Source: a bacterium (GTDB taxonomy: Bacteria; Patescibacteriota; Minisyncoccia; Phycocordibacterales; UBA2100). From it: DNA of 64,000 nucleotides. The translations under genes and the position numbers were made by a program. The notes beneath the pieces were generated by a model. That model had not been told where the DNA came from. It did not search any database and was given only the letters and a program-made list of their open reading frames with translations. Shown piece by piece: positions 1 to 64,000 of the stretch; within the stretch, counting starts at the first letter, position 1; the number at the start of each line of letters is the position of its first letter. Location: NCBI GenBank assembly GCA_030648265.1, contig JAUSHX010000010.1:26253-90252 (forward strand), written 5' to 3'.

Positions 1-103
1 AATTACAAGTTCTTTATCCCTTACCACTTTTGCCATCAGAAAGGCAAAAGTGGTAAGGGATATCAGATTTACTAAGCTCGCTACGCTCGTAACAAAAACT
101 AAC
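1..103 (+). promoter_or_regulatory. conserved leader module, copy 1 (partial at window edge), abutting the rplQ ATG
   Basis: AATTACAAGTTCTTTA + hairpin CCCTTACCACTTTTGCC/GGCAAAAGTGGTAAGGG + TTTACTAAGCTCGCTACGCTCGTAACAAAAACTAAC-ATG. Confidence 0.7.
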
Positions 104-472
104 ATGAAGCACCACAAGAAAACGCGTACACTCGGACGAAAGACGGGGCAGCGTACGGCATTACTGCGAAGTTTGGCCCGCTCTCTCCTCCTTTCCGAGG
201 GAATAACAACGACTATCGCACGCGCTAAAGAACTGCGCCCATTCGTGGAAAAGATTATTTCAGCGAGCAAGCAAAACACCGTCGCCTCACGCCGCGAGAT
301 TTCTTCACGGTTGGGCGGGGCGGCAGATGTGGTACTCAAGTTGCACGGCGACCTTGCGCCCATGTTTAAAAACCGTGTCGGCGGTTATACCCGCATCATC
401 AGACTGGGAAGAGTGGGGAAGCGCGCCATTGAATCCGCCCGTATAGAGTTAGTCTCCGCCGATGAAAAATAA
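104..472 (+). CDS. rplQ: 50S ribosomal protein L17
   Basis: N-terminus MKHHKKTRTLGRKTGQR...KELRPFVEKIIS is typical of L17. The ORF track starts at 50, but the ATG at 104 matches the L17 N-terminus and is preceded by the conserved leader module. Confidence 0.9.
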   Translation: MKHHKKTRTLGRKTGQRTALLRSLARSLLLSEGITTTIARAKELRPFVEKIISASKQNTVASRREISSRLGGAADVVLKLHGDLAPMFKNRVGGYTRIIRLGRVGKRAIESARIELVSADEK

Positions 473-488
473 TTGAAGAAATAATTGT

Positions 489-845
489 ATGGCTACAAAA
501 TCCGAATATACTATAGATGCAGCAGGGAAAAGCTTGGGGCGTATTGCCTCTCAAGCGGCAAAGACGCTCATGGGCAAGACCGAAGCAGGCTATACGCCTA
601 ATATCGCATCACAGGTGCAGGTAACTGTTATAAATGCGGCAAAATTAATTAACACCGATAAGAAAAAGCTCGGCAAGAAATACACTTCGTATTCAGGTTA
701 TCCGGGAGGTTTGAAGACGGAGGCTCTCGGCAAGCTGCAGATACGCAAGAGCCACGCAGAACCGCTGCGCCGCGCGATAGAAAGAATGCTCCCGCGCAAT
801 ACGCTTCGTGTCGGCAGAATGAAAAACCTAAGGATTGTCGTGTAG
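489..845 (+). CDS. rplM: 50S ribosomal protein L13
   Basis: 118 aa; GKSLGRIASQAAKTLMGK...YTP matches L13; adjacent to rpsI as in the conserved rplM-rpsI pair. Confidence 0.9.
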   Translation: MATKSEYTIDAAGKSLGRIASQAAKTLMGKTEAGYTPNIASQVQVTVINAAKLINTDKKKLGKKYTSYSGYPGGLKTEALGKLQIRKSHAEPLRRAIERMLPRNTLRVGRMKNLRIVV

Positions 846-849
846 AATT

Positions 850-1038
850 GGAGCGAAGCGAACAATTGTACACTTGAGAATCCTTATCCGACACCACTTT
901 TGAAACTTCAAAAAAATATGCAATACTATTACACTCAATCACTACCAGCATTTATTGGCAGGAACTGCCGGATATCAAAAGTGGTGTCGGATGTAAGAGC
1001 TTCTAAACTCATTATCATTCGTTAAGAATCTCTAACAT
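850..1038 (+). promoter_or_regulatory. conserved leader module, copy 2, abutting the rpsI ATG
   Basis: Hairpin CCGACACCACTTTTGA ... TCAAAAGTGGTGTCGG (roughly 78 nt loop) + GTAAGAGCTTCTAAACTCATTATCATTCGTTAAGAATCTCTAACAT-ATG. Confidence 0.75.
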
Positions 1039-1434
1039 ATGGCAACCAAAGAACGATACGTTGAAGCGGTGGGACGAAGAAAGACGGCAAGTGCCCGCGC
1101 CCGTCTTACGCCCGCAAAGAGTTCTTCAATGACGGTGAACGGCAAAACCGCGGCGGAATATTTCCCGCTTGAGGCGCTTGTAAAAACAGCTTTTGAATCT
1201 CTCACCACGACCGGCTCCACCTACGCGGTTTCCGTACACGTTTCCGGCGGCGGACACAAAGGACAGGCAGTTGCAGTGCGCCACGCGATTTCCCGCGCAC
1301 TCACCGAAATAACTCCGGAATTCCGTAAAGACTTGAAACAAAGAGGATTTTTGAAACGCGACCCGAGAAAGAAAGAGCGCAAAAAGTTCGGCCTCAAGAA
1401 AGCCCGCCGTGCCCCACAGTGGTCAAAACGATAG
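1039..1434 (+). CDS. rpsI: 30S ribosomal protein S9
   Basis: 131 aa; basic C-terminus KKARRAPQWSKR typical of S9; follows rplM. Confidence 0.9.
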   Translation: MATKERYVEAVGRRKTASARARLTPAKSSSMTVNGKTAAEYFPLEALVKTAFESLTTTGSTYAVSVHVSGGGHKGQAVAVRHAISRALTEITPEFRKDLKQRGFLKRDPRKKERKKFGLKKARRAPQWSKR

Positions 1435-1520
1435 TTTTTGTTTTGTATTTCCTGTTTCCGGATTTCCTGGCAGCTAGTCCCTAAAACCTAGAACCTATTT
1501 TTGTGTTATACTCCCCATCC

Positions 1521-2120
1521 ATGAGTTTGAGTAAGAAAGATGAGAAAAAATCGGATTTAACTAAAAATCCAGAAGCAACACAGGTAGAAATCAAAGAAGG
1601 TGATTTTGAATTGGAAGGCGAGGAAAATGGTTCAGCAACTCTGGCAAATAAACTCAAGAAATTGAGAGCCGAGCTGGAAAAGTGCAAAGAAGAGAAGCGG
1701 GAATATCTTGTGGGCTGGCAGAGATGCAAGGCCGATTCCATAAACGCCCGTAAGGAAGCTGCGAGCATAGCCGAGCGGGTAGGAAATCGCGCGCGCGATT
1801 TTCTTGTTGAGGACATTATTCCCGCGCTTGACAGTTTTGACATGGCAATAGCGAGCGACGCATGGGCACAGATGGACGCAAATTGGAGGACAGGAATGGA
1901 AAATGTCCGCGCGCAACTTATTACGGCACTTCTAAATCAAGGGGTGACCGCCTACGCGGAAATTGGAGATGCTTTTGACCCGACACTCCATGAGGCAGTG
2001 CAAGAAATTGATGCGGATGGGGAGTCGGGCAGTGTTGCAAGAATCTTGCGGCGCGGTTACAAATCTGCGGGCAACATAATTCGCCCCGCACAGGTTGCGA
2101 TTGTCGCTCATAAAGAATAG
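1521..2120 (+). CDS. grpE: nucleotide exchange factor GrpE
   Basis: Coiled-coil N-terminus followed by a GrpE C-terminal domain; sits upstream of dnaK. The ORF track begins at a GTG at 1503; the ATG at 1521 is the more likely start. Confidence 0.85.
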   Translation: MSLSKKDEKKSDLTKNPEATQVEIKEGDFELEGEENGSATLANKLKKLRAELEKCKEEKREYLVGWQRCKADSINARKEAASIAERVGNRARDFLVEDIIPALDSFDMAIASDAWAQMDANWRTGMENVRAQLITALLNQGVTAYAEIGDAFDPTLHEAVQEIDADGESGSVARILRRGYKSAGNIIRPAQVAIVAHKE

Positions 2121-2142
2121 AATGACTTTCTAGTTGACAAAA

Positions 2143-2276
2143 TAACTCAGAGAATTTATGTATTCAGAAATTGTTATGAGCAGAGCAAATTACAAGTTCT
2201 TAACCCAGCACCTTTCGCGAAAGGTGCTGGGTGTAAGAGCTTCTAAACTCATTATCATTCATTAAGAATCTCTAAC
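2143..2276 (+). promoter_or_regulatory. conserved leader module, copy 3, abutting the dnaK ATG
   Basis: GAAATTGTTATGAGCAGAGCAAATTACAAGTTCTTAACCC + hairpin AGCACCTTTCG-cg-AAAGGTGCT + GGGTGTAAGAGCTTCTAAACTCATTATCATTCATTAAGAATCTCTAAC-ATG. The 3' part is almost identical to copy 2. Confidence 0.8.
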
Positions 2277-4145
2277 ATGGGAAAAATAATTGGCATTGAC
2301 TTGGGAACGACGAACTCCGCAGTCGCAGTGGTGCGAAGCGGGGAACCGGAAATCATAGAGAACGCAGAGGGCGCGCGGACAACGCCGTCGGTAGTCGCAA
2401 TTTCAAAGACGGGAGAAAAGCTCGTAGGGCTTTTGGCGCGCAGACAGGGAGTTACCAACCCTAAAAATACGGTATACCAAATAAAGCGCTTTATCGGGCA
2501 TTCTTTTGACGAAAAAGCTGTTGAGAAAGACCGCGCAGCAGTGCCTTTTGAAATCCGGAAATCAGATAACGGGGGAATTGAAGTTCACATGGGCGAGAAA
2601 TGGTTCCGTCCCGAAGAAATCTCGGCGATGATTTTGCAGAAACTGAAACAGGATGCCGAGGCAAAGCTCGGTGAAACAATTACTGAAGCTGTCATTACCG
2701 TGCCCGCATACTTTAACGATGCTCAACGACAGGCTACGCGCGATGCGGGGAAAATCGCAGGACTGGACGTGAAGCGCATCATCAATGAGCCAACCGCGGC
2801 GGCGCTTGCTTACGGATTTAATAAGAAAAAGAATGAGAAAATCGTTGTATTTGATTTCGGCGGTGGAACCTTTGATATCTCTGTTCTGGAGGTTGGTGAT
2901 GACGTCATTGAGGTGCGTTCAACGGACGGCGACAGCCATCTAGGCGGAAAAGATATTGACCAGAAGATAATGACATGGATTGCGGATGAATTTAAAAAGG
3001 AATCCGGTATTGACGTGCGCAATGACCCTCTCGCGCGCCAGCGCCTTGATGAAGCGGCGGAAAAGGCAAAGATTGAGCTTTCCACGGCCAAAGAAACCGA
3101 GGTAAATATCCCTTTCATTACGTCCGACTCATCCGGTCCGCGCCACCTGCTCGTGAAAATGACACGGGCAAAATTGGAGGACCTTTCCGGTGAATTTATC
3201 CAGCAGGCGATGACAATCACGAATCGGGCAATGGACGCGTCTCCATTTAAGATAGGGGATTTGAATGAAGTGATTCTTGTGGGAGGACAAACGCGCATGC
3301 CGGCGCTCCAAAAAGCCGTTGAAGATTTCTTCCATAAGAAACCCAACATGACGGTAAATCCGGACGAAGTGGTCGCCATCGGTGCAGCCATCCAAGGTGG
3401 AATCCTTCAGGGAGACGTCAAAGATGTTCTCCTTCTGGACGTTATCCCTCTATCAATGGGAATAGAAACATTGGGAGGCGTCGCCACAAAGATAATAGAA
3501 CGCAATACGACAATCCCCACGTCACGTTCGCAGGTATTTTCCACTGCATCCGACAACCAACCATCTGTGGAAATTCACATTGTGCAGGGAGAAAGACCGA
3601 TGGCGGGAGACAACAAATCACTAGGAAGGTTTAACCTAGACGGAATACCTCCGGCTCCGCGCGGAATGCCCCAGGTTGAGGTCAAGTTTGATATAGATGC
3701 AAATGGTATTTTGAGCGTTACCGCAAAAGATAAGACTTCCGGAAAAGAGCAGTCAATCCGCATTGAAGCGCGCTCCGGCCTCACGGATGCCGAGGTTGAG
3801 AAAATGCGCAAAGATGCCGATGTTAACGCCGATGCCGACAAACAAAAACGCGAGCTCGTGGAGGCGCAAAATGCCGCGGACCAGATTCAGTACGCCGCGG
3901 AAAAAGCGCTTAAAGAACATGGTGAAAAGGTGAGCGAAGACATCCGAAAAAATGTAGAGGAGAAGATAGTGGCGCTTAAGACAGCGCGCGCGGGTACGGA
4001 CACTACTGCAATCAAAACCGCGTCCGATGCGCTCGGAACGGCCATGAGCGCGATTGGGGAGGCAATGTCAAAAAATCCCCCGCCACAGGAACCCCCACAG
4101 GGCGGAGAGCAGAAGCCGCCGGAAGAAACTCCGCCTCAAAAATAA
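2277..4145 (+). CDS. dnaK: molecular chaperone DnaK (Hsp70)
   Basis: 622 aa; [22 protein letters not shown] and the Hsp70 substrate-binding domain are all present. Confidence 0.97.
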
Positions 4146-4170
4146 AAAGTGTTCGGACAGCATATATGTG

Positions 4171-4200
4171 ACCATTAGTGTACATATGTACACTAATGGT
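4171..4200. promoter_or_regulatory. 30 bp perfect palindrome between dnaK and dnaJ (CIRCE-like candidate operator)
   Basis: ACCATTAGTGTACAT|ATGTACACTAATGGT. The TTAGTGTAC / GTACACTAA half-sites partially resemble CIRCE (TTAGCACTC-N9-GAGTGCTAA). It sits 50 nt upstream of the dnaJ -10 box. Confidence 0.4.
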
Positions 4201-4262
4201 AACTCGCGCTGACAACTTCATGAAAGACTTTTCTTTTGGAAACATTCGACTATAATCACCGT

Positions 4263-5342
4263 ATGAAGAATTACTACGATATACTTGGGATCACCAAGAC
4301 GGCAAGTGAGGAAGAAATAAAATCAGCATTCAGAAAACTCGCGCATAAATACCATCCCGATAAAAAAGGCGGGGATGAGAAGAAATTTAAAGAGGCGAGC
4401 GAGGCGTACGCGGTGCTTTCCGATAAGAAAAAGCGCGCGGAATACGATACGTATGGAAAAACATTCGCCGGTGGAGGCCAGCAGGCCGGCGGATTCGGAG
4501 GCGGATTCGATTTCTCTGATTTCGCGCAGGGGGGCGCGAACTTCGGCGATCAGGAGTTTGACCTCGGTGACATTTTCGGAGAATTTTTCGGAGGTAGTGC
4601 AAGAGGCACAGCGGGCAAAAGGCGAGGCCGCGACATTTCAGTAGACATTGAACTGCCGTTCCGCGAAGCGATATTCGGTACTGAACGCAGGATGCTAATC
4701 GCCAAAATGAGCGTGTGCGGAGCATGCGACGGCACGGGCGCCAAAAAGGGAACAAAGCGCACAACGTGCAGTTCGTGCAACGGCAAGGGTAACATTCGCG
4801 AAGCTCGAAATACGTTCTTTGGCAATTTCACAACGACGCGCACGTGCCCGCGCTGTTTAGGCCGCGGCGAGGTGCCGGAACACCAGTGCGACATCTGCAA
4901 GGGACAGGGCATCGCGAAGAGGGAAGAAGAAATCCATGTCATCGTTCCTGCCGGAGTATCAGACGGTGAAATGATACGCATGCCAGGGAAAGGCGAGGCC
5001 GCAGCAGGAGGAGTCGCCGGCGATCTCTATGTCAAACTGCATGTCAAGGCCGACAGGGCATTTACCCGCGAAGGAAACAATCTTTTGACGGTTCTTCATC
5101 TGAAGCTTACCGATGCGCTCTTGGGCGGTGAATTTAAGGTTGAGACGCTTGACGGCCCGCTCTCTGTCAGCGTCCCGCAGGGTGTCGCACACGGAGAACT
5201 TCTGCGTGTGCGTGAGCGCGGGGTCCCGCACGGCAGGGGCTCGCGCGGGGATTTATTGGTGCGGGTTGATATCCAATTTCCGAAGAAACTCTCGCGCACG
5301 GCGAGCGAACTTATTGCGCAACTGCGCAAGGAGGGGCTGTAA
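4263..5342 (+). CDS. dnaJ: molecular chaperone DnaJ
   Basis: J-domain (YYDILGI...HPDK), G/F-rich linker, and four CxxCxGxG zinc-finger repeats. The ORF track gives a TTG start at 4236; the ATG at 4263 has TATAAT 6 nt upstream. Confidence 0.95.
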
Positions 5343-5400
5343 GACTAGGGGCTAGGTTTTAGGGGATAGGGTATAGTAACACTTGAATCAAAATGGTTCA
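5343..5400 (+). repeat. intergenic repeat (family 2, degenerate) between dnaJ and the CvpA-like gene
   Basis: GACTAGGGGCTAGGTTTTAGGGGATAGGGTATAGTAAC. Confidence 0.5.
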
Positions 5401-5408
5401 TCACGAAC

Positions 5409-5894
5409 ATGGCTCCAATAAATGTTTTCTTCAGCCACATTCCAATAGATTGGATAATAATTGCTGTTTTTGCGATTATTGTTGCATTTGACGCAATGCG
5501 CTCCGGGTCTGGAAGAGCCACCTCTTTTGCGTTATCTCTACCGGCCACTCTTTTTATCGTCGCGGAACTTCCTCATGCAAAGTTCTTGTCTGGTGTCACT
5601 GAACAATTCACATCGTCCGTCCTTAAGGCTCTTCTTTTCGGGATTGTTTTTGTCGTCACATACATACTTGTGCGCAGAATGAGCGCTCCTGATGCAACCG
5701 ACAGCGGGCAAATCATACAGGCCATCGTGGCGGGTATTGCCGCAACTGCTGTCGCAATAGTAGTATGGTTGCAAGTTCCGGAGCTTCAATCAGTCTGGCA
5801 CTTCGGCGCGCAGATACAGGCGATTTTCGGCGAGGCATATCGCTTTTGGTGGATAGCCGGCTCATTCGCCGCACTTGCGTTTGTGAGAGATTAA
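5409..5894 (+). CDS. CvpA-family membrane protein (colicin V production protein-like)
   Basis: About 160 aa with four predicted TM segments; N-terminus IDWIIIAVFAIIVAFDAMRSG resembles the CvpA N-terminus. Confidence 0.5.
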   Translation: MAPINVFFSHIPIDWIIIAVFAIIVAFDAMRSGSGRATSFALSLPATLFIVAELPHAKFLSGVTEQFTSSVLKALLFGIVFVVTYILVRRMSAPDATDSGQIIQAIVAGIAATAVAIVVWLQVPELQSVWHFGAQIQAIFGEAYRFWWIAGSFAALAFVRD

Positions 5895-5935
5895 AAAAAT
5901 GGCCACCCCCCTTGCGAGAAGTGGCCATCTAGTCG
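5895..5935. terminator. hairpin between convergent genes (candidate bidirectional terminator)
   Basis: aaaaaaatggccaccccccttgcgagaagtggccat: stem ATGGCCAC/GTGGCCAT flanked by an A-run. It lies between the CvpA-like gene (+) and the FabH-like gene (-). Confidence 0.5.
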
Positions 5936-5976
5936 TTTACCGGTCGCACTTGATGGCGACATCAGTATAGTGTGCG

Positions 5977-7008
5977 TCAGAACCGGAAATATGCGAGCGA
6001 GAACGACATTCCCGCTGAGGCAACCGCGGCGAGAACTCGCATTCCACGGCGGAGTGAACCATCTTTCAGTGCGAGTGCCATCGCCGCCGGAATCGCCGCC
6101 GATACGACATTTCCGCAACTCGCGTAGATGTCGTATATCTTGTTGCCAAGTCCCATTTGTGTAGCGGCCTCCGCCCAGTCGCTCTTTGAAGAGCTATGGG
6201 TAAACAAGATGTCCACGTCCTCGGCTTTTATTCCGAACTTTTGGAACTCCTCCACGATAAAGGGAAGTCCGTAAAGTCGCAGTTCGGCCCCGTAGGAAGT
6301 AAACAGCCCTGGTCCGTCCTTGGCAATGCGTGGTGAGGATATTGGATGAGCACCGTACCACGGAGGCGTGATTGTGCATAAATCGAACAAATCATTCTGC
6401 GTCGTGTTTGAATGAAGCCAGGGATTTGAGTCCTGCACAAGAATCGTCGCCGTCGCCGCTTCTCCGATGGTGAGCGTCGGGAAACGCCATTCAAGTTGCT
6501 CGCGCGACGAAAACTTGAAGAGTTTAGCGAGGGTGTCGCTGTGCGTCAGACTAAACTCCTGGTTTACAATCATTACCCGCCGATAGCCCCCGATATTCAT
6601 CAGCGCCTCTGCCACCTTAGCAGCCTTCATCCACCCGTCGCATGCTTCTTTTAAATCGAAGCATTCAACGGTGTTTAGGCCAAGTTCGTGGGCAACAAGA
6701 TTGGCTGTTGATGGCTCGACGAGCTCGGAGTGCACTCCAGCGACAATTAGAAGGTCGATTTTGTTGTCATCGACCAACTTGTCCATCGCCTCCTTACTTG
6801 CCTGGACGGTGAGTCCAAGTGATGACTCATTGTGTCCAAGCCACATGCGAGTATCCGAACCACTGCCTTTTAATAGCCGTTCAATGAGCCTTAGAGTGGC
6901 TGGCAAATTGTCCGAAAATTCATCGCTTCTGGAACTAATTTCCTGGAGCACGTCGTGATTCGTAACCTTCCTGGAGGGAAGGGCCACTGCCACACTCTCG
7001 ACTTTCAT
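5977..7008 (-). CDS. FabH-like 3-oxoacyl-ACP synthase III family condensing enzyme (thiolase fold)
   Basis: 343 aa; C-terminal GNVVSAAIPAAMALAL...GMRVLAAVASAGMSFSLAYFRF matches the KAS III C-terminal domain; there is no flanking fatty-acid synthesis operon. Confidence 0.6.
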   Translation of the reverse strand: MKVESVAVALPSRKVTNHDVLQEISSRSDEFSDNLPATLRLIERLLKGSGSDTRMWLGHNESSLGLTVQASKEAMDKLVDDNKIDLLIVAGVHSELVEPSTANLVAHELGLNTVECFDLKEACDGWMKAAKVAEALMNIGGYRRVMIVNQEFSLTHSDTLAKLFKFSSREQLEWRFPTLTIGEAATATILVQDSNPWLHSNTTQNDLFDLCTITPPWYGAHPISSPRIAKDGPGLFTSYGAELRLYGLPFIVEEFQKFGIKAEDVDILFTHSSSKSDWAEAATQMGLGNKIYDIYASCGNVVSAAIPAAMALALKDGSLRRGMRVLAAVASAGMSFSLAYFRF

Positions 7009-7153
7009 GCTATCTCCTTACGCGGCTCTGGCCGCTCAAATGCTACACTATGAATGCCCCTGCGGGCCTACTGCGATAATGCCATGACTAAGCGATCAAG
7101 TCAAACGAACATTTAGTACGTGATACCATAACAAGACATTGTATTAGGAATAT

Positions 7154-8743
7154 ATGCTTAGCGTCACAAACAGCCTGCTTGCCATGACAGCTCTTTTTAA
7201 CTTAGGGCTGATGGTGCTGATTCTGCGCGGAAGCGGGGGAAAACCGACAAATCTATTCTTCAGCATTTTCTTAAGCGCGCTGTCTCTTTGGGCGCTTGCC
7301 CTTATAGGGTTTGAACTGGCTCTGTCCGACCAATTAGCTCTCATCTTCGGCAAAATCACTTATGCCGCAGCCCTCACAGTCGGAATGAGTTTCTACTTGT
7401 TCTCAATCGCTTTTCCTGAAGAGAGCATGCCGAGCAAATATACATTGTCTATAACTATATGTTCGTCAATTCTTTACATATTGGCGCTTTTTATACCATC
7501 GTTTTTGGCACGTAGTTTGCATGTGTACTCCTGGGGCAGGCAGATTGAACTTGGTATTCCCGAATATCTATTATTTGCTTTTATGTTCGTATCTTTTTAT
7601 GTAGGAGGACTTATCCGCACATGGACGAAGTACTTTTACGCTAAAGGAATCACGCGTTTACAGCTTCTGGTTATCTCACTCAGCGTGACTATAACCGGAC
7701 TCGGTGGAATGTATTACAACCTCGTGCTTGCATCTCCCTTCCTGCGAGACTATAGCTACTTGTGGACAGGACCGCTCTTCACCACCTCAATCGCGGTATT
7801 AATAACATATTCCGTATTTCGCTTGAAATTGTTCAACGCAAAAGTCATAGTAACTGAGCTCCTCATTTCGCTTCTTTGGATCGTTACTTTTTTGAGAACG
7901 ATGTTGGCAGTGGACCGGCAAGAACAATTATTCAACGCCCTTTTATTCTTCCTCTCTCTCATCATCGGCGCCCTGCTCATTAGGAGTGTTCGGCGTGAAG
8001 TTGCACAGCGCGAACTGATTCAAAAACAGGAGCAGGAATTGGAGGTGGTGAATCACCAACAGGAAGGGCTTTTACACTTCATCAGCCATGAGGTAAAGGG
8101 GTATCTCACGAAGAACGAAGCGGGGTTTGCCGCAATTACAGAAGGTGATTACGGGGCTGTCTCTGAACCATTGAAAACAATGGCGGCTTCGGCGCTTGTA
8201 GACACGCGCAGGGGGGTGGAGACTGTTATGGACATACTTGACGCATCCAATTTGAAAAAGGGAACTGTCGCATACGACAAAAAAGCTTTCAATCTTTCTT
8301 CCGCAATTCAGGATGTCGTGAATTCTCTCAAACCAATGGCACAGGAAAAAAGAATCTCTCTAGAATATACAAACGGCACGGGCGGTCCGGCAACAATCAA
8401 TGGAGATGAGAACAAATTACGCCGGCACGTAATACGGAACTTGATAGACAATTCTATCCGTTACACGCCTTCCGGAAACGTGAGCGTAGAGCTAACCAAA
8501 AATGGTTCTGCACTCCGAATGACCGTTACAGATACCGGCGTCGGCATTTCTCCGGAAGATATGCAAAAGTTATTTACGGAAGGCGGCCACGGCTCCGATT
8601 CAATAAAAGTAAACGTGCACTCAACCGGATACGGACTTTACATCGCCAAATCAATCGTGGAAGCGCACGGAGGCAAAATCTGGGCCGAATCGGATGGGAA
8701 GGCCAGAGGTTCAAGGTTTATTGTTGAACTTCCTGCCGTGTAG
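7154..8743 (+). CDS. sensor histidine kinase (polytopic membrane sensor + HisKA + HATPase_c)
   Basis: About 7 TM segments N-terminal; H-box HFISHEVKG; G-box region DTGVGISPEDMQKLF...GYGLYIAKSIVEAHGG. No response regulator is adjacent. Confidence 0.85.
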   Translation: MLSVTNSLLAMTALFNLGLMVLILRGSGGKPTNLFFSIFLSALSLWALALIGFELALSDQLALIFGKITYAAALTVGMSFYLFSIAFPEESMPSKYTLSITICSSILYILALFIPSFLARSLHVYSWGRQIELGIPEYLLFAFMFVSFYVGGLIRTWTKYFYAKGITRLQLLVISLSVTITGLGGMYYNLVLASPFLRDYSYLWTGPLFTTSIAVLITYSVFRLKLFNAKVIVTELLISLLWIVTFLRTMLAVDRQEQLFNALLFFLSLIIGALLIRSVRREVAQRELIQKQEQELEVVNHQQEGLLHFISHEVKGYLTKNEAGFAAITEGDYGAVSEPLKTMAASALVDTRRGVETVMDILDASNLKKGTVAYDKKAFNLSSAIQDVVNSLKPMAQEKRISLEYTNGTGGPATINGDENKLRRHVIRNLIDNSIRYTPSGNVSVELTKNGSALRMTVTDTGVGISPEDMQKLFTEGGHGSDSIKVNVHSTGYGLYIAKSIVEAHGGKIWAESDGKARGSRFIVELPAV

Positions 8744-8756
8744 TACAATCGACCTT

Positions 8757-9092
8757 ATGTTGAAAGATACAGACATCAAGAAACTGAAAGCTGTCTTTCC
8801 GACGAAAAAGGACATCCGCGGCATAGTTCAGCAAGAACTGAAAGGGACTGATGCGCGTTTTGATAGGATTGAGACCGTTGTCGTAAGTACTAATCAGCAC
8901 ATAAGTGTGCTTGTATCACGAATCGACAGTATGGAAGAAACGCTTGAACGACTGGTGCAGGGCGTAGACAAACTCGTTACGGAATTTCAGGAGCTCCGCC
9001 GAGAATATGCTGCGATGAGCGAGCAGTTAACACGCCATGAGCGTTGGATTAAACAAATCGCAAGAAAAGCTGGCGTCGTGCTTGCAGAATAA
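8757..9092 (+). CDS. hypothetical small coiled-coil protein
   Basis: ORF with a heptad-like, charged sequence. The ORF track begins at 8694 inside the kinase gene; the ATG at 8757 is the first start after the kinase stop. Confidence 0.4.
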   Translation: MLKDTDIKKLKAVFPTKKDIRGIVQQELKGTDARFDRIETVVVSTNQHISVLVSRIDSMEETLERLVQGVDKLVTEFQELRREYAAMSEQLTRHERWIKQIARKAGVVLAE

Positions 9093-9154
9093 ACCCTGGC
9101 AACAGATACTCTCCACAGTTTAGAACTGGCCTTATTTTCTGGTATATTTAACCG

Positions 9155-10096
9155 ATGCAAAAGAAACGACTTTTCACTGGTCTTCAGCCCTCCGGCGATC
9201 TCCACATAGGCAACTACTTGGGCGCGCTTCGGCCATTCGTATCTATGTATGGAGAGTACGAGAGCATGCTCATGGTTGCTGATTACCACGCGCTCACAAC
9301 GCTTAAAGACGCGCCGGAACTCCGCGAAAACATACTGAATGCTGTCAGGGATTATCTCGCTATCGGGGTGGACCCGAAGCGCGCGACTATTTTCCAGCAG
9401 TCCGCTGTTCCTGCGCACACGGAGCTCGCATGGATACTGGAGTGCATGGTTACAGTCCCATTTCTCATGCAAGCGCACGCATATAAAGACAAGGTATCAA
9501 AGGGGCTTGATGCGAACGCAGGTCTTTTTGCATACCCAATGCTCATGGCGGCCGATATCCTCATGTACGACACCGACGTGGTTCCTGTGGGGCAGGACCA
9601 GAAACAGCACGTTGAGTACGCGCGCGAGGCGGCCTCGAAATTCAACAAGGCTTACGGAGACACTTTCAAAGAGCCAAGGGAACAAATCCTCCATCCGGTT
9701 GCCGTGCCGGGTACAGACGGCAGGAAAATGAGCAAGAGCTATGGCAACACCATTCCGCTTTTTGGAACAAGGGATGAGATTCAAAAGGCCGTGATGAGCA
9801 TTCTTACCGATTCAAAAGGGGAAAGCCCCGAAAACGTGTATGCAATTCATCGGCTTGTAAAGGACGAGACAGAAATTGCATCGCTCTATAAAACAAACAA
9901 AGGGAAGTACAAGGTCGTGAAGGATGCTCTTGCCTCCGACATTGAAGCTCTCGTGGCGCCTATGCGGGAACGACGCGGGTCAATCAGCGATGCGGACGTC
10001 ATTCGTATCTTGAAAGGGGGTAAAGAGAAAGCTCGCGAACAGGCAGAGGCAAAGATGCTGGTTGTCAGGCAAAAAGTCGGCGTTTCAATCTCGTAA
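9155..10096 (+). CDS. trpS: tryptophan--tRNA ligase
   Basis: Class I HIGH-like motif (GDLHIGNYLGA), KMSKS and the TrpRS core. Confidence 0.93.
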   Translation: MQKKRLFTGLQPSGDLHIGNYLGALRPFVSMYGEYESMLMVADYHALTTLKDAPELRENILNAVRDYLAIGVDPKRATIFQQSAVPAHTELAWILECMVTVPFLMQAHAYKDKVSKGLDANAGLFAYPMLMAADILMYDTDVVPVGQDQKQHVEYAREAASKFNKAYGDTFKEPREQILHPVAVPGTDGRKMSKSYGNTIPLFGTRDEIQKAVMSILTDSKGESPENVYAIHRLVKDETEIASLYKTNKGKYKVVKDALASDIEALVAPMRERRGSISDADVIRILKGGKEKAREQAEAKMLVVRQKVGVSIS

Positions 10097-10105
10097 ATAC
10101 TACGT

Positions 10106-11506
10106 ATGTCCAGAACACTGATAAAAGATTTGCGTGACAATATCGGTAACGAGGTCACAATTTCTGGGTGGGTTTCTGTTCGCCGCAACCAGGGTAAAAT
10201 GGTCTTTTTTGATTTCCGTGATGCGACCGGCACTATTCAGGGAGTCGTCCTGCCCGCCTCCTCCGCAATGGAGGAGGCGAAAACACTGCGTACCGAATAT
10301 GTAGTTTCAGTAACAGGAGAGGTGGTGAAAAGGGGAGAAAAAAATGTCCAGCAGGGAAAGGAAAACGGCGACCTTGAACTGCGTATTGAAGGCATTGTGA
10401 CGTTAAATACCTCCGAAACCCCTCCGTTTGACGTGACATCCGACACGTCCGTCGTTGGCGAAGAAACGCGCCTTGAATACCGGTATCTTGACCTCCGCAG
10501 CGAGAGGATGCAAAAAAATATCCGCATGAGGAGCGAATTTGTACGTAGAGTCCGGGAATTCCTCTTCAGAAAATCATTCACCGAAATTGAGACTCCGCTT
10601 CTCACGGAGTCCACGCCGGAGGGCTCGCGGGATTTTGTCGTGCCGTCCCGTCTGCATCCGGGCTCCTTTTACGCGCTTCCACAGGCGCCCCAGCAATACA
10701 AGCAACTACTGATGGTTGGCGGTTTTGAGAAGTATTTCCAGATAGCGCGCGCCATGCGCGACGAAGATCTGCGCGCAGACCGCGGCTTTGAGCATTCGCA
10801 GGTGGATATTGAAATGTCCTTCGTTGAGGAAAACGATGTGATGGACCTCGTGGAGGAAATGATGATTGAGGTTTCAGAGGCGATGGGCTTTACCGTGAAG
10901 GATACGCCGTTCCCTCGATTTACCTACGCAAAAGCTATGGCGAAATTCGGCGCCGATAAATTTGACCTCCGTACGGAGGAAGAAAGGGCGCGTGGAATAC
11001 TCGCATATGCGTGGGTATACCGTTTCCCGTTCTTCGAAAAGACCGATGAGGGAACATGGACATTCACGCATAATCCTTTTTCCAAGGCGATTGATGAGCA
11101 CGCGCCACTGCTACTGAAAGGAGAAAAGATTGGCGAAATCTTAACTGGCCAATACGATCTCGTGTGCAACGGCTACGAGACCGGCGGAGGAAGTATTCGC
11201 GAACACAAACCTGAATATCTCAAAAGCGTTTACAAAATTATGGGATACACCGAATATGAGATAGAGGAGCGGGTAGGACATATGCTGAAAGCGTTTACCT
11301 ATGGTGCGCCCCCGCACGGAGGTATCGCACTGGGGATTGAGAGGATTTTGATGACGCTCACCGGAGAGAAATATCTGCGGGAGGTTCAGGCATTCCCAAT
11401 GACGCGCGGCGGCCAAACTGCCGTCATGAAAGCGCCAAAACCGCTCACGAAAGAACAACTTCTTGAACTTGGAATTAGCGTTACTAAAGCCGGAAAAAAA
11501 GCATGA
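10106..11506 (+). CDS. aspS: aspartate--tRNA ligase (short form lacking the GAD insertion domain)
   Basis: N-terminal OB fold; motif 2 FYALPQAPQQYKQLLMVGGFEKYFQIARAMRDEDLRADRGFEHSQVDIEMSF; motif 3 GGGSIR...GIERI. At 466 aa it is shorter than the roughly 590 aa bacterial type. Confidence 0.9.
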   Translation: MSRTLIKDLRDNIGNEVTISGWVSVRRNQGKMVFFDFRDATGTIQGVVLPASSAMEEAKTLRTEYVVSVTGEVVKRGEKNVQQGKENGDLELRIEGIVTLNTSETPPFDVTSDTSVVGEETRLEYRYLDLRSERMQKNIRMRSEFVRRVREFLFRKSFTEIETPLLTESTPEGSRDFVVPSRLHPGSFYALPQAPQQYKQLLMVGGFEKYFQIARAMRDEDLRADRGFEHSQVDIEMSFVEENDVMDLVEEMMIEVSEAMGFTVKDTPFPRFTYAKAMAKFGADKFDLRTEEERARGILAYAWVYRFPFFEKTDEGTWTFTHNPFSKAIDEHAPLLLKGEKIGEILTGQYDLVCNGYETGGGSIREHKPEYLKSVYKIMGYTEYEIEERVGHMLKAFTYGAPPHGGIALGIERILMTLTGEKYLREVQAFPMTRGGQTAVMKAPKPLTKEQLLELGISVTKAGKKA

Positions 11507-12240
11507 CGAGCAAATTCATCGTTGCGACCCAAAACTTCACCGGGCCGCTTGAGACCCTTTTTAATCTTATAGAAGAACGCCGGCTTTCTGTTTCCGACGT
11601 TTCTCTCGCAGAGGTGACCGACGCGTATCTTTCGTATGTGGAAAAACTTCCGTCGCTCCCCTTAGGCGAAACGGCGCAATTTGTTCTCGTTGCCTCAACA
11701 CTGCTCCTGATAAAGTCGCGCATGCTTCTGCCCTCGCTGGAGTTGTCCGAAGACGAGCGCGAGAGCGTGGAGGAACTTGAGCGGCGTCTTGCACGCTACG
11801 CCATTATTCGCAAATCCGCCAAACTCCTGCGTCGTGCGTGGGGCACGGCACCGCTCGTTTTCCCCAAACGCGCTCCGATGCCTGATCCTGTATTTTCTCC
11901 GGGGCAAATCGGTCTAACCTCTATTGTGCAGGCGATGATGCGTATGATAAACATATTGCCCAATGTCCTCCAATCCGCAAAAGTGCTTGTGTCTCCCGTT
12001 TTGGCCCTTGAAGAGGTCATTGTCCGGCTTGAGAAGCGACTGACGGGAGCCGTGCATGCCCGGTTCAGCGAATTGACACGGTCGGCCGACAGGCACGAGG
12101 TTATTGTATACTTCCTCGCAATGCTGGAACTGGTTCGCTCCGGTTCAATAAGCGCAACGCAGGAAAGGATTTTCAGCGACATCACGCTGGCGACCGAGTC
12201 GCTTATGGCGCCGAAATACGGCGCGGGGAGTAGCAGCTAG
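11503..12240 (+). CDS. scpA: segregation and condensation protein A
   Basis: ScpA N-terminal signature (LETLFNLIEERRL...DVSLAEVTDAYLSYV); followed by scpB. Confidence 0.85.
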   Translation: MTSKFIVATQNFTGPLETLFNLIEERRLSVSDVSLAEVTDAYLSYVEKLPSLPLGETAQFVLVASTLLLIKSRMLLPSLELSEDERESVEELERRLARYAIIRKSAKLLRRAWGTAPLVFPKRAPMPDPVFSPGQIGLTSIVQAMMRMINILPNVLQSAKVLVSPVLALEEVIVRLEKRLTGAVHARFSELTRSADRHEVIVYFLAMLELVRSGSISATQERIFSDITLATESLMAPKYGAGSSS

Positions 12241-12262
12241 CCACTAGGGTATAGCCACTAGC
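12233..12262 (+). repeat. intergenic repeat (family 2) between scpA and scpB
   Basis: GCTAGCCACTAGGGTATAGCCACTAGCAA: an exact copy of the atpF-atpH intergenic element. Confidence 0.7.
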
Positions 12263-12290
12263 AACTGAAATCTAGTATAGTGAAAGATTT

Positions 12291-12878
12291 ATGGAAGTAG
12301 AAACACAATCACGGACAAGCACAAATATCGTGGAATTGGCATCACAGGCCGAAGCTTTTTTGTTTACGGAAGGCGAGCCGATGGCACGAGCTCGGTTAAA
12401 AAAACTTCTTTCGTGCACAGATGAAGATCTCGCCTCGGCGCTTCTTTCTCTCTCGAGGCGGCAAGAGGGAGGCGGTGTGACGCTTGTCCTGACGGACAGG
12501 GAGGTAGCGCTGGCCGTTGCCCCTTCGTGCGCGCCGGCAATCCGTGCCGAGAACGAGAAGGAACACGAGCGCGAAATCGGAGACGCAGGGCTCGAGGTGC
12601 TTGCTATCTTGCTGTACCGTGGCCCCTCTACGCGCTCTCAAATTGATTATATTCGCGGTGTGAACACGAGTACCACCTTGCGCACGCTCCTTGCGCGCGG
12701 TCTCGCACTCCGCGCGGAAAATCCAAATGATTCGCGCGAGTACCTGTATCGGCCGACAGCTGAACTGCTCGCACACCTTGGAGCCTCAAGAATAGGGGAC
12801 TTGCCGGACTATGAAAAAATAACCGGAGAACTCGCGGCGTTTGAAACAACGAGGACGAATTCCGACGCACAGCTATGA
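12291..12878 (+). CDS. scpB: segregation and condensation protein B
   Basis: ScpB winged-helix repeats (EAFLFTEGEP..., LEVLAILLYRGPSTRSQIDYIRGV). Confidence 0.85.
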   Translation: MEVETQSRTSTNIVELASQAEAFLFTEGEPMARARLKKLLSCTDEDLASALLSLSRRQEGGGVTLVLTDREVALAVAPSCAPAIRAENEKEHEREIGDAGLEVLAILLYRGPSTRSQIDYIRGVNTSTTLRTLLARGLALRAENPNDSREYLYRPTAELLAHLGASRIGDLPDYEKITGELAAFETTRTNSDAQL

Positions 12879-13882
12879 TTGACGCGATGACGACAGGCGA
12901 GAAAGTTGAATCGGTGGTTGGGCGCGGGCTGATTCCTATCATTGCACTTTTTTTACTGTTCCTCGCGGCGATTGCGGTAGTCGTTGAACACAAGTACCCG
13001 CGTCCGATTGCACAGGCGCAACCACAGTCGCAGGCAGCATCAGCGGCCGAGACGGAGGACGCGTTCGCCGAACTGTCTCTCGTTGCAAAAGCAGCAATCG
13101 TCATTGACCTTAAAAATAACAAAACCCTATACGCCCTGAACCAGGATGCGCAACTCCCGCTGGCGTCGCTTGCAAAAGTGCCCCTCGCTCTCGTTGTGAG
13201 CGATGCCTTGCCTCCAGACACAGTGATAACGATTCCTCGCGATACGGCGCCCAAAGGAAGCGCGGAGCGCTTGGCAAAAGGCGAAAGGTGGCGCGTGCAA
13301 GACATCATTGATTTCACTCTCGTTGCCTCATCAAACGAGGGTGCGGAAATCCTTGCGAGCGCGGTCGACGAGTCAATACGAGAGAAGTACCCGAATGCGC
13401 CGGAGAATTCTGCGGCTATTTGGCGCATGAATGCGCTCGCAGAGCAACTCGGTCTTACTCGCACATACTTCCTCAACGCAAGCGGTCTTGATATCAGTAC
13501 GACTCTTTCCGGCGCATACGGTTCTGCACGAGACATTGCGGCGCTCTTTGCGTATGCCGCCACGGAACATCTTTTCATATTCAGTAAAACCGCCGATGAC
13601 GGCTTGTTATTGACGTCGGCAAACGGCAAGAATACTACCAGAGCATTCAATACCAATGAAGCGCAGGGACAGATACAGGGCATCATGATGGGAAAAACGG
13701 GCATCACGGACCTCGCAGGAGGCAATCTCGCGGTCGTTTTTGACGCGGGCTATGGGCATCCGATTGTAGCGGTGGTGCTCGGCTCAACGCGCGAGGGGCG
13801 CTTCTCGGATATGCGCCAGCTTGTGTCATATGCGAGAGTTGCGGTTGCGGAACAGAAAGAAGTTCTCGCAACTGGTCAGTAA
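12875..13882 (+). CDS. D-alanyl-D-alanine carboxypeptidase (serine-type, PBP5/6-like)
   Basis: N-terminal TM segment; SxxK (SLAK), SxN (SSNEG) and KTG (KTGIT) motifs. Confidence 0.8.
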   Translation: MIDAMTTGEKVESVVGRGLIPIIALFLLFLAAIAVVVEHKYPRPIAQAQPQSQAASAAETEDAFAELSLVAKAAIVIDLKNNKTLYALNQDAQLPLASLAKVPLALVVSDALPPDTVITIPRDTAPKGSAERLAKGERWRVQDIIDFTLVASSNEGAEILASAVDESIREKYPNAPENSAAIWRMNALAEQLGLTRTYFLNASGLDISTTLSGAYGSARDIAALFAYAATEHLFIFSKTADDGLLLTSANGKNTTRAFNTNEAQGQIQGIMMGKTGITDLAGGNLAVVFDAGYGHPIVAVVLGSTREGRFSDMRQLVSYARVAVAEQKEVLATGQ

Positions 13883-13894
13883 AGGAAGTACAAT

Positions 13895-14962
13895 GTGAAA
13901 ATGATATCAGACCTCGTACGGGTTCTTGTTCCGGCTACTACAGCTTTCGTTATCGGAATTCTCGCGACACCAATCCTCACCCATTACCTGTACAAGTACA
14001 GGGCGTGGAAAAAAAGCCCCGGGAAAACCGCGCTTGACGGCACGCAAGCTTCAGAGTTCTACCGTCTGCATGAAGAGAACGAGGTACGGGCGCCGAGGAT
14101 GGGAGGTATTGTCGTGTGGGGAAGCGTTGTGCTTACCATCATAGGAATTGCTATCGTTGCGCGATTCGTACCAAGCGCAGAAATTCTTAAATTGGATTTC
14201 CTAAGCCGCAATCAGACATGGATACCGCTCGCGGCGCTCATCGTGGGGGCGCTTGCGGGACTGATGGACGACATGATGGTCATTCGCCCAGAGAGCAGGG
14301 GAATGCCGCTGCGTCTCCGGTTGTTTATCGTCGTTGTTCTTTCTGCTTACATCGGCTGGTGGTTCTGGTCCAAACTGGGTGTTACCGCCGTAAATATTCC
14401 TTTCGGAGCGCCTTTTGAGATCGGATGGCTCATCATTCCGCTGTTTGTACTGGTGTCGCTCGCAGTGTATGCATCCGGCGTGATAGACGGAATAGACGGC
14501 TTGTCCGGAGGAGTATTCGCTTCTGTCTTTGCCTCGTATTCTCTCATTGCATTCGCGCAGAATCAAATAGACCTTTCATCTTTCTGTGCATCAGTCGTCG
14601 GCGGACTGCTTGCGTTCTTATGGTTCAATATTCCGCCCGCGAGGTTTTATATGTCTGACACGGGAACTATGGGACTTACGCTTACTATAGCGGTAATAGC
14701 GTTCATGACAGACAACCTTGGGGGCGGAGTCGGGATTTTGGTTTTGCCCATCATCGGCGGATTGCTTGTTGCAACGGTCGCCTCTGATATAGCGCAGGTT
14801 GTCTCAAAAAAGTTTCTCGGTAAGAAGCTATTTCGCATAGCGCCGCTGCACCATCACTTTGAGGCGATTGGTTGGCCAGGATACAAGGTCGTCATGCGCT
14901 ACTGGATCCTATCGGTCGTGTTCGCTTTTGCAGGAGTAATTATTGCGTTGGTTTCAATTTAG
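13895..14962 (+). CDS. mraY: phospho-N-acetylmuramoyl-pentapeptide transferase
   Basis: Polytopic membrane protein with the MraY C-terminal signature APLHHHFE..GW...V. The likely ATG is at 13901 (the ORF track gives a GTG at 13895), with TACAAT 6 nt upstream. Confidence 0.9.
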   Translation: MKMISDLVRVLVPATTAFVIGILATPILTHYLYKYRAWKKSPGKTALDGTQASEFYRLHEENEVRAPRMGGIVVWGSVVLTIIGIAIVARFVPSAEILKLDFLSRNQTWIPLAALIVGALAGLMDDMMVIRPESRGMPLRLRLFIVVVLSAYIGWWFWSKLGVTAVNIPFGAPFEIGWLIIPLFVLVSLAVYASGVIDGIDGLSGGVFASVFASYSLIAFAQNQIDLSSFCASVVGGLLAFLWFNIPPARFYMSDTGTMGLTLTIAVIAFMTDNLGGGVGILVLPIIGGLLVATVASDIAQVVSKKFLGKKLFRIAPLHHHFEAIGWPGYKVVMRYWILSVVFAFAGVIIALVSI

Positions 14963-15094
14963 AAATTGTTATGAGCAACGCGAATTACAATTTCTTAACC
15001 CTGTTAAATCCCGCCGAAGGCGTGGCGGCAAAGCCGCATTTAACAGGGTGCAAGTTGCTTCTAAGCTCGTTAACACTCGCCAAGAAGAACTAAC
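14963..15094 (+). promoter_or_regulatory. conserved leader module, copy 4, abutting the ftsW ATG
   Basis: GAAATTGTTATGAGCAACGCGAATTACAATTTCTTAACCC + hairpin TGTTAAAT...ATTTAACA + GGGTGCAAGTTGCTTCTAAGCTCG...CAAGAAGAACTAAC-ATG. It starts at the mraY stop codon. Confidence 0.75.
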
Positions 15095-16198
15095 ATGAAA
15101 AAAACTGCGCACATTGACAGACCGCTGACCTTTCTCATTTTCACGCTTCTCATCGGCGGGTGCATGATTTTCGCGTCCGCGGCGCTTGGCTATCTCGGGC
15201 GCGGAAATGGAAATGTCTCGTCAGTCGTTTTCAATCATCTTGTACTGGGAGCCGGCATTGGCGTCGTAGCACTCATCATCACGAGCATTGTGGATTACCG
15301 AGTATGGCAACGATTTGCGCCGTTTTTCTTTGTGCTGGCCATTATTGCGACTGCGTTGGTTTTTTTGCCGCAGATAGGCGTGATGCACGGCGGAGGAAAA
15401 CGCTGGATTGAATTTGCCGGAATTTCATTCCAGCCGTCGGAAACGCTGAAGCTGGGAACTGTGATAATGGCCGCGGCATATTTTTCTGCCATCCGCGCTC
15501 GCATACAATCCATGTGGTACACCATAGGCGGATTAATCGCCATCCTCGCGCTTCCGTCAGTAGTTTTAGTGCTCCAACCGGACATAGGAACACTGGGTGT
15601 CATAACCCTAGGCGCACTCGCAATATACTTCACTGCCGGCGTATCGTGGAAACACATCGCGATAATAGCATGCATCATACCAATAGTTCTTGGAGCAATC
15701 ATCATGACAAAGCCATACGTTCGCGACAGGGTAGCCACCTTCTTCTATCCGGCAAAAAACCAACAAGCTGAAGGGTATCAGATACGGCAGTCTCTCATCG
15801 CGATAGGATCCGGCGGCTTTTCGGGGCGCGGATTCGGACAAGGCGTCCAAAAATTCACGTACCTGCCGGAACCGATGGGAGATTCTATATTCGCCGTGGC
15901 CGGAGAAGAACTGGGCTTTGTCGGCAGCGCGTCTATTGTCGTGTTATTTCTTGCGTTTGCGCTCCGCGGATTTACAGTCGCTTCCCGCGCCCCCGATTTA
16001 TTCGGCGCACTCTTAGGCGTCGGGATTTCTATGTATCTTGCGAGCGAAGCTTTTATAAATATCGCCTCAATGCTTGGTGTCGCACCACTGACCGGCATAC
16101 CGCTTACATTTGTAAGCCAAGGAGGGAGTGCCATGCTCGTTTCGCTCGCAAGTGCCGGCATTCTCTTGAATATATCCAAACATTCCACCGCTCGTTAG
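15095..16198 (+). CDS. ftsW: SEDS-family peptidoglycan glycosyltransferase FtsW/RodA
   Basis: 10 TM segments; FtsW/RodA motifs (GGKRWIEF..., PSETLKL, GSGGFSGRGFGQG); lies between mraY and murG. Confidence 0.88.
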   Translation: MKKTAHIDRPLTFLIFTLLIGGCMIFASAALGYLGRGNGNVSSVVFNHLVLGAGIGVVALIITSIVDYRVWQRFAPFFFVLAIIATALVFLPQIGVMHGGGKRWIEFAGISFQPSETLKLGTVIMAAAYFSAIRARIQSMWYTIGGLIAILALPSVVLVLQPDIGTLGVITLGALAIYFTAGVSWKHIAIIACIIPIVLGAIIMTKPYVRDRVATFFYPAKNQQAEGYQIRQSLIAIGSGGFSGRGFGQGVQKFTYLPEPMGDSIFAVAGEELGFVGSASIVVLFLAFALRGFTVASRAPDLFGALLGVGISMYLASEAFINIASMLGVAPLTGIPLTFVSQGGSAMLVSLASAGILLNISKHSTAR

Positions 16199-16297
16199 CC
16201 GGAATACGGCCGCGCTTTAAAGGACGATGGCGCGGCATGCGAATTAGCAAATTCGAAACTTGGTGATTTCGCCAAAATCACGTGGTAAAATACCGTC

Positions 16298-17440
16298 ATG
16301 CGCATTGTACTCACAGGCGGAGGAACGGGAGGTCATTTTTATCCCCTAATTGCGGTGGCGGAAGCTATTGAGGACATATCAAAAGAACGAACACTGATAG
16401 AGCCGGAACTCTACTATATAGGTCCCGGCGCTTTTGATGTTGAGGCATTGCGCGAGCACGATATTATCCATATCGCAACTTCCGCGGGGAGAATGAGACG
16501 GTACGGAAGTATCCTGAACTTTTTTGATATTTTCAAAACCATTTGGGGAATACTGACCACTACCGCACGGCTTTTCAGCCTGTATCCGGACGTTGTGTTC
16601 TCAACGGGCGGCTTTGCCGCATATCCGGCATTGTTTGCGGCACGCGTGCTCGCAATTCCGGTCATCATATACGATGCGGACGCCACTCCGGGAAGAGTTT
16701 CTCTGTGGTCGGCGAAATTTGCGCTCTGGATTGCACTCGCTCATCCTGATGCCATCTCGCAATTTCCCGAACGAGTACGGGATAGGATCGCAAGAACAGG
16801 CCACCCCATACGAAAAGAGATAGAAAAGCCAACCAACGAAGGCGGGCACGAGTTCCTCAAGCTTGAATCATCCGTACCGACCATATTTGTCATGGGCGGT
16901 TCGCAAGGTTCTGTAGCAATCAACAACGTCGTTTTAAGCGCCCTGCCGGAACTGGTAAAGAAATACAACGTTGTGCATCAGGTGGGAACTGCGAATCTGG
17001 AGGAGACGGCAAAAATATCAAAACTGATATTGCGGAATTCTTTCTTTGACAAGAGGTACCGCGCGTTTGGGCTTTTGAATACGCTCGCGCTTCGAATGAC
17101 AGCGGGAATATCTTCTCTCATAGTTTCAAGGGCCGGAAGCGGCTCCATTTTTGAGATTGCTTCGTGGGGAATACCTGCAATCCTTATTCCGATACCCGAG
17201 GATATTTCGCATGACCAAAAAGAAAACGCGTATTCGTACGCGCGCTCGGGTGCCGCTGTCGTACTGGAACAGCGCAATGTGACGCCGCACCTGCTTATCG
17301 CCGAGATTGACCACATCGCAGGTAATCCTGAAATAGAAAAGAAGATGTCCGCTGCTGCGCTTGAATTCGCGCGCCCCGAAAGCGCGCGGAAGCTGGCAAC
17401 AATAATCATCGAAACAGCGCTGGAACATGAACCCCGTTAG
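16298..17440 (+). CDS. murG: undecaprenyldiphospho-muramoylpentapeptide beta-N-acetylglucosaminyltransferase
   Basis: GT28 N-terminal signature GGGTGGHFYPLIAV. TAAAAT sits 6 nt upstream of the ATG. Confidence 0.93.
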   Translation: MRIVLTGGGTGGHFYPLIAVAEAIEDISKERTLIEPELYYIGPGAFDVEALREHDIIHIATSAGRMRRYGSILNFFDIFKTIWGILTTTARLFSLYPDVVFSTGGFAAYPALFAARVLAIPVIIYDADATPGRVSLWSAKFALWIALAHPDAISQFPERVRDRIARTGHPIRKEIEKPTNEGGHEFLKLESSVPTIFVMGGSQGSVAINNVVLSALPELVKKYNVVHQVGTANLEETAKISKLILRNSFFDKRYRAFGLLNTLALRMTAGISSLIVSRAGSGSIFEIASWGIPAILIPIPEDISHDQKENAYSYARSGAAVVLEQRNVTPHLLIAEIDHIAGNPEIEKKMSAAALEFARPESARKLATIIIETALEHEPR

Positions 17441-17582
17441 AAGTCTGGACATATGCAAAAATCCTGCGAAACAATAGAGACGCCAATGACATATCGCTCG
17501 TATGTTGGGCACGTAAAAGATAATTTCTTAAATTATCTTTTACACCTGACTTCTAACGGGGGAACCCCCGGAGAGTCTCGTT

Positions 17583-18941
17583 ATGACTGAAAGAGACGTC
17601 AGGGTTCGCATTCCGCCCAGTCCGACGGGGAACTGTCACGTCGGTACCGCAAGAATGGCGATAATTAATTTCCTGTTTGCCAGAAGGCACAGCGGCACAG
17701 TTATATTTCGTAGTGAAGATACGGATAAAGAGCGCGGTAAGCAAGAATTTGAAGACGACATCGTAATCTCTCTGCATTGGCTCGGACTTGATTGGGATGA
17801 ATTCTATCGGCAATCAGAGCGCACGGATATGTACCGCGAAGCGCTCCGGTCTCTGATAGATTTGGGCAAGGCTTACGTTTCCGAAGAAGAAAGCAAAAAG
17901 GAAGCCGGACGCATGATACGCGTAGTTCGTTTGAAAAACCCAGGCACTAACGTTACATTTACCGACCTCATACGGGGCGATATAACATTTGATACGACCG
18001 AGCTTGGCGATTTTGTTATTGCGCGAAGCGTGGACGATGCGCTCTATCACTTTGCAGTCGTTGTAGATGATGCTCTAATGAAAATTACGCATGTGATTCG
18101 CGGAGACGACCATATTTCAAACACTCCGCGTCAAATTCTCATTCAGGAAGCACTAGGATTTGAGCGCCCAAAATATGCACATTATCCGCTGCTTTTGGGT
18201 GCAGACAAGTCAAAACTTTCCAAACGAACAGGGGACACTGCAGTGAGAAGTTACAAAGAAGAGGGCTATATTCCGGAAGCATTTCTTAATTACATAGCAA
18301 TACTCGGCTGGACGCCTGCGTCGCAGAGAGAAATTCTTTCACTTCCCGAAATGATAGAAGAATTTGATATCAAAGATTTGCATAAAAGCGGGGCAGTATT
18401 TGATATTGAGAAATTGCGTTGGTTCAACCGTAATTATCTTCAAAAGATTCCGGCGGAAGAATTTGGACAGGCAGCTCTCGGCATCATGGAAGAAATGGTT
18501 TCGGAACGCGGATTGAAATGGAGCTCCGGCACGGGCGCACAGCTCTACGGCATGGTCCGTGAGAGAATTTCCGTATGGAAAGACCTGCGTGTATTAATTG
18601 ATGATGGGGAATTGGACTACTTCTTTTCTGAACCAAGGTATAACACTATAGATATACCGGGGAAGAAAAGTGCTCCTGAATCAGCAATAAAACATTTGAA
18701 CTCTTTGCGGGAAATTCTTGCGAATATTTCGGAAACACAATTCAGAAATCAGGAAACAATAAAAGCATCGGTCTGGAATTACGCGACGAAAGAGGGGACT
18801 GGGGCGGTTTTGTGGCCGTTCCGGTATGCTCTCTCTGGACTAGCCCGTTCGCCGGACCCGTTTTTCATCGCCTCCGTCCTCGGCAAAGAGTGTGTTATTA
18901 AACGCGTGGCGTCGGCAATTAGAGCACTCTCTGCGGTATGA
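17583..18941 (+). CDS. gltX: glutamate--tRNA ligase
   Basis: RVRIPPSPTGNCHVGTAR (HIGH region) and KLSKR (KMSKS); GluRS catalytic core. Confidence 0.92.
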   Translation: MTERDVRVRIPPSPTGNCHVGTARMAIINFLFARRHSGTVIFRSEDTDKERGKQEFEDDIVISLHWLGLDWDEFYRQSERTDMYREALRSLIDLGKAYVSEEESKKEAGRMIRVVRLKNPGTNVTFTDLIRGDITFDTTELGDFVIARSVDDALYHFAVVVDDALMKITHVIRGDDHISNTPRQILIQEALGFERPKYAHYPLLLGADKSKLSKRTGDTAVRSYKEEGYIPEAFLNYIAILGWTPASQREILSLPEMIEEFDIKDLHKSGAVFDIEKLRWFNRNYLQKIPAEEFGQAALGIMEEMVSERGLKWSSGTGAQLYGMVRERISVWKDLRVLIDDGELDYFFSEPRYNTIDIPGKKSAPESAIKHLNSLREILANISETQFRNQETIKASVWNYATKEGTGAVLWPFRYALSGLARSPDPFFIASVLGKECVIKRVASAIRALSAV

Positions 18942-20218
18942 CGGTGGGTTTTGCCAAATATGCCGCGTCTGTGGCCATCGCGTTAATCGTCGTACCGGGC
19001 TTGGTCTTTGCTCAATCAACCGACGAATTGCAAAAACAGATAGATGAGCACAATTCACAGATTACAACGCTCAATAAAGAGATAGCACAATACCAGGCAC
19101 AGCTGGACACGACGTCCCAAAAGAAACAGACGCTCCAGAATGTATTGTCGCAATTGGATATCTCGCGAAAAAAGATTACCGCTTCAATTACGGTAACGAA
19201 AAAACAGATCAGTTCCACTCAACTGCAAATCCAGCAACTTGCCAGCGGCATTCACAGCAAGGAAGCTTCCATCAGCGGATACCAGGCATCTCTCGGGGAA
19301 TCACTCCGGGGGCTTAATCAGACAGAGATAGTACCGTTTGCGGAATCATTGCTTTCCACTGATTCAATTTCAGATGCATGGGGTGACGCGGAAGCTATTT
19401 CCCAGCTTCAGACAGCAGTACGGGACGATATCGCGCGCCTTGCAGGCGAAAAAGCATCCCTGTCAAAAACAAAGACAACCGCCGAGCAAAAACGCGAGCA
19501 ATTGCTAAAACAGCAGAAGACGCTCGTCGTACAGCAAGGTTCTCTTGATGCGACGGTCAAGGCGCAAAAAGAGCTTCTGGCACAAACCAAAGCCCAGGAA
19601 TCCACGTACCAAAACATCATTGCGCAAAAAATGGCGCAAGAAGCCGCGTTTGAACAGGCCTTGAGCGACCTGCAGTCAAAATTACAGTACACGGTCAGCC
19701 AGGCGGATATCTTGAAAGCCGGAAAAGGAATCATAAGGTGGCCATTGGATGCAGTCAGGATTACTCAACATTTTGGAAATACGGCTTTCGCTAGAGCCGG
19801 CGCATACAACGGCAAAGGTCATAACGGCATTGACCTTGCTGCACAAATCGGGACGCCCGTCAAAGCGGCGTTATCCGGCGTCGTCGTTGGCACTGGCAAC
19901 ACCGATTCTGTGAGAGGATGCTATTCCTTCGGCAAATGGGTGCTTATAAAACACAACAATGGACTTGATACTATTTACGCCCACCTTTCGCAAATCGGCA
20001 TCTCGGCCGGGCAATCCGTTGCAACAGGACAAGTGATAGGGTATAGCGGACAAACAGGATACGCTACCGGCCCGCATCTGCATTTTGGCGTGTACGTATC
20101 TTCCGCGACGCAAGTTATGAAATTGGGAGATGCAACGAACAAGAAAACTCCATGCTACAGCGCCGTAATGCCAATTGCGCCTCTGTCCGCTTATTTGAAT
20201 CCGGAGAACTACCTCTAG
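18938..20218 (+). CDS. M23-family peptidase with N-terminal coiled-coil (EnvC-like murein hydrolase activator/endopeptidase)
   Basis: Signal/TM segment, a long Q-rich coiled coil, and a C-terminal LytM domain (GHNGIDLAA...HLHFGVY). Confidence 0.85.
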   Translation: MTVGFAKYAASVAIALIVVPGLVFAQSTDELQKQIDEHNSQITTLNKEIAQYQAQLDTTSQKKQTLQNVLSQLDISRKKITASITVTKKQISSTQLQIQQLASGIHSKEASISGYQASLGESLRGLNQTEIVPFAESLLSTDSISDAWGDAEAISQLQTAVRDDIARLAGEKASLSKTKTTAEQKREQLLKQQKTLVVQQGSLDATVKAQKELLAQTKAQESTYQNIIAQKMAQEAAFEQALSDLQSKLQYTVSQADILKAGKGIIRWPLDAVRITQHFGNTAFARAGAYNGKGHNGIDLAAQIGTPVKAALSGVVVGTGNTDSVRGCYSFGKWVLIKHNNGLDTIYAHLSQIGISAGQSVATGQVIGYSGQTGYATGPHLHFGVYVSSATQVMKLGDATNKKTPCYSAVMPIAPLSAYLNPENYL

Positions 20219-20227
20219 GCAGAGTTG

Positions 20228-20890
20228 CTAGCCTCTAGCAGGGGAAGGCCACTCGGTGTTATTGATTGCCCTCACTTCCAAATTTGAGGCCTTACGGAGC
20301 TTCCTGATTGCCTTTTGCGGGGCGACATCAAAATGCCTGCTTCCGTCAAGCGCCTCTACCAGCCAATCTAATTCCTTTTCTTCCGTGACCCATTTCTCCG
20401 GAGCGTACCGGCTTAAATCAAACGGTTTAGAAAATCGCCGTAATGATTTCGTTCCGTCATCCATTATGTATTCATGGAAATATGACATCGCAAGTTCGCG
20501 CACACTTTTGTAAACAGGGTCTCTGTATCGGAGTATCGGGTGATTCGTCTTGCTTATAGCACCCCAGAGGCCATTCTCGGTGAAAAGAGCCACAACGTGG
20601 TCCTCGTCGCGGTCTATTGTGACAAGGTCCAGCAAAAGCGGTTTCTGGCCGTGGTAACAAAATGCCGCGGCCGCCAAAAGCGCGCCCTCAAAACAATGCG
20701 CAGTTTTATGTTGTATCAAGCGCCTCGGCGACATGTACGTTTCTTTTCCAATCTCAAAATTTATCGGAAGCGTATCCAAATAATCTTGTATCTTTTTCGG
20801 AGAATTAAGTTTAGCCAAAATTTTCCGCTCGGCAGGGGATAGCACGGCTTTTAATCTGTCGCGGTAGGCCATATGCCGTAGAATGTTCAT
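20228..20890 (-). CDS. hypothetical protein, transglutaminase-like/papain-like Cys-His fold (tentative)
   Basis: HKTAHCFEGALLAAAAFCYHGQKP...DHVVALFTENGLWGAISKT resembles a transglutaminase-like core (C...A..., H.W, D). It is the last gene of the four-gene xer operon. Confidence 0.35.
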   Translation of the reverse strand: MNILRHMAYRDRLKAVLSPAERKILAKLNSPKKIQDYLDTLPINFEIGKETYMSPRRLIQHKTAHCFEGALLAAAAFCYHGQKPLLLDLVTIDRDEDHVVALFTENGLWGAISKTNHPILRYRDPVYKSVRELAMSYFHEYIMDDGTKSLRRFSKPFDLSRYAPEKWVTEEKELDWLVEALDGSRHFDVAPQKAIRKLRKASNLEVRAINNTEWPSPARG

Positions 20891-21441
20891 TGTGTATTTC
20901 GGATCAACTTCTTGATTTTGTTCCTCTCTTCGGCTTCTAAGAACGTCAAAAAATCATTCAAATCCTTGCCAGCCGCAAAACAGTATCCGAAAACTGTCGT
21001 ATCGTCCACATCAGGGTAGGGAATCTGAATGCATTCCTGTACCCCACCTTGTTTGAAGTAAACGAGTGTTTTCTCGGGATTTTGGGTATGTCCACACTCC
21101 GCCACTATTGTATGGTCAGCGGTTAATACATCAGGGAAATATCCACAAAACTCATGTTCGTATACTACATCCCGGCTTCGTTGCTGTTTTAGATAAGTCC
21201 CGACGAGCATCTTTAGTGCTACGTGCGTGGAGCCGCCGCCAGCGGCTAAATCTGCGCGTTCTATCATCGTATTATTACTAGCGAGCGCAAGATATTCGCT
21301 CTTACGAGCGATAGAAACCGTTTGGTATTTCAAATAACCTTCGTTAACAAGAAATGCTATTTCGTTGATAGAATCAAGGTTGCCCGTAAAGGCGTGGCCG
21401 CCGGAGTAGAAAATATCGCGTATAGTTCCGAAAACGTCCAT
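20887..21441 (-). CDS. hypothetical protein (possible PD-(D/E)xK-like nuclease fold)
   Basis: 184 aa; YFPDVLTADHTIVAECGHT is loosely PD-(D/E)xK-like; overlaps its neighbours by 4 nt, suggesting an operon. Confidence 0.3.
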   Translation of the reverse strand: MDVFGTIRDIFYSGGHAFTGNLDSINEIAFLVNEGYLKYQTVSIARKSEYLALASNNTMIERADLAAGGGSTHVALKMLVGTYLKQQRSRDVVYEHEFCGYFPDVLTADHTIVAECGHTQNPEKTLVYFKQGGVQECIQIPYPDVDDTTVFGYCFAAGKDLNDFLTFLEAEERNKIKKLIRNTQ

Positions 21442-21444
21442 AAA

Positions 21445-22128
21445 TTACTTGTTGCCAATGTCCTTCCCGCCGTGAAATTTCTCATGGATATCTCTGCCAG
21501 CCGATTGCACGAGAGGATCGGGATAGGATTCTTTCCTTTTGAGCAGGGCTAACAAAGTTTCCATCGTTACGATTTTAGTAGTATTCGGGAGAGGATTGAG
21601 TTTGGCATTCGCATAACGATTAATATCGTCTTGTTTCAAATTCTTATTTGCTACAACCAGAAATAATTCAACCGGAAAATTGCGGTATTTGCTCATCTTT
21701 ATGTTGATATTAGACTGCAGATATTTCATTGTCTCTGTATAGAAAACGTCAATGCCGAAATTTCCATCAGGTGAATAGACATAGAAATCAACACGATTCT
21801 TTGAAGACTCAAAAAACTTCTCCGTATGGACAAAGACCTCGCCGAATTTCTCGCGCAAGACTTTTTCCAGTGCGAGCTCCGCTTTGCGGCCTCTGATATT
21901 TACGCGAGTGGCGATATCACTTCTGAAAACACCTTTTCCGAAATGAACGTCCGAATATCCGAGTTGGCTACGCAACCGCGCGAGACCGCCGAATCGCATT
22001 TGAATGTTCCGGGAAGAGGGCAGGTATTCAAGCTTGTCAATTTCCGGGGCGCGCGGAAGCCGCCCGTGTTCATTTTTAAACCGCTCAAAGCCTTCTTTAA
22101 TCTTTTCAATTGTCCAAATTTCCCTCAT
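21445..22128 (-). CDS. hypothetical protein (possible Vsr/DUF559-like PD-(D/E)xK endonuclease fold)
   Basis: 227 aa; NRVDFYVYSPDGNFGIDVFYTETMK resembles the DUF559/Vsr core (vDFy...lvIEvDG); immediately downstream of xer. Confidence 0.3.
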   Translation of the reverse strand: MREIWTIEKIKEGFERFKNEHGRLPRAPEIDKLEYLPSSRNIQMRFGGLARLRSQLGYSDVHFGKGVFRSDIATRVNIRGRKAELALEKVLREKFGEVFVHTEKFFESSKNRVDFYVYSPDGNFGIDVFYTETMKYLQSNINIKMSKYRNFPVELFLVVANKNLKQDDINRYANAKLNPLPNTTKIVTMETLLALLKRKESYPDPLVQSAGRDIHEKFHGGKDIGNK

Positions 22129-22164
22129 AAGTACATTACGATTTACGATGATATACTGTTTTTA

Positions 22165-23121
22165 CTATTTAAGTGGATGAAATTTCTTATGGGTGCTTTC
22201 GGCGTATTTATCCGAAGCATGAACATATCTAGTGGTCGTTTCCAGCGACTCATGGCCGAGTAGAACCTGAATAGCAGCAGGATTCGCTCCTTGTTCGGCA
22301 AGATAAGTGGCAAATCCGTGCCTAAGAGAATGGGCGCTCGTAGGCACATTTATGCCGAGAAGTTCACGGTATTTCTTAATTTTCATTTGAAGATAATTGG
22401 GCGAAATATGTTTGCTCTTATCTCTAGCATTGCTTCCTCGTTTTGGGATAAAGAGAAAAGGGGAGTCATCGGCGCGGTCTTTAAGGTAATTGTCTATATG
22501 TTTTTTGGCACGCCCTGTGAGATACACAAAGCGTTGTTTCTTACCCTTACCCAGTATAAAAATCCTGCCCGTTTTATCTATCTGAGTTTTTTTAATACTA
22601 ATGAGTTCCGAAATGCGCATACCGGACGCAAATAGCATTTCCAGCGCAGCGCGATTACGTAAAGCGACCATTTTATTTTTCTCAAATTTCATCGGCGCCT
22701 CAATTAACCTTTTTAACTCTTCCAATTCCGACACTTGAGGGTGTTTTTTTTCCATACGGAGCAACTTAATAGACTCGGGCGCAATCGGTGTCACGGTATC
22801 CATGTCAATCAAGTACGACAGGAAGCGCCTTAAAGAGGTCAGCGTACGGTTTATAGACCCGCTCTTGAGCTCTTTTTGTGCGACCGCACCCTTGGCCGTT
22901 TTGCGGTCACGAGAGTTCAAGTACGCTTTAAATTGCTCGATTGTGCGTTTTGTAATGTCTGAAAAAGGAATGTTATCCATTTCTTGAGAGAGGAAGCGCT
23001 CAAAAGTCATTAGATCTCTCTCGTAGTTATACAAAGTTTCCTTCGAATAATTATTAGCCTGAATGTGCAAGAGAAAATCCTCAAGAAAGGGGAGTCTGGA
23101 TTTTGGTTGATTTGTGGACAT
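22165..23121 (-). CDS. tyrosine recombinase, XerC/XerD family
   Basis: 318 aa; N-terminal core-binding domain and the C-terminal catalytic R..HxxR..Y region (HSLRHGFATYLAEQG...LLGHESLETTTRYVH). Confidence 0.88.
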   Translation of the reverse strand: MSTNQPKSRLPFLEDFLLHIQANNYSKETLYNYERDLMTFERFLSQEMDNIPFSDITKRTIEQFKAYLNSRDRKTAKGAVAQKELKSGSINRTLTSLRRFLSYLIDMDTVTPIAPESIKLLRMEKKHPQVSELEELKRLIEAPMKFEKNKMVALRNRAALEMLFASGMRISELISIKKTQIDKTGRIFILGKGKKQRFVYLTGRAKKHIDNYLKDRADDSPFLFIPKRGSNARDKSKHISPNYLQMKIKKYRELLGINVPTSAHSLRHGFATYLAEQGANPAAIQVLLGHESLETTTRYVHASDKYAESTHKKFHPLK

Positions 23122-23124
23122 AGT

Positions 23125-23156
23125 TAACTGAGTATAATAACTCTAATACTCAGTTA
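23125..23156. promoter_or_regulatory. dif-like palindrome adjacent to the xer start (candidate recombination site or operator)
   Basis: TAACTGAGTAT-aataactcta-ATACTCAGTTA: 11 bp inverted arms with a 10 bp spacer, 4 nt upstream of the xer ATG. Confidence 0.4.
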
Positions 23157-23378
23157 TTATAGCATAAACCTGTAGTCATGGGGGAACGCTGTGGATAACG
23201 CATTTAGATCCTGTTTAATCCATTTCTGACGCTTAATCACTAACATAAAGGTCAGACAACGGGTATCGCTCGCGTTTTTCTACGTCGCGGAGAAAATTAA
23301 AAAGATACTACGGAGAATTAGTCACGCAATACGCGATACTCCATACACGATATAATATGCGTTTTCACTACCCCTCCC

Positions 23379-23969
23379 CTATTTCCAAGGAATTGGGAAT
23401 TCTTCAAATTCGGGCAAAAGTTTTCTTCCGTACAAAAGCCGTGCAATTACTTCTGCGTGTGATAAAGCACCTGTGAGCGCGTTGTGCGGACTGGGTTCCT
23501 CGGGAATCCCGCAATAGTTTAGAACTGCATCAAGGTCAAGCGCAGACCGGCGGTGCTTCACAGGCGGTTGAATCCCCCGCTCTATCATATGCATATAGCA
23601 GAGCGTGTGCGTATCTATAGTGCGATATGCAAATTGCCAATCTGTGTGTCCCGCACGCTCCGCGGCCGCCTTCAGAAAATCGCGGTCAAACGAAACATTC
23701 TGCCCCGCCAATGTCCTCTCCTCCACGCTCTCGCTCCAGTGTAAAAAAGCGTGTATCAAATCGCCTTCGCTTTGTTTCTTTGCGTCGGTGATCTGACTTT
23801 TGGTAAATCCGTTCACCTCAAGAGCTTCGTCCATAATATGTGCGCCGTCCCACACGCGACATTCTTCGTAGAACCGGTTTGTTGGATTCGAAAAATCAAG
23901 CGCGCCCACCGATACGATAGAGTGCTTTTTCGCCTCGGTTCCTGATGCTTCTACGTCAACGACAATCAT
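23379..23969 (-). CDS. DEDDh 3'-5' exonuclease (DnaQ-like/RNase T/oligoribonuclease family)
   Basis: VVDVEASGTE (Exo I), the Exo II/III motifs and H..ALTGALSHAE; preceded by the leader module. Confidence 0.75.
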   Translation of the reverse strand: MIVVDVEASGTEAKKHSIVSVGALDFSNPTNRFYEECRVWDGAHIMDEALEVNGFTKSQITDAKKQSEGDLIHAFLHWSESVEERTLAGQNVSFDRDFLKAAAERAGHTDWQFAYRTIDTHTLCYMHMIERGIQPPVKHRRSALDLDAVLNYCGIPEEPSPHNALTGALSHAEVIARLLYGRKLLPEFEEFPIPWK

Positions 23970-24150
23970 GTTAGAGATTCTTAGTGAGCGGTAGCGAGCT
24001 TAGAAGCTCTTACATCCCTCCCCAATTTAGTATCCGTTCTCATGTGTTAATTTTGCGATTTCGCTGAGACCGTCTCAACAGTATATCAAATTTGAGAGGC
24101 GATTGTGTGATACCAAATTGGGGAGGGATTAGAAAAATATAGTCGCTTCG
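23970..24150 (-). promoter_or_regulatory. conserved leader module, copy 6 (minus strand), abutting the exonuclease gene ATG
   Basis: Minus-strand reading: hairpin ATCCCTCCCCAATTT ... AAATTGGGGAGGGAT (roughly 75 nt loop) + GTAAGAGCTTCTAAGCTCGCTACCGCTCACTAAGAATCTCTAAC-ATG. Confidence 0.75.
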
Positions 24151-24154
24151 CTTC

Positions 24155-24574
24155 TTATTTTCCTAATCCTTTGCAATTTTTGGCGGGAGAATATCCTGCA
24201 GAACGAGCATTCGCCTCGCTCGTAAACCACACCTGATTTTGCGGAGCGATTTTAGCGGCTGAAGCGCACCATGGGAAATAGTATGCACTACCCGTTCGGG
24301 ATGCCACTATGAGGCCTCCTATACTCATTCCCCGCGGTTCTGCGACGGTAGGCGCATTTGTGATTGATACAGTGGCACGAACACTCTCCAATACAGACAA
24401 ACGCCCTAGTCCGAACGAGCCCAAAGCGACCAATAGCACAATAAGAAGCAGTCCCCACTCTCCTATCGCAACATCCGCCCAATTCTTGATTTTATTAGTA
24501 AAATCACGAAGCATAGCGTAGTAGATTTTACTATACCCTGTTAAATCCCGTTCTGCATCCTGCAGACGGGACAA
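24155..24574 (-). CDS. membrane-anchored protein with Ada-like Cys zinc-binding-type C-terminal domain
   Basis: One TM segment; the C-terminus YYFPWCASAAKIAPQNQVWFTSEANARSAGYSPAKNC resembles the Ada N-terminal metal-binding motif (F.RPSC...NV.F..S..EA..AGFRPCKRC). The start may be at the internal Met (24514). Confidence 0.4.
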   Translation of the reverse strand: MSRLQDAERDLTGYSKIYYAMLRDFTNKIKNWADVAIGEWGLLLIVLLVALGSFGLGRLSVLESVRATVSITNAPTVAEPRGMSIGGLIVASRTGSAYYFPWCASAAKIAPQNQVWFTSEANARSAGYSPAKNCKGLGK

Positions 24575-24721
24575 CTTGAATTATATCGGCGCATAATGTA
24601 TATTACTGGGAACTTGAGTAGGGATGCTGATACGGCTATCACATTTCATAGCATTTCAAGTTGTATTTAACAGGGTGTAAGTTGTTTCTAAACTCGCTTA
24701 CGCTCATTAAGAAAAACTAAC
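24530..24721 (+). promoter_or_regulatory. conserved leader module, copy 5, abutting the rpmA ATG
   Basis: ACCCTGTTAAAT (24536) ... roughly 125 nt loop ... ATTTAACAGGG (24683) + TGTAAGTTGTTTCTAAACTCGCTTACGCTCATTAAGAAAAACTAAC-ATG. Confidence 0.7.
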
Positions 24722-24994
24722 ATGGCCCATACAAAAGCAGGAGGAACAGCGCATAACCTGAATGACTCAAATCCTAAGTATTTAGGGGTTAAGCGCGCGG
24801 ATGGCCAGAAGGTTGGAGTGGGCGAAATTATTGTCCGCCAGAGAGGGACAAAAATCCTGCCCGGCAAGAACATCGGCGTAGGCACAGACCACACCCTTTT
24901 TGCGATGTCTGCAGGCGTTGTTCACTTCCGCTCAAAAAGAAAGATGGATTTTGACGGACGTTCTAACGTGCGTAGAGTTGTTGACGTTGTCTAA
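24722..24994 (+). CDS. rpmA: 50S ribosomal protein L27
   Basis: MAHTKAGGT...[27 protein letters not shown] is the L27 signature. Confidence 0.93.
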
Positions 24995-25434
24995 ACCACA
25001 ACTACCTTGACAGTTACAATAGCTCGGTATTTCCCGAGTTTTATTTCTACACTCCTCTCCCCTGCTTGTTTGATTGGCTCATCCAAAATCACGGAGCTGT
25101 CACTAATTTCTTGTTTATATTTCCTAGTAATCTCACTCGCTATTTTTTTTGCGGAAATACTTTCATATAAATGCCCTGTTTTGTTTGCCTTAACGCGAAG
25201 AATGATTTTGTCCGCAGAAAGGTTGCGGGCTAATTCTTGAAACTGTGCGTCCTGTTCCTGTGCAATTGTTTCAGAGACCTTTTGCCGTTTATCGTGCTCG
25301 GCAATATTTTTAACCGACGCCTCTTGCGCTAGTCCGCGCGCGATAAGAAAATTTAGGGCGTAGCCGTCTGCGACTTCTTTCATCTGATCCTTCTTCCCTA
25401 CCCCTCCCACATCTTTGAGTAAAATTACCTTCAT
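24991..25434 (-). CDS. rplI: 50S ribosomal protein L9
   Basis: [31 protein letters not shown] matches the L9 N-domain. The ATG at 25434 is used; the ORF track extends to a TTG at 25470. Confidence 0.85.
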
Positions 25435-25569
25435 ATGGGCAATCCTACTTGAATTCCCCGTTTCCAGCAAAAGACGCCGTGTTAGAGAATGTGTTAGAGA
25501 ATTTTGTGCAGAAATTTGTCTACACCTTCGCGAGTATGGAAATAATACTCTGCGGCACTTGAGGCGGAT

Positions 25570-26364
25570 TTACCAACACGGGGCGAGAGCGCCCCAGAGG
25601 CCTGCCGCATCTTTGAGCTCCGCGAGACGAAGTTCAGGAAGCTTCGGATAAGGCGAGGAAAAGCGCTTGAGCGCCGACGCGACATCGGCAAGCCGGTAGC
25701 CGTTGTCTTCGTTCATCATTCCGCCTCCGAGCACGAAGATTTCAGGCGACCAATGCAGTATCATATTGTAAATTCCCGCCGCGAGGACGGGCGTCATTTC
25801 CGCGTAGCCTTCGCGCGGCGCCTTGCTTGGGTGAACTCCGTAGCGCTTCTCAAAAGCTCGTCCGGAAACAAGTTCTTCCAATTCCCTGCCCTCTTTCGCA
25901 TCCACGATTTGGTGTCCCGCTTCAAAGTCGTAGACGCCGCCGTCTATGCGCCCATCAACGACGCGGCCGCATCCGATGCCGGTGCCGACGCCGGCATACG
26001 CAACGATGCGCGCGCCGCGGCCTGCGCCATACGCCGCCTCTCCGAGAGCCGCGAAATCTCCGTCGTTCAGCACTTCCGCAGGCGCCCCAAGCGCGTGCGT
26101 AAGCTCCTCGGTGAGCGCGACGCCCTTCCATTCCGGAAGGTTCGGCGCGTACTGTATAACGCCCTTGCCCATTACGCCCGGAAAACCGCCCGCCGCGGCC
26201 TCTATTCCTTCTGCGCCCGCGCACTCGCGCGCGAGATTTGCGAGCGCTTTAACTCCCTCTTTCGGATTTTTAGGAGTCGGTATCTTGCGCACTTCGCCCA
26301 ATCCATCCTCTAATGCGCGCGCCGCGCGCATTGAGGTACCGCCTATGTCAAATACGATTTTCAT
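25570..26364 (-). CDS. ROK-family sugar kinase (glucokinase-like)
   Basis: MKIVFDIGGTSMRAA and a GxGxG ATP-binding region of the ROK/actin-like ATPase fold. The start was chosen at the MKIVFDIGG Met. Confidence 0.7.
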   Translation of the reverse strand: MKIVFDIGGTSMRAARALEDGLGEVRKIPTPKNPKEGVKALANLARECAGAEGIEAAAGGFPGVMGKGVIQYAPNLPEWKGVALTEELTHALGAPAEVLNDGDFAALGEAAYGAGRGARIVAYAGVGTGIGCGRVVDGRIDGGVYDFEAGHQIVDAKEGRELEELVSGRAFEKRYGVHPSKAPREGYAEMTPVLAAGIYNMILHWSPEIFVLGGGMMNEDNGYRLADVASALKRFSSPYPKLPELRLAELKDAAGLWGALAPCW

Positions 26365-26424
26365 CCCGTTAAAGCCAATTTTTGCCATAGTATCTGTTAT
26401 ATATCGCAACATTTCTAACGGGAC

Positions 26425-27618
26425 TCATTCTTCCATCATATCAAGAACGAGAGCGCCCCATGTGAAGTTGTGCGCCCCAATCCCCGTTCCTGTTTCCGGA
26501 TTGAAGCACTCGCGGAAGCCGGAGCGTTCAAGAAGCGCGATGCTTTTCTTGCGGATATCCTCGGCCTCTGCGGTAAAACCGTATCGCATGAGCCCATGGT
26601 AGATGAACCAGTGCGATCCTATCCACACCGGTCCCCGCCACGAAAAATCTTCCGCTTCCGGCCGGTACGACATTTCCCGAATGGATGTCGTGCGGATGCC
26701 GAACGGCGCCGCGAACGTGTCGGGGTTTTTGAGATGTTTTGAAACGACCTCCTCGGCTTCCTCCTTTGTATAAAGACCGGCGAAGAGCGGGATGAAGTGC
26801 GCCCATGTCGCGACTTTAAGCTTCGTGAAATCGGCGCCCATGGCGGACCAGTAGACGCCGTCTTCAAACATCCGCTCGCGCATCGCGCCAGCGACCGCAT
26901 CGGCTTCGCGCTTGAGCGAACTCTCGTACTCATCGCGTTTGAGGTATGCGGCGATTTTTGCGAGCACGCGCAGATTCTCCGCCAAAACCGCGTTAAAGAG
27001 CACGTCTTTTACCCAAAAGAAATTGCGCATGCATCGCCCCGCGTCAAAATCGCATTCTCTGTTTTTGTCCACAAGCTCCGTGCGCTTCGCGAGATGGTCC
27101 TTGAGCGAGACGGCGGACGGCACCCCGAGAGGAATATCAAAGCGCGGCGAGTTGTCCTCACCCGACTCATCCGGACTGATGATGCTCGCAAGATGATGCC
27201 CGTACGGGTCGCGCTCGGAAAGAAGATAATTGTAGTACGCGACGAGTGCGGGAAAAATAGAGGCGAGGAACGATGTGTCCGGCTCGCGGCGGTGTATCTC
27301 CCACGCGGCGTACGCGAGCATCGGCGGCTGCGTGAGAGAGCTCGTGCCATCCGTGCCCCAGTGAAAGAGGTGAAGGATTCCAGGCGTCCAATAAATTATG
27401 TGTGGCACAAGGCCGTTTGAGAATTGTTTTGAAAGAAGCGACTGTATCTCGGCCTTCGCGGATTCCACATCGTACCGCGCGAGGACGATGGCGTGGAAGC
27501 ACGAATCCCAAAGCCACTGATACGGATAGTGGTCGCCGGAGGGGACGGTGTATTGGTGGCCGTCCGTTGTGCGGCGATTTTCTTCAAGGAGTTTGCGCGA
27601 CTCGCGATAGACATCCAT
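26425..27618 (-). CDS. (alpha/alpha)6-barrel glycoside hydrolase, GH63/GH37/GDE_C-like (putative trehalase/glucosidase)
   Basis: 397 aa; YPYQWLWDSCFHAI and downstream acidic residues are typical of six-hairpin glycosidases; adjacent to otsB/otsA. Confidence 0.5.
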   Translation of the reverse strand: MDVYRESRKLLEENRRTTDGHQYTVPSGDHYPYQWLWDSCFHAIVLARYDVESAKAEIQSLLSKQFSNGLVPHIIYWTPGILHLFHWGTDGTSSLTQPPMLAYAAWEIHRREPDTSFLASIFPALVAYYNYLLSERDPYGHHLASIISPDESGEDNSPRFDIPLGVPSAVSLKDHLAKRTELVDKNRECDFDAGRCMRNFFWVKDVLFNAVLAENLRVLAKIAAYLKRDEYESSLKREADAVAGAMRERMFEDGVYWSAMGADFTKLKVATWAHFIPLFAGLYTKEEAEEVVSKHLKNPDTFAAPFGIRTTSIREMSYRPEAEDFSWRGPVWIGSHWFIYHGLMRYGFTAEAEDIRKKSIALLERSGFRECFNPETGTGIGAHNFTWGALVLDMMEE

Positions 27619-27630
27619 AATTTCAGTATA

Positions 27631-28473
27631 TCAGAGGGCGCGTGAACGGAACGCGGCAAGCCCCGTTAGAGACCGCGAGGGCTCGCAGCGCATATTCGTC
27701 TCTAACGGGGCAAGCCACAGGAGAAATTTCCGCACGCTTTCCGTATTATTGAGCGTATAGCTGGCCGCCGTCTCGGCGTTTTTTCCGTTCTTCACGCGAA
27801 TTGTGATGCCGCGCCGGAGAGCCCGAAACGCACCCTCGTCTGTCTCATCATTGCCGATAAAGATAGGGACGGCGTTCTTTGAGCTCTTAATGCAGGAGGC
27901 CATCATTGCCGCCGCTCTTCCTTTGTCCCATCCGGCTTTCGGAAGAATGTTGAGAACAAGGATGCCGCCAATGATGTGGAGGCGCGAGGCACCAAAGCGG
28001 CGCGCGATGCGCCGCACTTCGCGCTCTACCGCCCTAGGGTGCACGCGGGCGCGCCTGAAGTGGACGCTTATGGAAAGCTTTTTATCCTCCACATAGACGC
28101 CCTTGTAGCGCTTCTCCAGAGCTGTGAGCCCCTTTCGTGCCGCGCGAAGCGCGCGCATCATCGCGGGAGATACGGCAATCCGCTTTTGCTTTCCCGCGAC
28201 GAACCATTCAAGCCCGTGATTGCCGGCGATTGATACATTGCCGAGGCGGATGCGCTTTTTTACATCCGCGAGCGCGCGGCCCGTAACGATTGCAAGAGGC
28301 ATGCGCCGCGCGCATAGAGAGAGCGCGCGGCGCATGCCCGCGCTCATCCTTGCTTTGTCGGGCTTACTGACGATTGGAGCGAGCGTGCCGTCAAAATCAA
28401 GCATCACGACCGCGCCTCCCGCGCGCTCTATGCGCCGTGCGATTCTGGAGCGATTGGCGAGCGCGTCCCGCAT
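27631..28473 (-). CDS. otsB: trehalose-6-phosphate phosphatase
   Basis: HAD motifs (MLDFDGTLAPI, GNDETDEGAF); precedes otsA. Confidence 0.8.
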   Translation of the reverse strand: MRDALANRSRIARRIERAGGAVVMLDFDGTLAPIVSKPDKARMSAGMRRALSLCARRMPLAIVTGRALADVKKRIRLGNVSIAGNHGLEWFVAGKQKRIAVSPAMMRALRAARKGLTALEKRYKGVYVEDKKLSISVHFRRARVHPRAVEREVRRIARRFGASRLHIIGGILVLNILPKAGWDKGRAAAMMASCIKSSKNAVPIFIGNDETDEGAFRALRRGITIRVKNGKNAETAASYTLNNTESVRKFLLWLAPLETNMRCEPSRSLTGLAAFRSRAL

Positions 28474-28476
28474 ACG

Positions 28477-30687
28477 CTAGCCGATGAGCGCGAGCGCCTT
28501 TATCAATTCCGCCGACCAGCGGTATATGTTGTAATCGCGCACGGAAGCGCGCATTGTCTTCATGCGGCGATGTTGTTCCGCCTTCGGCATGATAAGCGCG
28601 GCATGGAGCGCGGAAGAAGTTTCCTCGGCGCTGTACGGATTGATAAGAATCGCGCCTTTGAGGTCGCGCGACGCTCCGGCAAACTGGCTCAAAACGAGTA
28701 CGCCCGATTCGTCGCTGCGCGCGGCCGCGAACTCCTTCGCGACCAAGTTCATGCCGTCGTGCAAAGATGTGACGAGGCAAACGTCCGCAAGCTGGTAAAG
28801 GTTTATGAGTTCGTCGTGTGAGTGATTCCGCTTTTCCAGCATAATCGGCTTCCAATCCTTCGCGCCGAATTTCTTATTGATGCGCTCCGCTTCCCCGGTC
28901 ACTTGAGCGGCATACTCGCGGTATTTCTCCACGGACTCGCGGGTCGGCGCCGCGATTTGCAGCATCGTAAGATTGCCCCTGTATTCGGGATGCGCGTCCA
29001 GTAAGAATTCTATCCCCTTGAATCTCTCCAGTATCCCCTTCGTGTAATCAAGCCGGTCCACGCCGAGCACCAAATGCCTGCTTGTGATGCCAAGGTCTTC
29101 CAGAACTTTCCTACTCGGTTCTTTATGCGCTTCGGCGCTCCCCGGAAACGCGATTGAGATGGGAAACGGCCGTATCAGCGTGCGGTACTCGTTTCTGTAT
29201 ATTGAATACTGCTCGTAATCTATGCGCGATTCAATTTCCTTTCCGACCGTGTCAATAAAATTGTTGCAGTACTGTTGCGTGTGGAATCCGATGAGGTCGG
29301 CCCCGAGCATGCCCTGCAGAATCTCTTTTCGCCACGGGCAAATGCTGAATTGCTCCGCGCTCGGCCACGGAATGTGCCAAAAAAGCGACACTTGGGCATC
29401 GGGGCGGCTTTTCTTAATGAGCGCCGGCAAAAGCGCTAGGTGATAGTCCTGAACCAGAATAATCGGCCGTTCAACATTGCGTATTTCATCAAGAACGGTT
29501 TTTGCGAACAGTCCGTTTACCTTGCGGTACTCCCGCCAATCTTCGGCGCGGAAAAGTGGGCGCACGTGCGCCATGTGGCACAGCGGCCAAAGCGCCTCGC
29601 TTGAGAGACCGCTGTAATATCCCCTCACCTCTTTCGGGGTAAGCCAAACGCGCTTCAGAGTGTACTTCGGCTCCTCCGGCGGGACCGCTATTTTGTCGTC
29701 GGCGTCCACGACCGACTTGTCGGCGTCTCCGCTCCCGTGCGCTATCCACGTCCCTCCGCACGCCTCCATCACGGATTCAAGCGCCGTCACGGCGCCTCCC
29801 GCGGGCACGGACCATTTTGTGCCATTTTTAGTTTTCGTGTGCACGTACGGCTCGCGGTTTGAAACGACAAAGATGGGCCGGTCTTTCAGATACATACGAA
29901 TAAATTCTTTCAGGCGTTCCGCTGTCCACGGCGAATCAATTTTCTCAAGGCGCATGCGGGCCTCCTCGCTCGCCGCATGGCGCGCCTGATGCAGGCTTCT
30001 CGCCACTTTTGATATTTCTCCCGCGAGTGGCTCAAAGAAGCTTGAGCTAGGTTCCGCGTCAATGCCGAAATTTCCCCTGCGCGCCGCCTGCAGAGACGCG
30101 ACCATCCTCGTGATGGCCCGGTAAAAAACCAATCGTACAAGAATGAAAATCGCGATGGCGAATATTAAAATCTGGGAAAATCCCCGAAGCAGGTTGTTGC
30201 GCCAGATATCCGATATGCTCTCGTCTATATACGTGGCGTCTTGAGCGACAGCAAGCGCGCCGATGACGCGCCCGTCTTCGTGAAGCGGCGTCACGTGCAC
30301 GTAGTATGTGCCGTCACTGCGGCGCACAAAGCTTCCGCCTGATTCATCACTGTCCATCACCGTCGTTACGAGTTCGCCGCCGTCTTTAGAAATCGGCACG
30401 TTTGCCGACCCGGCGACCATGGCACCCGAGCTGTCAAAAACGCTTAAACCGGCGAGCCGCTCACTGCTGACAAATCTGTCTATAATTCTCTGCACGGTGC
30501 TCGTCGCGCGCGTGTTGTACGCCGGTTCTATGCTTTCCGCGAGGCTGTCGGCCAATACTTGGCTGCGGGATTGCAGGCGCGATGTAAGTTCAATCTGTTC
30601 TTGGCTCGCCTGATTCAAAGAAAAAAGCCCGACAATAAGGCCTACAACGAGAACGACGCCGCCTGTAATGAGGATGACCTGCCGCAT
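28477..30687 (-). CDS. otsA: trehalose-6-phosphate synthase (GT20) fused to an N-terminal two-TM extracytoplasmic sensor-like domain
   Basis: C-terminal approx. 480 aa with GT20 signatures (ILVQDYHLALLPALIKK..., FWHIPWPS, GxDxLDYxKG). The N-terminal approx. 250 aa has a TM segment, a roughly 150 aa non-cytoplasmic domain, and a second TM segment. Confidence 0.8.
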   Translation of the reverse strand: MRQVILITGGVVLVVGLIVGLFSLNQASQEQIELTSRLQSRSQVLADSLAESIEPAYNTRATSTVQRIIDRFVSSERLAGLSVFDSSGAMVAGSANVPISKDGGELVTTVMDSDESGGSFVRRSDGTYYVHVTPLHEDGRVIGALAVAQDATYIDESISDIWRNNLLRGFSQILIFAIAIFILVRLVFYRAITRMVASLQAARRGNFGIDAEPSSSFFEPLAGEISKVARSLHQARHAASEEARMRLEKIDSPWTAERLKEFIRMYLKDRPIFVVSNREPYVHTKTKNGTKWSVPAGGAVTALESVMEACGGTWIAHGSGDADKSVVDADDKIAVPPEEPKYTLKRVWLTPKEVRGYYSGLSSEALWPLCHMAHVRPLFRAEDWREYRKVNGLFAKTVLDEIRNVERPIILVQDYHLALLPALIKKSRPDAQVSLFWHIPWPSAEQFSICPWRKEILQGMLGADLIGFHTQQYCNNFIDTVGKEIESRIDYEQYSIYRNEYRTLIRPFPISIAFPGSAEAHKEPSRKVLEDLGITSRHLVLGVDRLDYTKGILERFKGIEFLLDAHPEYRGNLTMLQIAAPTRESVEKYREYAAQVTGEAERINKKFGAKDWKPIMLEKRNHSHDELINLYQLADVCLVTSLHDGMNLVAKEFAAARSDESGVLVLSQFAGASRDLKGAILINPYSAEETSSALHAALIMPKAEQHRRMKTMRASVRDYNIYRWSAELIKALALIG

Positions 30688-30814
30688 CCGGATAATGATA
30701 CCCTTGCCGCCCCTTTAATTCAACTGGCAAAAAACAATGCAATATCGGCTCTGTCGCGTACCGCGCCCCCGATGAATCGTCGGCGACGATTTGGTCTGGA
30801 ATTATTCCCATCGC

Positions 30815-30850
30815 AAACATTCCAACATTCTTGAGAATGTTGGAATGTTG
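30815..30850 (-). terminator. 13 bp inverted repeat downstream of the P-type ATPase gene (candidate intrinsic terminator)
   Basis: CATTCCAACATTC-ttga-GAATGTTGGAATG. On the minus-strand transcript it is followed by UUUGCG. It could alternatively be an operator for otsA. Confidence 0.35.
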
Positions 30851-30885
30851 CTATCAGACCAGCGACTGCGCGTCAAACCCGCTCC

Positions 30886-33573
30886 TCATGCTATGGCCAT
30901 GGTCTTCCTTCTATTGAAGAATTTGCGTATTTCCTCAACCAGCACGACAGATGCTGCGACTGGCACGATGATCAGCCACTCGGAGAGCTCAAGAGACGTT
31001 GTCTTGAGAAGTCCCTGCATCGTGGGATTATAGACGACGAGAAACTGCAAAGAGATAATAATCGCCGTGGCCGCGAACAAGAATTTGTTGGAGAACGGAT
31101 TTGTTTGGAATATAGATTTTGATTCGTGCCGGCAGTTCCAGGCGTTGAACCAATGCCCGACCGCGAGGGTCGTCAACGCGACCGTCCACGCTTTCACCAT
31201 GTCGGTTTCATAATACAAGCTGAATAACGCGAGCGTTCCAATCGCGAGAGGGGCGGCCATAAGCACAATCCTTTTAATCATGGCTTCGTCTATCAAGTAT
31301 TTTTTCGGCCGCTCAAAATCGCCCTTTAGCAACCCGTCCTCTTTCGGCTCCATGGCGAGCGATACGTCCAAAAACCCGTCGGTGACAAAATTCAGCCAGA
31401 TGATTTGAGCCGCAAGCAACGGAAGAGGAAAGCCGAGAAACAGAGCCCCCGATATGGTTAAGACCTGGCTCAAACTACCCGCAAAGAGATACATGAGTAC
31501 TTTCTTGATGGTTTTGTATATGCTCCTGCCCTCTTCCACGGCCGACACGATGCTCCCGAAATTATCGTCCAGTAGAATAATGTCCGCGGCCTCCTTTGCC
31601 ACCTCGGAGCCGATTTTTCCCATGGCCACTCCGAGGTCGGCGGCGACGAGGGACGGGGCGTCGTTTACTCCGTCTCCGGTCATGGCCACGATTTCCCCCC
31701 GCGCCTTGTATGCTTTTATAATTCTCAATTTATGTTCGGGCGTCACTCGCGCAAACACCGAGGTTTTGGATAATTTTGCGGAAAGCTCGGCATCAGAAAA
31801 AGCGTCAATATCAAGTCCCTCCAGAATGGTGTCTCCTTCTTGATAAATGCCGGCCTCTTTCGCTACCGCTTGAGCCGTGGCTCTGTGGTCTCCCGTAATC
31901 ATCACTACCCTGATGCCGGCGGAGGCGGCTTTTTGCATGGCCTCCGCCACTTCCGGACGAAGCCCGTCTTTCATGCCGAAAAATCCGACAAAGGTAAGGG
32001 ACCCAACGTTTTCGGGTTTGATTATCTCGGGCACCTCGCCGGTTTCAGAGAAAGCGATAACCCGCAACCCTTCCCGCGACAGGGAGAGAAAGACGGCTTC
32101 CAATTCTTGCTTTTCTTCTTTTGACAAAAAGTAGCTTTTTCCGCCGCGCCACACTTTGTGAGAAAGGCGCAAAACCTCTTCCGGCGCGCCAACGACGGTC
32201 AGCATTTTCTGGCCGTCAGTTTTATGAACCATCGCGTGATACTTCAGTTTGTAATCAAAGGGAATCTCGCCGACAGGCGGCGATTCGCGCTCCAAATCGC
32301 CCTTGTTGAATCCAAGTTTCTCGGCGAGCACAAGCATCGCCGCTTCGGTCGGGTCGCCGGCAACGCGCCACGCCTTTTCTTCTTCCGAAAACATCACGCG
32401 GGCGCTGGCGCAAAAAGCCGCGATTTTCCCCGCGAAAAGCAGTTCCTGGTGATTGGCCGGGTCAATCACGCTGTTATGCAGTTGAATCTCTCCTTTCGGC
32501 TCATAACCGACGCCGCCGACCTCAAAAAATTTCCCGTCTATATATACCCTTTGAATCACCATCTCATTTTTTGTAATGGTGCCTGTCTTGTCCACGGCAA
32601 TTACCCGCGCTTGTCCCAGTGCTTCCACGGCCTGGAGCTTTTTTACCAATGCATTGCGTTTTGACATTCTCCACACGCCGGTTGCCAAAACAAGAGTCAT
32701 CACAATCGGGAGTCCTTCAGGAATTATTGACACGGAAAGCGAGACCACGGTAGTGAACATTTCTTTTATTGATTTCCCGTACAAGATGCCGATGAGAAAC
32801 AGCGTGGTGCTTATGCCCGCGGTAGCGATGACGATAAGCCGTGAAAGATCCCGCACATTGGTTTTTAGGGGGATTTCGGTATCAATCGCCCCGATTTCTT
32901 TGGAAATTTTGCCGATGACCGTATCAAGGCCGATTTCCGTCACAATCGCCCTCCCGTTTCCGGCAAGAACGTGCGTCCCTTTAAATACCATGTTTTTTTG
33001 CTCTGCGGTTGCGCGGCCGGCCGTCTCAAGGGCATCGGGAATTTTGCGCACCGGTTCTGATTCTCCGGTAAGAGCCGCCTCGTCAACTTTGAGATTCGTA
33101 GCCGCAATAACTCGCGCGTCCGCCGGGACTTTCTCGCCCTCCTGAAGAATTATGATGTCTCCGGGCACCGTTTCGCTATCGGCAACGATGAGCTCGTTTC
33201 CCCCGCGCAGAACTGTCGCTTTTGTTTCAACAAACTTCTTGAGCGCGAGAAGCGTGTTTTGCGCTTTGCCCTCCTGAATTGTCCCGACAGCGGCATTGAA
33301 AAGAAGCACGGCAAAAATAATAAGACCGTCCACAGTTTCCCCAATGGCAAATATGACCGCCGCGGCGGCAAGGAGAATGTAAATCAGGGGACTCTGGAAT
33401 TGACGGAGGAAAATAACGGGCACACTGTCCGCCGTGCCTTCCGGCAGCTTGTTTGGGCCGTATTCCCTTAGACGGCGCTCCGCTTCTTCTTTCGTTAAAC
33501 CGCGTTCGTGCGAGCGCAGCGCCGCAAGAACTTCGGCGGTTGTTTGGGTATACAATGGAATTTGTCGTGTCAT
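30886..33573 (-). CDS. cation-transporting P-type ATPase (type II, Ca2+/Mg2+-ATPase-like)
   Basis: 895 aa; phosphorylation motif DKTGTIT, TGDHRATAQAVA, GDGVNDAPSL, and 10 TM segments. Confidence 0.92.
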   Translation of the reverse strand: MTRQIPLYTQTTAEVLAALRSHERGLTKEEAERRLREYGPNKLPEGTADSVPVIFLRQFQSPLIYILLAAAAVIFAIGETVDGLIIFAVLLFNAAVGTIQEGKAQNTLLALKKFVETKATVLRGGNELIVADSETVPGDIIILQEGEKVPADARVIAATNLKVDEAALTGESEPVRKIPDALETAGRATAEQKNMVFKGTHVLAGNGRAIVTEIGLDTVIGKISKEIGAIDTEIPLKTNVRDLSRLIVIATAGISTTLFLIGILYGKSIKEMFTTVVSLSVSIIPEGLPIVMTLVLATGVWRMSKRNALVKKLQAVEALGQARVIAVDKTGTITKNEMVIQRVYIDGKFFEVGGVGYEPKGEIQLHNSVIDPANHQELLFAGKIAAFCASARVMFSEEEKAWRVAGDPTEAAMLVLAEKLGFNKGDLERESPPVGEIPFDYKLKYHAMVHKTDGQKMLTVVGAPEEVLRLSHKVWRGGKSYFLSKEEKQELEAVFLSLSREGLRVIAFSETGEVPEIIKPENVGSLTFVGFFGMKDGLRPEVAEAMQKAASAGIRVVMITGDHRATAQAVAKEAGIYQEGDTILEGLDIDAFSDAELSAKLSKTSVFARVTPEHKLRIIKAYKARGEIVAMTGDGVNDAPSLVAADLGVAMGKIGSEVAKEAADIILLDDNFGSIVSAVEEGRSIYKTIKKVLMYLFAGSLSQVLTISGALFLGFPLPLLAAQIIWLNFVTDGFLDVSLAMEPKEDGLLKGDFERPKKYLIDEAMIKRIVLMAAPLAIGTLALFSLYYETDMVKAWTVALTTLAVGHWFNAWNCRHESKSIFQTNPFSNKFLFAATAIIISLQFLVVYNPTMQGLLKTTSLELSEWLIIVPVAASVVLVEEIRKFFNRRKTMAIA

Positions 33574-33800
33574 GGGTTATTTAATCAAATCGTCGGTTCT
33601 CCAAGAATCAGATTCCGCCGGACAATCAATTTCCCCGCGGCAAGACGCGGGGAAATGCCTGCGGCGGGCCACGGGAGAATACCTGCGGCTATTATATATT
33701 ATCCGCGCGTTGCACTCGGCCCGGAGTTTTTTACGAGGCAAGGAATGAGCGCATAGGAATATTTTAAGATCTTAGAAAATGCCGTGTCCCGCCCGCCACG

Positions 33801-34436
33801 TCATAGTGTTTTGGCGATTGACCCTATCAATAAAATGCCGATGCAGTTGAATGTAAAGGAGAGAGGAATAAACCAGGACATTTTCATTTTTGAGAAGCCC
33901 AAAAGGCTGATTCCCAACTCGTCGGGAAGTGGAGAGGCGATAATTAAACCGCCGACAACGAATGTAAACCATCTGAAGAACCGTAGGTGGAGGAGTGTGC
34001 TTACTCTTCTCCCCGCTCTCCGGTGCCCGACGAGCTCCATCAGGTGCTCTGAAAACCTGTCCCGGATAAACCGGAAAATTATCAAGTCTCCGAGTACAGC
34101 CCCCATTGCTCCGAAAATGGCCGTCAGAAACACCGAGTTGGCCTGGGCAATCTCGCCTAGAGCGACTATTGCCGGAGCAGTTGTAAAAACTGAAGTGAAA
34201 AACATCCCTGCGATAAAGCTTCCCAGTAACTCCCGTTCATGGGTAGCGGTTAGTATATTTACTAAGACTTCTGTTTTTACCAAAATTACAGCGATAAGAA
34301 CGCTGAATGCGATGATAGATATATCCCGTAGAAAGAAATTGTTCTTGCGTTTCCTTGTTTTCATTTGAGTACAATGACCCGAGTACATGTATTTTGTATC
34401 TCGTATTTTGTATTTAGTATGAATACAAGATACCAA
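33801..34436 (-). CDS. hypothetical integral membrane protein
   Basis: Multiple hydrophobic helices. The real start is probably an internal Met (MKTRKRK...). Confidence 0.4.
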   Translation of the reverse strand: MVSCIHTKYKIRDTKYMYSGHCTQMKTRKRKNNFFLRDISIIAFSVLIAVILVKTEVLVNILTATHERELLGSFIAGMFFTSVFTTAPAIVALGEIAQANSVFLTAIFGAMGAVLGDLIIFRFIRDRFSEHLMELVGHRRAGRRVSTLLHLRFFRWFTFVVGGLIIASPLPDELGISLLGFSKMKMSWFIPLSFTFNCIGILLIGSIAKTL

Positions 34437-34446
34437 ATACCATATA

Positions 34447-35718
34447 CTACATACTTTTTATTATTTCTACTGCTTTATCCATCTGTGGGTCATTCTTCGC
34501 TTTTACATCTTCCTCCGTCATCTTGACCTCCACATCGGGCACAATGCCGGTATTCGGGATTTGCTTTCCATCGGGTCCGAGCCATCGTGCAATCGTCAGT
34601 TTCAACGCCGTATCAGATGTTATGTCCACAAGTTCTTGCACGGAGCCCTTGCCGAATGTCGTTTCTCCAACAAGTTTTGCTTTTCCATAATACCGCAGCG
34701 CGTCGGCAAGAATCTCGGAAGCTGAAGCCGAGCCGTGGTCAACAAGAATAACCATTTTTAGATTCTGGTTGAAAATGTCATACCCACGGGAACGATGCAC
34801 GATATTTTGCGCATGGCCAGCATAATCTTCCGTGACTACCACCTTCCCCGCAGGCAAAAACCAACTTGCCATATCCACCGCGGCGTCTAAATATCCGCCT
34901 GGGTTTCCGCGCAAATCAAGAATAAGTTTAGTATCCCCCGATTTGATTAAATCGCGCAGGCCATTTCTGAAAAGGTCGGACGAATTTGCCGTAAAACTCA
35001 TCAGCGAGATGACAAAGACTCCGCCTGGAAGCTCTTTTGTCGTAATGGTCGGAACATCGATGACACCACGCGTCACTTTTATATCTCTTGGCGTAGTCCA
35101 ACCGTCGCGAAGGATTGTCAGAGCAACACTGCTCCCGCCAGGTCCGCGGATCTTCTTCACCGCGGTTGTGATATCCATGCCGTGCGTATCAGTACCGTTT
35201 ATTTTCAAAACCTTATCTCCGCTTTTAATCCCGGCTCTTTCGGCCGGAGACCCTTTTAGAGGCGAGACAACAGTAAGCACTTGGTCGCGCACGGCGATTT
35301 CCATTCCGACACCTTCAAAACTGCCGCTCATGTCGTCAGAAAAGAGCTTGTTATCGCTCGGTGGAAGGAAATATGTATACGGATCATTAAGAGATCCTGC
35401 AAGGCCCGTTATCATCCCCCATACGCGTTCCTGATTTAATTCCGATGTGCTTGTTGCCATCGGCGTGCTTGTAGATACCGCCGCCGGAACAAATTTCTCA
35501 TTGATGATGTTCCATGCCTTCCAAACGGGTGAAAAATCCACATCGGCAGGCTGTGTTCCGGAGGCGGTCAGTTGAGAGGCGATTGACGCGGGAATGTAAG
35601 CGGAAAGCATCCCGCGTATACCGATGGCGTACCCTAAGAGCGCGCACACCACTCCAAGCGCCAGAGCGCCAATGACGGCATTCCGCATGCTTGGAGATTT
35701 ACTGTGCTCTTCCCACAT
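34447..35718 (-). CDS. carboxyl-terminal processing peptidase (S41 family, with PDZ)
   Basis: S41 signatures LDLRGNPGGYLDAAVD and DHGSASASEILA; N-terminal TM segment. Confidence 0.88.
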   Translation of the reverse strand: MWEEHSKSPSMRNAVIGALALGVVCALLGYAIGIRGMLSAYIPASIASQLTASGTQPADVDFSPVWKAWNIINEKFVPAAVSTSTPMATSTSELNQERVWGMITGLAGSLNDPYTYFLPPSDNKLFSDDMSGSFEGVGMEIAVRDQVLTVVSPLKGSPAERAGIKSGDKVLKINGTDTHGMDITTAVKKIRGPGGSSVALTILRDGWTTPRDIKVTRGVIDVPTITTKELPGGVFVISLMSFTANSSDLFRNGLRDLIKSGDTKLILDLRGNPGGYLDAAVDMASWFLPAGKVVVTEDYAGHAQNIVHRSRGYDIFNQNLKMVILVDHGSASASEILADALRYYGKAKLVGETTFGKGSVQELVDITSDTALKLTIARWLGPDGKQIPNTGIVPDVEVKMTEEDVKAKNDPQMDKAVEIIKSM

Positions 35719-35802
35719 TGGGAGGATTATCGCACATTACGATTCAACCCCAAAGTTGCATTGGTATACACCTACCCTGCGCGGATACGTTATAATACGG
35801 CG

Positions 35803-36714
35803 ATGCGCACGAACTATGAGCATAATGGGGTACTCTGGATAGACCTTGAATCTCCGACACAAGACGAAATAAAAGCAATCGTAGACCAGTTCGGAATCAC
35901 GACGATAGTCGCGGAGGAATTGCTGCTACCCTCAACAAAACCACGCGCGGAACTCTATCCGACATTCGCATACATAGTTCTTCACTTCCCGTCTCTGCGC
36001 CGCGCACATAAATCAGTGGAGCAGGAAGTTGATTTCGTGGTCGGCCGCAACTTTATAATCACCGCCCACTACGACATCATTGACCCCCTTCATAAATTCT
36101 CAAAAATCTTTGAGGTCAACTCTATATTGGACAAAAGCAATATGGGAAACCATGCGGGGTTCTTCTTCTTTTACATGCTCAAAAAGCTATATAAAGGAGT
36201 TGAGTACGAGGTGGAGCGCGTCCGGCATCATTTGAGCACGATAGAAGGCGATATTTTTTCCGGCCACGAGGTGGGTATGGTTGAGGCCATATCCAATACC
36301 TCGCGCGACCTCCTGAATCTCCGGCAAACGATAGAACCACACCGGGAGATTCTGCACACCATTGAATCGGAGGGTGCAAAATTGTTCGGCGATGATTTCG
36401 CGCCGTATTTGCGAGCGCTGTCCAATGAATACTACCGGGTTCACAACCACATCATGCGCAACACGGAATCGCTCCACGAACTGCGGGAAACCAATAATTC
36501 GCTCCTCTCAACCAAGGAAAATGAGACGATGCGGGTTCTTACCATCATGGCGCTCCTTACCTTCCCTCTTGCGTTAGTAGTGGCGATTCTGGGGCTTGAC
36601 AGCCCCTACAATCCCATACACGGACAACCCTATGATTTTTGGATAATCGTCGGCATCGTCGTTGTACTCGGTACATGCATGGTCACTTACTTCAAGCACA
36701 AAAACTGGTTTTAG
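35803..36714 (+). CDS. CorA-family divalent cation transporter (variant GMN motif)
   Basis: Cytoplasmic alpha/beta domain plus two C-terminal TM segments; the loop GLDSPYNP sits where GMN normally is. A perfect TATAAT lies 6 nt upstream of the ATG at 35803 (the ORF track begins at a GTG at 35704). Confidence 0.7.
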   Translation: MRTNYEHNGVLWIDLESPTQDEIKAIVDQFGITTIVAEELLLPSTKPRAELYPTFAYIVLHFPSLRRAHKSVEQEVDFVVGRNFIITAHYDIIDPLHKFSKIFEVNSILDKSNMGNHAGFFFFYMLKKLYKGVEYEVERVRHHLSTIEGDIFSGHEVGMVEAISNTSRDLLNLRQTIEPHREILHTIESEGAKLFGDDFAPYLRALSNEYYRVHNHIMRNTESLHELRETNNSLLSTKENETMRVLTIMALLTFPLALVVAILGLDSPYNPIHGQPYDFWIIVGIVVVLGTCMVTYFKHKNWF

Positions 36715-36724
36715 TGTAATAGGT

Positions 36725-38260
36725 ATGCGTATCCCCTTCTGGCACACACTGCGGTACAGTTTTGGGCGCAAGACGCCGGTATTTCTGTACAACACATTGG
36801 GGGCGGAGAAACAGGAGTTTACGCTTCCAGCATCGGCAAAAACCGTCCGGATGTACAACTGCGGGCCGACCGTGTACGACACCCAGCATATCGGGAACCT
36901 GTCAATGTTCGTGTTTACCGACACTATTCGGAAAGTTCTTGAGTATAATAATTTCAAGGTAAAACAGGTCATCAACATAACCGACGTCGGACACCTCACA
37001 TCAGACAGCGACGAAGGTGAAGACAAAATGACGAAGGGGCTTGAGCGCGAAGGACGCGAACTGACGCTTCAAAACATGTTGGAGCTCGGCGAGCGGTATA
37101 CGAACACCTTTTTGGGAAATCTGCGGGAACTGAATATCAATACTGAACACATTATTTTTCCAAGAGCGAGCGGATATGTTCCCGCCCAAATCGCTATGGT
37201 TGCAACGCTCGTAGAGAAAGGATTCGCATATAAAGCCCCAGACGGAATATATTTCGACACAGCCCGATATCCCGCATACGGGGCTCTCGGCGGAATACAA
37301 GAGAATGCCCACAGTGAGGGCGCGCGGGTTGCCGCAAACAAGCACAAGCACAGCCAGGCAGATTTTGCCTTGTGGAAATTCTCCGCCTCCTCCAAGGGAG
37401 GATCGTCCTCCGGAGGAAAAGGCGGACCCGCCTCGGGCGGAAATATACTCGGCTGGGACAGTCCGTGGGGAAAGGGTTTCCCCGGGTGGCACATTGAATG
37501 TTCGGCTATGGCCCGTGCGGTTCTCGGAGAACAGATTGATATTCATACCGGCGGAATTGAGCACATACCGATACACCACAACAACGAGATAGCACAGTCG
37601 GAGTGTGCGACGGGGCGGAAACCTTTTTCCCGTTTTTGGATCCATCGCGCCCATATACAGATAGAAAGCAAAAAGATAGCCAAGTCTGTTGGAAACGTCA
37701 TATATCTTTCCGACATAATCGCACGCGGGTTCCACCCCATCTCCTTCCGCTACCTTCTTTTGGGGGCACATTACAGGACACCGCTTAATTTCAGCTGGGA
37801 AGCGCTTAGTGCGGCGGAAAAGGCATATTTGCGTTTGCGCTTAATGACCGACAATTATCCCGCCGGTGGCGAAATACATCTGCAATACCAAAAACGTATG
37901 CGGAAACGATTTAACGATGATTTGGACACTGCCGGTGCTCTCGGCGTTTTGTGGGAAATGGTCAGAGACAATACTCTTTCTCATGCGCAGATACGCGCCG
38001 GCATTATGGATGCCGATAAAGTGCTTGGACTGAACCTTGGGAGTATTGATGAGAAAGCTACGGCGGCTTGCATAAAACAATTCGGAAAGAAAGTGGAACT
38101 CGCTCACTTGCCTGATAACGTGCAAGCTATGATAGATGAGAGAAATATCGCACGAGCGGAAAAGAGCTGGGAACAAGCTGACCTTTTGCGCAAGAATCTT
38201 GAAGGAATGGGGTATATTCTGGAAGATTCCGCTAAAGAAACTACTATTTTTAGGAAGTGA
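36725..38260 (+). CDS. cysS: cysteine--tRNA ligase
   Basis: MYNCGPTVYD...HIGN (HIGH), KIAKSVGN (KMSKS), and WHIECS. It contains a Gly/Ser-rich low-complexity insertion ([18 protein letters not shown]). Confidence 0.9.
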   Translation: MRIPFWHTLRYSFGRKTPVFLYNTLGAEKQEFTLPASAKTVRMYNCGPTVYDTQHIGNLSMFVFTDTIRKVLEYNNFKVKQVINITDVGHLTSDSDEGEDKMTKGLEREGRELTLQNMLELGERYTNTFLGNLRELNINTEHIIFPRASGYVPAQIAMVATLVEKGFAYKAPDGIYFDTARYPAYGALGGIQENAHSEGARVAANKHKHSQADFALWKFSASSKGGSSSGGKGGPASGGNILGWDSPWGKGFPGWHIECSAMARAVLGEQIDIHTGGIEHIPIHHNNEIAQSECATGRKPFSRFWIHRAHIQIESKKIAKSVGNVIYLSDIIARGFHPISFRYLLLGAHYRTPLNFSWEALSAAEKAYLRLRLMTDNYPAGGEIHLQYQKRMRKRFNDDLDTAGALGVLWEMVRDNTLSHAQIRAGIMDADKVLGLNLGSIDEKATAACIKQFGKKVELAHLPDNVQAMIDERNIARAEKSWEQADLLRKNLEGMGYILEDSAKETTIFRK

Positions 38261-38267
38261 TGCTTAA

Positions 38268-41200
38268 TTAAACCTTTTCGGATACGACAAAATTGACGAG
38301 CCGGCCGGGAACGACAATCGTGCGTGAGATTTTCTGGCCCACGAGGCGCGCGTCCACGGTCGCGCGCGCGGCTTTCTCCACGGCGCTCTTGTCTGAATCG
38401 GAAGGCACTTGAACTTCCCCGCGCGTTTTGCCGTTTATCTGAATTACGATGGTAACGTTTTCGTCTTTCAGAAGCGCCGGGTCAAACTCCGGCCACTCTT
38501 CCAAGTGTATTGACGTGCTGTTGCCGGCCTCACGCCACAATTCTTCCGCTATGTGCGGGGCAAACGGCGATAACAGCTTCAAAAATATGCTCCACTGTTT
38601 TACGGTTATGCCACCGCTCTTTTCAATGGCATTCAACAATACCATGAGAGCGCTAATGGCCGTATTAAATTTTAAAGCGGAGATATCTTCCCCCACTTTC
38701 TTAATAGTCCTGTGCAACAACGGCTCAATGTTCGCATTTTCTGTTGACTGTAGACTCCCTGCTGTAAACTGACCCACTTTCCAGACCCGCTCAAGAAATC
38801 GCCTCACGCCGACAACGCCATTCGGATTCCACGGATAGCTTGAGACTTCGCTGTATGGCCCGATAAAGGCGAGATACATGCGCACCGTGTCCGCGCCGAG
38901 GCGCGCCACCACTTCGTCCGGGTCAACGACATTACCGCGGGACTTGCTCATCTTCTGGCCGTCGGGGCCCAAAATCAGACTGCGATTCATGCGCCGTGTG
39001 TACGGCTCTGAATCACTCACGAGCCCCATATCAAAGAGTGCTTTGTGCCAGAAACGCGAGTAGAGAAGGTGCATAGTGGTGTGTTCCGCGCCGCCCGAGT
39101 ACAAGTCTACCGGCATCCAGTTCTTTTGTTTATCTTTTGATGCGAATTCTTTTTTGTTCTTCGGGTCTGTGTAGCGCAGGAAATACCAGGATGAATCAAC
39201 AAATGTATCCAGCGTATCGGTCTCGCGCTCCGCCGCGCCTTTGCATTTCGGACATTTCACAGTAACCCATTTTTTAGCTTTCGCGAGCGGAGATTTACCG
39301 CTTCCCTCGGGCAGATAATCTTTGATGTCCGGCAACTTCACTGGCAAATCTTTGTCGGGCACCGCGACATCTCCGCACTTTTCACAATGGATTATCGGTA
39401 TCGGTACGCCCCAGTATCTTTGTCGCGAGACTATCCAATCGCGGAGTTTGTATGTTGTTTTCTTGCTGCCGAGTTTTTCAGTGACCGCTTCCTTTCCCTC
39501 TGCAACAGTCTTGCCGTTGAATGCGCCGGAATTCATCATGACACCATCGCCGGTGTATGCACCCTCCAACTCCCCGACGAATTTTCCCGCGGGCGTAATT
39601 ACCTGTCTGATCGGCAAATCATATTTCTTTGCAAACGCAAAGTCGCGTTCATCATGTGCTGGCACTGCCATGATTGCCCCTGTGCCGTAGTGCCCCAGCA
39701 CATAATCGGCGATATAAACAGGAATCTTTTCTCCCGTCGCCGGATTAATTGCTTCAACACCCTCTAACCTCACACCCGTTTTTTCTTTATTCGTCTGCCG
39801 GTCCATATCAGTTTTCTTTGCGGATAGTGCGATATATCGCACTACTTCCTCCCTATTGTCCAACAAATCTACCCAAGCCTGCCCTCCGAAGCCTTGGCGA
39901 AGGAGGGGATGTTCCGGTGCGAGCACAAGGTATGTGGCGCCGAAGAGCGTGTCGGGGCGGGTGGTGAAGACAGTAATATGCGGTGTAAGCTGTGCAAACA
40001 CTAGCGGTTCTTCTGTGCCGTTGAAATGCTCTTTTTTGGCCTGCCCTTCAATGAATTGGGCGTCAAGTTTCTCGCTTAGTTGCTTTAAGTATGCTCCTCG
40101 ATGCGCTTTTTCCAATGTATCGGAAAGAACCACGCGAAAACTGCACAGCTTCTTAAGATTTTCATAATCAATATCCCAAGAGAAATCCTTCCAAAACGGC
40201 CGCTTTTCTGCGCCCGGAAACGCAGAGTCAATCGCCGGAGCGACCAAGACCAATCCCGCTATGGGACGGTTTATTTTCTGAAGAATTTTCATCGCTACGG
40301 TTCCACCAAGACTGTGGCCGACTATGATGGTGCTTTCATCTATCTGACAATTATCGATTATGTATTGCACTTGCTCGGATTCTTTTGGCTCGGCCGAATT
40401 TGGCATATCGGGCAACTGAACGTTGTAACCCATTTTCTCTAATTCTTCCTTAAGCCATGGCTTGAATGAGCCCTTCGCACTGCCTTTGTATCCGTGCAGA
40501 AGCAAGAAATTTGGCTTGGGGATATCTTTTTTCGCAAATTCCAAAGGGAAATTAATTTCTGCGCCTTCGCTCCTGCCTATCCAATTTCTTTGTGATTCTT
40601 TTATCTGCTCCGGCCAATTTAACGGCGCTAGGTCATCTATCAACCTGTCGGCGTAATCCGTAATCTTGATATTCCACTGAAGCATTTCTTTCTGCACCAC
40701 TTCAGAATCACAGCGCTCGCACCTTCCATCCACTACTTGCTCGTTGGCAAGCACCGTTTTGTCTTTTGGACACCAATTAACCGGAGTGTTTTTCTGGTAT
40801 GCAAGCCCCCTCTTAAAAAGCTGGAGAAAGAGCCACTGCGTCCACTTATAGTAATCCGGATTACAAGTGATAACCTCGCGCGACCAGTCAAACGAAGTAC
40901 CCATTGAGGATATTTGTTTCTTCATGTAGGCAATATTTTCTTCCGTCCATGTACGCGGATTGAGTTTGTTTTTTATCGCCGCATTCTCGGCGGGCAAACC
41001 GAATGCATCAAATCCTATGGGGTATAAAACGTTCTTGCCCCGCATCCGCTCGGCTCGCGCCAAAATATCGGGCAGAGCAAACGCATACCAATGCCCCACG
41101 TGGAGGTTGCCCGACGGATACGGGAATTCTACGAGCAGGTGAAAATTCTCCTTGCCCTTAATAGAATCAGGCGTTTTATATAGTCCGGCCTTAGACCACT

Positions 41201-41276
41201 CCTTCTGCCACTTACGTTCAATAGCCAGATGGTCGTATTTCTTCATATGTTCCATGGTCGCCTGCCCCGTAGCCAA
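38268..41276 (-). CDS. leuS: leucine--tRNA ligase carrying an inserted alpha/beta-hydrolase (serine hydrolase) domain
   Basis: 1002 aa; LeuRS HMGH-like region (PYPSGNLHVGH), the CP1 editing domain (TVFTTRPDTLFGATY), KMSKS (KMSKSRGN) and the anticodon-binding domain. Residues approx. 250-430 form an extra domain (LLLHGYKGS...IIVGHSLGGTVAM). Confidence 0.9.
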   Translation of the reverse strand: MATGQATMEHMKKYDHLAIERKWQKEWSKAGLYKTPDSIKGKENFHLLVEFPYPSGNLHVGHWYAFALPDILARAERMRGKNVLYPIGFDAFGLPAENAAIKNKLNPRTWTEENIAYMKKQISSMGTSFDWSREVITCNPDYYKWTQWLFLQLFKRGLAYQKNTPVNWCPKDKTVLANEQVVDGRCERCDSEVVQKEMLQWNIKITDYADRLIDDLAPLNWPEQIKESQRNWIGRSEGAEINFPLEFAKKDIPKPNFLLLHGYKGSAKGSFKPWLKEELEKMGYNVQLPDMPNSAEPKESEQVQYIIDNCQIDESTIIVGHSLGGTVAMKILQKINRPIAGLVLVAPAIDSAFPGAEKRPFWKDFSWDIDYENLKKLCSFRVVLSDTLEKAHRGAYLKQLSEKLDAQFIEGQAKKEHFNGTEEPLVFAQLTPHITVFTTRPDTLFGATYLVLAPEHPLLRQGFGGQAWVDLLDNREEVVRYIALSAKKTDMDRQTNKEKTGVRLEGVEAINPATGEKIPVYIADYVLGHYGTGAIMAVPAHDERDFAFAKKYDLPIRQVITPAGKFVGELEGAYTGDGVMMNSGAFNGKTVAEGKEAVTEKLGSKKTTYKLRDWIVSRQRYWGVPIPIIHCEKCGDVAVPDKDLPVKLPDIKDYLPEGSGKSPLAKAKKWVTVKCPKCKGAAERETDTLDTFVDSSWYFLRYTDPKNKKEFASKDKQKNWMPVDLYSGGAEHTTMHLLYSRFWHKALFDMGLVSDSEPYTRRMNRSLILGPDGQKMSKSRGNVVDPDEVVARLGADTVRMYLAFIGPYSEVSSYPWNPNGVVGVRRFLERVWKVGQFTAGSLQSTENANIEPLLHRTIKKVGEDISALKFNTAISALMVLLNAIEKSGGITVKQWSIFLKLLSPFAPHIAEELWREAGNSTSIHLEEWPEFDPALLKDENVTIVIQINGKTRGEVQVPSDSDKSAVEKAARATVDARLVGQKISRTIVVPGRLVNFVVSEKV
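39989..40529 (-). other. inserted alpha/beta-hydrolase domain within leuS (RBBP9/YdeN-like serine hydrolase fold)
   Basis: About 180 aa between NWIGRSEGAEINFPLE and TPHITVFTTRPDT, where E. coli LeuRS has only NDYDNT. Contains GHSLGG in a nucleophile-elbow context. Confidence 0.7.
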
Positions 41277-41379
41277 TGCGTAGCATTGTGGTACCGGGGT
41301 AAGCTTTCATATAATTACCATATCATACCGCAAATATGCAGAAAACCCCGCATATTGGGCGGGGTTTTCTGCGATTACG

Positions 41380-42354
41380 TTACTGAACTCTCATTTTTGT
41401 GAACGGTGGATATAATTCCGGATCAATGGTCCTATCAAAGCAAACATTTCCTACGCTATGCTTCCATGTAGATTGTTCTAATCCAAGTCCTCCCCCTTTC
41501 CCACCCATGGGCGCAGCAGGGACAGCCCTTGTCATTTCCCGCGAATTTGAATCTGCTTGGGTTTCTGCGTTGAAGGTCGCACAGAGCTTGAAGGAGAGTG
41601 TCCCCGTTGTCTCGTAGACGTACGGCATCTTTGACTGCACGTCCACTGGTGCAATGTAACCACTGATAGAATCGTTCAAGTCTGTAAGCGTTGTTGGGAG
41701 CTTTTCTTTCTGCTGATAATAATTCACGATTTGCCATTGGATGCTCGTAAGATCGTTGATTTTCTGATCATCGTAGCGATACGTACGCAGAGCATTGGGA
41801 GAACCCATTATGAAGAACCCGGACACTATCGCAACGAGAACCACAACGGCGACAGCATATCCGAGCATATTCGCACGCTTCGGGAATTCAACCCAGTATC
41901 CGCGTACATCTGCGATGAAGTGCAGGAATGCTCCGCCTGCGACGAGAAGTACCACAAGCACCTTGAGAATAAACGGGGTCGTAAGATCACCTCCGAGAAA
42001 GTAATTTATGAGAGTAATTAGGTCAATAATGACTGTCGCACCTGCTACGAACACCGTAACAAACAAAGCCCAGCGACGCACCCACAAATCGCGCTTTTCC
42101 GGAATTTGTGCGATGTCTCCTCGGATAAAACGCATAATAACGAGAAAGACCGGGAACAAAACGAGAAGCGATGCAATGGCGAAACGAATAGACCCAGAGT
42201 ATGGGTCAACGTAGTTGTAGTTCAGGACATCCGGATAGGCACGGTTTATGTATTCAAATAATAGAGTGATGAACGAGTAAATGCTGACATAAAACGCCAC
42301 CATCGCACCTACCCACAGGAAGAAATCCTTCGGAGTTACTTTAGGTTTGTCCAT
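41380..42354 (-). CDS. hypothetical polytopic membrane protein
   Basis: 4-5 TM helices, with no recognisable catalytic motif. The start is set at MDKPKVTPKDFF, so the adjacent small ORF no longer lies entirely within this gene. Confidence 0.4.
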   Translation of the reverse strand: MDKPKVTPKDFFLWVGAMVAFYVSIYSFITLLFEYINRAYPDVLNYNYVDPYSGSIRFAIASLLVLFPVFLVIMRFIRGDIAQIPEKRDLWVRRWALFVTVFVAGATVIIDLITLINYFLGGDLTTPFILKVLVVLLVAGGAFLHFIADVRGYWVEFPKRANMLGYAVAVVVLVAIVSGFFIMGSPNALRTYRYDDQKINDLTSIQWQIVNYYQQKEKLPTTLTDLNDSISGYIAPVDVQSKMPYVYETTGTLSFKLCATFNAETQADSNSREMTRAVPAAPMGGKGGGLGLEQSTWKHSVGNVCFDRTIDPELYPPFTKMRVQ

Positions 42355-42358
42355 ATTT

Positions 42359-42637
42359 TTATTGTACAGCTTCACGCTTTTCAATTCTAGCAATCCGCTT
42401 TTCGAAGTCGAGAACCGCTAGGGAATCTTTGTCAACGGCACGACCAAGCGCTCGAACCTCAAGTCGTACTTCATTTATTCTTTCTTCAATTTTATTTCTC
42501 ATATAATCCAGATTGTCTTTCGTAGCCATATCTGACAGCCGCTCCTCGATATTTGTAATGCGAGCGTCTATCGATACCAGCATCTTGAATATGCGATCGT
42601 TACTGGCTCCCTTTTTATCCTCATTACTTTTACCCAT
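42359..42637 (-). CDS. hypothetical small coiled-coil protein
   Basis: 92 aa, charged, with a heptad pattern; resembles the small ORF at 8757-9092 in overall character. Confidence 0.35.
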   Translation of the reverse strand: MGKSNEDKKGASNDRIFKMLVSIDARITNIEERLSDMATKDNLDYMRNKIEERINEVRLEVRALGRAVDKDSLAVLDFEKRIARIEKREAVQ

Positions 42638-42679
42638 GCTCCCAATAATACCACACTTTTTCGGGGGTCAAAAAGCGGG

Positions 42680-43780
42680 CTAGCTGTGTTTAAACTCCAC
42701 AACGTCCCCGTCTTGAACTACATACTCCCTGCCCTCGGAGCGCAGGAGCCCCAGTTCGCGGGCTTTGGCGAACGAGCCGACCTCAAGCAATTTATCGGCC
42801 TGGATTACATCAGCGCGTATGAATTTGTCGCGAAAATCCGTGTGAATCGCGGCGCCTGCCTCGGGCGCGGTTGCGCCACGGGTTATGGTCCATGCGCGCG
42901 TTTCATCTTCTCCTGTCGTGAAGAAAGAAATCAGATTTAGCATTCTGTAACCCGCTTTGATGAGCCCGTTTAATCCGTCATCCGGCACCCCGAGTTCGCG
43001 GCGGAAATTGTCGCGCTCGTCGTCGTGCACGTCTCGCAGTTCTCCTTCCACTCCCGCATCAACAAATACCCACTCCGCTTTTGAATCTTCCAGAAATCTC
43101 TGAAGCGCCTTCCACGTATCCCCTCCTTCCGCATCCACATTCACCGCCCCGCTCTTGCGATTGAGGACATATAACACCGGCTTCAACGTCAAAAGATGCA
43201 AAGATTGCGCGGCTTTCTTTTCTTCATTGGAAAGTTCAACCATTCTCGCTGGCTTGCCCTGCTTCAGAACTGGCACGATTTTCCGCAACACATCCCTCTC
43301 GGCAATTACTTCTTTATCCCCTCCTTTTGCATCGCGCTCCGTGCGTTCAAGACTCTTCTCGGCGGTCTGCATATCGGCAAGCACCAATTCAAGATTAATT
43401 ACTTCAATATCGCTCACGGGGTCAATTTCTCCCGACACATGGAGTACGTCATCGTCATGAAATATCCGAACCACTTCTGCAATTGCATCAACTTCGCGAA
43501 TGTGCGACAAAAATTGATTGCCCAAACCCTCGCCCTCCGAGGCGCCCTTAACAAGCCCCGCAATATCCACAAATTGGACGGCGGCCGGAATTGTTTTGGC
43601 CGAATGCGCCATTTCGGTCAATCTTTTGAGCCGCACATCAGGCACTTCAACAACCCCCACCGATGGGTCAATTGTGCAGAACGGATAATTTTCCGCCGGC
43701 ACGCCCTTAAGGGTGAGCGCATTAAACAGCGTTGATTTCCCCACGTTAGGGAGTCCAACTATTCCGATTGAAAGCGACAT
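42680..43780 (-). CDS. ychF: ribosome-binding ATPase YchF (Obg-family GTPase)
   Basis: [17 protein letters not shown] (G1), [10 protein letters not shown], and a C-terminal TGS domain. Confidence 0.92.
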
Positions 43781-43833
43781 GGTGCGAAAAGCGAGTATAT
43801 CAGACCAAGGCGCTATAATGCGAGCGATTAAAA

Positions 43834-44448
43834 CTAATCTCCCGCTTTCTCATTGAATGTCGGCTTGTGCGGCGGAGGATCGTCATCATCGCCAATAATA
43901 GCCCCCTCTAAGACGCGCTTTATTTGCGATGCCGTGTCATCTACAAAATCCATCGGGTGTTCGGAAGAAGCTCCTGAAAACTCCTCTGGTGACGCTCTTT
44001 TCCCTATCTGATGCAAGAGCATTGCCCGAACAGTTTTCACGCTGAAGTAAAAAGCGAACATGAAGATTATGGAAACGGCCTCGCGAAAAACGAAAGCGGT
44101 GTAACTGGCGATACCATATCCGTTGAGCGCCCATGCCTGATAGACGACCATGCCGACACCGGCGACAATGGCGTCCGCAGTAAGAATCGATTTCTTCCAT
44201 GGATTAGTGAGCGCGGCCAAACACACAACAATAAGAGCGCCGGCAACCTCAAATGGAAACTCTGCACGAACTTCATCGCCATAAAATGGAGCGGCAAACA
44301 GCATAACCGCCGCAGCGCCGAGGAAGAATTCCCTCACGAGGTCGCCGTAGTAATGGGAAACGGTCTCACCGGCACCGTTATACCCGTATCTATCGCCGTA
44401 AGGCACGTGTCCTCCGTGCTGTCCCCTTCCCACATTGCCAATTGCCAT
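43834..44448 (-). CDS. hypothetical membrane protein
   Basis: Four hydrophobic helices and an acidic C-terminal tail; no recognisable family. Confidence 0.35.
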   Translation of the reverse strand: MAIGNVGRGQHGGHVPYGDRYGYNGAGETVSHYYGDLVREFFLGAAAVMLFAAPFYGDEVRAEFPFEVAGALIVVCLAALTNPWKKSILTADAIVAGVGMVVYQAWALNGYGIASYTAFVFREAVSIIFMFAFYFSVKTVRAMLLHQIGKRASPEEFSGASSEHPMDFVDDTASQIKRVLEGAIIGDDDDPPPHKPTFNEKAGD

Positions 44449-44557
44449 CCGTCAATGATGGCACGAGCATCAAATTCGCGCAATCTTCCACACACAGCTA
44501 GCCCGTCGCACAGACTGACGGTATATCTGTGGGACGAGACTGGATTTGAGTCGTGCC

Positions 44558-44890
44558 TCACGACGCATGTTTTGCAATGCCTTCCGCGGCATCCCTCGCT
44601 ATAGCAAGGATGGCCTCAATGCTGTCATATTTCCCGAAAATATTTCTTGCCTCCGCCCCACATCGTACACACTCATGGATTATGAAATACTTTGCGACGG
44701 TCCCTTCAGTGCGTACCGGCTTCATCATCCCCACGCACGTATTGGCCCGGTCGCCCGGATTGATGTCAACGTGTTTACTCCAGAGGCATTTTGTGCAGTG
44801 ATTGGTATAGCCGTCGCCTTTTACGGACGTTCCGCAGTGTTCGCATGTGAAGTCTTCAATTCGCCTTTGAAATCTCTTCATAAGTTCCAA
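44558..44890 (-). CDS. RNHCP-domain zinc-ribbon protein
   Basis: FTCEHCG...YTNHCTKC...CVRCG: Cys clusters matching the RNHCP domain pattern. Confidence 0.5.
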   Translation of the reverse strand: MELMKRFQRRIEDFTCEHCGTSVKGDGYTNHCTKCLWSKHVDINPGDRANTCVGMMKPVRTEGTVAKYFIIHECVRCGAEARNIFGKYDSIEAILAIARDAAEGIAKHAS

Positions 44891-44985
44891 TCTGCAAATG
44901 ATGCGAATTCAACGAATGGCTACAAATGCGAGCATCCGTTATTCGTAGTTATTTGTAGATTGGGATGCATTTGTAGATTGGCGCT

Positions 44986-45231
44986 CTACAAAAGTACGAC
45001 GGCGCGATTGCCGGAGAATTCCAGAATTCCATTTTCTGTTTTAAACGTTTTCACTTCGTCATCCGGAAGCTTGACGGTGATTGAGCCCGTGCGAAGCGCT
45101 GTCACAAACGGCTCGTGATTGGCTAATACCGTGAGCTCGCCATCAGAACCGGGAAGAGTTGCGGAAACCGCCTTGCCGTCAAAATACGTCTCTCCGACGC
45201 TTGAAATTACAAGATGAAAAGTTTTTGACAT
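44986..45231 (-). CDS. atpC: ATP synthase F1 epsilon subunit (N-terminal beta-sandwich only)
   Basis: 81 aa; MSKTFHLVISSVGETYFDGKA...LTVLANHEPFVTAL matches the epsilon N-domain; lies downstream of atpD. Confidence 0.8.
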   Translation of the reverse strand: MSKTFHLVISSVGETYFDGKAVSATLPGSDGELTVLANHEPFVTALRTGSITVKLPDDEVKTFKTENGILEFSGNRAVVLL

Positions 45232-45283
45232 AGGGTTTAGGGTTTAGGGTTTAGGGTTTAGTGAATTCCCTATACCCTAACCA
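45232..45283 (-). repeat. intergenic repeat (family 2) upstream of atpC, including a (CCCTAAA)4 tandem repeat on the minus strand
   Basis: Plus strand AGGGTTT x4, then AGTGAATTCCCTATACCCTAACCACTAGTGGCTAAC. It contains the 10 bp palindrome CCACTAGTGG. Confidence 0.7.
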
Positions 45284-46729
<1,446 letters not shown>

Positions 46730-47131
46730 CTATTGCTTTATTTTCTTATATATAATCCACGCTACCCATAGATATGCGAGGTATGAGCCCACAAGGCCAA
46801 TATCACCTGCAGGTCCTGAAAAATCCGCTATTTCTGGAAAAAGATAAATCTGTATAACCGAGCCCAGACTGAGTACGGCCACCACATAAATTCCAAGGAA
46901 TAGGGTGACAGGGGTTTGTCCGATTTCCGGTATCACATTAGGAGTTACCTTATGAGTGCGCCGGGAGAAAATAAAGAAACCACACACTAAAATTGTAATT
47001 ACAAAAAGCTTTACGAGCGTTTGCCAGAAATCGCTAAGATTGGGGAATAAATCGGAAATGATAGCATTCCCAAAAAATGAAGCTAATAAAAATACACCAA
47101 AAAATATCCATGCCTTGTTGAGGTTGCTCAT
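46730..47131 (-). CDS. hypothetical small membrane protein (inserted in the atp operon)
   Basis: 133 aa with four hydrophobic helices; lies between the NUDIX gene and atpD. Confidence 0.4.
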   Translation of the reverse strand: MSNLNKAWIFFGVFLLASFFGNAIISDLFPNLSDFWQTLVKLFVITILVCGFFIFSRRTHKVTPNVIPEIGQTPVTLFLGIYVVAVLSLGSVIQIYLFPEIADFSGPAGDIGLVGSYLAYLWVAWIIYKKIKQ

Positions 47132-47541
47132 ACGTTGAAAGGATTATACCCGCTATCTACTAAATTTCTAGTGGAGATAAATAATGGTTGCGGAAGCGAA
47201 TCCCATCTTGACCATCTCCATTCTTCACATTTATCCGGCTCCAACACCTGCGGCTCGCCGGCTTTCCAATCTGCTTCATAAAACAGTGTCAGGTAATGCA
47301 TTCCCGAGTCTTTGGCAATGTCATTTGTAAAAGTTATAAAGCGCACGTTTTTGATCTCTATACCTGTTTCTTCCAGAATTTCGCGAATAGCGCATACCTC
47401 CAGCTCTTCATACATATCCAATTTACCGCCAGGAATAGCCCATGTCCCGGACATAAGACCACCTCTACGCTTTCCCATCAATACTTTCCCGTCTTTGCGA
47501 ACGCAAACTCCTATCCCAACTCCCGGTCGTGCTTGTTCCAT
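47128..47541 (-). CDS. NUDIX hydrolase
   Basis: Nudix box GGKLDMYEELEVCAIREILEETGIE. Confidence 0.8.
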   Translation of the reverse strand: MEQARPGVGIGVCVRKDGKVLMGKRRGGLMSGTWAIPGGKLDMYEELEVCAIREILEETGIEIKNVRFITFTNDIAKDSGMHYLTLFYEADWKAGEPQVLEPDKCEEWRWSRWDSLPQPLFISTRNLVDSGYNPFNV

Positions 47542-47584
47542 GTTTCTAGTCGCTATACCCTATTCGCTAATCGCTACCCCCTAC

Positions 47585-47647
47585 TTCATCGCCTCCATGC
47601 CGCTCGTAATTTCTGAAACTTCGCGCGTAATCGCCGCATGTGGATAG
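47585..47647 (-). pseudogene. diverged duplicate of the atpG 3' end (last approx. 18 codons)
   Basis: The minus-strand reading gives ...AAITREVSEITSGMEAMK*, identical in amino acids to the true atpG C-terminus (48133-48190). Nucleotide identity is roughly 85%, with the differences mostly at third positions. Confidence 0.7.
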
Positions 47648-47683
47648 TTCATTGACTTCTTATTGTACATTGATATCATGTGC

Positions 47684-48136
47684 TTACAAACGCCCTCGGG
47701 CCTCCCCGCTTCGGCGGGGTTTAAATTTCCTGATTCTGTCTGTCCCGTCAATAAGGCCTTTTATCTTCTCTTTCAGTTTTTGAAAATCTTTCTCCGGGCA
47801 AACTCCGATTTTGTATTTCATACGCTTAGCGTCAAAAAGCCGTATCTGTGAGAGTATCGCTATATTGCGTCTGCTATTGATGTCAGGAAGTTGGTGATAA
47901 TAGGGGCCTTTCTTTTCCGATCCCGTCATCGGTACTCCCCAAAACACTCGTGTATTGAATTTCTTAAATACGATTATCGGCCTCAAGAATTCGGTTCCTT
48001 TCCCGTCCTGTTCAAAGCCGACGTTTTTGCCCATTTTCAGGAACCATAATTCACGCTCTTTGAACCCGGGTATTTCTTCATTCGTATCTGCTTTCTTTTT
48101 CTGCTTATTCCAATCATCAAAAACATTCATACTCAC
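47684..48136 (-). CDS. MazF/PemK-family endoribonuclease toxin-like protein (no cognate antitoxin seen)
   Basis: RELWFLKMGKNVGFEQDGKGTEFLRPIIVF...VFWGVPMTGS...NIAILSQIRLFDAKRM aligns with the MazF/EndoA core ([25 protein letters not shown]...AITAQ...ILLEQIRTIDKQRL). The start overlaps the atpG stop by 4 nt. Confidence 0.6.
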   Translation of the reverse strand: MSMNVFDDWNKQKKKADTNEEIPGFKERELWFLKMGKNVGFEQDGKGTEFLRPIIVFKKFNTRVFWGVPMTGSEKKGPYYHQLPDINSRRNIAILSQIRLFDAKRMKYKIGVCPEKDFQKLKEKIKGLIDGTDRIRKFKPRRSGEARGRL

Positions 48137-49053
48137 TTCATCGCCTCCATGCCGCTCGTGATTTCGGAAACCTCGCGCGTGATGGCCGCCTGTCGCACCT
48201 TGTTGAACGTGCGCGTGTAGGTGCTTGCCATTTCGTTCGCCTTATCAGTCGCGCTTTTCATCGCAACCATGCGCGCGGAATGTTCAGAGGCCTTTGACTC
48301 AATGTGCGCGTGAAAAACGGCAATGTTGAGCAACTTCGGCAATAGAACCCGCAAAACGTTGTCTGCATCCGGCTCTATCGTGTACACGCTCGGAACAGCC
48401 ACCTTCTCATCAACAGGTATGGGTGAATACTTGCCCTTTGCGGGCCTGATGCGCGCGACCATAAGCGCGAACATTTCAGGATTAATCGGAACTATCGGGC
48501 GGACAACCGGCTCCTGTTCAAAGGTAGATATAAAATTTGTGTATACGACAATACAGGACGAAACTTCTCCATCCTCATGCCACTCCAGAACCTTGTCGGT
48601 AACCATCCGCATTTCTTCTTCGGAAACGCCATCGGCTACGTTCTCAAACTTCAATTTCACCTCATAACCGCGTGAGGCGAAATATTCCCCTCCGCGACGC
48701 CCTGCAGCGATAACCACTACATCTCCTTTATTGAGGTTTAACCTCAATATTTCGGCTTCAGCCTTGCGTATTACGGCGCTGTTCAAAGAGCCCGCAAGTC
48801 CTTTGTCGCTGGTGATTATGACAAAACATGTTTTGCCGGGTTTCGTCTGTAATAGCGCGTGGCGCTTTACATCCGAGGTGCCCGATAAACGCTGCAAAAT
48901 TGAAAGCGAGGTGGCCGCGTAAGCGCGACCGGACAGTGCACGTTCCTGTGCTTTGCGCATCTTCACGGCGGAAACCGCCTGCATCGCCTTAGTTACCGTG
49001 CCAGTTTTCTTGTACGAGTGGATTTTAACCTTGAGACTCTTTAGAGAGGCCAT
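48133..49053 (-). CDS. atpG: ATP synthase F1 gamma subunit
   Basis: 306 aa; conserved N- and C-terminal helices (C-terminus RQAAITREVSEITSGMEAMK). Confidence 0.93.
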   Translation of the reverse strand: MASLKSLKVKIHSYKKTGTVTKAMQAVSAVKMRKAQERALSGRAYAATSLSILQRLSGTSDVKRHALLQTKPGKTCFVIITSDKGLAGSLNSAVIRKAEAEILRLNLNKGDVVVIAAGRRGGEYFASRGYEVKLKFENVADGVSEEEMRMVTDKVLEWHEDGEVSSCIVVYTNFISTFEQEPVVRPIVPINPEMFALMVARIRPAKGKYSPIPVDEKVAVPSVYTIEPDADNVLRVLLPKLLNIAVFHAHIESKASEHSARMVAMKSATDKANEMASTYTRTFNKVRQAAITREVSEITSGMEAMK

Positions 49054-49148
49054 AAAAATAGCTAGTGGCTTGTAGCTTGCAGCTTGTAGCCACTCAAAAA
49101 CAATTCTCTTTTAACAACGATGTGCGTGGTATTTCGCATGGCTACAGG
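49054..49148 (-). repeat. intergenic repeat (family 2 variant) between atpA and atpG
   Basis: CTAGTGGCTTGTAGCTTGCAGCTTGTAGCCACTC ... GGCTACAGGCTACTTGCTACTGGCTACGGGC: GCTAC/GTAGC-rich, with CCACTAGCTATTTTT-ATG immediately before atpG (minus-strand reading). Confidence 0.5.
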
Positions 49149-50735
49149 CTACTTGCTACTGGCTACGGGCTGGGAGCCAAATAGCTCCCCGTGTGCCAGC
49201 CGGAACTCCTCAAGCGCGCGGTCCAGTTTCTTTTTCAGAGCTTCGGACATGACGCCAGACTTCCTTATTTCAGCAAGCTCTTTTGCATATTGACCATCTA
49301 CGAATTCAAGCAAAAGCGCCTCAACTTCGCTGACGCGCGTAATCGCGACGTCCGCAAAAAATTTCTTATCAGCAGCGTATAAAACGGCAACCTGCTTTTC
49401 AACAGAAATCGGCGAGCCGTTTCTCTGCTTCAGAATTTCAACCATTCTTCTGCCCGATTCAATTCTATCGGCAGTCATCTTGTCCAAGTCCTGCGCGAAT
49501 TGCATAAATGCTTCTAATTCTCGGAATTGCGCGAGAACCAGGCGCAAAGTGCCAGCCACTGACTTCATCGCTTTGGTCTGCGCGGCTGAACCCACGCGGG
49601 AAACGGAAATACCGACATCAATCGCAGGACGTACTCCTTTGTTGAACAGAGATGAGTCTAAGAATATCTGGCCGTCCGTAATTGAAATAACGTTAGTCGG
49701 AATGTATGTAGCAACATCGCCATCCTGTGTTTCAATAATAGGCAATGCGGTAAGGGAACCGCCGCCTTTTTCTTCGCTTAAACAAGCCGAGCGTTCAAGC
49801 AAGCGGGAGTGTAAATAGAAAATGTCGCCTGGATACGCCTCGCGTCCCGGCGGACGGCGCAAGAGCAAGGAAAGTTGGCGATACGCTGTCGCCTGTTTGG
49901 AAAGGTCGTCGTAAATCACGAGTACGTCTTGCCCGCGGTCCATGAAATATTCGCCCATGGCCACTCCCGCATACGGCGCCAAGAATTGCAGAGCCGCCGG
50001 CGTAGATGCCGGAGCGTCAACGATTATCGTATACGGCATCGCCCCCGCTTCCGTGAGCTGTTGAGCGATGCGCGCAGTTTTTGATTCCTTCTGACCGATA
50101 GCAACATAAATACAAATCGGCCGTTTCTCTGCCGGCTCGTTCTTCTGGTTGATTATCGTATCAATCGCAATCGTCGTCTTTCCCGTGGAGCGGTCGCCGA
50201 TGATGAGCTCGCGCTGTCCGCGCCCGATCGGAATCATGGAATCAATCGCTTTGATACCGGTCTGGAGCGGGACGGACACTGATTTTCTGTCTATGACTCC
50301 GTATGATTCCCGTTCAACGGGCATCATGGTCGCTTTTGTGAAAGGCCCTTTGCCGTCCAGCGGCTCGCCCAAGGCACTCACAACCCTGCCCAAAAGTTCG
50401 TCGCCGGAGGGAACTGAAAGAATCCTGCCGGTTGATTTGACTGTCATTCCTTCGTTCACTCGCGCGGAGTCGCCCAAAATCGTCGCCCGCACGCCATCCT
50501 CCTCCAAGTTGAGAACGAGACCGTGGAGAGCGCCGGCCGCTTCCATTCCCTTGGAAAGCGGCCTCCCCGCGGTTTCTTCAAACTGGATGATTTCACCCAT
50601 GACCGCGCGGGAAAGTCCGTCAATCGCAACAACACCGTCGCCGACAGACGTCACGCGCCCGACATGCTCCACACCCGCTTTCGGCGTATAGTGTTCAATT
50701 TCGTTTATTATCTTTTGTACGATTGATTGGTCCAT
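49149..50735 (-). CDS. atpA: ATP synthase F1 alpha subunit
   Basis: P-loop [13 protein letters not shown]. Preceded by the leader module. Confidence 0.97.
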
Positions 50736-50903
50736 ATTAGATTTTGTTACGAGCGAAACGAGTTAGAAAATCTTATACCCAGCACCTTTTAATTTTAAAA
50801 CGGCGTGTGGTGACTGAGTATACAGCATAAGTTAATTTTGATGAAAAAGATGGAGTTTACAGTGAAAGGTGCTGGGTCAAGAAAAACATAGTCACGGTGT
50901 TCC
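50736..50903 (-). promoter_or_regulatory. conserved leader module, copy 7 (minus strand), abutting the atpA ATG; starts at the atpH stop
   Basis: Minus-strand reading: CTTGACCC + hairpin AGCACCTTT ... AAAGGTGCT (roughly 70 nt loop) + GGGTATAAGATTTTCTAACTCGTTTCGCTCGTAACAAAATCTAAT-ATG. Confidence 0.75.
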
Positions 50904-51293
50904 TTATTTTTCTAAGACTCTTTCATATATATCCAGCAATTGTCTCTTGTAGCTCGCATCATGGAGAAGTTCACGGCCTTCCAGCCGCCAGCCGCCTATC
51001 AGATTCTCATCAATGTTTATTTTCACATCGTCCGTTTTGATTGTGGAATCCTTTAGCAGTTCTCTTGCCTCTTTGAGCGCGCGCTTTCCGTCGGCATAGC
51101 GCGCGACTTTCAGCACCACGACATTCTTTGCTTCCGCGCGAGCGGCAAGAAGCGAAAACGCCCGCGCAATTTTAGGCAGAAGACCGAGACGCCCGCGCGC
51201 GCCCAGCGCCTGACACAGCGTCTTCACTGCACCCCTGGGATTTGCCCCGTCTTCAATAATTCTCCACAGTGCTTGTGCATAGGCCTTGTCCAT
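50904..51293 (-). CDS. atpH: ATP synthase F1 delta subunit (OSCP)
   Basis: 129 aa (short form); its operon position between atpF and atpA and its helical character fit delta. Confidence 0.7.
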   Translation of the reverse strand: MDKAYAQALWRIIEDGANPRGAVKTLCQALGARGRLGLLPKIARAFSLLAARAEAKNVVVLKVARYADGKRALKEARELLKDSTIKTDDVKINIDENLIGGWRLEGRELLHDASYKRQLLDIYERVLEK

Positions 51294-51367
51294 AATAATA
51301 GGTGGTAGGTTTTAGGGTATAGGGTTTAGTGAATTCTTAAAGGCATTTCTTTGCTAGTGGCTATACC
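51294..51367 (-). repeat. intergenic repeat (family 2) between atpF and atpH
   Basis: GGTTTTAGGGTATAGGGTTTAGTGAATTC...GCTAGTGGCTATACCCTAGTGGCTAG. The 27 nt CTAGCCACTAGGGTATAGCCACTAGCA (minus-strand reading) is identical to 12233-12260. Confidence 0.7.
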
Positions 51368-51817
51368 CTAGTGGCTAGTTCCTTTCAATATTTTCTCCGC
51401 CGCAAGCATTGCAGCTCTCGTAATCTCTTTCTCGCTTTGCTTTATTGCCAGCCGTTTCGCTTCCTCCGCGCGCGCTGCCGCATCAGCGAGAACCCCCTGC
51501 GCCTGCGATTCCGCGGATTTTACGATTTCAGCGCCTTTCTCTTCGGCACGAGCTCGCGCAGTCTTTACAAGCGCCTCCGCCTCCCGCGAGGCGTCTCCCA
51601 TAATTCCGTCTCCCTTCTTTTGCGCTTCCGCAAGACTGCGCGCCGCCCTCTCCGCCGTCTTCACGCCTTCCGCGATTTTCTCCCGCCGTTCGTCTATCAT
51701 TTTCAGAACCGGCTTGTATAGGAAGTAGCTCAATATCGCCAAAAGGAGCGCAAAGTTAATCCCCTGCGCAAGCAGAAGCTTCCAATTGACGCCGAAGACT
51801 GAAAGAAGGGGTTCCAT
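51368..51817 (-). CDS. atpF: ATP synthase Fo b subunit
   Basis: N-terminal TM helix followed by a long charged coiled coil (AEAQKKGDGIMGDASREAEALVKTARARAEEKG). The ATG at 51817 is directly preceded by the leader module; the ORF track over-extends to 51982. Confidence 0.8.
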   Translation of the reverse strand: MEPLLSVFGVNWKLLLAQGINFALLLAILSYFLYKPVLKMIDERREKIAEGVKTAERAARSLAEAQKKGDGIMGDASREAEALVKTARARAEEKGAEIVKSAESQAQGVLADAAARAEEAKRLAIKQSEKEITRAAMLAAEKILKGTSH

Positions 51818-51935
51818 CTTAGAATTTCTTATTGAGTGCGCGAGTTTAGAAATTCTTAGACCTAGCACCTTTGTTTCATAAAGAAACGAAGGTGCTGGGT
51901 TAAGTACAACTAATTCGCTACGCTCATAAGTCCTA
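51818..51935 (-). promoter_or_regulatory. conserved leader module, copy 8 (minus strand), abutting the atpF ATG; starts at the atpE stop
   Basis: Minus-strand reading: TATGAGCGTAGCGAATTAGTTGTACTTAACCC + hairpin AGCACCTTCGTTTC...GAAACAAAGGTGCT + AGGTCTAAGAATTTCTAAACTCGCGCACTCAATAAGAAATTCTAAG-ATG. Confidence 0.75.
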
Positions 51936-52238
<303 letters not shown>

Positions 52239-52637
52239 TCAATCCTTCGGTCTTAGCTTATTATCCCAAACCTTCGCTTCAAGACGAAGGAAAACGTCTC
52301 CTATTTCCTTGAATTCTGGTACGGAGTCTGGGTCTTGATGCAATCGTTTCCAACGCATAATCTCCTGACCAAGAATTTCCTTTGCTTTCTTTATTACATC
52401 TCCAAGCGGCATGTTTGGTTTGCTGTTCACGAATTCAATCATCCGTTTTGTTCTTTCTGACAGCATGCCTTTATGTATTTTCATCACTGATTCCACTGCC
52501 ATATGATCTCGCCATGCCTTCTCTGGATTGTCTTCCAGGTCAATGCCGACATTCGGATGTTCTCTCTTCCATTGAGCAAAAGAGGTGCCACGAAAAGTAT
52601 CTGAAACCGGTTTTATTTTATCCTGCTTCCCTGGCAT
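52239..52637 (-). CDS. hypothetical soluble protein encoded between atpB and atpE
   Basis: 132 aa, charged, with no TM segment and no recognisable family. It occupies a position that is normally empty in atp operons. Confidence 0.4.
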   Translation of the reverse strand: MPGKQDKIKPVSDTFRGTSFAQWKREHPNVGIDLEDNPEKAWRDHMAVESVMKIHKGMLSERTKRMIEFVNSKPNMPLGDVIKKAKEILGQEIMRWKRLHQDPDSVPEFKEIGDVFLRLEAKVWDNKLRPKD

Positions 52638-52677
52638 ACATGAATAGTATTACGGCGTGCCAAGAAGTACAGTTTGG

Positions 52678-53439
52678 CTAATGTGCCTCGGTGATAGCAA
52701 TCTTTATAAAGAAGAGGGTCAAAAGCGCGAAAATCGCCGCTTGTATGAAGCCGACAAATACCTCAAACATCATAAGGGGCACCGGCAGGATATACGGCAC
52801 AAAATGGCTAACTACGAGAATCAGGACTTCCCCCGCGAAAATGTTGCCGAAAAGACGGAATGAGAAGGAAATCAATCGCGCGATTTCAGAGAACAGCTCA
52901 ATGATGCCTACGGCAAACCCCATTACCGATTTGAATGAGATGAATTTTTGCGAGTATTTAAATATGCCGATAGTTACAATACCGGTTATTTCAATTACCA
53001 AGAATGAAATGATTGCGAGCGCCAATGTCGCGTTCAGGTCTGTGTTTGCACTTCGGAAAAGCGGTGAAAATTCTCCGCCTCCGGCGGAAAAGAACCCGAC
53101 GCTTCCGATTCCTGGCGTGAACTCCAGCATGTTTGCTGTAAATACGAAAAGGAAGATGGTGAGGAGCAGGGGGAAGAATTTCCGCGCCATATCCCTGCTC
53201 TCAAGGATTTCAGCGATGTAGTCGTAGACGAAGCTGAAGAGCTCTTCCAGAAGCGTTTGGAAACGGCTCGGTATGAGTTTCACGTTTTTGCCGACAAAAT
53301 ATGCGAGCGTGCCAAGCACGATGATGACCGCCCAGCTCATGAGGAGCGTGTTGGTTATGGGAAGCCCCCACAGGTTGCCGATGACTTCCGGCGCCAGCGC
53401 AACTTTTATACCCTCTTCCATTGCGCGACAGTTTAACAC
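52678..53439 (-). CDS. atpB: ATP synthase Fo a subunit
   Basis: 5-6 TM segments; conserved helix FRLFGNIFAGEVLI containing the essential Arg. Confidence 0.9.
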   Translation of the reverse strand: MLNCRAMEEGIKVALAPEVIGNLWGLPITNTLLMSWAVIIVLGTLAYFVGKNVKLIPSRFQTLLEELFSFVYDYIAEILESRDMARKFFPLLLTIFLFVFTANMLEFTPGIGSVGFFSAGGGEFSPLFRSANTDLNATLALAIISFLVIEITGIVTIGIFKYSQKFISFKSVMGFAVGIIELFSEIARLISFSFRLFGNIFAGEVLILVVSHFVPYILPVPLMMFEVFVGFIQAAIFALLTLFFIKIAITEAH

Positions 53440-53549
53440 AGGTTATGCATCAAATTCCAGACGTCTCATTATGTTTGCTTTTCTGTTCTGAAGCCGTACA
53501 GTGGGCAGAGTTGTGGGAGCTGTTCCCACGTCACCAATTGAGGTGTAGC

Positions 53550-53795
53550 ATGCCAGGCATCAAAAGGTTTAAACTGACGAACTTTCCGCTCACGCCAGCA
53601 CAGAGTGAAGAATTTCACAGTAGCTTTGCGATCAAGATTCAACTGCTCAAGGGACATGAATATCTCGATATTAAAAAGGATAACGTGTACAGAGCGCACA
53701 TCAACGGGAGCGACAGGCCGCCGATAACTGTAAAGATTAAAAAGGTGTCCAAAGATGGCACCGTGGTGACCCTGGAGCGGAAGCGTCGTGGGTGA
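53550..53795 (+). CDS. hypothetical small protein
   Basis: About 81 aa ORF (MPGIKRFKLTNF...); the ORF track over-extends 5' into the atpB region. Confidence 0.3.
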   Translation: MPGIKRFKLTNFPLTPAQSEEFHSSFAIKIQLLKGHEYLDIKKDNVYRAHINGSDRPPITVKIKKVSKDGTVVTLERKRRG

Positions 53796-53857
53796 ACGAA
53801 TCCGCATTGCCGCCGGAGGCCGTCGTGCTCCCGGCGGTCTCTCATTTTCAGGTATGT

Positions 53858-54736
53858 CTAATTCTCAACAATCCACTTTTTTATTGCCGACGCGACTTGA
53901 ATCTCCTTCCCCCGAAAACTATGCGTGGCGCTCGGCACTATAAGTGTTTCCAGATTTGCGCCGGTATTCCTTTCAAACCACTCGGTGATTTTCCTCGCGG
54001 GCCTGTCCGCATATTCATCTTTCTCTGCCCACACGACGAACATGGGCAACATTACAGACTGCAATGTCCTCGGATTCTTTTTCGGTTGTTCGTAGGAAAA
54101 GATGGTTTCCGGACTGTCTGGCGTGTACAAACTTAGAAAACGCTGAGCGTCATTTATAAACGGCGTCTTATCAAGAGTCTTCGGCATTAGCTCATGCTTC
54201 TTGCCCGCCTTGATCATTGTCCTTGCAAACTTTACAGCTTTTGCCAATTGTCCGTTCTTATCATCTTTTTTTGCAGCGGCATAATCGCTGACCGGAGCGA
54301 GAAGAATTAGTCCGACAACGAGCGGCCGTTTCCGCAACTTCGACGCGTAATAAACAGATTTCTGACAACCTGTTGAATGACCGACAAGATAAATATTCTT
54401 TGCGCCCGTCCTTCGCGCAAAATTCACCGCTCCGCGGATATCGTCAACACAATCGGTGAATACTTCGTGGGCGCCGCCGGCCACGATTGCTCGCTTGTTT
54501 CTGCGCGCTTTGCTCACGATATCGTGTCCTCTGTTATTGAACGAGAGTACGGCAGTGTCCCGATTTATTATGAATGCTGGCAACTCCAGCGGCACGCGGC
54601 TGAAAATACTGCTTGCAAGACCGTGCACGATAATGAAAACGTTCCGAGCTTTCTTCGGCCCGAACCACAGACCGTTTAAAAGCACCCTCTTTGGTGTAAC
54701 AATTTCTATGGTTTCGCAGGAGGCCATGCGAATCAA
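53858..54736 (-). CDS. alpha/beta-hydrolase fold protein
   Basis: NVFIIVHGLASS...YLVGHSTGCQ nucleophile elbow; 292 aa. Confidence 0.6.
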   Translation of the reverse strand: MIRMASCETIEIVTPKRVLLNGLWFGPKKARNVFIIVHGLASSIFSRVPLELPAFIINRDTAVLSFNNRGHDIVSKARRNKRAIVAGGAHEVFTDCVDDIRGAVNFARRTGAKNIYLVGHSTGCQKSVYYASKLRKRPLVVGLILLAPVSDYAAAKKDDKNGQLAKAVKFARTMIKAGKKHELMPKTLDKTPFINDAQRFLSLYTPDSPETIFSYEQPKKNPRTLQSVMLPMFVVWAEKDEYADRPARKITEWFERNTGANLETLIVPSATHSFRGKEIQVASAIKKWIVEN

Positions 54737-54754
54737 TATACCAGATATCAGGAA

Positions 54755-55321
54755 TTAATTTCTGACCGAGAGTGGCGTCGCAAACCCGACAGCTCGCATA
54801 AGTTCAATCTGGCTTTTCGGCATTTTCTTCACATCTACACGGCCTACGACGCGGATGCTCACGTTGCTGCACTTCCCTAGCGTTATGGCGGGGTTCATTG
54901 CTTTGCCTCCCACGCGCGCGGATACATCCGAATCAAAAAGAATGTCTATCTGGTTTCGTTTGCGCGAATGCATAGAGTCTGCAATGACGCGATAGCCGAT
55001 AAACGGTTCCACATTGGAAATTCCGCAATTGTCGGATGATGTCGCCGAAAACGGCACAACCTCTATGACCGTCCCGAACGGAAGCTCATCCGCAAGGTCA
55101 GCCGAGCGGGCGGCGACAATATCGGGATTAGAAAATGCACCGCTTGCCGTTGTGCTCGGTTCGCCATCGGTCTGTTCAGGGACGGCGTTATAGCCGGTCA
55201 TGGCAACAGAATACGTTTTGGGAGTTTCCACCTCCATGTCCGGTAAATTGACGGGGGTGTTGGTTAATGCGGAGCCGGACAAAAGAAATAGGCCCAAGGC
55301 CGTAGTAATTATTGAGTACAT
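54755..55321 (-). CDS. 3D-domain (MltA/YuiC-like) cell-wall-associated protein
   Basis: Signal/TM segment; AMTGYNAVPEQTDG...FGTVIEV matches the 3D-domain pattern with conserved Asp residues. Confidence 0.55.
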   Translation of the reverse strand: MYSIITTALGLFLLSGSALTNTPVNLPDMEVETPKTYSVAMTGYNAVPEQTDGEPSTTASGAFSNPDIVAARSADLADELPFGTVIEVVPFSATSSDNCGISNVEPFIGYRVIADSMHSRKRNQIDILFDSDVSARVGGKAMNPAITLGKCSNVSIRVVGRVDVKKMPKSQIELMRAVGFATPLSVRN

Positions 55322-55430
55322 ATGTGATGCAGGGGAACTTCCTCTACGCTTTCCATACTAGCATACCTGACCCGATTTGTCAATGGGCTTATGTGGCCCA
55401 ACAGAGCCGTATAATATGCGTGACGTACCC

Positions 55431-55517
55431 AAGGTCTCACCTTAAATACCGAATCCCAAAGGTGAGACCTTGAGGATTTTCCCTCTACACCCTATTCGCT
55501 AGTCGCTAAACGCTGTC
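55431..55517. repeat. hairpin repeat (family 3) copy A plus CGCTA-rich tail
   Basis: AAGGTCTCACCT-taaataccgaatcccaa-AGGTGAGACCTT, then ...CCCTCTACACCCTATTCGCTAGTCGCTAAACGCT. Confidence 0.6.
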
Positions 55518-55518
55518 T

Positions 55519-56832
<1,314 letters not shown>

Positions 56833-56923
56833 TTATAAATCACTCGTATATGATAAGAGTCTCAGTGCCGCGCCACCGAGACTCTTTTCATCCTTTCCGG
56901 TTGGACAATAGTTTCTCGAAAGA

Positions 56924-57223
56924 CTACCTCTTCGGTAGCCTCCATGCCCGCATTTTGCGCGCCTGAGATTGACCTTCTATCTCCTGAACGATGACATCGG
57001 CTCCAAGCGGCCGATCAAGCATTCGGAACTCCTCGGATGACACGGGGGTGAGGCCCTCGTATATCTTCAATGCAGGGTTTCTGTGCATAAACTTTACTTT
57101 TTTCGTTGCCTGGTTCAGGGCGTGTCGCAACTTCATATACGCTGGGCAGTCCATACTGTATGCCCTTCCCGCGCCAAGAGGAACAACCAAAAGAGTTTTC
57201 ATGATGCCGTTCGTGCCGTTCAT
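56924..57223 (-). CDS. hypothetical protein
   Basis: 99 aa ORF upstream of ahcY with no recognisable motifs. Confidence 0.3.
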   Translation of the reverse strand: MNGTNGIMKTLLVVPLGAGRAYSMDCPAYMKLRHALNQATKKVKFMHRNPALKIYEGLTPVSSEEFRMLDRPLGADVIVQEIEGQSQARKMRAWRLPKR

Positions 57224-57859
57224 GATGATGCCTCCATTTGCCGTTGGAAAAAGATAACTGAAGCATGCAAAGTCCGATTAAAGGCCTCAAATCAGGCTCT
57301 CTATGCTTCAGCAATCTCCGTTTGTATGACAAGGAACAACAAACTCAATACTTAAAGACCACGGGGCAAACATACTGCATTTTTGATTTTTTGCCAATAC
57401 GGGGGTTAATTCTAGTAGAATATCCGCTTGTTTATAAAAAAGCTACCGGCCACGCGAGGGGCGGCCGGTAGCGATTGCGAGTGATGCTCGCTCACCCGGA
57501 TGTTTTCTTTGCGTTCCGGATAAAGCGACCCGAAAATCCGGGGCATTCCGCCAAAGCGTCCAGAACCGTTTTCGGTGGAGGCGTCACCCAAATTGCGGGT
57601 GGCGAGCGATCCTCGGATGCCCCGCGGAAAGGTAACATGCTGAACTCCTGCGATTGTTGAACCAGGGCACGCTCGCGCCCCTCCCTCTCCGGCGTTGTAG
57701 CCGATGTCAACTTTGCCATTTGCGCTCTCCTTTAATTACGTTTATCGGTCGTACCCGACCTCAACGATGTTCTGTAAAGGTCAGGCAGACCGTAACGTAT
57801 CACAACGGCTCGTTTTGTAAATCCTTTTCGTGGGGATTATTCCTTTGGAGAAAATACTC

Positions 57860-57965
57860 AAGGCCTCACCTCAAATACAGAATCCCCGAGGAGAGGCCTT
57901 AGAATGCGTGACACCTCGCACATGCTGAGGAGTCACCTCGGGAATTCCTCTAAACGCTAAACGCT
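57860..57965. repeat. hairpin repeat (family 3) copy B plus CGCTA-rich tail
   Basis: AAGGCCTCACCTC-aaatacagaatcccc-GAGGAGAGGCCTT (compensatory T/C-A/G change in the stem, conserved loop), then ...CCTCTAAACGCTAAACGCTATTCGCTATATCTC. Confidence 0.6.
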
Positions 57966-57970
57966 ATTCG

Positions 57971-58927
57971 CTATATCTCTAGTTTCTCCCCGTATGATTT
58001 TTTGTACCTCTCCGCGACTTCCTGAATCGTGAAACGGTGCGTTTGCGTGCCGTAGGTTTCCACCGCATACGCGGCCACGACACTGCCGAGCTTCGCGCAC
58101 GATTCCAGCGGCAGCGCGAGCATCATTCCTTTGATGAACCCGGCGCGGTATGCGTCGCCCGCGCCCGTCGGGTCTTCCTCATTCTTTACAGGGGTCGCTT
58201 CTATTTTCCACTCGCCATCCTTTGTTAAGACTCTGGAGCCCTTCGCGCCGTATGTGATGACCAGATTTGTGACGCGCTCAAGTATCGGACCGTCCGCCCA
58301 TCCTGTTTTCTGCGCGATGAGGCCAAGTTCGTAGTCGCTGGCAAATAGTGTATGCGCGCCGGTAATTCCGTCCATAAGTTGGCCGGCGGTCAAGGCGGAA
58401 ATCTGCTGTCCGGGGTCATAGCAATAACGCATTCCCTTCCTCCTGAAATACGACGGCAGAGTCGTCATATCTTTTGTATTTCCGGGTGAAATAATCGCAA
58501 GCGCGCGCCCATCCGTCTCCACTGGCGTATCATACGGAAACTTCCCCGCGCCAGGATGAAACGCGCTGATTTGGTTATCGCCTTTATCCGTGAATACAAC
58601 AGCCGACGCCGTAAGTTCGCCTTCCACGACTTTGATTGACGTCGGATCAACGCCGGAAAGCAAAAGGTGCGAGCGGTACGGGCCGAAATCGGTGCCTGCT
58701 GTCGCGATTATTTCGGGCGATTCGCGGAGAAGCGCCAGATTGTAGGCGATATTGCCAGCCGTACCGCCGAATTCTACGGAGAGTTTGTCCACAAGAAAAC
58801 TCAAATTGATGCTGTGTATCTTGTCCGGCACAATGTGCTCGGCGAACAAGCCGCCATAATCCATAATGCGATCAAACGCAACTGAACCGGATACGATTAT
58901 CTTTCTCTTGATATTTTCTTCTGCCAT
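57971..58927 (-). CDS. PfkB-family carbohydrate/nucleoside kinase (ribokinase-like; possibly adenosine kinase)
   Basis: GG dipeptide region and the C-terminal DPTGAGDA anion hole motif; lies near ahcY. Confidence 0.75.
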   Translation of the reverse strand: MAEENIKRKIIVSGSVAFDRIMDYGGLFAEHIVPDKIHSINLSFLVDKLSVEFGGTAGNIAYNLALLRESPEIIATAGTDFGPYRSHLLLSGVDPTSIKVVEGELTASAVVFTDKGDNQISAFHPGAGKFPYDTPVETDGRALAIISPGNTKDMTTLPSYFRRKGMRYCYDPGQQISALTAGQLMDGITGAHTLFASDYELGLIAQKTGWADGPILERVTNLVITYGAKGSRVLTKDGEWKIEATPVKNEEDPTGAGDAYRAGFIKGMMLALPLESCAKLGSVVAAYAVETYGTQTHRFTIQEVAERYKKSYGEKLEI

Positions 58928-58932
58928 ATACG

Positions 58933-60012
58933 TTATGCCGCTGGGTACAGTTCCTTAATTTCTTTTGCGAGATAGGGATTCCACATGGCGCCTGTGGCCG
59001 TCATAACGACATCCGCTCCCACTTCACGATACTCTTTGAAATCCGCGGGCACCGTGACGCCGCCACAGCCGATAATTCCATAGTGCAGATTCAGTTCTTC
59101 GCGTAGCGCTTTTAGCCGGCGCGTCATGTCAAGCCCCGCCCACTTTACCGCGTGCCCGCAAATCCCGCTTTTGACGCGATGCGCACCCGGAAGCGCCTGC
59201 GTGCCGTCGGGATTTACCACGGGCGCGGGAATCGTATTAATCGCCGAGTAGCCATCTACAATGTTTCCCGTTTCTTTTACGAGCTCGCGCAGTTCCTTTT
59301 CGCCGAAATATGCGATTTTAATAACGAGGGGCGTGTCGCCGATTTTGTTTTTTATCGCGCTGGCTACGAGCTTCACTTTCGGAACATCAAAACACAGCAA
59401 TTGTGCCGCACCCTCGTTGGGACAACTGAAATTCGTCTCAACAACTTTAACGCCCGTGCTTTTTATCATCTCCGCGCCGCGCACCCAATCATTGATGTAG
59501 TCCTCCGCGGAAAATCCATCCCACTTCGTGCCTTCAAAACTGCACATCACGAGCTGGCCCTGTTTTGCGTACGCTACCGATTCGCGCAAATCTTTCATCC
59601 ACACATCGGATTCATATGAGGGGTTGCCGAACGAATTTGTGATGGAGAGCGGTTCTTTATATTCGTTGCGGACGATTATCGGCTTTTGTGCCATCTCAAG
59701 CGTGAGGTCATCTTTGATATCGGCACCCAATACATTCGGCCACTCGTTGCACGCGCGGACACGGCTTCGGACTGTCTTGTGAACCGGCACGTCAAAACCT
59801 TTGTCCAATGCCGCTTTCACGAATTTCCCGTTAAGAAGAGGCCCCGCCGGAATTCCGAGCGGATAGGAAAGCTTCTGTCCGAGAAAATCAAACTGCGGTT
59901 TTCCCGCGGGCAATACTACGCCATCGGCAAAACCGTTAAACGGACCTTGTTCCCAATTTTCTTCATACGTTTTATTCGGGTCAAAAAAAGGCTCCTGTAA
60001 CATGCGCGTCAC
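58933..60012 (-). CDS. dihydroorotate dehydrogenase-family flavoprotein (PyrD/PreA-like TIM barrel)
   Basis: NFSCPN active-site loop and IIGCGGV...VMTATGAMWNP FMN-binding C-terminus. Confidence 0.7.
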   Translation of the reverse strand: MTRMLQEPFFDPNKTYEENWEQGPFNGFADGVVLPAGKPQFDFLGQKLSYPLGIPAGPLLNGKFVKAALDKGFDVPVHKTVRSRVRACNEWPNVLGADIKDDLTLEMAQKPIIVRNEYKEPLSITNSFGNPSYESDVWMKDLRESVAYAKQGQLVMCSFEGTKWDGFSAEDYINDWVRGAEMIKSTGVKVVETNFSCPNEGAAQLLCFDVPKVKLVASAIKNKIGDTPLVIKIAYFGEKELRELVKETGNIVDGYSAINTIPAPVVNPDGTQALPGAHRVKSGICGHAVKWAGLDMTRRLKALREELNLHYGIIGCGGVTVPADFKEYREVGADVVMTATGAMWNPYLAKEIKELYPAA

Positions 60013-60021
60013 TATACCACC

Positions 60022-60651
60022 CTAAGTTAAACTTATCCCCAGCTCCTTCAAATCAGCCTTCAGTTGCTCGTTACTCTTAAACAGAACCGGGATGTATCCG
60101 ATTTCATCGGCTTTTTCCAGACTCCTCGGCGTGTCATCTATAAAGACTACTTCCTCGGGTTTGAGTCCCAGTTTCTCAAACAATACTTGAAACGCCTCTT
60201 TGTGAGGCTTCTGGTGTCCTATCTCGCCGGAAATAACGAGGACATCGGCCAGCTCCAACAAGCCCAGTTCTTTCAACCGTTCTCTCAACAAAGAATTTGA
60301 GTTGCTGAAAATCCCGGTCTTCAATCCCGACTTCTTTAATTGAGGAAAGTATGAGAGCAATTCAGTGTTGATAGTTCTCTGTAAGGCCTTATCGCGTATT
60401 ATCTTCCTGACCTCATGCTCTTTCGCTTTGTCTGTATTGAAAACAGAAATAACCCTGAGGAGCATGTCTTCCCATGTGATATTTTTAACATTGGCCAGAT
60501 GATTATGCTGAAAGTAGGTAGCTCTGAAGTCGCCGATCGGGATACCAAGGTGCGTGGCAATAGCCGGCAAAAGACCTCCTCCCTCGTACAACTCAATAAC
60601 CCCGCCGAAATCAAACGCAACGGCCTTGATTCTGTTTTTGTCCGGCGGCAT
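60022..60651 (-). CDS. HAD-superfamily hydrolase (subfamily IA)
   Basis: Motif I AVAFDFGGV, and motif III/IV K...VVFIDDTPRSLEKADEIG. The start was set at MPPDKNRIKA so that it just overlaps the upstream NUDIX stop. Confidence 0.65.
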   Translation of the reverse strand: MPPDKNRIKAVAFDFGGVIELYEGGGLLPAIATHLGIPIGDFRATYFQHNHLANVKNITWEDMLLRVISVFNTDKAKEHEVRKIIRDKALQRTINTELLSYFPQLKKSGLKTGIFSNSNSLLRERLKELGLLELADVLVISGEIGHQKPHKEAFQVLFEKLGLKPEEVVFIDDTPRSLEKADEIGYIPVLFKSNEQLKADLKELGISLT

Positions 60652-60655
60652 GACG

Positions 60656-61243
60656 TTACATTTCCGGACTGAATAATTTTCGTAGTTCCTCTTTCTTTCC
60701 GGCATTGAATTTTGCTTCGCGTAACGCAGGAATAATCTCGTTTTCTCTAAATCTGTCATTTGTGCCCATCTCCAGAAATTCATCAAACGTCATGGGCTTA
60801 AGAGTGATTTTCTCCCCCGCATCAAGGTGAATGTCTGCAACTTTCTTTAGCCCTTTTGCAATAAATGTGTAAATAGCCCAGTCAATTTTACCGATTGGCT
60901 GTTGTGAATCCCACAATATAAATTTCTCCGCCTCGTATCCGCTTTCCTCTAGAAGTTCTCTTTTTGCCGCTTCAAGAATTCCCTCTCCCTCGTCCACTCG
61001 TCCGCCCGTGGCACCAATGAAAGGCTCTTTTCCCGGCTGTTCCTGCTCTGTCAAAATAATTCTGCCATCGGGGAGCACGGGGTATACGACAACGGTGTCC
61101 GGCCGTTTTAATTTCTCAAAAATCTCGGTCGTGCCGTCAAACATTTCTTGCTCCCACTGGTACACGTCAAAAATCTGCCCCCTGAATACCCGCTTTGCGT
61201 GAGGGGGAATCGGTTGCGTTGATTTTGGCCGTTCTATGTCCAC
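60656..61243 (-). CDS. NUDIX hydrolase (ADP-ribose pyrophosphatase-like)
   Basis: Nudix box GGRVDEGEGILEAAKRELLEESGYE. Confidence 0.8.
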   Translation of the reverse strand: MDIERPKSTQPIPPHAKRVFRGQIFDVYQWEQEMFDGTTEIFEKLKRPDTVVVYPVLPDGRIILTEQEQPGKEPFIGATGGRVDEGEGILEAAKRELLEESGYEAEKFILWDSQQPIGKIDWAIYTFIAKGLKKVADIHLDAGEKITLKPMTFDEFLEMGTNDRFRENEIIPALREAKFNAGKKEELRKLFSPEM

Positions 61244-61303
61244 GCGCCAAGTATATCAGTTTGAATGTCCAACTCCTGTTGAGCAGGGGTCCTATTGGAT
61301 TTT

Positions 61304-61759
61304 CTACTTCCACATTCCCAAAATCAGACCGAAGATAGCAAACATCACCAACTGATATCCGGATTGTATCAGAAATCGCGCCCACGATACCTTGGCCGAA
61401 TCATTGTTCCACATCGCTCCGCCTGCGATTATCGGCACCACAAACGCCGCCCATATCCACAGTGAGTTTTCAAGTCCGGACGCATCCTTCCACCCCTGTA
61501 TATAGTATGCAAGCACCCACACCTGAAAGAGTGTGAGCAAAAACTGTACCGCGTAGAGCGGCATCGCCCTCTTCTGCATTTGATTTTGCGAAATCATGTC
61601 GCCCCCACGTCCTTTGAGGGGCGACCGCGCCTCCAAGTCTGTAGCATCCGCGCCCATTATCTCCGCCCATTTCTTTCCGAACAAAGGCCCGTACCAAACA
61701 TATCCGACAATCATGGAAAGCACCGCGCACACAAGCACCGCCCAATAATTTATTTCCAT
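61304..61759 (-). CDS. hypothetical membrane protein (DUF1761-like)
   Basis: 151 aa with four TM helices; W/Y-rich loops similar to the DUF1761 family. Confidence 0.35.
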   Translation of the reverse strand: MEINYWAVLVCAVLSMIVGYVWYGPLFGKKWAEIMGADATDLEARSPLKGRGGDMISQNQMQKRAMPLYAVQFLLTLFQVWVLAYYIQGWKDASGLENSLWIWAAFVVPIIAGGAMWNNDSAKVSWARFLIQSGYQLVMFAIFGLILGMWK

Positions 61760-62057
61760 ACTATGTACATTAATGGTTATTAAAGACCCTGATTATTATA
61801 ATTCCGCTTCATGCGGACAGAAAGAACCAAAGTCTGATATCGCCTTGGCATTCCGTTATTTGTTACTCTTTCCCGTGTTCCTTATTACCCACGACCGTTA
61901 TGAATAAGGAACACGGGAAAGCAAGAAAAATCATGGGGGTTACGCGCTCCTGCCTCAAAAGCGAACCGCCGAATGCTTAGCCTCCCATATCGGGAGTTAC
62001 GAACTCCCGATATGGGGAAATGTCCGGTTTCAACCGCCCCGTGATATCGTTTAAGGG

Positions 62058-62711
62058 ATGACTGGCTTTGACGATTCAAACGAGCCTTTAAGCAGCGCAA
62101 CTCATTTTGTTGCCACGCTTCTTTCTGTTGCGGGGCTTTCTCTATTGGTTACTCTGGCCGCTTTGCGCGGCACGGCAACGCATGTCGTCAGTTTTTCAAT
62201 CTTCGGCGCATCGCTTGTTCTTCTTTACCTCTTCAGCACTCTCTATCATTTTCTTTCAAAAAATCATCCCGCAAAAGATTTGTTCCAAATTCTTGACCAC
62301 GCAGCTATCTATATTCTCATTGCCGGTACATACACGCCTCTTGTTCTCATTGTCCTTCCAACCGCATGGGGGTGGAGTATGTTTGGCGTCATTTGGGGTC
62401 TTGCCCTATCCGGTGTTTTAATAAAAGTATTGCGGCCTGTTCAACGGTGGGTTTCCGGCGGCTTATATCTCCTGATGGGCTGGCTTATCGTAATCGCTTT
62501 CGTTCCCCTGAAAGACGCACTGCCGCTTGAGGGAATACTATGGCTTCTTGCGGGAGGGATCTTTTATACGGTAGGAACAATATTTTGCGCACTGGATGAT
62601 GTAAAAAAACTGAACGCGTGGTATTCGTTCCACGATATATTCCACATCTTCGTGATGCTCGGCAGCTTCTGCCACTTCTGGTTCATGTATAAATTCGTTC
62701 TTCCGGCATAA
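62058..62711 (+). CDS. hemolysin III/PAQR-family membrane protein
   Basis: 7 TM segments; conserved His-rich motifs (YHF...H, HDIFHIFVMLGSFCHFW). Confidence 0.8.
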   Translation: MTGFDDSNEPLSSATHFVATLLSVAGLSLLVTLAALRGTATHVVSFSIFGASLVLLYLFSTLYHFLSKNHPAKDLFQILDHAAIYILIAGTYTPLVLIVLPTAWGWSMFGVIWGLALSGVLIKVLRPVQRWVSGGLYLLMGWLIVIAFVPLKDALPLEGILWLLAGGIFYTVGTIFCALDDVKKLNAWYSFHDIFHIFVMLGSFCHFWFMYKFVLPA

Positions 62712-62720
62712 AATGAGCCG

Positions 62721-63767
62721 TTATGGATAGTTTCTTCCGTCTCCGGTGATGGGGATTTTCTCTCCTAAATATTTCGGCTTTCTCTGGAACATGAGGTCAA
62801 GAATTGCTTTCTCATTGGCTAGCGCTTCACGGATATAGTTGCGGGAAAAGATGCGGCCGACATCGGCGTTCATACCGGAGGCATTCATCCCAAGCTGGCG
62901 GGCGATAAAAACGGCGCGGGGCAGATGGAATGATTGGGTAGTAATAAGAACTGAAGAAACTCCGAAAATATCACGGGCGCGGTACATGGTGCTGTAGGTA
63001 TCAAAGCCCGCGTGGTCTAGGAAGATATCCTCGTCCGGAATTCCTTTCGCAAGAAGATAATTGCGGACAGGATTTACTTCATTATGGCTAAGAGTGCTGT
63101 TGTCACCGGAGACGATAATCTTTGAAACTTTCTTCGCTTCATACAATTTGATGGTCATATCCACCCTATCAACAAAAATAGGCGAGAGTCCACCGTTTAA
63201 GAGAATCGCCGCCCCCGGGATTAAAGCCACTTCAGCGTTCGGCACGCTCGCAATATTATTGTATATATATGGTTTCGTCTCTTGATGAATCGTTACGTTC
63301 ACGGCAACAACAAAAACAATCAGACATCCCAAACTCCATCCGAGAAAACGGTACAGACGAATCCGAAACACGAGCTGTTTAACCTTCTTCAATATCATAT
63401 CCCGAGCTCCGGCAGTGGTGATTTGTCCGTAGCCGGGGTCGGGTATATGCCATATTTGGAGTTTTTTTGAATTCTTCAGATATTCGGGTATTGGCCCGCC
63501 CATTATCGGTTCCATGAGGATTATTCTGTCGGCATCTTCTACCATAGCGTGGGTCAGCCGTGTTACCCTGTTTAAGCTCATATCAAAACCACGTTCTCTC
63601 ATGGCAGTAATTCCTTCTTCTATCACCTCAGAAACAAGCTTCCCCGCATTGTCGGCAATCGTGCCTGCCGTCTGAATATTCGCGCGTGGGAGAAAATGTT
63701 TGAACATAGTGCCAGCCATTTGGCTCCGGTTCACATTCCCCTCGCACACAAAAAGAATTTTCATCAT
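62721..63767 (-). CDS. fusion protein: LMW phosphotyrosine-phosphatase-like domain + TM + DUF218 (SanA/YdcF-like) domain
   Basis: N-terminal CX5R(S) P-loop VCEGNVNRSQMA, a central hydrophobic helix, and a C-terminal DUF218-like region (IIVSGDN...LITTQSFHLPRA). Confidence 0.55.
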   Translation of the reverse strand: MMKILFVCEGNVNRSQMAGTMFKHFLPRANIQTAGTIADNAGKLVSEVIEEGITAMRERGFDMSLNRVTRLTHAMVEDADRIILMEPIMGGPIPEYLKNSKKLQIWHIPDPGYGQITTAGARDMILKKVKQLVFRIRLYRFLGWSLGCLIVFVVAVNVTIHQETKPYIYNNIASVPNAEVALIPGAAILLNGGLSPIFVDRVDMTIKLYEAKKVSKIIVSGDNSTLSHNEVNPVRNYLLAKGIPDEDIFLDHAGFDTYSTMYRARDIFGVSSVLITTQSFHLPRAVFIARQLGMNASGMNADVGRIFSRNYIREALANEKAILDLMFQRKPKYLGEKIPITGDGRNYP

Positions 63768-63786
63768 GGGATGTTTTTGGGCACCG

Positions 63787-63996
63787 TCATTTTGAAAGCA
63801 CGCCCGTCCACTCTACAACTAAAAGAGACTCCGGAGAAACTTTACATGCGATAGCTCCTTCTATAAACCGCACTTGAGCATCAGTGAATCTGTCTTTGCC
63901 CGTACGTTTTGCTTCGCAAAATAGTATCTGGCCGTTATGCCACGCGAGAACATCAAAGCACGCGGTGGTTTGTGCCGTTTTCCAGATGTTCTGCAA
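63787..63996 (-). CDS. hypothetical protein, VRR-NUC-like (possibly truncated by the window edge)
   Basis: ILFCEAKRTGKDRFTDAQVRFIEG resembles the VRR-NUC ExK...Q motif. The Met at 63996 is 4 nt from the window end, so the N-terminus may lie outside the window. Confidence 0.3.
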   Translation of the reverse strand: MQNIWKTAQTTACFDVLAWHNGQILFCEAKRTGKDRFTDAQVRFIEGAIACKVSPESLLVVEWTGVLSK

Positions 63997-64000
63997 TAAC

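What the first reader, a model, noticed from the sequence alone, without database searches (positions are those of the whole stretch)
1..51935. Recurrent, oriented leader module with a covarying hairpin, abutting the ATG of at least eight highly expressed genes
Eight copies of one module sit immediately upstream of rplQ, rpsI, dnaK, ftsW, rpmA, the DEDDh exonuclease, atpA and atpF, in the coding sense of each gene. Coordinates are 1-103, 850-1038, 2143-2276, 14963-15094, 24530-24721, 23970-24150(-), 50736-50903(-) and 51818-51935(-). Each module begins at or within a few nucleotides of the upstream gene's stop and ends exactly at the ATG. Its architecture has three parts. The 5' box is ~TTATGAGCAnnGCnAATTACAAGTTCTTAACCC. 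The middle is a hairpin whose stem sequence differs between copies but stays complementary (CCCAGCACCTTT/AAAGGTGCTGGG; CCGACACCACTTTTGA/TCAAAAGTGGTGTCGG; CCCTGTTAAAT/ATTTAACAGGG; ATCCCTCCCCAATTT/AAATTGGGGAGGGAT), with a loop of 4 to about 125 nt. The 3' box is ~GGGTGTAAGAGCTTCTAAACTCG-N10-CGTTAAGAATCTCTAAC-ATG. The two boxes are themselves partly complementary (TTCTTAAC versus GTTAAGAA; CTTAACCC versus GGGTGTAAGAG), so each copy can form a long imperfect hairpin with a variable apex. Compensatory stem variation next to conserved flanks points to selection on structure (RNA or DNA) rather than recent duplication. Two copies sit inside the atp operon, which argues against a simple operon-start promoter. 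Candidate roles are a standardised strong promoter with a (near-)leaderless start (TTCTAA..16 nt..TAAGAAT..7 nt..ATG), an RNase III-type intercistronic processing or stability element, or a translation-initiation enhancer in an organism without SD sequences. I cannot match it to a named element family.
Basis: seen in the sequence. Interest (0 to 1): 0.85.

Follow-up and report, generated by a model that had tools for sequence, protein, structure and literature searches.

The report
Repeated stop-to-start hairpin leader module
A three-hairpin repeat of 105-200 bases fills the whole gap from one gene's stop codon to the next gene's ATG, in front of about one gene in eight here and in some 40 related Kaiserbacteria-type species. 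It behaves like a mobile, transcribed leader cassette, often with its own promoter, in an organism that lacks Shine-Dalgarno sites, and no catalogue I searched holds it.

Summary
All eight copies sit where stated, in the sense of rplQ, rpsI, dnaK, ftsW, rpmA, a DEDDh exonuclease, atpA and atpF, and a covariance-model scan finds exactly eight in the window.

Each module is H1, then H2, then H3, then ATG.
- H1 and H3 are inverted copies of one 43-45 nt hairpin unit.
- H2 is a variable hairpin. In about 60% of copies it holds a 59-88 nt insert, often with a gene-ward sigma70-like promoter.
- H3 covaries strongly, and its last base pair is nucleotide -1 of the ATG.

About 120 further copies occur in roughly 40 Kaiserbacteria/Paceibacteria species; 101 of 127 are followed directly by ATG. 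They sit in front of more than 100 gene families, with ribosomal proteins the most frequent. Presence at orthologous gene starts is patchy, so the module moves or turns over.

In relatives that use Shine-Dalgarno sites, the same leader lies between a canonical promoter and GGAGG. The host genome has no Shine-Dalgarno sites and is rich in leaderless-type promoters.

Best reading: a REPIN/Correia-like repeat used as a transcribed stop-to-start leader that presents the start codon, possibly by cleavage at the foot of H3. The promoter reading of the 3' box is disfavoured. The mechanism is untested.

The parts
1..103 (+). Module upstream of rplQ, cut at its 5' end by the window edge. Remnant of H1 at 1-15, H2 at 16-61 (8-nt loop), H3 at 62-103, ATG at 104.
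   Evidence: 47 bits; L17
846..1038 (+). Module upstream of rpsI. Degenerate H1 at about 846-885 (apex GAGCGAAGCGA); the rplM stop TAG is at 843-845. H2 at 886-992 with a conserved type of insert seen in several species. H3 at 993-1036, then AT, then ATG at 1039.
900..929 (+). Promoter-like site inside the H2 loop of the rpsI module (TTGAAA-18-TACTAT). The same insert, with the same hexamers, occurs in front of other genes in other species.
2134..2161 (+). Promoter-like site (TTGACA, then TATGTA) just 5' of the dnaK module. It would start transcription at about the first base of the module. The orthologous TTGACA-17-TATATA precedes a different leader in L041.
   Evidence: Not listed by the consensus scan, because the second hexamer lacks the final T.
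2166..2276 (+). Module upstream of dnaK, short form. H1 at 2166-2202 (class I), H2 at 2203-2232 (stem CCCAGCACCTTT, 4-nt loop), H3 at 2233-2276, ATG at 2277.
   Evidence: (H3 76 bits; H1 31.5 bits on the reverse strand)
14958..15094 (+). Module upstream of ftsW. H1 at 14958-14997 contains the mraY stop TAG at 14960-14962. H2 at 14998-15049, H3 at 15050-15094, ATG at 15095.
   Evidence: (65 bits; H1 37 bits on the reverse strand)
24497..24721 (+). Module upstream of rpmA at a divergent junction. H1-like hairpin at 24497-24532, with the start codon of the opposite-strand gene (CAT at 24512-24514) in its apex. H2 at 24535-24676 with a 120-nt insert, H3 at 24677-24721, ATG at 24722.
24576..24604 (+). 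Promoter-like site in the H2 insert of the rpmA module (TTGAAT-17-TATATT).
23970..24166 (-). Module upstream of the DEDDh exonuclease gene. H1 at 24166-24130 (class II); the upstream ORF stops at TAA 24157-24155, inside H1. H2 at 24129-24014, H3 at 24013-23970, ATG at 23969.
24050..24078 (-). Promoter-like site in the H2 insert of the exonuclease module (TTGAGA-17-CAAAAT). The first hexamer lies in the palindrome TTGAGACGGTCTCA, which recurs in the inserts of L018 and L012.
50736..50915 (-). Module upstream of atpA, inside the atp operon. H1 at about 50915-50878 (class II); the atpH stop TAA is at 50906-50904, inside H1. H2 at 50877-50777 with a 73-nt insert. H3 at 50776-50736, a short variant ending CTAAT. 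ATG at 50735.
   Evidence: 61 bits
50817..50824 (-). TGTATACT (an extended -10-like motif) in the H2 insert of the atpA module.
   Evidence: Read. Not flagged by the two-hexamer scan.
51818..51938 (-). Module upstream of atpF, inside the atp operon. H1 at 51938-51901 starts at the atpE stop TAG. H2 at 51900-51860. H3 at 51859-51818, whose foot pair is flipped to C-G (CTAAG...CTAAG). ATG at 51817.
   Evidence: 60 bits; H1 30 bits on the reverse strand

Best explanation
The module is a lineage-specific, multi-copy intergenic repeat of Kaiserbacteria-type Patescibacteria.

**Build.** It is H1, H2, H3. H1 and H3 are inverted copies of one 43-45 nt hairpin unit. That unit has a foot GTTAG/CTAAC, a 6-bp variable helix with a central mismatch, a TTA/TAA step with an A.A (or T.T) mismatch, tandem G.A pairs, and a GNA or GNRA apex. 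H2 is a G+C-rich variable hairpin whose loop is either short or holds a 59-88 nt insert.

**Behaviour.** It spreads or recombines among gene starts like a REPIN or a Correia-type miniature element. It is kept only in one orientation and one register: the stop codon of the upstream gene lies in the 5' strand of H1, and the last pair of H3 is the base before the ATG.

**Proposed mechanism.** It works as RNA. It is transcribed with the downstream gene in one of three ways: by read-through from the upstream gene, from a promoter just 5' of it (dnaK), or from a promoter carried in the H2 insert. H1 and H2, which are strong hairpins in the mRNA sense, close off the upstream message. H3, which is deliberately weak in the mRNA sense, marks where the translated message begins.

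In an organism without Shine-Dalgarno sites, whose ordinary promoters make leaderless mRNAs, the most likely way this works is endonucleolytic cleavage at the foot of H3, giving a 5'-terminal AUG. The second possibility is direct ribosome loading at the junction between the helix and the single strand.

**Shown:** existence, anatomy, covariation, orientation, the fixed junction, patchy distribution, and the leaderless/SD-less context. Also shown is its position between a canonical promoter-like site and the ribosome-binding site in SD-using relatives.

**Inferred:** transcription from the insert promoters, mobility, and the start-site role. Cleavage is inferred only from geometry.
For: 1. **Repeat family.** There are eight copies in the window and no ninth. 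A pattern without ATG found 99 loci in about 40 species-level genomes, nearly all Kaiserbacteria/Parcubacteria/Paceibacteria. ATG follows directly in 101 of 127 copies and within 3 nt in 17 more.
2. **H3 is a real helix ending at -1.** On 114 distinct sequences 88.7% of cells are paired, against 79.6% when shuffled and 21-43% when slid. Eleven of 16 pairs show double changes, and 0 of 500 shuffles reach the observed covariation. Foot pair 13-57 is GC 102, AU 3, CG 3. A diverged variant in L070 has a different foot sequence (GGC...GCC) but still pairs up to the base before the ATG.
3. **H1 is the inverted copy of the unit.** It gives reverse-strand covariance-model hits. It covaries in its own stem, and its apex is GC-GNA-GC with compensatory AC/GT and AT/AT variants.
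4. **Transcribed in the sense of the gene.** In the SD-using relatives L061 and L101-L105, 7 of 10 copies lie downstream of TTGACA-16..18-TAnnnN. All are followed at 0-1 nt by an SD-like GGAG(G)/AGGAG and then the ATG. The dnaK copy sits behind a TTGACA promoter that is conserved in L041, where the leader is different. H2 inserts carry sense-oriented sigma70-like sites: 11 of 42 at 9/12 or better, against 4 of 42 antisense and 9% in shuffles. The inserts also share conserved sequence types across species and genes.
5. **Context.** 20 of 55 non-module genes have a TAnnnT ending 6-8 nt before the ATG (9 with TGn), and only 8 of 55 have an SD-like motif.
6. **Turnover.** At orthologous starts 118 sites are filled and 171 are unfilled, and 98 of the unfilled gaps are 40 nt or less. 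For example rplO is filled in 6 of 18 sites and rplF in 2 of 15. One filled/empty pair between close relatives shows the module replacing a 5-nt spacer with no duplication (L070 against L008). The same insert type precedes L15, L6, S7, S9, FtsZ and SecY.
7. **No relaxed spacing.** No copy sits 30-50 nt upstream of a start, as a neutral insertion upstream of a leaderless promoter would.
8. **Gene set.** Ribosomal-protein families (S5, L24, L15, S7, S4) are the most frequent; RpoA/RpoC, FtsZ, SecY and NusA also recur.
Against: - No transcript data exist, so neither transcription from the insert promoters nor any cleavage is shown.
- H3 folds better on the antisense strand (111 of 114; mean -9.8 against -6.8 kcal/mol). 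In the sense strand its intermediate states are A.C (58) rather than G.U (12). Its conserved mismatches are tandem U.C in the sense strand but would be tandem G.A in the antisense strand. This is the opposite of what plain selection on a sense-strand RNA hairpin predicts, and it fits a DNA-level (single-strand hairpin) constraint.
- No nuclease and no transposase candidate was identified.
- Most copies with inserts still follow a co-directional gene (50 of 57), so an internal promoter is not obviously needed.
- Several insert 'promoters' score only 8/12.
- The loci were found through the 3' box, so its apparent higher conservation relative to the 5' box is partly an ascertainment effect.
- Diverged variants escape my models (L070), so the count of unfilled sites is inflated for the 45 sites with gaps over 100 nt.
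Confidence: 0.45

Rival explanations
1. It is a purely selfish DNA repeat: a REPIN or MITE-like nested palindrome, mobilised as single-stranded hairpin DNA by an unidentified enzyme, with no host function. The exact junction would come from insertion specificity (next to ATG/CAT). The fixed orientation would come from purifying selection, because only the orientation that puts the weak mRNA hairpin next to the start codon and the strong one after the stop codon is tolerated.
For: - It is an inverted pair of one hairpin unit.
- The apex is of the GCGAAGC/GCGNAGC type, which from my own knowledge (not checked in the library) forms unusually stable DNA mini-hairpins.
- H3 and H2 pair better on the bottom strand: G.T against A.C is 12:58 in H3 and 11:30 in H2.
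- Orthologous distribution is patchy and a filled/empty pair exists.
- The same stem and insert types recur in several species.
- Upstream ORFs end at variable points inside H1, as expected after an insertion.
- Orthologous rplO modules have identical H1 but H2 arms of different types, which suggests arm swapping.
Against: - There is no target-site duplication and no leftover spacer on either side.
- No copy sits at other intergenic positions, for example upstream of leaderless promoters or after convergent genes.
- It is frequent at ribosomal-protein, RNAP and ATP-synthase gene starts in very small genomes, where junk should be purged.
- SD-using relatives keep H2-H3 as a 5' UTR without the inverted partner.
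- No insert is of gene size, and no transposase was seen in 700 kb of loci.
Confidence: 0.25
2. It is a translational-coupling bridge. In read-through transcripts the 5' box pairs with the 3' box, which puts the upstream stop codon and the downstream AUG at the foot of one long hairpin. The terminating ribosome melts the foot, exposes the AUG and re-initiates. This would keep expression stoichiometric across a 100-200 nt insertion in an organism that depends on termination-reinitiation.
For: - Stop codons lie in the 5' strand of H1 in 38 of 51 copies, with peaks at the foot.
- The 5' and 3' boxes are 77% complementary.
- The extended fold is the predicted minimum-energy structure for the dnaK and atpF copies.
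- 71 of 83 modules follow a co-directional ORF.
- Other junctions in the window are overlaps or short spacers.
Against: - It cannot apply to dnaK (own promoter, stop about 45 nt upstream), to rpmA (divergent junction), or to the SD-type leaders, which have no H1.
- Class II 5' boxes pair poorly with the 3' box.
- Transcripts from an insert promoter would lack the 5' box.
- Complementarity between the two boxes shows no wobble signature in either direction (G.T 130 against A.C 147).
Confidence: 0.1
3. It is a shared leader that tags a regulon. H3, with its invariant CUC/CUC internal loop and two A.A mismatches one helical turn apart, would be the binding site of one protein or RNA that co-regulates growth-related genes after transcription. 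The closest analogy in logic is the eukaryotic 5'-TOP leader.
For: - Unpaired nucleotides in H3 are invariant: A.A at columns 15/55 and 26/45, U.C/C.U at 30-31/40-41, each in at least 109 of 114 sequences.
- The gene set is rich in ribosomal proteins, RNAP, FtsZ, SecY, NusA, ATP synthase and DnaK.
- The element is conserved as a 5' UTR across lineages with and without Shine-Dalgarno sites.
Against: - Which genes carry it differs from species to species. A regulon would be more stable.
- Many metabolic and unknown genes carry it.
- It does not by itself require the exact junction with the ATG.
Confidence: 0.1
4. The 3' box is itself a promoter (TTCTAA, 13-16 nt, TAAGAAT, 7 nt, ATG) that starts a leaderless mRNA at the A of the ATG.
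For: - AAGAAT ends 7 nt before the ATG in type 1 copies. That is the same spacing as the 20 genes in this genome with TAnnnT 6-8 nt before the ATG.
- The base after CTAAC is a purine in almost every copy (A of ATG, or G or A before the SD motif).
Against: - Type 2 copies (TAAGAAAAACTAAC, about 40%) have no T at the last position of any hexamer ending 6-9 nt before the ATG.
- Spacing between the two hexamers varies from 13 to 16 nt because of hairpin-preserving indels.
- The variable triplets covary as base pairs.
- There is no TGn, unlike the genome's own leaderless promoters.
- The SD-type relatives and dnaK have canonical promoters upstream of the whole leader.
Confidence: 0.05
5. It is a terminator-plus-promoter insulator. 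H1 and H2 would terminate the upstream transcript, and the insert promoter would restart transcription.
For: - Strong G+C-rich hairpins lie right after the stop codon.
- Promoter-like inserts face the downstream gene.
Against: - No T-run follows H1 or H2, and the terminator scan finds none at any module.
- Short-form modules inside the atp and dcw operons have no promoter, so they would cut the operon off.
Confidence: 0.05

Closest known systems
REP / BIME / REPIN elements of Proteobacteria (and their RAYT transposases)
   Same: Short hairpin units in many copies per genome. They are often arranged as inverted pairs that can fold into a larger hairpin, lie between unidirectional genes, are transcribed as part of mRNAs, are shared within a lineage, and vary in position between relatives (PMC3733652, PMC3116915; here).
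   Different: REP units are 20-40 bp, carry an unpaired GTAG or CGTC tag, and lie mainly downstream of coding regions (PMC3733652). Here the unit is 43-45 nt and its GTTAG end is paired. The pair encloses a third hairpin with cargo. The whole is strictly oriented and locked to the start codon. No RAYT was found, but none was looked for genome-wide.
Correia repeat-enclosed elements (CREE / nemis) of Neisseria
   Same: Miniature elements with inverted-repeat ends around a core, in discrete length classes. They are often 5' of genes, supply promoters, are co-transcribed so that the inverted repeats form an mRNA hairpin cut or bound by RNase III, and show presence/absence differences between relatives (PMC2649163).
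   Different: CREE duplicate a target sequence, insert at many distances from start codons and in both orientations, can disrupt genes, and make promoters at their ends with flanking DNA. Here no duplication is seen, the register with the ATG is fixed, the promoter-like sites are in the core, and each arm is itself a covarying hairpin.
Intercistronic RNase III processing hairpins of phage T7 early mRNA, and rRNA operon processing stems (from my own knowledge; not checked in the library)
   Same: Irregular hairpins with internal loops between cistrons of one transcript. After a single cut, the hairpin protects the 3' end of the upstream message.
   Different: Those sites leave a normal 5' UTR with a Shine-Dalgarno site and are not a mobile repeat family. 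Cleavage is not shown here.
tRNA punctuation of mitochondrial polycistronic transcripts (from my own knowledge; not checked in the library)
   Same: Structured RNAs fill the gaps between reading frames exactly. Their excision yields mRNAs that begin at or next to the start codon, in a translation system that reads leaderless mRNAs.
   Different: The structures here are not tRNAs (ARAGORN finds none), the host is a bacterium, and excision is only a hypothesis.
Integron attC sites
   Same: Imperfect palindromes with conserved outer boxes and a variable centre. The bottom strand folds better, and GTTAAGA resembles the GTTRRRY core.
   Different: The genes are housekeeping genes in conserved operon order (rplM-rpsI, grpE-dnaK, mraY-ftsW, atpEFHA), not cassettes. 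The TTCTTAAC and GTTAAGAA boxes are not in attC geometry, being separated asymmetrically by about 35 nt. The element is 5' of its gene, not 3'.

Membership tests
REP/BIME/REPIN | Imperfect palindromic unit of 20-40 bp | tested here: not met
   The unit is a 43-45 nt hairpin with 16 pairs and four conserved mismatches. The size range is from PMC3733652.
REP/BIME/REPIN | Unpaired GTAG or CGTC tag at one end of the unit | tested here: not met
   The ends are GTTAG/CTAAC (GUAAG/CUAAC in the sense strand of H3) and they are base-paired; pair 13-57 covaries.
REP/BIME/REPIN | Units in inverted pairs able to form a larger hairpin | tested here: met
   Reverse-strand covariance-model hits lie 60-250 nt upstream of the strong hits. 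The two arms are 77% complementary.
REP/BIME/REPIN | Located mainly downstream of ORFs, between convergent or unidirectional genes, in either orientation | tested here: not met
   Among matches at E of 1e-6 or better, all those in Patescibacteria-type loci and not cut by a locus end are in the sense of the next gene. 118 of 127 abut its ATG within 3 nt, one lies 9 nt from an ATG, and two abut GGAGG. None lies between convergent genes in the window.
REP/BIME/REPIN | Cognate RAYT (Y1 HUH) transposase in the genome | not tested
   Only 8-kb loci around matches were held, and no genome-wide protein search was made. No gene-sized insert was seen between arms.
Correia/CREE-type MITE | Terminal inverted repeats enclosing a core, in discrete length classes | tested here: met
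   H2 loop distances cluster at 3-8, 15-30, 51-53 and 59-88 nt. The arms are inverted copies of each other.
Correia/CREE-type MITE | Target-site duplication flanking the element | tested here: not met
   In filled against empty sites (rplO; rpsK L070 against L008) the module replaces the spacer between stop and ATG, and no direct repeat is visible.
Correia/CREE-type MITE | Presence/absence differences between related genomes | tested here: met
   118 filled sites against 98 clearly empty orthologous starts, and one filled/empty pair at 84-93% flank identity.
Correia/CREE-type MITE | The hairpin formed by the inverted repeats in mRNA is cleaved or bound by RNase III | not testable with these tools
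   Needs RNA-end mapping or an in vitro assay.
sigma70 promoter (3' box) | -35 and -10 hexamers 17 +/- 1 nt apart, with A at position 2 and T at position 6 of the -10 | tested here: not met
   Spacing is 13-16 nt. Type 2 copies lack the T. The consensus scan does not pair TTCTAA with TAAGAAT at any module; its only calls in 3' boxes are different weak 9/12 sites at dnaK and rpmA.
Intrinsic terminator | G+C-rich hairpin followed by a T-run | tested here: not met
   No terminator-like site is found at any module.
Integron attC | R''/L''...L'/R' boxes with a GTTRRRY core, 3' of promoterless cassettes, near an integrase | tested here: not met
   GTTAAGA has A at the Y position. The box geometry is asymmetric. 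The genes are core genes in conserved operon order.
Any Rfam family (ribosomal-protein leaders, riboswitches, ribozymes, sRNAs) | Score at or above the family's gathering threshold | tested here: not met
   There are 0 matches in the window at gathering thresholds. At permissive E-values only miRNA-precursor-like hairpin hits appear, far below threshold.
tRNA-like punctuation element | tRNA or tRNA-like fold | tested here: not met
   ARAGORN finds no tRNA or tmRNA in the window.

The most novel reading that the evidence does not exclude
Hairpin punctuation in a bacterium. The module would be an RNA punctuation mark that is cut at the foot of its 3' hairpin, by a host nuclease or by itself. Internal cistrons of polycistronic transcripts, and transcripts from the module's own promoter, would then be released as mRNAs that begin with AUG. 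That is the only form this SD-less, leaderless-type translation system reads efficiently. It would be a bacterial counterpart of mitochondrial tRNA punctuation, carried by a mobile element.
Probability: 0.2. Interest if true: 0.9.

Novelty: new variant of a known kind. Interest (0 to 1): 0.7.

Why it matters
Candidate-phyla-radiation bacteria have tiny genomes and almost no experimentally described gene-expression signals. Here about 13% of the genes in a 64-kb window, and comparable sets in some 40 related species, start behind one standard 105-200 nt structured cassette. That includes genes in the middle of the ribosomal-protein and ATP-synthase operons.

If the cassette is functional, it shows how an organism without Shine-Dalgarno sites, whose ordinary promoters make leaderless mRNAs, expresses internal cistrons. 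It would also be a natural portable expression unit (promoter plus leader) for a group of organisms with few or no genetic tools.

If it is selfish, it is a clear case of a palindromic repeat whose orientation and register are dictated to the nucleotide by translation.

It also has two practical consequences. These repeats break short-read assemblies of such genomes (a Logan contig ends inside two modules). The module can also be used to fix start-codon calls.

Tried and rejected
1. **Rfam.** Nothing at gathering thresholds and only miRNA-like hairpin noise at permissive thresholds. No tRNA or tmRNA.
2. **Upstream ORF in the 5' box (ATGAGC...).** The frame and stop are not conserved (5 codons in the atpF copy, 29 in dnaK), and class II boxes have no ATG. 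Rejected on reading.
3. **attC reading.** Rejected on geometry and on gene content.
4. **Mutation bias as the cause of the A.C excess in H3.** The sense strand is G-rich on both arms of the window and the skew switches sign at about 20 kb. The usual bias would therefore give G.T, not A.C.
5. **Autonomous element.** I looked for arms enclosing a gene. The largest insert is 256 nt.
6. **Transcript-like contigs.** A look-up of the S9 protein returned only one 1.2-kb Logan contig, whose ends fall inside the rpsI and dnaK modules. This is an assembly break, not an RNA end.
7. **16S rRNA 3' end in the fetched loci,** to inspect the anti-SD sequence. None is present.
8. **Literature searches** on Patescibacteria with Shine-Dalgarno, Parcubacteria with intergenic palindromes, and leaderless with CPR. 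Nothing found on this element.
9. **Short-loop copies are operonic and insert-bearing copies stand at operon starts?** No: 19 of 24 and 50 of 57 respectively follow a co-directional ORF.
10. **Metagenome scan for the SD-abutting form.** Only five loci were found, so the sample is too small for a separate covariation test.

Full report
**1.

Reading the eight stated places shows the same three-part element each time.
- A profile of the last 58 bases finds exactly eight hits in the window (E 3e-13 to 7e-18). Its next hits are the reverse strands of the atpF and ftsW 5' boxes.
- A covariance model run without filters finds the same eight (47-76 bits) and no ninth.
- The 19-base core is expected 0.01 times by chance.
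- The downstream genes are L17, S9, DnaK, FtsW/RodA family, L27, a DEDD exonuclease, AtpA and AtpF.
- Seven copies end at the ATG. The rpsI copy has two extra bases.

Corrections to the coordinates and to the description of the 5' box are listed under the observation check.

**2. Anatomy**

The module is three hairpins in a row, followed by the ATG.

*H3 (the 3' box)* is a 43-45 nt hairpin.
- On 114 distinct sequences (alignment A1), a structure of 16 pairs is 88.7% paired. Shuffled columns give 79.6% and slid partners give 21-43%.
- Eleven pairs show changes on both sides, in 170 cells, and no shuffle out of 500 reaches the observed covariation score.
- Examples are pair 19-52 (AU 62, UA 42, GC 2), pair 28-43 (AU 58, GC 41) and pair 33-38 (UA 51, CG 33).
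- The foot pair 13-57 is GC 102, AU 3, CG 3. The helix therefore closes on the base just before the ATG.
- Four non-canonical positions are almost invariant. Two are A.A mismatches eleven columns apart, each inside a YUAAR/YUAAR step. The other two form a tandem U.C/C.U.

*H1 (the 5' box)* is the same unit in the opposite orientation.
- The H3 model hits the reverse strand of the ftsW, dnaK and atpF 5' boxes at 30-37 bits. In the other genomes its weak reverse-strand hits lie 60-250 nt upstream of the strong ones.
- H1 has its own covarying stem. Its apex is two pairs around a GNA loop, flanked by tandem G.A (GAGCGAAGCGA), with compensatory AC/GT and AT/AT variants.
- It comes in two sequence classes.

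*H2* lies between them and is G+C-rich.
- Arms of 13 nt with at most one mismatch were found in 94 of 119 copies, giving 70 distinct arm pairs. Because that filter was applied, the arm-pair counts do not by themselves measure pairing.
- Many stems belong to recurring types, such as CCCAGCACC, CCCTGTTAAAT, CCCGCCYAAATTT, TCCCTCCCCAATT and CCCGCCACACGG, seen in several species.
- The distance between the arms clusters at 3-8, 15-30, 51-53 and, in about 60% of copies, 59-88 nt.

*The 5' and 3' boxes* are 77% complementary, so a fully extended hairpin is an alternative fold. The 5' strand of H3 is shared between the two folds.

**3. The long loops carry cargo**
- The 59-88 nt inserts share conserved sequence types across species and across different genes.
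- Several types hold good sigma70-like sites that point toward the gene: TTGAAA-16/18-nACTAT, TTGAGAC(C/G)GTCTCA...TACAAT, and TTTACA-17-TATGAT.
- At a threshold of 9/12 matches, 11 of 42 inserts score on the sense strand, 4 of 42 on the antisense strand, and 9% in shuffles.
- In the window the consensus scan flags the rpsI, rpmA and exonuclease inserts. The atpA insert has TGTATACT.
- This is suggestive but not proof.

**4. Distribution**
- A pattern of 21 specified bases, without ATG, found 99 stretches in one-genome-per-species bacterial and archaeal genomes. All but a handful are from Kaiserbacteria, Parcubacteria or Paceibacteria MAGs, about 40 species in all.
- Of 127 profile hits (loci plus window), 101 are followed directly by ATG and 17 more within 3 nt.
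- Every one of the 113 downstream ORFs of at least 40 codons is either complete or cut off only by the end of the fetched stretch.
- The ORFs span 107 Pfam families. The most frequent are S5 (6), L24 (5), L15 (4), and S7, S4, FtsZ, PilB and FolD (3 each). SecY, RpoA, RpoC, NusA, L6, S11, S13 and S14 also recur.

**5. The module is not fixed at particular genes**
- Among orthologues of module-bearing genes in the fetched loci, 118 starts have a module and 171 do not. For example rplO is filled in 6 of 18 sites, rplF in 2 of 15, secY in 2 of 15 and rpsH in 1 of 13.
- Of the 171 unfilled sites, 98 have a gap of 40 nt or less and so cannot hold a module. Another 45 have gaps over 100 nt and may hold other leaders or diverged modules.
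- Empty rplO sites read TAAtctATG and similar. The N-termini are the same length with and without the module, so the ATG is the gene's own start codon.
- Two close relatives give a filled/empty pair at the rpsM-rpsK junction. L008 has ...AAAACATAG-TAGGT-ATG. L070 has a 170-nt module of a diverged subtype in place of the spacer, with no duplication. Its last pair again abuts the ATG, and the 3' strand of its H1 is complementary to the last codons of rpsM.
- At dnaK, three species have three different arrangements behind what looks like the same TTGACA promoter: the module, a hairpin of heptamer repeats, or a 30-nt spacer.

**6. Both ends are in register with translation signals**
- The upstream ORF ends inside the 5' strand of H1 in 38 of 51 scorable copies. 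The peak is at the TAG or TAA that forms the foot of H1.
- 71 of 83 modules directly follow a co-directional ORF.
- In the window the modules fill co-directional gaps of 118-193 nt completely, while 19 other junctions are overlaps or gaps of 18 nt or less.

**7. Host context**
- Only 8 of 55 non-module genes have an SD-like motif.
- 20 of 55 have a TAnnnT ending 6-8 nt before the ATG, against about one per position elsewhere. Nine of these have TGn.
- This is the signature of leaderless transcription.

**8. Relatives that use Shine-Dalgarno sites**
- In one Paceibacterota genome and four metagenome contigs, the same H2-H3 leader is followed at 0-1 nt by an SD-like GGAG(G)/AGGAG and then the ATG.
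- In 7 of 10 copies it lies downstream of TTGACA-16..18-TAnnnN. The predicted transcript starts with AGTTCTT(T/C)AAAA, which is the inner half of the Kaiserbacteria 5' box.
- There is no inverted partner. Some leaders repeat the hairpin-plus-half-box unit in tandem.
- There, the element lies where a transcribed 5' UTR would be, by position. Its 3' edge again coincides with the first translation signal.

**9. What argues against a simple sense-RNA hairpin**
- H3 folds better as the antisense strand in 111 of 114 copies (mean -9.8 against -6.8 kcal/mol), and in 8 of 10 SD-type copies.
- In the sense strand its intermediate pair states are A.C (58) rather than G.U (12).
- Its tandem U.C would be tandem G.A on the other strand, and its apical loops would be GNA or GNRA there.
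- H2 shows the same bias (11 against 30). H1 shows none (18 against 17).
- Composition skew cannot explain this.
- Two readings remain. Either the hairpin unit matters as single-stranded DNA for spread, and only the orientation that gives a weak mRNA hairpin beside the start codon survives. Or H3 must be metastable in the mRNA.

**10. Weighing the mechanisms**
- *Promoter in the 3' box:* disfavoured. The spacing is variable and changes in a hairpin-preserving way, about 40% of copies lack the -7 T, the relevant triplets covary, and canonical promoters lie upstream of the whole leader.
- *Terminator:* no T-runs.
- *Coupling by unmasking:* fits the operonic copies but not dnaK, rpmA or the SD-type leaders.
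- *Selfish REPIN-like element:* explains the build, the turnover and the strand asymmetry. It does not explain why copies are absent from every other intergenic position, why both junctions are clean, or why the module is so frequent at the most highly expressed genes of very small genomes.
- *Preferred reading:* a mobile repeat kept as a transcribed stop-to-start leader whose 3' hairpin defines where the translated message begins.
- In a leaderless-type organism the simplest way to make use of an exact hairpin-AUG junction is a cut at the foot of H3. I give that specific step about 0.2-0.3, and the general reading about 0.45.

**11. Comparison with known elements**

The closest known elements are REP/BIME/REPIN and Correia elements. 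The module fails their defining tags, target duplication and placement rules (see the membership table). It is absent from Rfam, and the paper searches run here found no description of it.

I file it as a new variant of a known kind, namely palindromic intergenic repeats co-opted in mRNA leaders. It has one unusual property that nothing I found in Rfam or the paper library describes: nucleotide-exact stop-to-start placement.

Noticed in passing
window, upstream of 20 genes (e.g. 4263, 9155, 16298, 26412-, 35803, 42637-, 54727-, 58927/60003-): The genome looks leaderless-rich and SD-less. A TAnnnT hexamer, often with TGn, ends 6-8 nt before the ATG in 20 of 55 non-module genes, and an SD-like motif occurs in only 8 of 55.
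   Followed up: partly
window 45231-45261, 51306-51329, 34388-34447, 49059-49090, 49139-49171, 23324-23352; also L038 and L041 leaders: Short tandem heptamer repeats fill other intergenic leaders, for example upstream of atpH, atpG and the gene starting at 34388(-). Units include TAGGGTT (i.e. CCCTAAA), TGTATTT, TAGCTTG and TGGCTAC. In L041 the dnaK leader is a hairpin made of TACGAAT and ATTTGTAG repeats. This is a second, unrelated kind of intercistronic leader.
   Followed up: partly
window about 20000-24500: GC skew changes sign at about 20 kb (the cumulative skew is maximal there), and gene orientation converges on this point. This looks like a replication terminus.
   Followed up: no
L055 1887-1926 (next to tRNA-Asn at 1812-1886); L010 6724-6762 (about 90 nt from tRNA-Gly); L003 2256-2296; L095 1080-1118: Hairpins of the same unit type (TTTTCTAA.CTCG...CTCG.TAAGAAAA) occur outside Patescibacteria, in two Alphaproteobacteria MAGs, a 'Rhizobiaceae' MAG contig and a rumen bacterium. 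In L055 the hairpin abuts the CCA end of tRNA-Asn. The meaning is unknown. They could point to a wider hairpin family or to mis-binned contigs.
   Followed up: partly
window 24065-24078 (-); L018, L012, L079 inserts: The -35-like hexamer of one insert type lies in a perfect palindrome, TTGAGAC(C/G)GTCTCAA, that is conserved between species. It may be an operator for a dimeric regulator.
   Followed up: no
L100 (Logan SRR13727527 contig of 1218 nt, equal to window 1009-2226): The only public contig that carries this exact S9 protein begins inside the rpsI module and ends inside the dnaK module. The repeats fragment short-read assemblies of these genomes.
   Followed up: yes
L102 1750-1950, L104 780-980: In the SD-using relatives the leader can contain two tandem copies of 'G+C-rich hairpin plus GTAAGAGCTTCTAA.CTCACAAAG' before the single closing strand and GGAGG.
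   Followed up: no
L049 about 5250-5430 against L074 about 3020-3200 (orthologous rplO modules): H1 and the insert are nearly identical, but the H2 arms belong to different stem types (CCCTCTCC/GGGGAGGG against CCAGCACC/GGTGCTGG). The arms seem to be exchanged as a pair rather than to drift by single compensatory steps.
   Followed up: no
window 24497-24532: The H1-like hairpin of the rpmA module overlaps the start of the divergent gene 24155-24514(-). That gene's start codon (CAT on the + strand, 24512-24514) lies in the hairpin apex.
   Followed up: no

Follow-up and report, generated by a model that had tools for sequence, protein, structure and literature searches.

Hexamers of the form TAnnnT lie just upstream of many ATG start codons in the 64 kb window (the whole stretch of DNA under analysis), and they are quite probably -10 promoter boxes that abut the ATG and give rise to leaderless mRNAs in this uncultured Kaiserbacteria-like lineage of the Parcubacteria. 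As -10 elements, the hexamers would belong to housekeeping promoters of the sigma-70 type, frequently in the extended form (TGnTAtAaT). RNA polymerase would then begin transcription on the A of the ATG itself or, with 8-nt spacers, 1-2 nt ahead of it. The resulting mRNAs would have neither a 5' UTR nor a Shine-Dalgarno (SD) sequence and would be translated from a 5'-terminal AUG. This mode is predicted to cover about a quarter to a third of the genes, including those located a few bases past the preceding stop codon, where the promoter would lie inside the upstream gene. Packed or overlapping genes lacking both a box and an SD sequence are presumably translated by coupling, while a separate structured leader cassette would serve a set of highly expressed genes. 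The boxes, the leader module copies and one SD-preceded counter-example are listed in the table.

Table. Start-proximal elements in the 64 kb window (spacers in nt between box and ATG)
Feature	Position	Strand	Element	Spacer	ATG
Leader module copy	54-109	+			
Leader module copy	985-1042	+			
grpE	1504-1523	+	TGT-TATACT	8	1521
Leader module before dnaK (class distinct from the leaderless geometry)	2225-2282	+			
dnaJ	4248-4265	+	TATAAT 4251-4256	6	4263
FabH-like gene (counter-example)	7006-7022	-	canonical TAAGGAG-N6-ATG; AAGGAG 7014-7019	6	7008
Small ORF 3' of histidine kinase gene (candidate)	8741-8759	+	TACAAT 8744-8749	7	8757
trpS	9140-9157	+	TGG-TATATT 9143-9148	6	9155
mraY	13886-13903	+	TACAAT 13889-13894	6	13901
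Leader module copy	15042-15100	+			
murG	16283-16300	+	TGG-TAAAAT 16286-16291	6	16298
Leader module copy	23964-24021	-			
Leader module copy	24669-24727	+			
rplI (L9)	25432-25450	-	TAGGAT 25442-25447	7	25434
MGH1-like glycoside hydrolase gene	27616-27633	-	TGA-TATACT 27625-27630	6	27618
GT20 (trehalose-phosphate synthase-like) gene	30685-30703	-	GGG-TATCAT 30695-30700	7	30687
corA	35788-35805	+	TATAAT 35791-35796	6	35803
cysS	36709-36727	+	TAGTGT 36712-36717 (weak)	7	36725
DUF5671 gene	42352-42369	-	CTG-TACAAT 42361-42366	6	42354
92-aa ORF	42635-42653	-	TGG-TATTAT 42645-42650	7	42637
Leader module copy	50730-50784	-			
Leader module copy	51812-51867	-			
132-aa ORF	52635-52652	-	TACTAT 52644-52649	6	52637
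atpB (ATP synthase a subunit)	53419-53438	-	TGT-TAAACT 53430-53435	8	53421
alpha/beta-hydrolase gene	54725-54743	-	TGG-TATATT 54735-54740	7	54727
ahcY	56791-56810	-	TATACT 56802-56807, overlapping TACTGT	8; 6 (TACTGT)	56793
DHO_dh-like gene	60001-60019	-	TGG-TATAGT 60011-60016	7	60003
DUF1761 gene	61757-61775	-	TAATGT 61767-61772 (weak)	7	61759
HlyIII-family gene	62042-62060	+	TGA-TATCGT 62045-62050	7	62058

The analysis covered the window and approximately 200 kb of related loci, and the position, consensus and conservation of the boxes, as well as the lack of SD sequences, were observed directly. Among the 66 window genes, with starts set by a first-ATG rule blind to the motif, TAnnnT begins at -12 in nine, at -13 in eight and at -14 in three, so that 19 genes (29%) have a box somewhere in the -12 to -14 range. 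The same arrangement precedes only 63 of the 1954 non-start ATGs (3.2%; p = 1.8e-13) and 13 of the 198 intergenic non-start ATGs, and TAnnnT is found at the remaining offsets upstream of the window genes at a frequency of 8.1% (p = 8e-7). No peak was observed for [ACG]AnnnT at these offsets. In seven related 21-kb loci with external gene calls, 39 of the 165 genes (24%) carry a box (16 at -12, 12 at -13 and 12 at -14). The sequence-only reading had noted this geometry in five hexamer/ATG pairs (dnaJ, corA, murG, mraY and trpS), all of which proved exact in their coordinates and in their 6-nt spacers.

When the 47 sites (19 from the window and 28 from the relatives) were aligned on the hexamer with the three interior positions left free, these were most frequently occupied by T (24), A (35) and A (25), giving TATAAT. 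T is found at position -3 relative to the hexamer in 24 and G at -2 in 25 of the 47 sites, with the complete TGn extension present in nine of the 19 window sites (p = 8e-7) and nine of the 28 sites in the relatives (p = 3e-5), or 18 of 47 (~40%) in all. By its TATAAT interior and TGn extension, the hexamer is thus classed as a sigma-70 -10 element, although weak boxes also occur in the window set (TAGTGT in cysS and TAATGT in the DUF1761 gene). TATACT, TATAAT and GGTATA are among the top four hexamers in the -20 to -1 regions of 180 genes, where only AAAATC is commoner and no SD word ranks among the commonest. A TTGACA/TATAAT scan of positions 1-20000 returned 27 sites versus 18.2 expected and flagged only trpS (TTTAGA-18-TATATT with TG) among the five genes named above. 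The classical -35 element is generally weak, while dnaJ has a conserved -35-like block (CTTTgC), located 16-17 nt upstream.

The boxes are conserved across orthologues. The TATAAT of dnaJ is invariant in eight genomes, while its spacer varies in sequence and ranges from 6 to 8 nt, and TTTTCTGnTATATT is kept at -12 to -14 of trpS in five of seven genomes. Five close relatives share AGGAAGTACAAT-N6-ATG before mraY with differing spacers, and six have TAAAAT or TGT-TAAACT at -12/-13 of murG; L059 has TATAAT at -12 of mraY and TGC-TATAAT at -14 of murG. The mraY and murG boxes stay at -12/-13 in five to six close relatives whose spacers differ, while the hexamer turns over from TAAAAT to TAAACT. 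TATACT or TATAAT is likewise retained before grpE in L002, L005, L007, L064 and L066.

All box-led starts are ATG codons, orthologue alignments run from residue 1 at these starts, and the N-termini agree with independent gene calls or Pfam for DnaJ (NCBI protein of 359 aa, beginning at ATG 4263), CorA (303 aa, from ATG 35803 and not GTG 35704), CysS (511 aa), MurG (380 aa), L9 and AhcY (Pfam AdoHcyase profile beginning at residue 2). Pfam L9_N pairs residue 1 of L9 with profile position 1, which places the rplI start at ATG 25434 rather than TTG 25470. The longest mraY ORF opens at GTG 13895, within the spacer, where the relatives keep the ATG and not the GTG, and that of grpE opens at GTG 1503. 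An upstream GTG or TTG that a longest-ORF rule would choose is found in 12 of the 19 box-led genes. The proposal that the ATG behind a -10 box should be preferred over the longest ORF holds wherever it could be checked (DnaJ, CorA, CysS, L9, AhcY and MraY), and gene callers set for SD sites or longest ORFs would misplace starts in such genomes. The candidate ORF at 8757 has its first ATG at 8694, giving a 50-nt overlap with the kinase gene.

The box of the MGH1-like gene lies in the 3'-terminal part of the preceding gene, and the gap between the two genes is 12 nt. Where boxes lie a few nt past an upstream stop codon, read-through translation may occur instead.

An unlikely alternative is that the promoters are genuine but that longer read-through transcripts yield most of the protein, with reinitiation after termination or some other route that does not need SD. 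The leaderless transcripts would then make up a minor fraction, or transcription would start several nt further upstream and leave short leaders. In favour of this, seven of the 19 window boxes are located less than 40 nt past a same-strand upstream gene, and extended -10 motifs also occur 9-38 nt upstream of other genes that lack an SD sequence, such as ychF (TGATATACT, 13 nt upstream) and the gene at 47131 (GGGTATAAT, 11 nt upstream), so that SD-independent leadered initiation must exist in this organism. The sharp preference for 6-8-nt spacers, kept while the spacer sequence drifts, would however be unexpected if the distance were irrelevant. It is very unlikely that TAnnnT at -12 is not a promoter but a non-SD ribosome-binding site or A/U-rich enhancer on leadered mRNAs, as in the Bacteroidota-like 'group B'. 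SD sequences are indeed essentially unused, and the DNA right before the ATG of some ribosomal and ATP synthase genes is A/T-rich, but the motif carries the sigma-70 invariants T-12, A-11 and T-7 together with the TATAAT interior and TGn extension, its spacers are not A/T-rich (e.g. caccgt, acggcg and accgtc), and it recurs at variable longer distances. A group B signal would, furthermore, precede all genes, including operon-internal ones; the box was found in three of the 16 window genes with an upstream gap of 15 nt or less versus 16 of the 48 with a longer measurable gap, which speaks against this explanation. That the pattern is an artefact, due to chance or to the composition of AT-rich intergenic DNA, to in-frame upstream stops or to biased start calls, is scarcely credible. 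TAnnnT is indeed more frequent in intergenic than coding DNA (8.1% versus 3.2% per three-offset window), but the enrichment persists over the other offsets of the same regions, only one of the nine boxes at -12 starts with an in-frame stop, starts were called motif-blind or by external callers, and the boxes are conserved.

SD-led initiation was rejected as the main mode. SD 4-mer cores are present at -16 to -5 in 14 of the 165 genes of the relatives versus 12 of 165 in a control window, showing no excess, AGGAG or GGAGG precedes six of the 165, and the 6-8-nt spacers leave no room for an SD sequence between box and start. The claim that no GGAGG-like sequence precedes any start was thus close to the truth in terms of usage but too absolute. 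The FabH-like gene in the table is the one canonical case in the window, and its orthologue in L004 is preceded by the SD-like GAGGGG. CGGAGAG precedes the gene at 17583, and a conserved AGGAAG, which could have another role, lies immediately 5' of the mraY box. Two relatives carry a perfect SD (GAAGGAGG-N6-ATG). These rare perfect SD sequences, together with the AAGGAG of the window, suggest that the ribosome of this lineage probably still reads them; the 16S CCUCC may be retained, and leadered transcripts are possible. The 64-kb window contains no rRNA, and a scan for 16S tails without C after GGATCA, which returned no Parcubacteria, is uninformative about the anti-SD.

The conserved leader module, which the same reading had considered to end in the leaderless geometry, must be placed in a class of its own. 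TAAGAAT-N7-ATG occurs in only two of the eight copies (2277 and 23969), while the copy at 1039 has a 9-nt spacer and the remaining five read TAACAAA, CAAGAAG or TAAGAAA, with the final T absent. The module instead forms an 8-bp helix between a distal box, GU(G/C/A)UAAGA(G/U), and a proximal box, (C/A)UCUAA(C/G/U)AU, at the AUG, the distal box being located ~45 nt upstream of the start-codon bases with which it pairs. This helix is 97% paired, shows G-C/C-G/A-U covariation and was matched by none of 500 shuffles. Such covariation implies that the module region is transcribed, which argues for a structured leader and led to the rejection of the module as a leaderless promoter. No Rfam match was found for the module. 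A tentative and rather doubtful extension of these findings is a lineage that almost wholly dispenses with SD pairing and has three start modes, namely leaderless extended -10 promoters, coupling for packed genes and, for ribosomal, chaperone, ATP synthase and division genes, the structured cassette. The cassette would be a mobile palindromic intergenic element, and could constitute a new means of initiation or processing that does not depend on SD, perhaps by turning internal cistrons into 5'-AUG mRNAs. The leaderless reading itself is favoured by the enrichment, the TATAAT/TGn consensus, the conservation, the ATG starts and the recurrence in seven relatives, with two amendments: SD sequences are rare rather than absent, and the module stands apart.

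From the architecture we infer both the position of the transcription start and the mode of ribosome loading. In Deinococcus and Mycobacterium, experiments have linked a -10 element abutting the ATG with leaderless mRNAs (PMC12340547, PMC3160421, PMC6028130). A Pribnow-like signal ~12 nt upstream of the start also defines the 'TA-led' genes of Zheng et al. (2011, PMC3160421) and group C of GeneMarkS-2 (Lomsadze et al. 2018, PMC6028130), whose main homes in these surveys are the Actinobacteria and Deinococcus-Thermus. The genes described here can probably be assigned to this class by their sharp peak ~12 nt upstream, an AUG that is the true N-terminus and the absence of an SD sequence between the two. 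They share the 6-8-nt spacer, and the share of more than 20% of genes that marks this class may be reached by their genome as well (29% in the window and 24% in the seven loci); the TAtaaT signal of medium-GC genomes of this class is that of the Parcubacteria window. Group C genomes, however, use SD sequences at internal genes (PMC6028130), whereas the internal genes of the present lineage show none.

A search of the accessible literature found no paper tying CPR, Patescibacteria or Parcubacteria to leaderless transcription, and the present case would thus place an established architecture in a lineage where that search found none. Tsurumaki et al. (2022, PMC9297842) described, from rRNA only, a subgroup of the Parcubacteria without the anti-SD motif in its 16S, and offered no alternative start mechanism; the present analysis, within the same broad lineage, independently reached the same view that starts are not mainly marked by SD pairing. 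If correct, the leaderless reading would answer how the ribosomes of the many Parcubacteria reported to lack the anti-SD find their starts, namely, in one quarter to one third of genes, by a 5'-terminal AUG. It would also add the candidate phyla radiation to the Actinobacteria and Deinococcus as groups with a leaderless-dominant lifestyle, consistent with the small ribosomes and fewer biogenesis factors reported for the group of the Parcubacteria.

Many transcription units of Mycobacterium tuberculosis similarly have a -10 element directly before the start codon and a poorly conserved -35 (Cortes et al. 2013, PMC3898074), but in a high-GC genome that also uses GTG starts and for which transcription starts have been mapped. 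In Deinococcus-Thermus, the '-10-motif adjacent to ORFs' (de Groot 2014, as cited in Zhong et al. 2025, PMC12340547) is closely comparable. There, TANNNT is placed 6-7 bp before the ORF in approximately one third of genes, and the box is conserved in front of orthologues and helps to correct start codons. According to the same source, the other genes of Deinococcus have a clear GGAG ribosome-binding site, whereas SD sequences are almost absent in the Parcubacteria lineage, and the interior of the Deinococcus -10 is uninformative (TACACT), while the Parcubacteria boxes read TATAAT with a frequent TGn. The Deinococcus case has been validated experimentally (PMC12340547), whereas that of the Parcubacteria lineage is predicted from sequence.

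The sequence-only reading proposed leaderless mRNAs on the basis of -10-like boxes lying 6 nt before the ATG. The five hexamer/ATG pairs on which it drew are all present at their positions, with a spacer of 6 nt in every case. The same TAnnnT hexamer (the box) was counted before 66 ORFs, which were selected by length and codon-position GC and started at the first in-frame ATG by a rule blind to the upstream sequence. Its first base falls at -12 relative to the ATG in nine genes, at -13 in eight and at -14 in three (spacers of 6, 7 and 8 nt), against a background of ~1.8 per offset elsewhere in -40 to -15, and 19 of the 66 genes (29%) carry a box at these offsets. The frequency is 3.2% at other ATGs (n = 1954; p = 1.8e-13 versus starts) and 8.1% in equivalent windows at other offsets of the same upstream regions (p = 8e-7), while 13 of 198 intergenic non-start ATGs have a box. 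An artefact of in-frame stop codons is ruled out as the source of the -12 peak: TAA begins only one of the nine -12 boxes, -13 and -14 are out of frame, and neither -9 nor -15 shows a peak. Hexamers with another first base ([ACG]AnnnT) show no positional peak, and the class was therefore not enlarged with them. In the external gene calls of seven related loci, 39 of 165 genes have a box (-12 in 16, -13 in 12, -14 in 12), and the start caller used here places the peak of the relatives at the same location. The sample comprises one 64-kb window and a limited set of related loci, and some of the boxes are weak.

Positions of the features discussed, in window coordinates unless a comparison locus (L-number) is named
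Feature	Position	Strand	Detail
dnaJ box	4251-4256		TATAAT, ATG 4263
trpS box	9143-9148		TATATT, ATG 9155
mraY box	13889-13894		TACAAT, ATG 13901
murG box	16286-16291		TAAAAT, ATG 16298
corA box	35791-35796		TATAAT, ATG 35803
Perfect SD site	7014-7019	-	AAGGAG, 6 nt before ATG
Perfect SD site	L007 ~12920-12940	-	6 nt before ATG
Perfect SD site	L065 ~16619-16640	-	6 nt before ATG
Perfect SD site	L005 ~7070-7089		6 nt before ATG
16S 3' tail	L022 7781-7835		
16S 3' tail	L031 6653-6710		
Leader cassette	54-109	+	
Leader cassette	985-1042	+	
Leader cassette	2225-2282	+	dnaK
Leader cassette	15042-15100	+	
Leader cassette	24669-24727	+	
Leader cassette	23964-24021	-	
Leader cassette	50730-50784	-	
Leader cassette	51812-51867	-	
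Inverted partial copy	2156-2210	-	
Inverted partial copy	14952-15005	-	
Inverted partial copy	51893-51945	+	
mraY-ftsW insertion	14963-15094		
Tandem repeat	1470-1502		
Tandem repeat	12240-12290		
Tandem repeat	47542-47585		
Tandem repeat	49054-49095		
Tandem repeat	51294-51335		
Palindrome	4171-4200		
Small ORF	8694-9092	+	
ychF	42680-43780	-	

Alignment of 47 sites from the window and its relatives on the hexamer gives T (24/47), A (35/47) and A (25/47) at the free positions, i.e. TATAAT, preceded by T (24/47), G (25/47) and then G or T, the TGn of an extended -10. This TGn occurs in 9 of the 19 window sites (p = 8e-7) and 9 of the 28 sites of relatives (p = 3e-5), and TT is weakly enriched 17 nt upstream in the aligned set. 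An unbiased hexamer count over -20 to -1 of 180 genes ranks AAAATC first and TATACT, TATAAT and GGTATA second to fourth, with no Shine-Dalgarno (SD) word among the top-ranked hexamers, and the box-to-ATG spacers are not A/T-rich. Such features belong to sigma-70 -10 recognition rather than to any known ribosome-binding signal. The -35 element is weak, and a scan with the classical -35/-10 consensus did not discriminate (27 sites vs 18 expected).

Conservation was followed across the dnaK-dnaJ-trpS region in seven related genomes (DnaJ 70-85% identical) and the mraY-murG region in ten metagenome contigs. Upstream of dnaJ, TATAAT is invariant in 8/8 genomes, the 6-8 nt up to the ATG are wholly different and another block, CTTTgC, is also conserved 16-17 nt upstream, which is the classic footprint of a promoter with two blocks. 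Five of seven genomes retain TTTTCTGnTATATT before trpS, at -12 to -14. AGGAAGTACAAT-N6-ATG is kept before mraY in five close relatives with differing spacers, the GTG at 13895 of the window is not conserved, and TATAAT stands at -12 in a relative with 53% identity. The murG hexamer changes from TAAAAT to TGT-TAAACT with its position kept at -12/-13, and TGC-TATAAT is found at -14 in a 46%-identical relative.

The further claim that no GGAGG-like site precedes any start fails if taken literally, as a FabH-like gene is preceded by TAAGGAG-N6-ATG, and stands insofar as SD is nearly unused. CGGAGAG also lies upstream of the gene at 17583, and among the relatives GAAGGAGG-N6-ATG occurs twice and AAGGAGGT-N6-ATG once, sites far too long for chance. 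These rare perfect SDs could mark recently acquired genes or be a sign of a retained anti-SD (the matching 16S rRNA 3' end). SD cores in -16 to -5 occur in 14/165 genes vs 12/165 in a control window, and neither SD nor box is seen at operon-internal genes whose gaps run from -4 to 12 nt. Since the cores are at control level and the operon-internal genes lack an SD, SD is essentially unused, yet is probably still readable. Approximately half of Parcubacteria are reported by Tsurumaki et al. (PMC9297842) to be without a CCUCCU anti-SD. A genome-contig scan for 16S tails with the pattern GTCGTAACAAGGTA-N12-16-TGCGGNTGGATCAD returned 43 loci, none from Parcubacteria. Two Patescibacteria MAGs (comparison loci L022 and L031), not demonstrably relatives, have GGATCATCGCC 16S tails; their 3' ends read GGATCATCGCCTTTTCC, with the anti-SD core CCTCC changed to TCGCC. 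T is strongly favoured at -1 of the ATG in 29 of 62 window genes and 68 of 118 genes in relatives (p = 6e-12), a preference common to all start classes.

A conserved leader cassette of ~57 nt, ending in CTAA(C/G/T) 0-2 nt from the ATG, precedes eight genes (rplQ, rpsI, dnaK, ftsW, an RNase T-like gene, rpmA, atpA and atpF). It had been thought to end in the geometry of the boxes (TAAGAAT-N7-ATG), which is true of only two of the eight copies, the final T being absent from most. From 14 copies, RNAalifold predicts a helix of 8 bp between a distal box GU(G/C/A)UAAGA(G/U), ~45 nt upstream, and a proximal (C/A)UCUAA(C/G/U)AU that contains the AUG or lies next to it. This helix has 97% pairing vs 83% in shuffles (0/500), collapses on sliding by one to three columns and covaries within single genomes (G-C/C-G/A-U and U-A/G-C), which argues for transcription of the distal box and thus for leadered cassette genes. 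The distal GGGTnTAAG was ruled out as a -10 box, since A-11 and T-7 are missing in this register. Against Rfam, the window and the module region gave generic hairpin/miRNA sub-threshold matches only, and no family fits the cassette. In three cases (dnaK, ftsW, atpF) a degenerate inverted copy just upstream creates a long, REPIN/MITE-like palindrome. The mraY-ftsW cassette is a ~130-nt insertion specific to the host genome in comparison with L053-L057; in five relatives (86-88% identity) without it, the ftsW ATG lies 2 nt after the mraY stop. The cassette thus seems mobile and must itself provide the means of starting ftsW expression. It is treated here as a separate element, not as a further case of the leaderless geometry.

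Calling starts at the ATG behind the box, instead of the upstream GTG/TTG of the longest ORF, proved sound for this class, since independent gene calls and Pfam favour that ATG. The DnaJ of the NCBI record (359 aa) and the Logan gene calls for CorA (303 aa), CysS (511 aa) and MurG (380 aa) agree with it, while the Pfam alignments begin at residue 1 for L9_N and at residue 2 for AdoHcyase. An exact-protein look-up of AhcY from ATG 56793 found no record, so Pfam is the one source for that start. For a small ORF that follows the histidine kinase gene there are two candidates: ATG 8694, the external caller's choice, which makes the ORF share 50 nt with the kinase gene, and ATG 8757, which follows a TACAAT box with a 7-nt spacer, whereby the box rule would cut the protein to 111 aa.

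The window (GC ~50%) is dense in housekeeping genes, including rplQ, rplM, rpsI, grpE, dnaK, dnaJ, trpS, aspS, scpAB, murF, mraY, ftsW, murG, rplI, rpmA, corA, cysS, ychF, the atp operon and ahcY, and no tRNA or Rfam-recognised RNA was found in its 64 kb. Contigs of the window recur in SRR13727527. The host is, judging from DnaJ, an uncultured, Kaiserbacteria-like member of the CPR/Patescibacteria: its DnaJ matches a protein of an NCBI MAG at 100% identity, and the relatives with a name, at ~70%, belong to Candidatus Kaiserbacteria and to the Parcubacteria group. Short CTAG/ATAG-rich tandem repeats with a period of ~7-8 nt (e.g. GCTACAAGCTGCAAGCTACAAGCCACTAGC) precede -10 boxes or ATGs by 15-50 nt (grpE, scpB, atpG, atpH and others), with similar repeats in L004, L005, L007, L054 and L056; they may act as upstream elements of promoters or bind a factor. 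The interval from the dnaK stop to the dnaJ promoter contains a perfect 30-bp palindrome (ACCATTAGTGTACATATGTACACTAATGGT) with TTAG...CTAA ends and a 9-N4-9 layout unlike the 9-N9-9 of CIRCE, which could be a terminator or operator. TGATATACT occurs 13 nt upstream of the ATG of ychF, which codes for a universally conserved ATPase that work cited in PMC12641178 connects with how translation of leaderless mRNAs is regulated.

The position, consensus and conservation of the box, together with the absence of SD, are best explained by sigma-70-type -10 promoters at the ATG that give rise to leaderless mRNAs. These promoters, frequently of the extended -10 type, would be placed so as to start transcription on the A of the ATG, and the resulting mRNAs would be translated from their 5'-terminal AUG. 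Boxes close behind an upstream stop codon could be read through instead. Leaderless initiation at the boxed genes would have consequences for start-site annotation in CPR genomes and offers a testable answer to translation initiation in SD-poor Parcubacteria. The architecture itself is well known, and a search of the accessible literature found no paper linking CPR, Patescibacteria, Parcubacteria or Saccharibacteria to leaderless transcription. For the host, the transcription start and the way in which ribosomes load are inferred by analogy with Deinococcus and Mycobacterium and with published computational definitions of the architecture, those of Zheng et al. (PMC3160421) and of GeneMarkS-2 group C (PMC6028130). 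In the two genera the architecture has been validated (PMC12340547, PMC3898074).

Follow-up and report, generated by a model that had tools for sequence, protein, structure and literature searches.

A conserved palindrome beside a Xer-type recombinase gene as the probable chromosomal dif site of a single-recombinase system in Patescibacteria

A perfect palindrome that ends directly before a gene for a Xer-type tyrosine recombinase, with three co-directional genes behind it, raises two questions in the genome of an uncultured bacterium of the CPR/Patescibacteria: what the palindrome does, and whether the downstream genes belong with the recombinase. An earlier note on this DNA proposed a dif-like site beside a single xer gene, as in XerS/difSL, and regarded the recombinase and the trio either as a mobile or defence-related module at dif or as an unrelated operon fusion. 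Here, the locus was analyzed within a 64-kb window (the whole stretch of DNA under study) and compared with its counterparts in other lineages, for each of which up to 21 kb of sequence was covered. The basic arrangement is as first described: four co-directional open reading frames, xer, g2, g3 and g4, follow one another with spacings of 36, 3 and -4 nt, the 11-10-11 palindrome occupies positions 23125-23156, and the translations of the three genes behind xer contain all the motifs that the note gave for them. The distance of 4 nt given for the palindrome and the start codon has to be corrected: the site lies upstream of xer, and its end is 3 nt from the ATG (23122-23124).

The recombinase, termed Xer1 (318 aa; 22165-23121, minus strand), combines a Pfam Phage_integrase domain (3e-35) with a SAM-like N-terminal domain and carries the complete catalytic set RKHRHY: R169, the lysine in GKGKK, H264-x-x-R267, H290, and Y299. 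Its NCBIfam scores lie below each equivalog cut-off: 198.1 bits against 335 for XerC, 188.1 against 329.6 for XerD, 179.3 against 220 for XerA, and 104 against 267 for XerS. By these profile scores, Xer1 is Xer-like yet falls into none of the named orthologue groups (XerC, XerD, XerS, XerA). The nearest solved structures are those of Pyrococcus abyssi XerA (4a8e, E 1e-24) and Escherichia coli XerD (1a0p), and the XerH structure (5jjv) is a distant match (E 1e-13). In total, 4409 homologues were found at E<=1e-20; the best 120 of these 4409 are at least 74% identical to Xer1 and all come from Patescibacteria-type sources. A search for a second tyrosine recombinase found none in the 64-kb window or in the flanks at any locus.

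The putative dif site (23125-23156, minus strand) is a perfect palindrome in its 11-10-11 reading, TAACTGAGTAT-aataactcta-ATACTCAGTTA. On the xer-coding strand, the same 32 nt can be read as 13-6-13 with one arm mismatch, TAACTGAGTATTA-GAGTTA-TTATACTCAGTTA, and the 28-nt core at 23127-23154 has an 11-6-11 layout, ACTGAGTATTA-GAGTTA-TTATACTCAGT, the arms of which are complementary at 9 of 11 positions. The consensus of this core is ACTGAGTATTAGAG(T/A)TATTATACTCAGT; its 6-bp centre, GAG(T/A)TA, is asymmetric and has a fixed orientation relative to xer. These are the dimensions of a recombinase core site, i.e. 28-31 bp with inverted arms of about 11 bp around a centre of 6-11 bp, and the inner arms TATTA/TTATA resemble those of dif in E. 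coli, Bacillus subtilis and F. alni (as quoted in PMC3025954). The near-perfect symmetry of the arms fits a homodimeric recombinase and suggests one protein. Perfect inverted repeats with arms of 11 nt or longer and spacers no longer than 12 nt number 11 in the window, against 0.15 expected, and there are 71 shorter ones besides. Taken alone, the palindrome is unremarkable; its distinguishing mark is conservation across genomes.

In five genomes whose flanking sequences cannot be aligned, 31 of the 32 site positions are invariant. The 28-nt core recurs exactly in 70 metagenome contigs, one copy in each; of the 65 that are long enough, 64 have xer directly downstream, in the same orientation relative to the asymmetric centre. 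A sample of 11 lineages, which were chosen without reference to the site, has it in every case (11/11) with 0-4 mismatches in 28 nt. Taken together, the site is nearly invariant beside orthologous xer genes at more than 75 loci with random flanks: 24 contiguous positions, centre included, do not vary, and the information content drops to about zero immediately beyond the site. The full-length Xer proteins at the exact-core loci are only 66-96% identical.

In this window, the palindrome is placed between an extended -10-like element (TGCTATAAT) directly upstream and the nearby ATG, overlapping the probable promoter and 5' end of xer, so that a regulatory role is also plausible. That it serves solely to control xer transcription, as an operator or promoter element bound by Xer, DnaA or another regulator and never recombined, is in our view unlikely, although it stands upstream of xer at nearly all loci and a DnaA box, known as a site for a transcription factor, accompanies it. 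At loci with the site directly before xer, its distance from the ATG ranges from 3 to 96 nt, and the site is kept where it has become separated from the gene, by one intervening gene (722 nt) in L102 and L103 and by 3.2 kb in L025; this variation in distance and the persistence of the detached site indicate that it is not merely a promoter element. Moreover, a run of 24 invariant positions beside proteins of such divergence is far beyond typical operator conservation, an asymmetric centre within an 11-6-11 layout is the core-site design of tyrosine recombinases, and no two-hexamer promoter is predicted at the site. The operator is a rival in its exclusive form only, because a dif site may also autoregulate its recombinase gene, which is compatible with a recombination site. 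A structure formed in RNA, either a hairpin in the xer 5' leader with a role in translation or stability or a terminator of the upstream gene, is very improbable. The palindrome could fold into an 11-bp stem with a 10-nt loop (-12.5 kcal/mol) ending just before the ATG; however, the fold z-score reaches only -1.84, the "loop" varies no more than the stem, and the stem itself is invariant rather than compensatory: among the three combinations of variants at positions 2/27, two (A-G and G-G) break the outer pair. In addition, there is no T-run and no Rfam match, and the variable distance from the ATG does not suit a leader element.

A second Xer/site pair supports dif as the better reading of the palindrome. 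In four lineages, the same chromosomal slot is filled by another Xer-like protein, Xer2, which is 30-33% identical to Xer1 and has a conserved 11-6-11 site of its own, nnTTCG(T/C)TTTA-CATATA-TTGT(G/A)CGAAnn. The two types switch together, Xer1 with site 1 and Xer2 with site 2, and the identity of the site is therefore tied to the recombinase.

The position of the locus on the chromosome was assessed from gene strands and GC skew. A plus-strand block (mraY-ftsW-murG-gltX-M23 peptidase) meets a minus-strand block at a convergence point at 20219-20227; of the 16 genes before 20.2 kb, 15 are encoded on the plus strand, and of the 36 beyond it, 32 are on the minus strand. The cumulative GC skew has its maximum at 19-20 kb, coincident with the strand switch and about 3 kb from the site. 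Skew is higher to the left of the site than to its right in 13 of 15 lineages, a signal that is largely confounded with gene orientation, while the third-codon-position signal is weak and derives from 4 counter-oriented genes. This strand and skew switch looks like a terminus. In relatives, the minus-strand block past the site is short and mixed, and in the complete genome CP174359.1 the locus is found at 542 of 721 kb, a figure that says nothing about the terminus unless it is set against the position of oriC. In many lineages, xer and the site keep one fixed position among the core genes murG-gltX-M23 ... exo-L27-L9, and these conserved flanks argue for a resident chromosomal locus; the gene content near the site varies between lineages.

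Beyond the site as seen from xer, 44 nt before the start of the 28-nt core, there is a perfect DnaA box (23190-23198, minus strand; TTATCCACA when read on the xer-coding strand), the sole perfect box in the 64 kb. Perfect boxes occur within about 60 nt of the site at 28 of 71 distinct loci, and boxes with at most one mismatch at 57 of 71, while only 3 perfect boxes are present in the remaining 576 kb. DnaA-box 7-mers are the only words strongly enriched in the flanks. Even where xer is no longer next to the site, the site retains its boxes, and boxes are likewise found directly beside the second site type.

This tight association, in which box and site move together, and the terminus-like location would suit a site for some other terminus factor, such as a replication fork trap or a DnaA-titrating or -regulating locus, with xer nearby through positional coincidence at the terminus. 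In B. subtilis, the Ter inverted repeats adjoin rtp, which offers a precedent. We nevertheless consider such a factor quite improbable: the change of site type with recombinase type runs against coincidence, and no candidate gene for a terminator protein is consistently adjacent to the site.

The three downstream genes were examined as a possible part of the same system. In the g2 product (227 aa; 21445-22128, minus strand), a helical N-terminal domain precedes a PD-(D/E)xK (restriction-endonuclease-like) fold, and the g3 product (184 aa; 20887-21441, minus strand) has the same fold, the alpha-beta-beta-beta-alpha-beta core of the superfamily being present in both. Both keep the acidic residues, with the lysine out of the canonical D...(D/E)-x-K place: the invariant residues are H101, E103, D114, D127-V-F and K147 in g2, with F129 at the lysine position, and H73, K77, E95, D104, E115-C116-G117 and K124 in g3, with G117 at the lysine position. 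The DUF559/Vsr assignment once suggested for g2 fell away, as no significant match to the family profile was obtained. The transglutaminase-like Cys-His character attributed to g4 (20228-20890, minus strand) could be made more precise, since its product is, judged from sequence, an orthologue of the cysteine protease CPR-C4, a known family of vasohibin/transglutaminase-like fold with solved structures (PDB 7ob6, 7ob7, 7pjo). It matches CPR-C4 (7pjo/7ob6) over its full length (phmmer E 1e-78, residues 7-216); C66, H98 and L120 align to the published C61/H93/L115 triad, i.e. Cys-His-Leu(carbonyl) (PMC9108980), and S113 (S108 in CPR-C4) and the Asp residues of the Zn-binding site are also kept.

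Gene order shows that the trio is not a fixed unit. In the neighbourhood comparison that the earlier note had asked for, the order xer-g2-g3-g4 was found in this window only. Among the closest relatives, all of which lack g3, two (L001 and L030) have xer-g2-g4, and in the third (L002) some 2 kb of other DNA separates xer-g2 from g4; in most lineages, g4 lies across the site in the opposite orientation or is absent. The order in the window arose by inversion of the site-xer-g2 segment, a recent local rearrangement through which g4 came to stand behind xer. Gene context was reported to be uninformative for CPR-C4 (PMC9108980), and the synteny observed here agrees, the position of g4 beside xer not being fixed. 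The g2 and g4 proteins are widespread and vertically conserved in the CPR, with g2 conserved across Patescibacteria; g2 is the gene after xer in about 40% of cases and is also found without xer in the same syntenic block, to which it belongs. The g3 gene directly follows a xer gene in all five lineages examined, with two different Xer types, and may encode an accessory factor. Thus the "unrelated operon fusion" of the earlier note comes closest for g2 and g4, and the recurrent place of g3 directly after xer is the part of the proposed unit that survives.

The same note's other suggestion, a mobile element or defence island made up of the recombinase, the three genes and the palindrome as attachment site, is not borne out and is scarcely credible. 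Such islands often contain tyrosine recombinases and PD-(D/E)xK nucleases, the closest relatives lack g3, and genes near the site come and go between lineages. However, the second palindrome copy that an attachment-site pair implies was found neither in the window nor at any locus: each locus has one site, and no further site, even a degenerate one with up to 7 mismatches, was detected in the 64 kb or within about 10 kb at any locus. Elements of the IMEX kind have two att/dif-like copies and a variable location; here a single site sits with xer in a fixed position between the same core genes in many lineages. PADLOC defence models gave nothing significant for g2-g4 (the hit of g2 to pPIWI_RE_REase reaches only E 0.019), PHROGs gave no match to them, and the site sequence had no match among 2.9 million viral contigs, a search that also revealed no mobile element mimicking it. 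The vertical conservation of g2 and g4 and the restriction of the four-gene order to this window speak against an island as well.

Several single-recombinase Xer systems are available for comparison with the proposed Xer1/dif pair. In XerS/difSL of streptococci and lactococci, the recombinase gene adjoins dif and the module lies near the terminus; XerH/difH of Helicobacter and Campylobacter has a strongly palindromic site with a debated centre of 6-10 bp; and the archaeal XerA/dif has a 28-bp 11-6-11 site with high conservation over a wide clade (PMC5357621). The locus studied here shares with XerS/difSL the placement of xer immediately beside the site, but Xer1 is shorter than XerS (318 against 356 aa) and scores below its cut-off, the 31-bp difSL has unequal arms and an 11-bp centre whereas the arms here are nearly identical and the centre is best read as 6 bp, and the site sequences are unrelated. 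As in difH, the palindrome can be read in two ways (11-10-11 or 13-6-13), but XerH is only distantly similar to Xer1 and the difH arms (AGTTATGAAAA) differ. XerA provides the closest solved structure by sequence and a site of the same 28-bp 11-6-11 layout; the host here is bacterial, and the XerA cut-off is not reached. With the XerC/XerD-dif systems of E. coli and B. subtilis, the locus has in common the 11-6-11 layout, inner arms like ..ATAA-N6-TTAT.. (PMC3025954) and an apparent location at a GC-skew shift point. It differs from them in having only a single observed xer gene, which directly adjoins the site, and nearly perfect arm symmetry; in addition, Xer1 attains neither the XerC nor the XerD equivalog cut-off. 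XerL/dif of Legionellales, a lineage-specific single-recombinase system described in 2022, came to light late, through the conservation of its site near the terminus (PMC9765430); it was proven genetically, and its recombinase and site sequences differ from those presented here. For candidate phyla, Smyshlyaev et al. (2021) set apart a "Cand" subgroup of Xer-like simple tyrosine recombinases; their account of this subgroup deals with the classification of proteins, not with recombination sites, linked genes or a place at the terminus (PMC8138268).

Taken as a whole, the evidence makes it probable that a large clade of CPR/Patescibacteria (Paceibacteria-type genomes) has a single-recombinase Xer system in which the palindrome serves as chromosomal dif and the adjacent gene encodes the recombinase. 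This reading is based on the conservation of the site, its linkage to xer, the 11-6-11 layout, the strand and skew switch, the intact catalytic set and the parallel Xer2/site pair, and it upholds the dif-like character that the earlier note had assigned to the palindrome. By analogy with tyrosine recombinases in general, two Xer protomers would bind the nearly identical 11-13-bp arms of each site, and the two sites on a chromosome dimer would synapse. Strand cleavage and exchange would then take place at the edges of the asymmetric 6-bp centre, converting the dimer to monomers at the replication terminus. Binding and cleavage by Xer1, the role in dimer resolution and the sufficiency of a single recombinase are all drawn from this analogy. 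The site and the xer gene travel as one module, as with XerS/difSL.

We know of no described dif that has a DnaA box, and therefore more than, or something other than, plain dimer resolution may operate at this site. DnaA could conceivably act as an accessory or timing factor at dif, replacing or working beside FtsK and coupling recombination or xer expression to the replication cycle; alternatively, a nuclease-fold partner could process the Holliday-junction intermediate of a single Xer protein. The system would then be wired unlike all described Xer systems, a doubtful proposition that derives from the DnaA box, which moves with the site and is also present at the second site type, and from the small PD-(D/E)xK protein that recurs after xer. 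As a probable chromosomal dif with its own recombinase, the Xer/dif system proposed here for Patescibacteria adds to the single-recombinase kind of Xer/dif systems.

The 318-aa product of xer (22165-23121, minus strand), referred to here as Xer1, contains a Phage_integrase domain (Pfam, 3e-35) and SAM-like N-terminal domains, and among solved structures it is closest to P. abyssi XerA and E. coli XerD. In NCBIfam the protein scores highest with XerC (198 bits), XerD (188) and archaeal XerA (179), each short of its equivalog cut-off, and none of the named equivalog thresholds was reached. The catalytic set is complete (R169, the K in GKGKK, H264, R267, H290 and Y299), and the domains, best models and catalytic residues together bear out the earlier call of an Xer-family tyrosine recombinase. 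Upstream of the xer ATG lies a perfect inverted repeat, TAACTGAGTAT / aataactcta / ATACTCAGTTA (23125-23156); its position had been correctly described in the earlier note, whereas the spacing between the palindrome end and the ATG is 3 nt and not 4 nt. A promoter/terminator scan detected no canonical promoter upstream of xer.

Taken alone, this palindrome is not exceptional. Perfect inverted repeats whose arms measure 11 nt or more and whose spacers do not exceed 12 nt number 11 in the window versus 0.15 expected, and 71 shorter ones are also present. When the xer upstream regions of the window and four other genomes (Xer 76-94% identical) were compared, they proved alignable over the palindrome alone, and 31 of its 32 positions were invariant, including those of the "spacer". 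Exact matches to the 28-nt core, ACTGAGTATTAGAGNTATTATACTCAGT, were found in 70 metagenome contigs, with one copy per contig. Five of these 70 contigs stop no more than about 125 nt beyond the site on its downstream side; of the other 65, 64 have xer next, in the same orientation relative to the asymmetric centre of the site, and the full-length Xer proteins encoded there are only 66-96% identical to the window protein. The information content of the site falls to about zero immediately beyond the outer TA..TA. Since the metagenome set was chosen by the site itself, loci found independently of it, via g2, g3 or Xer, were also checked (L001, L002, L010, L015, L090, L093, L095, L097, L099, L100 and L102), and the site was present with 0-4 mismatches in all 11 lineages. 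Variation is limited to positions 2, 8, 15-16 and 27, with one allele in which positions 2 and 27 are changed symmetrically (C..G to T..A), and a degenerate pattern for the site is A[N]TGAGT[AG]TTAGAGN[TA]ATTATACTCA[GA]T. The DNA of the palindrome is under strong constraint and is linked to xer.

Read on the xer strand, the site is TAACTGAGTATTA-GAGTTA-TTATACTCAGTTA, a 13-6-13 arrangement with one arm mismatch and an 11-6-11 core, which is the canonical core-site layout of tyrosine recombinases. The inner arms, ..TATTA / TTATA.., resemble those of the dif sites of E. coli, B. subtilis and Frankia (..ATAA-N6-TTAT..; PMC3025954). The asymmetric centre gives the site a polarity, which is conserved relative to xer, and the near-identical arms would fit a homodimeric single-recombinase system, by analogy with XerA, XerH and XerS (PMC5357621). 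On the evidence as a whole, the site is probably dif and xer probably encodes its cognate recombinase. A site directly upstream of a gene might instead serve only as a regulatory element, which we regard as unlikely: the distance to the start codon is variable, 3 to 96 nt in loci with the site immediately ahead of xer, the site is retained when detached from the gene, both in L102/L103 (722 nt / a 154-aa gene intervening before xer) and in L025 (3.2 kb away), and the 11-6-11 layout, the polarity and the near-identity of the arms also speak against a purely regulatory role. The inverted repeat could in principle fold as an RNA hairpin, a reading that is very hard to sustain given an invariant "loop", a weak fold z-score (-1.84) and the lack of any Rfam match in window positions 20000-24800.

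The dif/Xer assignment can be compared with a second recombinase, Xer2, identified in four lineages of other Paceibacteria-type genomes reached through g3 (L087, L104, L105 and L106). Xer2 is 30-33% identical to the window Xer and scores 221-229 bits against the NCBIfam XerC model, below the cut-off; it occupies the same syntenic slot in three of the lineages (L087, L104 and L105), and the outer context differs in L106. Upstream of each xer2 gene lies a conserved site 2, nnTTCG(T/C)TTTA-CATATA-TTGT(G/A)CGAAnn, of the same 11-6-11 design as site 1 (TTCGNTTTACATATATTGTNCGAA; L087:4990-5020, L104:2975-3002, L105:2985-3012 and L106:2933-2960); site 2 occurs neither in the window nor at any Xer1 locus. 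Site identity therefore changes together with recombinase identity, as a recombinase/core-site pair predicts, and this switch argues against recognition of the site by an unrelated regulator. The Xer2/site 2 pair looks like the replacement of one recombinase/site module by another. Neither site was found in viral contigs, and thus there is no sign of phages exploiting them.

The gene strands and nucleotide composition of the window bear on the chromosomal location of the site. Before 20.2 kb, 15 of 16 genes are on the plus strand, after it 32 of 36 are on the minus strand, and the cumulative GC skew has its maximum at 19-20 kb; this is a convergent switch of terminus-like character, lying about 3 kb from the site, and it is consistent with a terminus, albeit confounded with gene orientation. 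Of the 15 lineages with enough flank, 13 show a higher GC skew to the left than to the right once their loci are oriented by the site. Third-codon-position GC skew, considered with respect to replication versus transcription effects, gave a weak signal based on 4 counter-oriented genes. The locus lies at 542 of 721 kb in the closed genome CP174359.1 (721,362 bp) and at 273 of 487 kb in CAZXQA010000001.1, positions that are uninformative on the terminus without an origin. Binding of the site by some terminus factor other than Xer is improbable in our estimation.

The sole perfect DnaA box in the window, TTATCCACA (23190-23198), lies 44 nt before the start of the core of the putative dif site. 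Among 71 distinct site-bearing loci, a DnaA box is found within about 60 nt of the site in 28 when a perfect match is required and in 57 when one mismatch is allowed; the other 576 kb of these loci contain only 3 perfect boxes, giving an approximately 300-fold enrichment near the site. In an unbiased 7-mer count of the flanks, DnaA-box fragments were the only strongly enriched words (31-35 of 68 loci, compared with about 0.02 expected per locus). Its position is either right against the xer-proximal arm or 42-57 nt away on the far side, and it occurs in both orientations. In L102 the box has stayed with a site no longer next to xer, and in L087, L104 and L105 a box adjoins site 2. The box suggested an oriC, a reading that was rejected: the 64 kb contain a lone perfect box with no cluster, the gene orientation is convergent and not divergent, and the cumulative skew reaches a maximum, not a minimum. 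A single DnaA box does not make an origin, and the polarity of both strand and skew is that of a terminus. DnaA-dependent control of xer expression, or of recombination at the site, is a candidate role for the box.

Downstream of xer, the minus strand carries g2 (21445-22128, 227 aa), g3 (20887-21441, 184 aa) and g4 (20228-20890, 220 aa), separated by 36, 3 and -4 nt; coordinates and spacings agree with the earlier note. As the promoter/terminator scan found no terminator-like site between them, co-transcription of xer-g2-g3-g4 is plausible in this genome. To place them in context, a genome search seeded with the g2 alignment yielded 16 loci, and the window proteins were mapped onto those and 70 metagenome loci. 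A conserved block of core genes makes up the region: mraY-ftsW-murG-gltX-M23 peptidase ... RNase T-like exonuclease (exo)-orf139-L27-L9, with M23> [<g4] SITE xer> [g2>] <exo as the commonest arrangement. In the window and its nearest relatives (L001, L002, L020 and L030), the site-xer-g2 segment is inverted relative to the majority, as seen by comparing window positions 20228-23156 with L015, L036, L086 and L090. The flanks keep their orientation, with the M23 peptidase and g4 on one side and the exonuclease on the other, and the inversion thereby brings g2 in line with g4. This inversion is small and sits right at the terminus-like switch. Gene g3 is absent from the closest relatives L001 and L030 (Xer 94-96% identical), and in L002 the place that g3 takes in the window, between g2 and the CPR-C4 gene g4, is filled by about 2 kb of other DNA (L002:10606-12676). 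Gene g2 follows xer in 22 of 54 loci and also occurs in the same block without any xer nearby (L005, L006, L013 and L014).

The four-gene block is a lineage-specific juxtaposition. The earlier note had raised the possibility of a mobile or defence module parked at dif and had suggested looking for a second palindrome copy that would form an attachment-site pair. No such copy exists in the 64-kb window, where a single one-mismatch half-site (at 50811) is consistent with chance, and none was found in the loci searched for degenerate copies with up to seven mismatches; PADLOC returned no match supporting a defence module, and gene order varies among relatives. The interpretation of xer and the three genes as a mobile or defence unit is therefore not supported and appears highly improbable. 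A false lead is thus removed, the last gene of the supposed module being an already characterised protease. Although a fixed xer-g2-g3-g4 order did not hold up in the neighbourhood comparison, adjacency of g3 to xer did recur: in each of the five lineages examined through a g3 seed (L087, L090, L104, L105 and L106), g3 comes directly after a tyrosine recombinase gene, at 2-8 nt or overlapping in four and at about 130 nt in L090, including L106 with its different outer context. Gene g3 neighbours two different Xer types and may encode an Xer accessory protein.

Protein g4 matches CPR-C4 (PDB 7pjo/7ob6; phmmer E 1e-78 over residues 7-216), a Candidate Phyla Radiation cysteine protease whose fold is vasohibin/transglutaminase-like and whose triad is Cys-His-Leu(carbonyl) (PMC9108980). 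C66, H98 and L120 of g4 align with C61, H93 and L115 of CPR-C4, and g4 is a clear orthologue, which gives a precise identity to what had been called a transglutaminase-like Cys-His protein. The match also assigns the window to a CPR/Patescibacteria genome; an exact search for g4 in the contig index gave no record. No significant match to g2 or g3 was obtained in Pfam, NCBIfam, PHROGs, PADLOC or PDB sequences. With 230 homologues (mean column identity about 64%) for g2 and 47 (about 50% identity) for g3, both are conserved families in Patescibacteria. Their AlphaFold models are confident (pLDDT 80.6 and 88.3, respectively), and both proteins have the PD-(D/E)xK fold, g3 having no Pfam domain, with conserved acidic residues on the expected strands and the canonical lysine out of place in both; the initial nuclease-fold guesses were right in kind, while the DUF559 assignment of g2 was not confirmed. 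Profile-profile comparison revealed no relationship between g2 and g3, which are thus not paralogues. Identity of g2 to the window protein is 57-87% across 33 aligned homologues, with E84, H101, E103, D114, D127 and K147 invariant, and tblastn detected it at 46-88% identity in genomes labelled Paceibacteria, Nomurabacteria, Moranbacteria, Doudnabacteria and Saccharibacteria. The conservation of the unannotated g2 exceeds that of nearby housekeeping genes, L9 and the M23 peptidase among them.

Several other features of the window were recorded. Genes for a ROK kinase, an MGH1-like glycoside hydrolase, trehalose-phosphate phosphatase, trehalose-phosphate synthase and a P-type ATPase (about 25500-34400) separate L9 from an S41 peptidase gene, neighbours in relatives; part of this block has a GC content of 0.57 compared with about 0.48, and it probably represents an island acquired in the terminus-proximal region. 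The leucyl-tRNA synthetase (38268-41276, minus strand, 1002 aa) has an alpha/beta-hydrolase / serine-hydrolase domain inserted at residues about 255-362. Palindromes at 2203-2232 and 51860-51900 have common arm sequences (ACCCAGCACCTTTCG / CGAAAGGTGCTGGGT and ACCTAGCACCTTTGTTTC / GAAACGAAGGTGCTGGGT) and may be a repeated regulatory or terminator element; further long perfect palindromes lie at 15-62, 28298-28338 and 30816-30849.

Functionally, the nearest systems are the single-recombinase Xer modules XerS/difSL, XerH/difH, archaeal XerA/dif and the more recently discovered XerL/dif (PMC5357621, PMC9765430), and in XerS/difSL the gene and site are adjacent, as they are here (PMC5357621). A "Cand" subgroup, given without sites, has been defined for the Xer-like recombinases of candidate phyla (PMC8138268), and full-text literature searching turned up no dif site described for Patescibacteria/CPR, which represent a large share of bacterial diversity and are experimentally almost unstudied. 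A nearly invariant 28-bp site with an adjoining recombinase would offer a terminus marker for orienting and checking CPR assemblies, would be usable for ori/ter-based growth-rate estimates in CPR, and constitutes a small recombinase/site pair open to testing. The two alternative Xer/site modules in one chromosomal slot represent a natural experiment in joint replacement of recombinase and site. Beyond the dif/Xer module itself, two further features, the tight association of DnaA boxes with each of the site types and the nuclease-fold gene that repeatedly follows xer, provide concrete leads on the coordination of replication, recombination and division in very small cells that depend on other cells.
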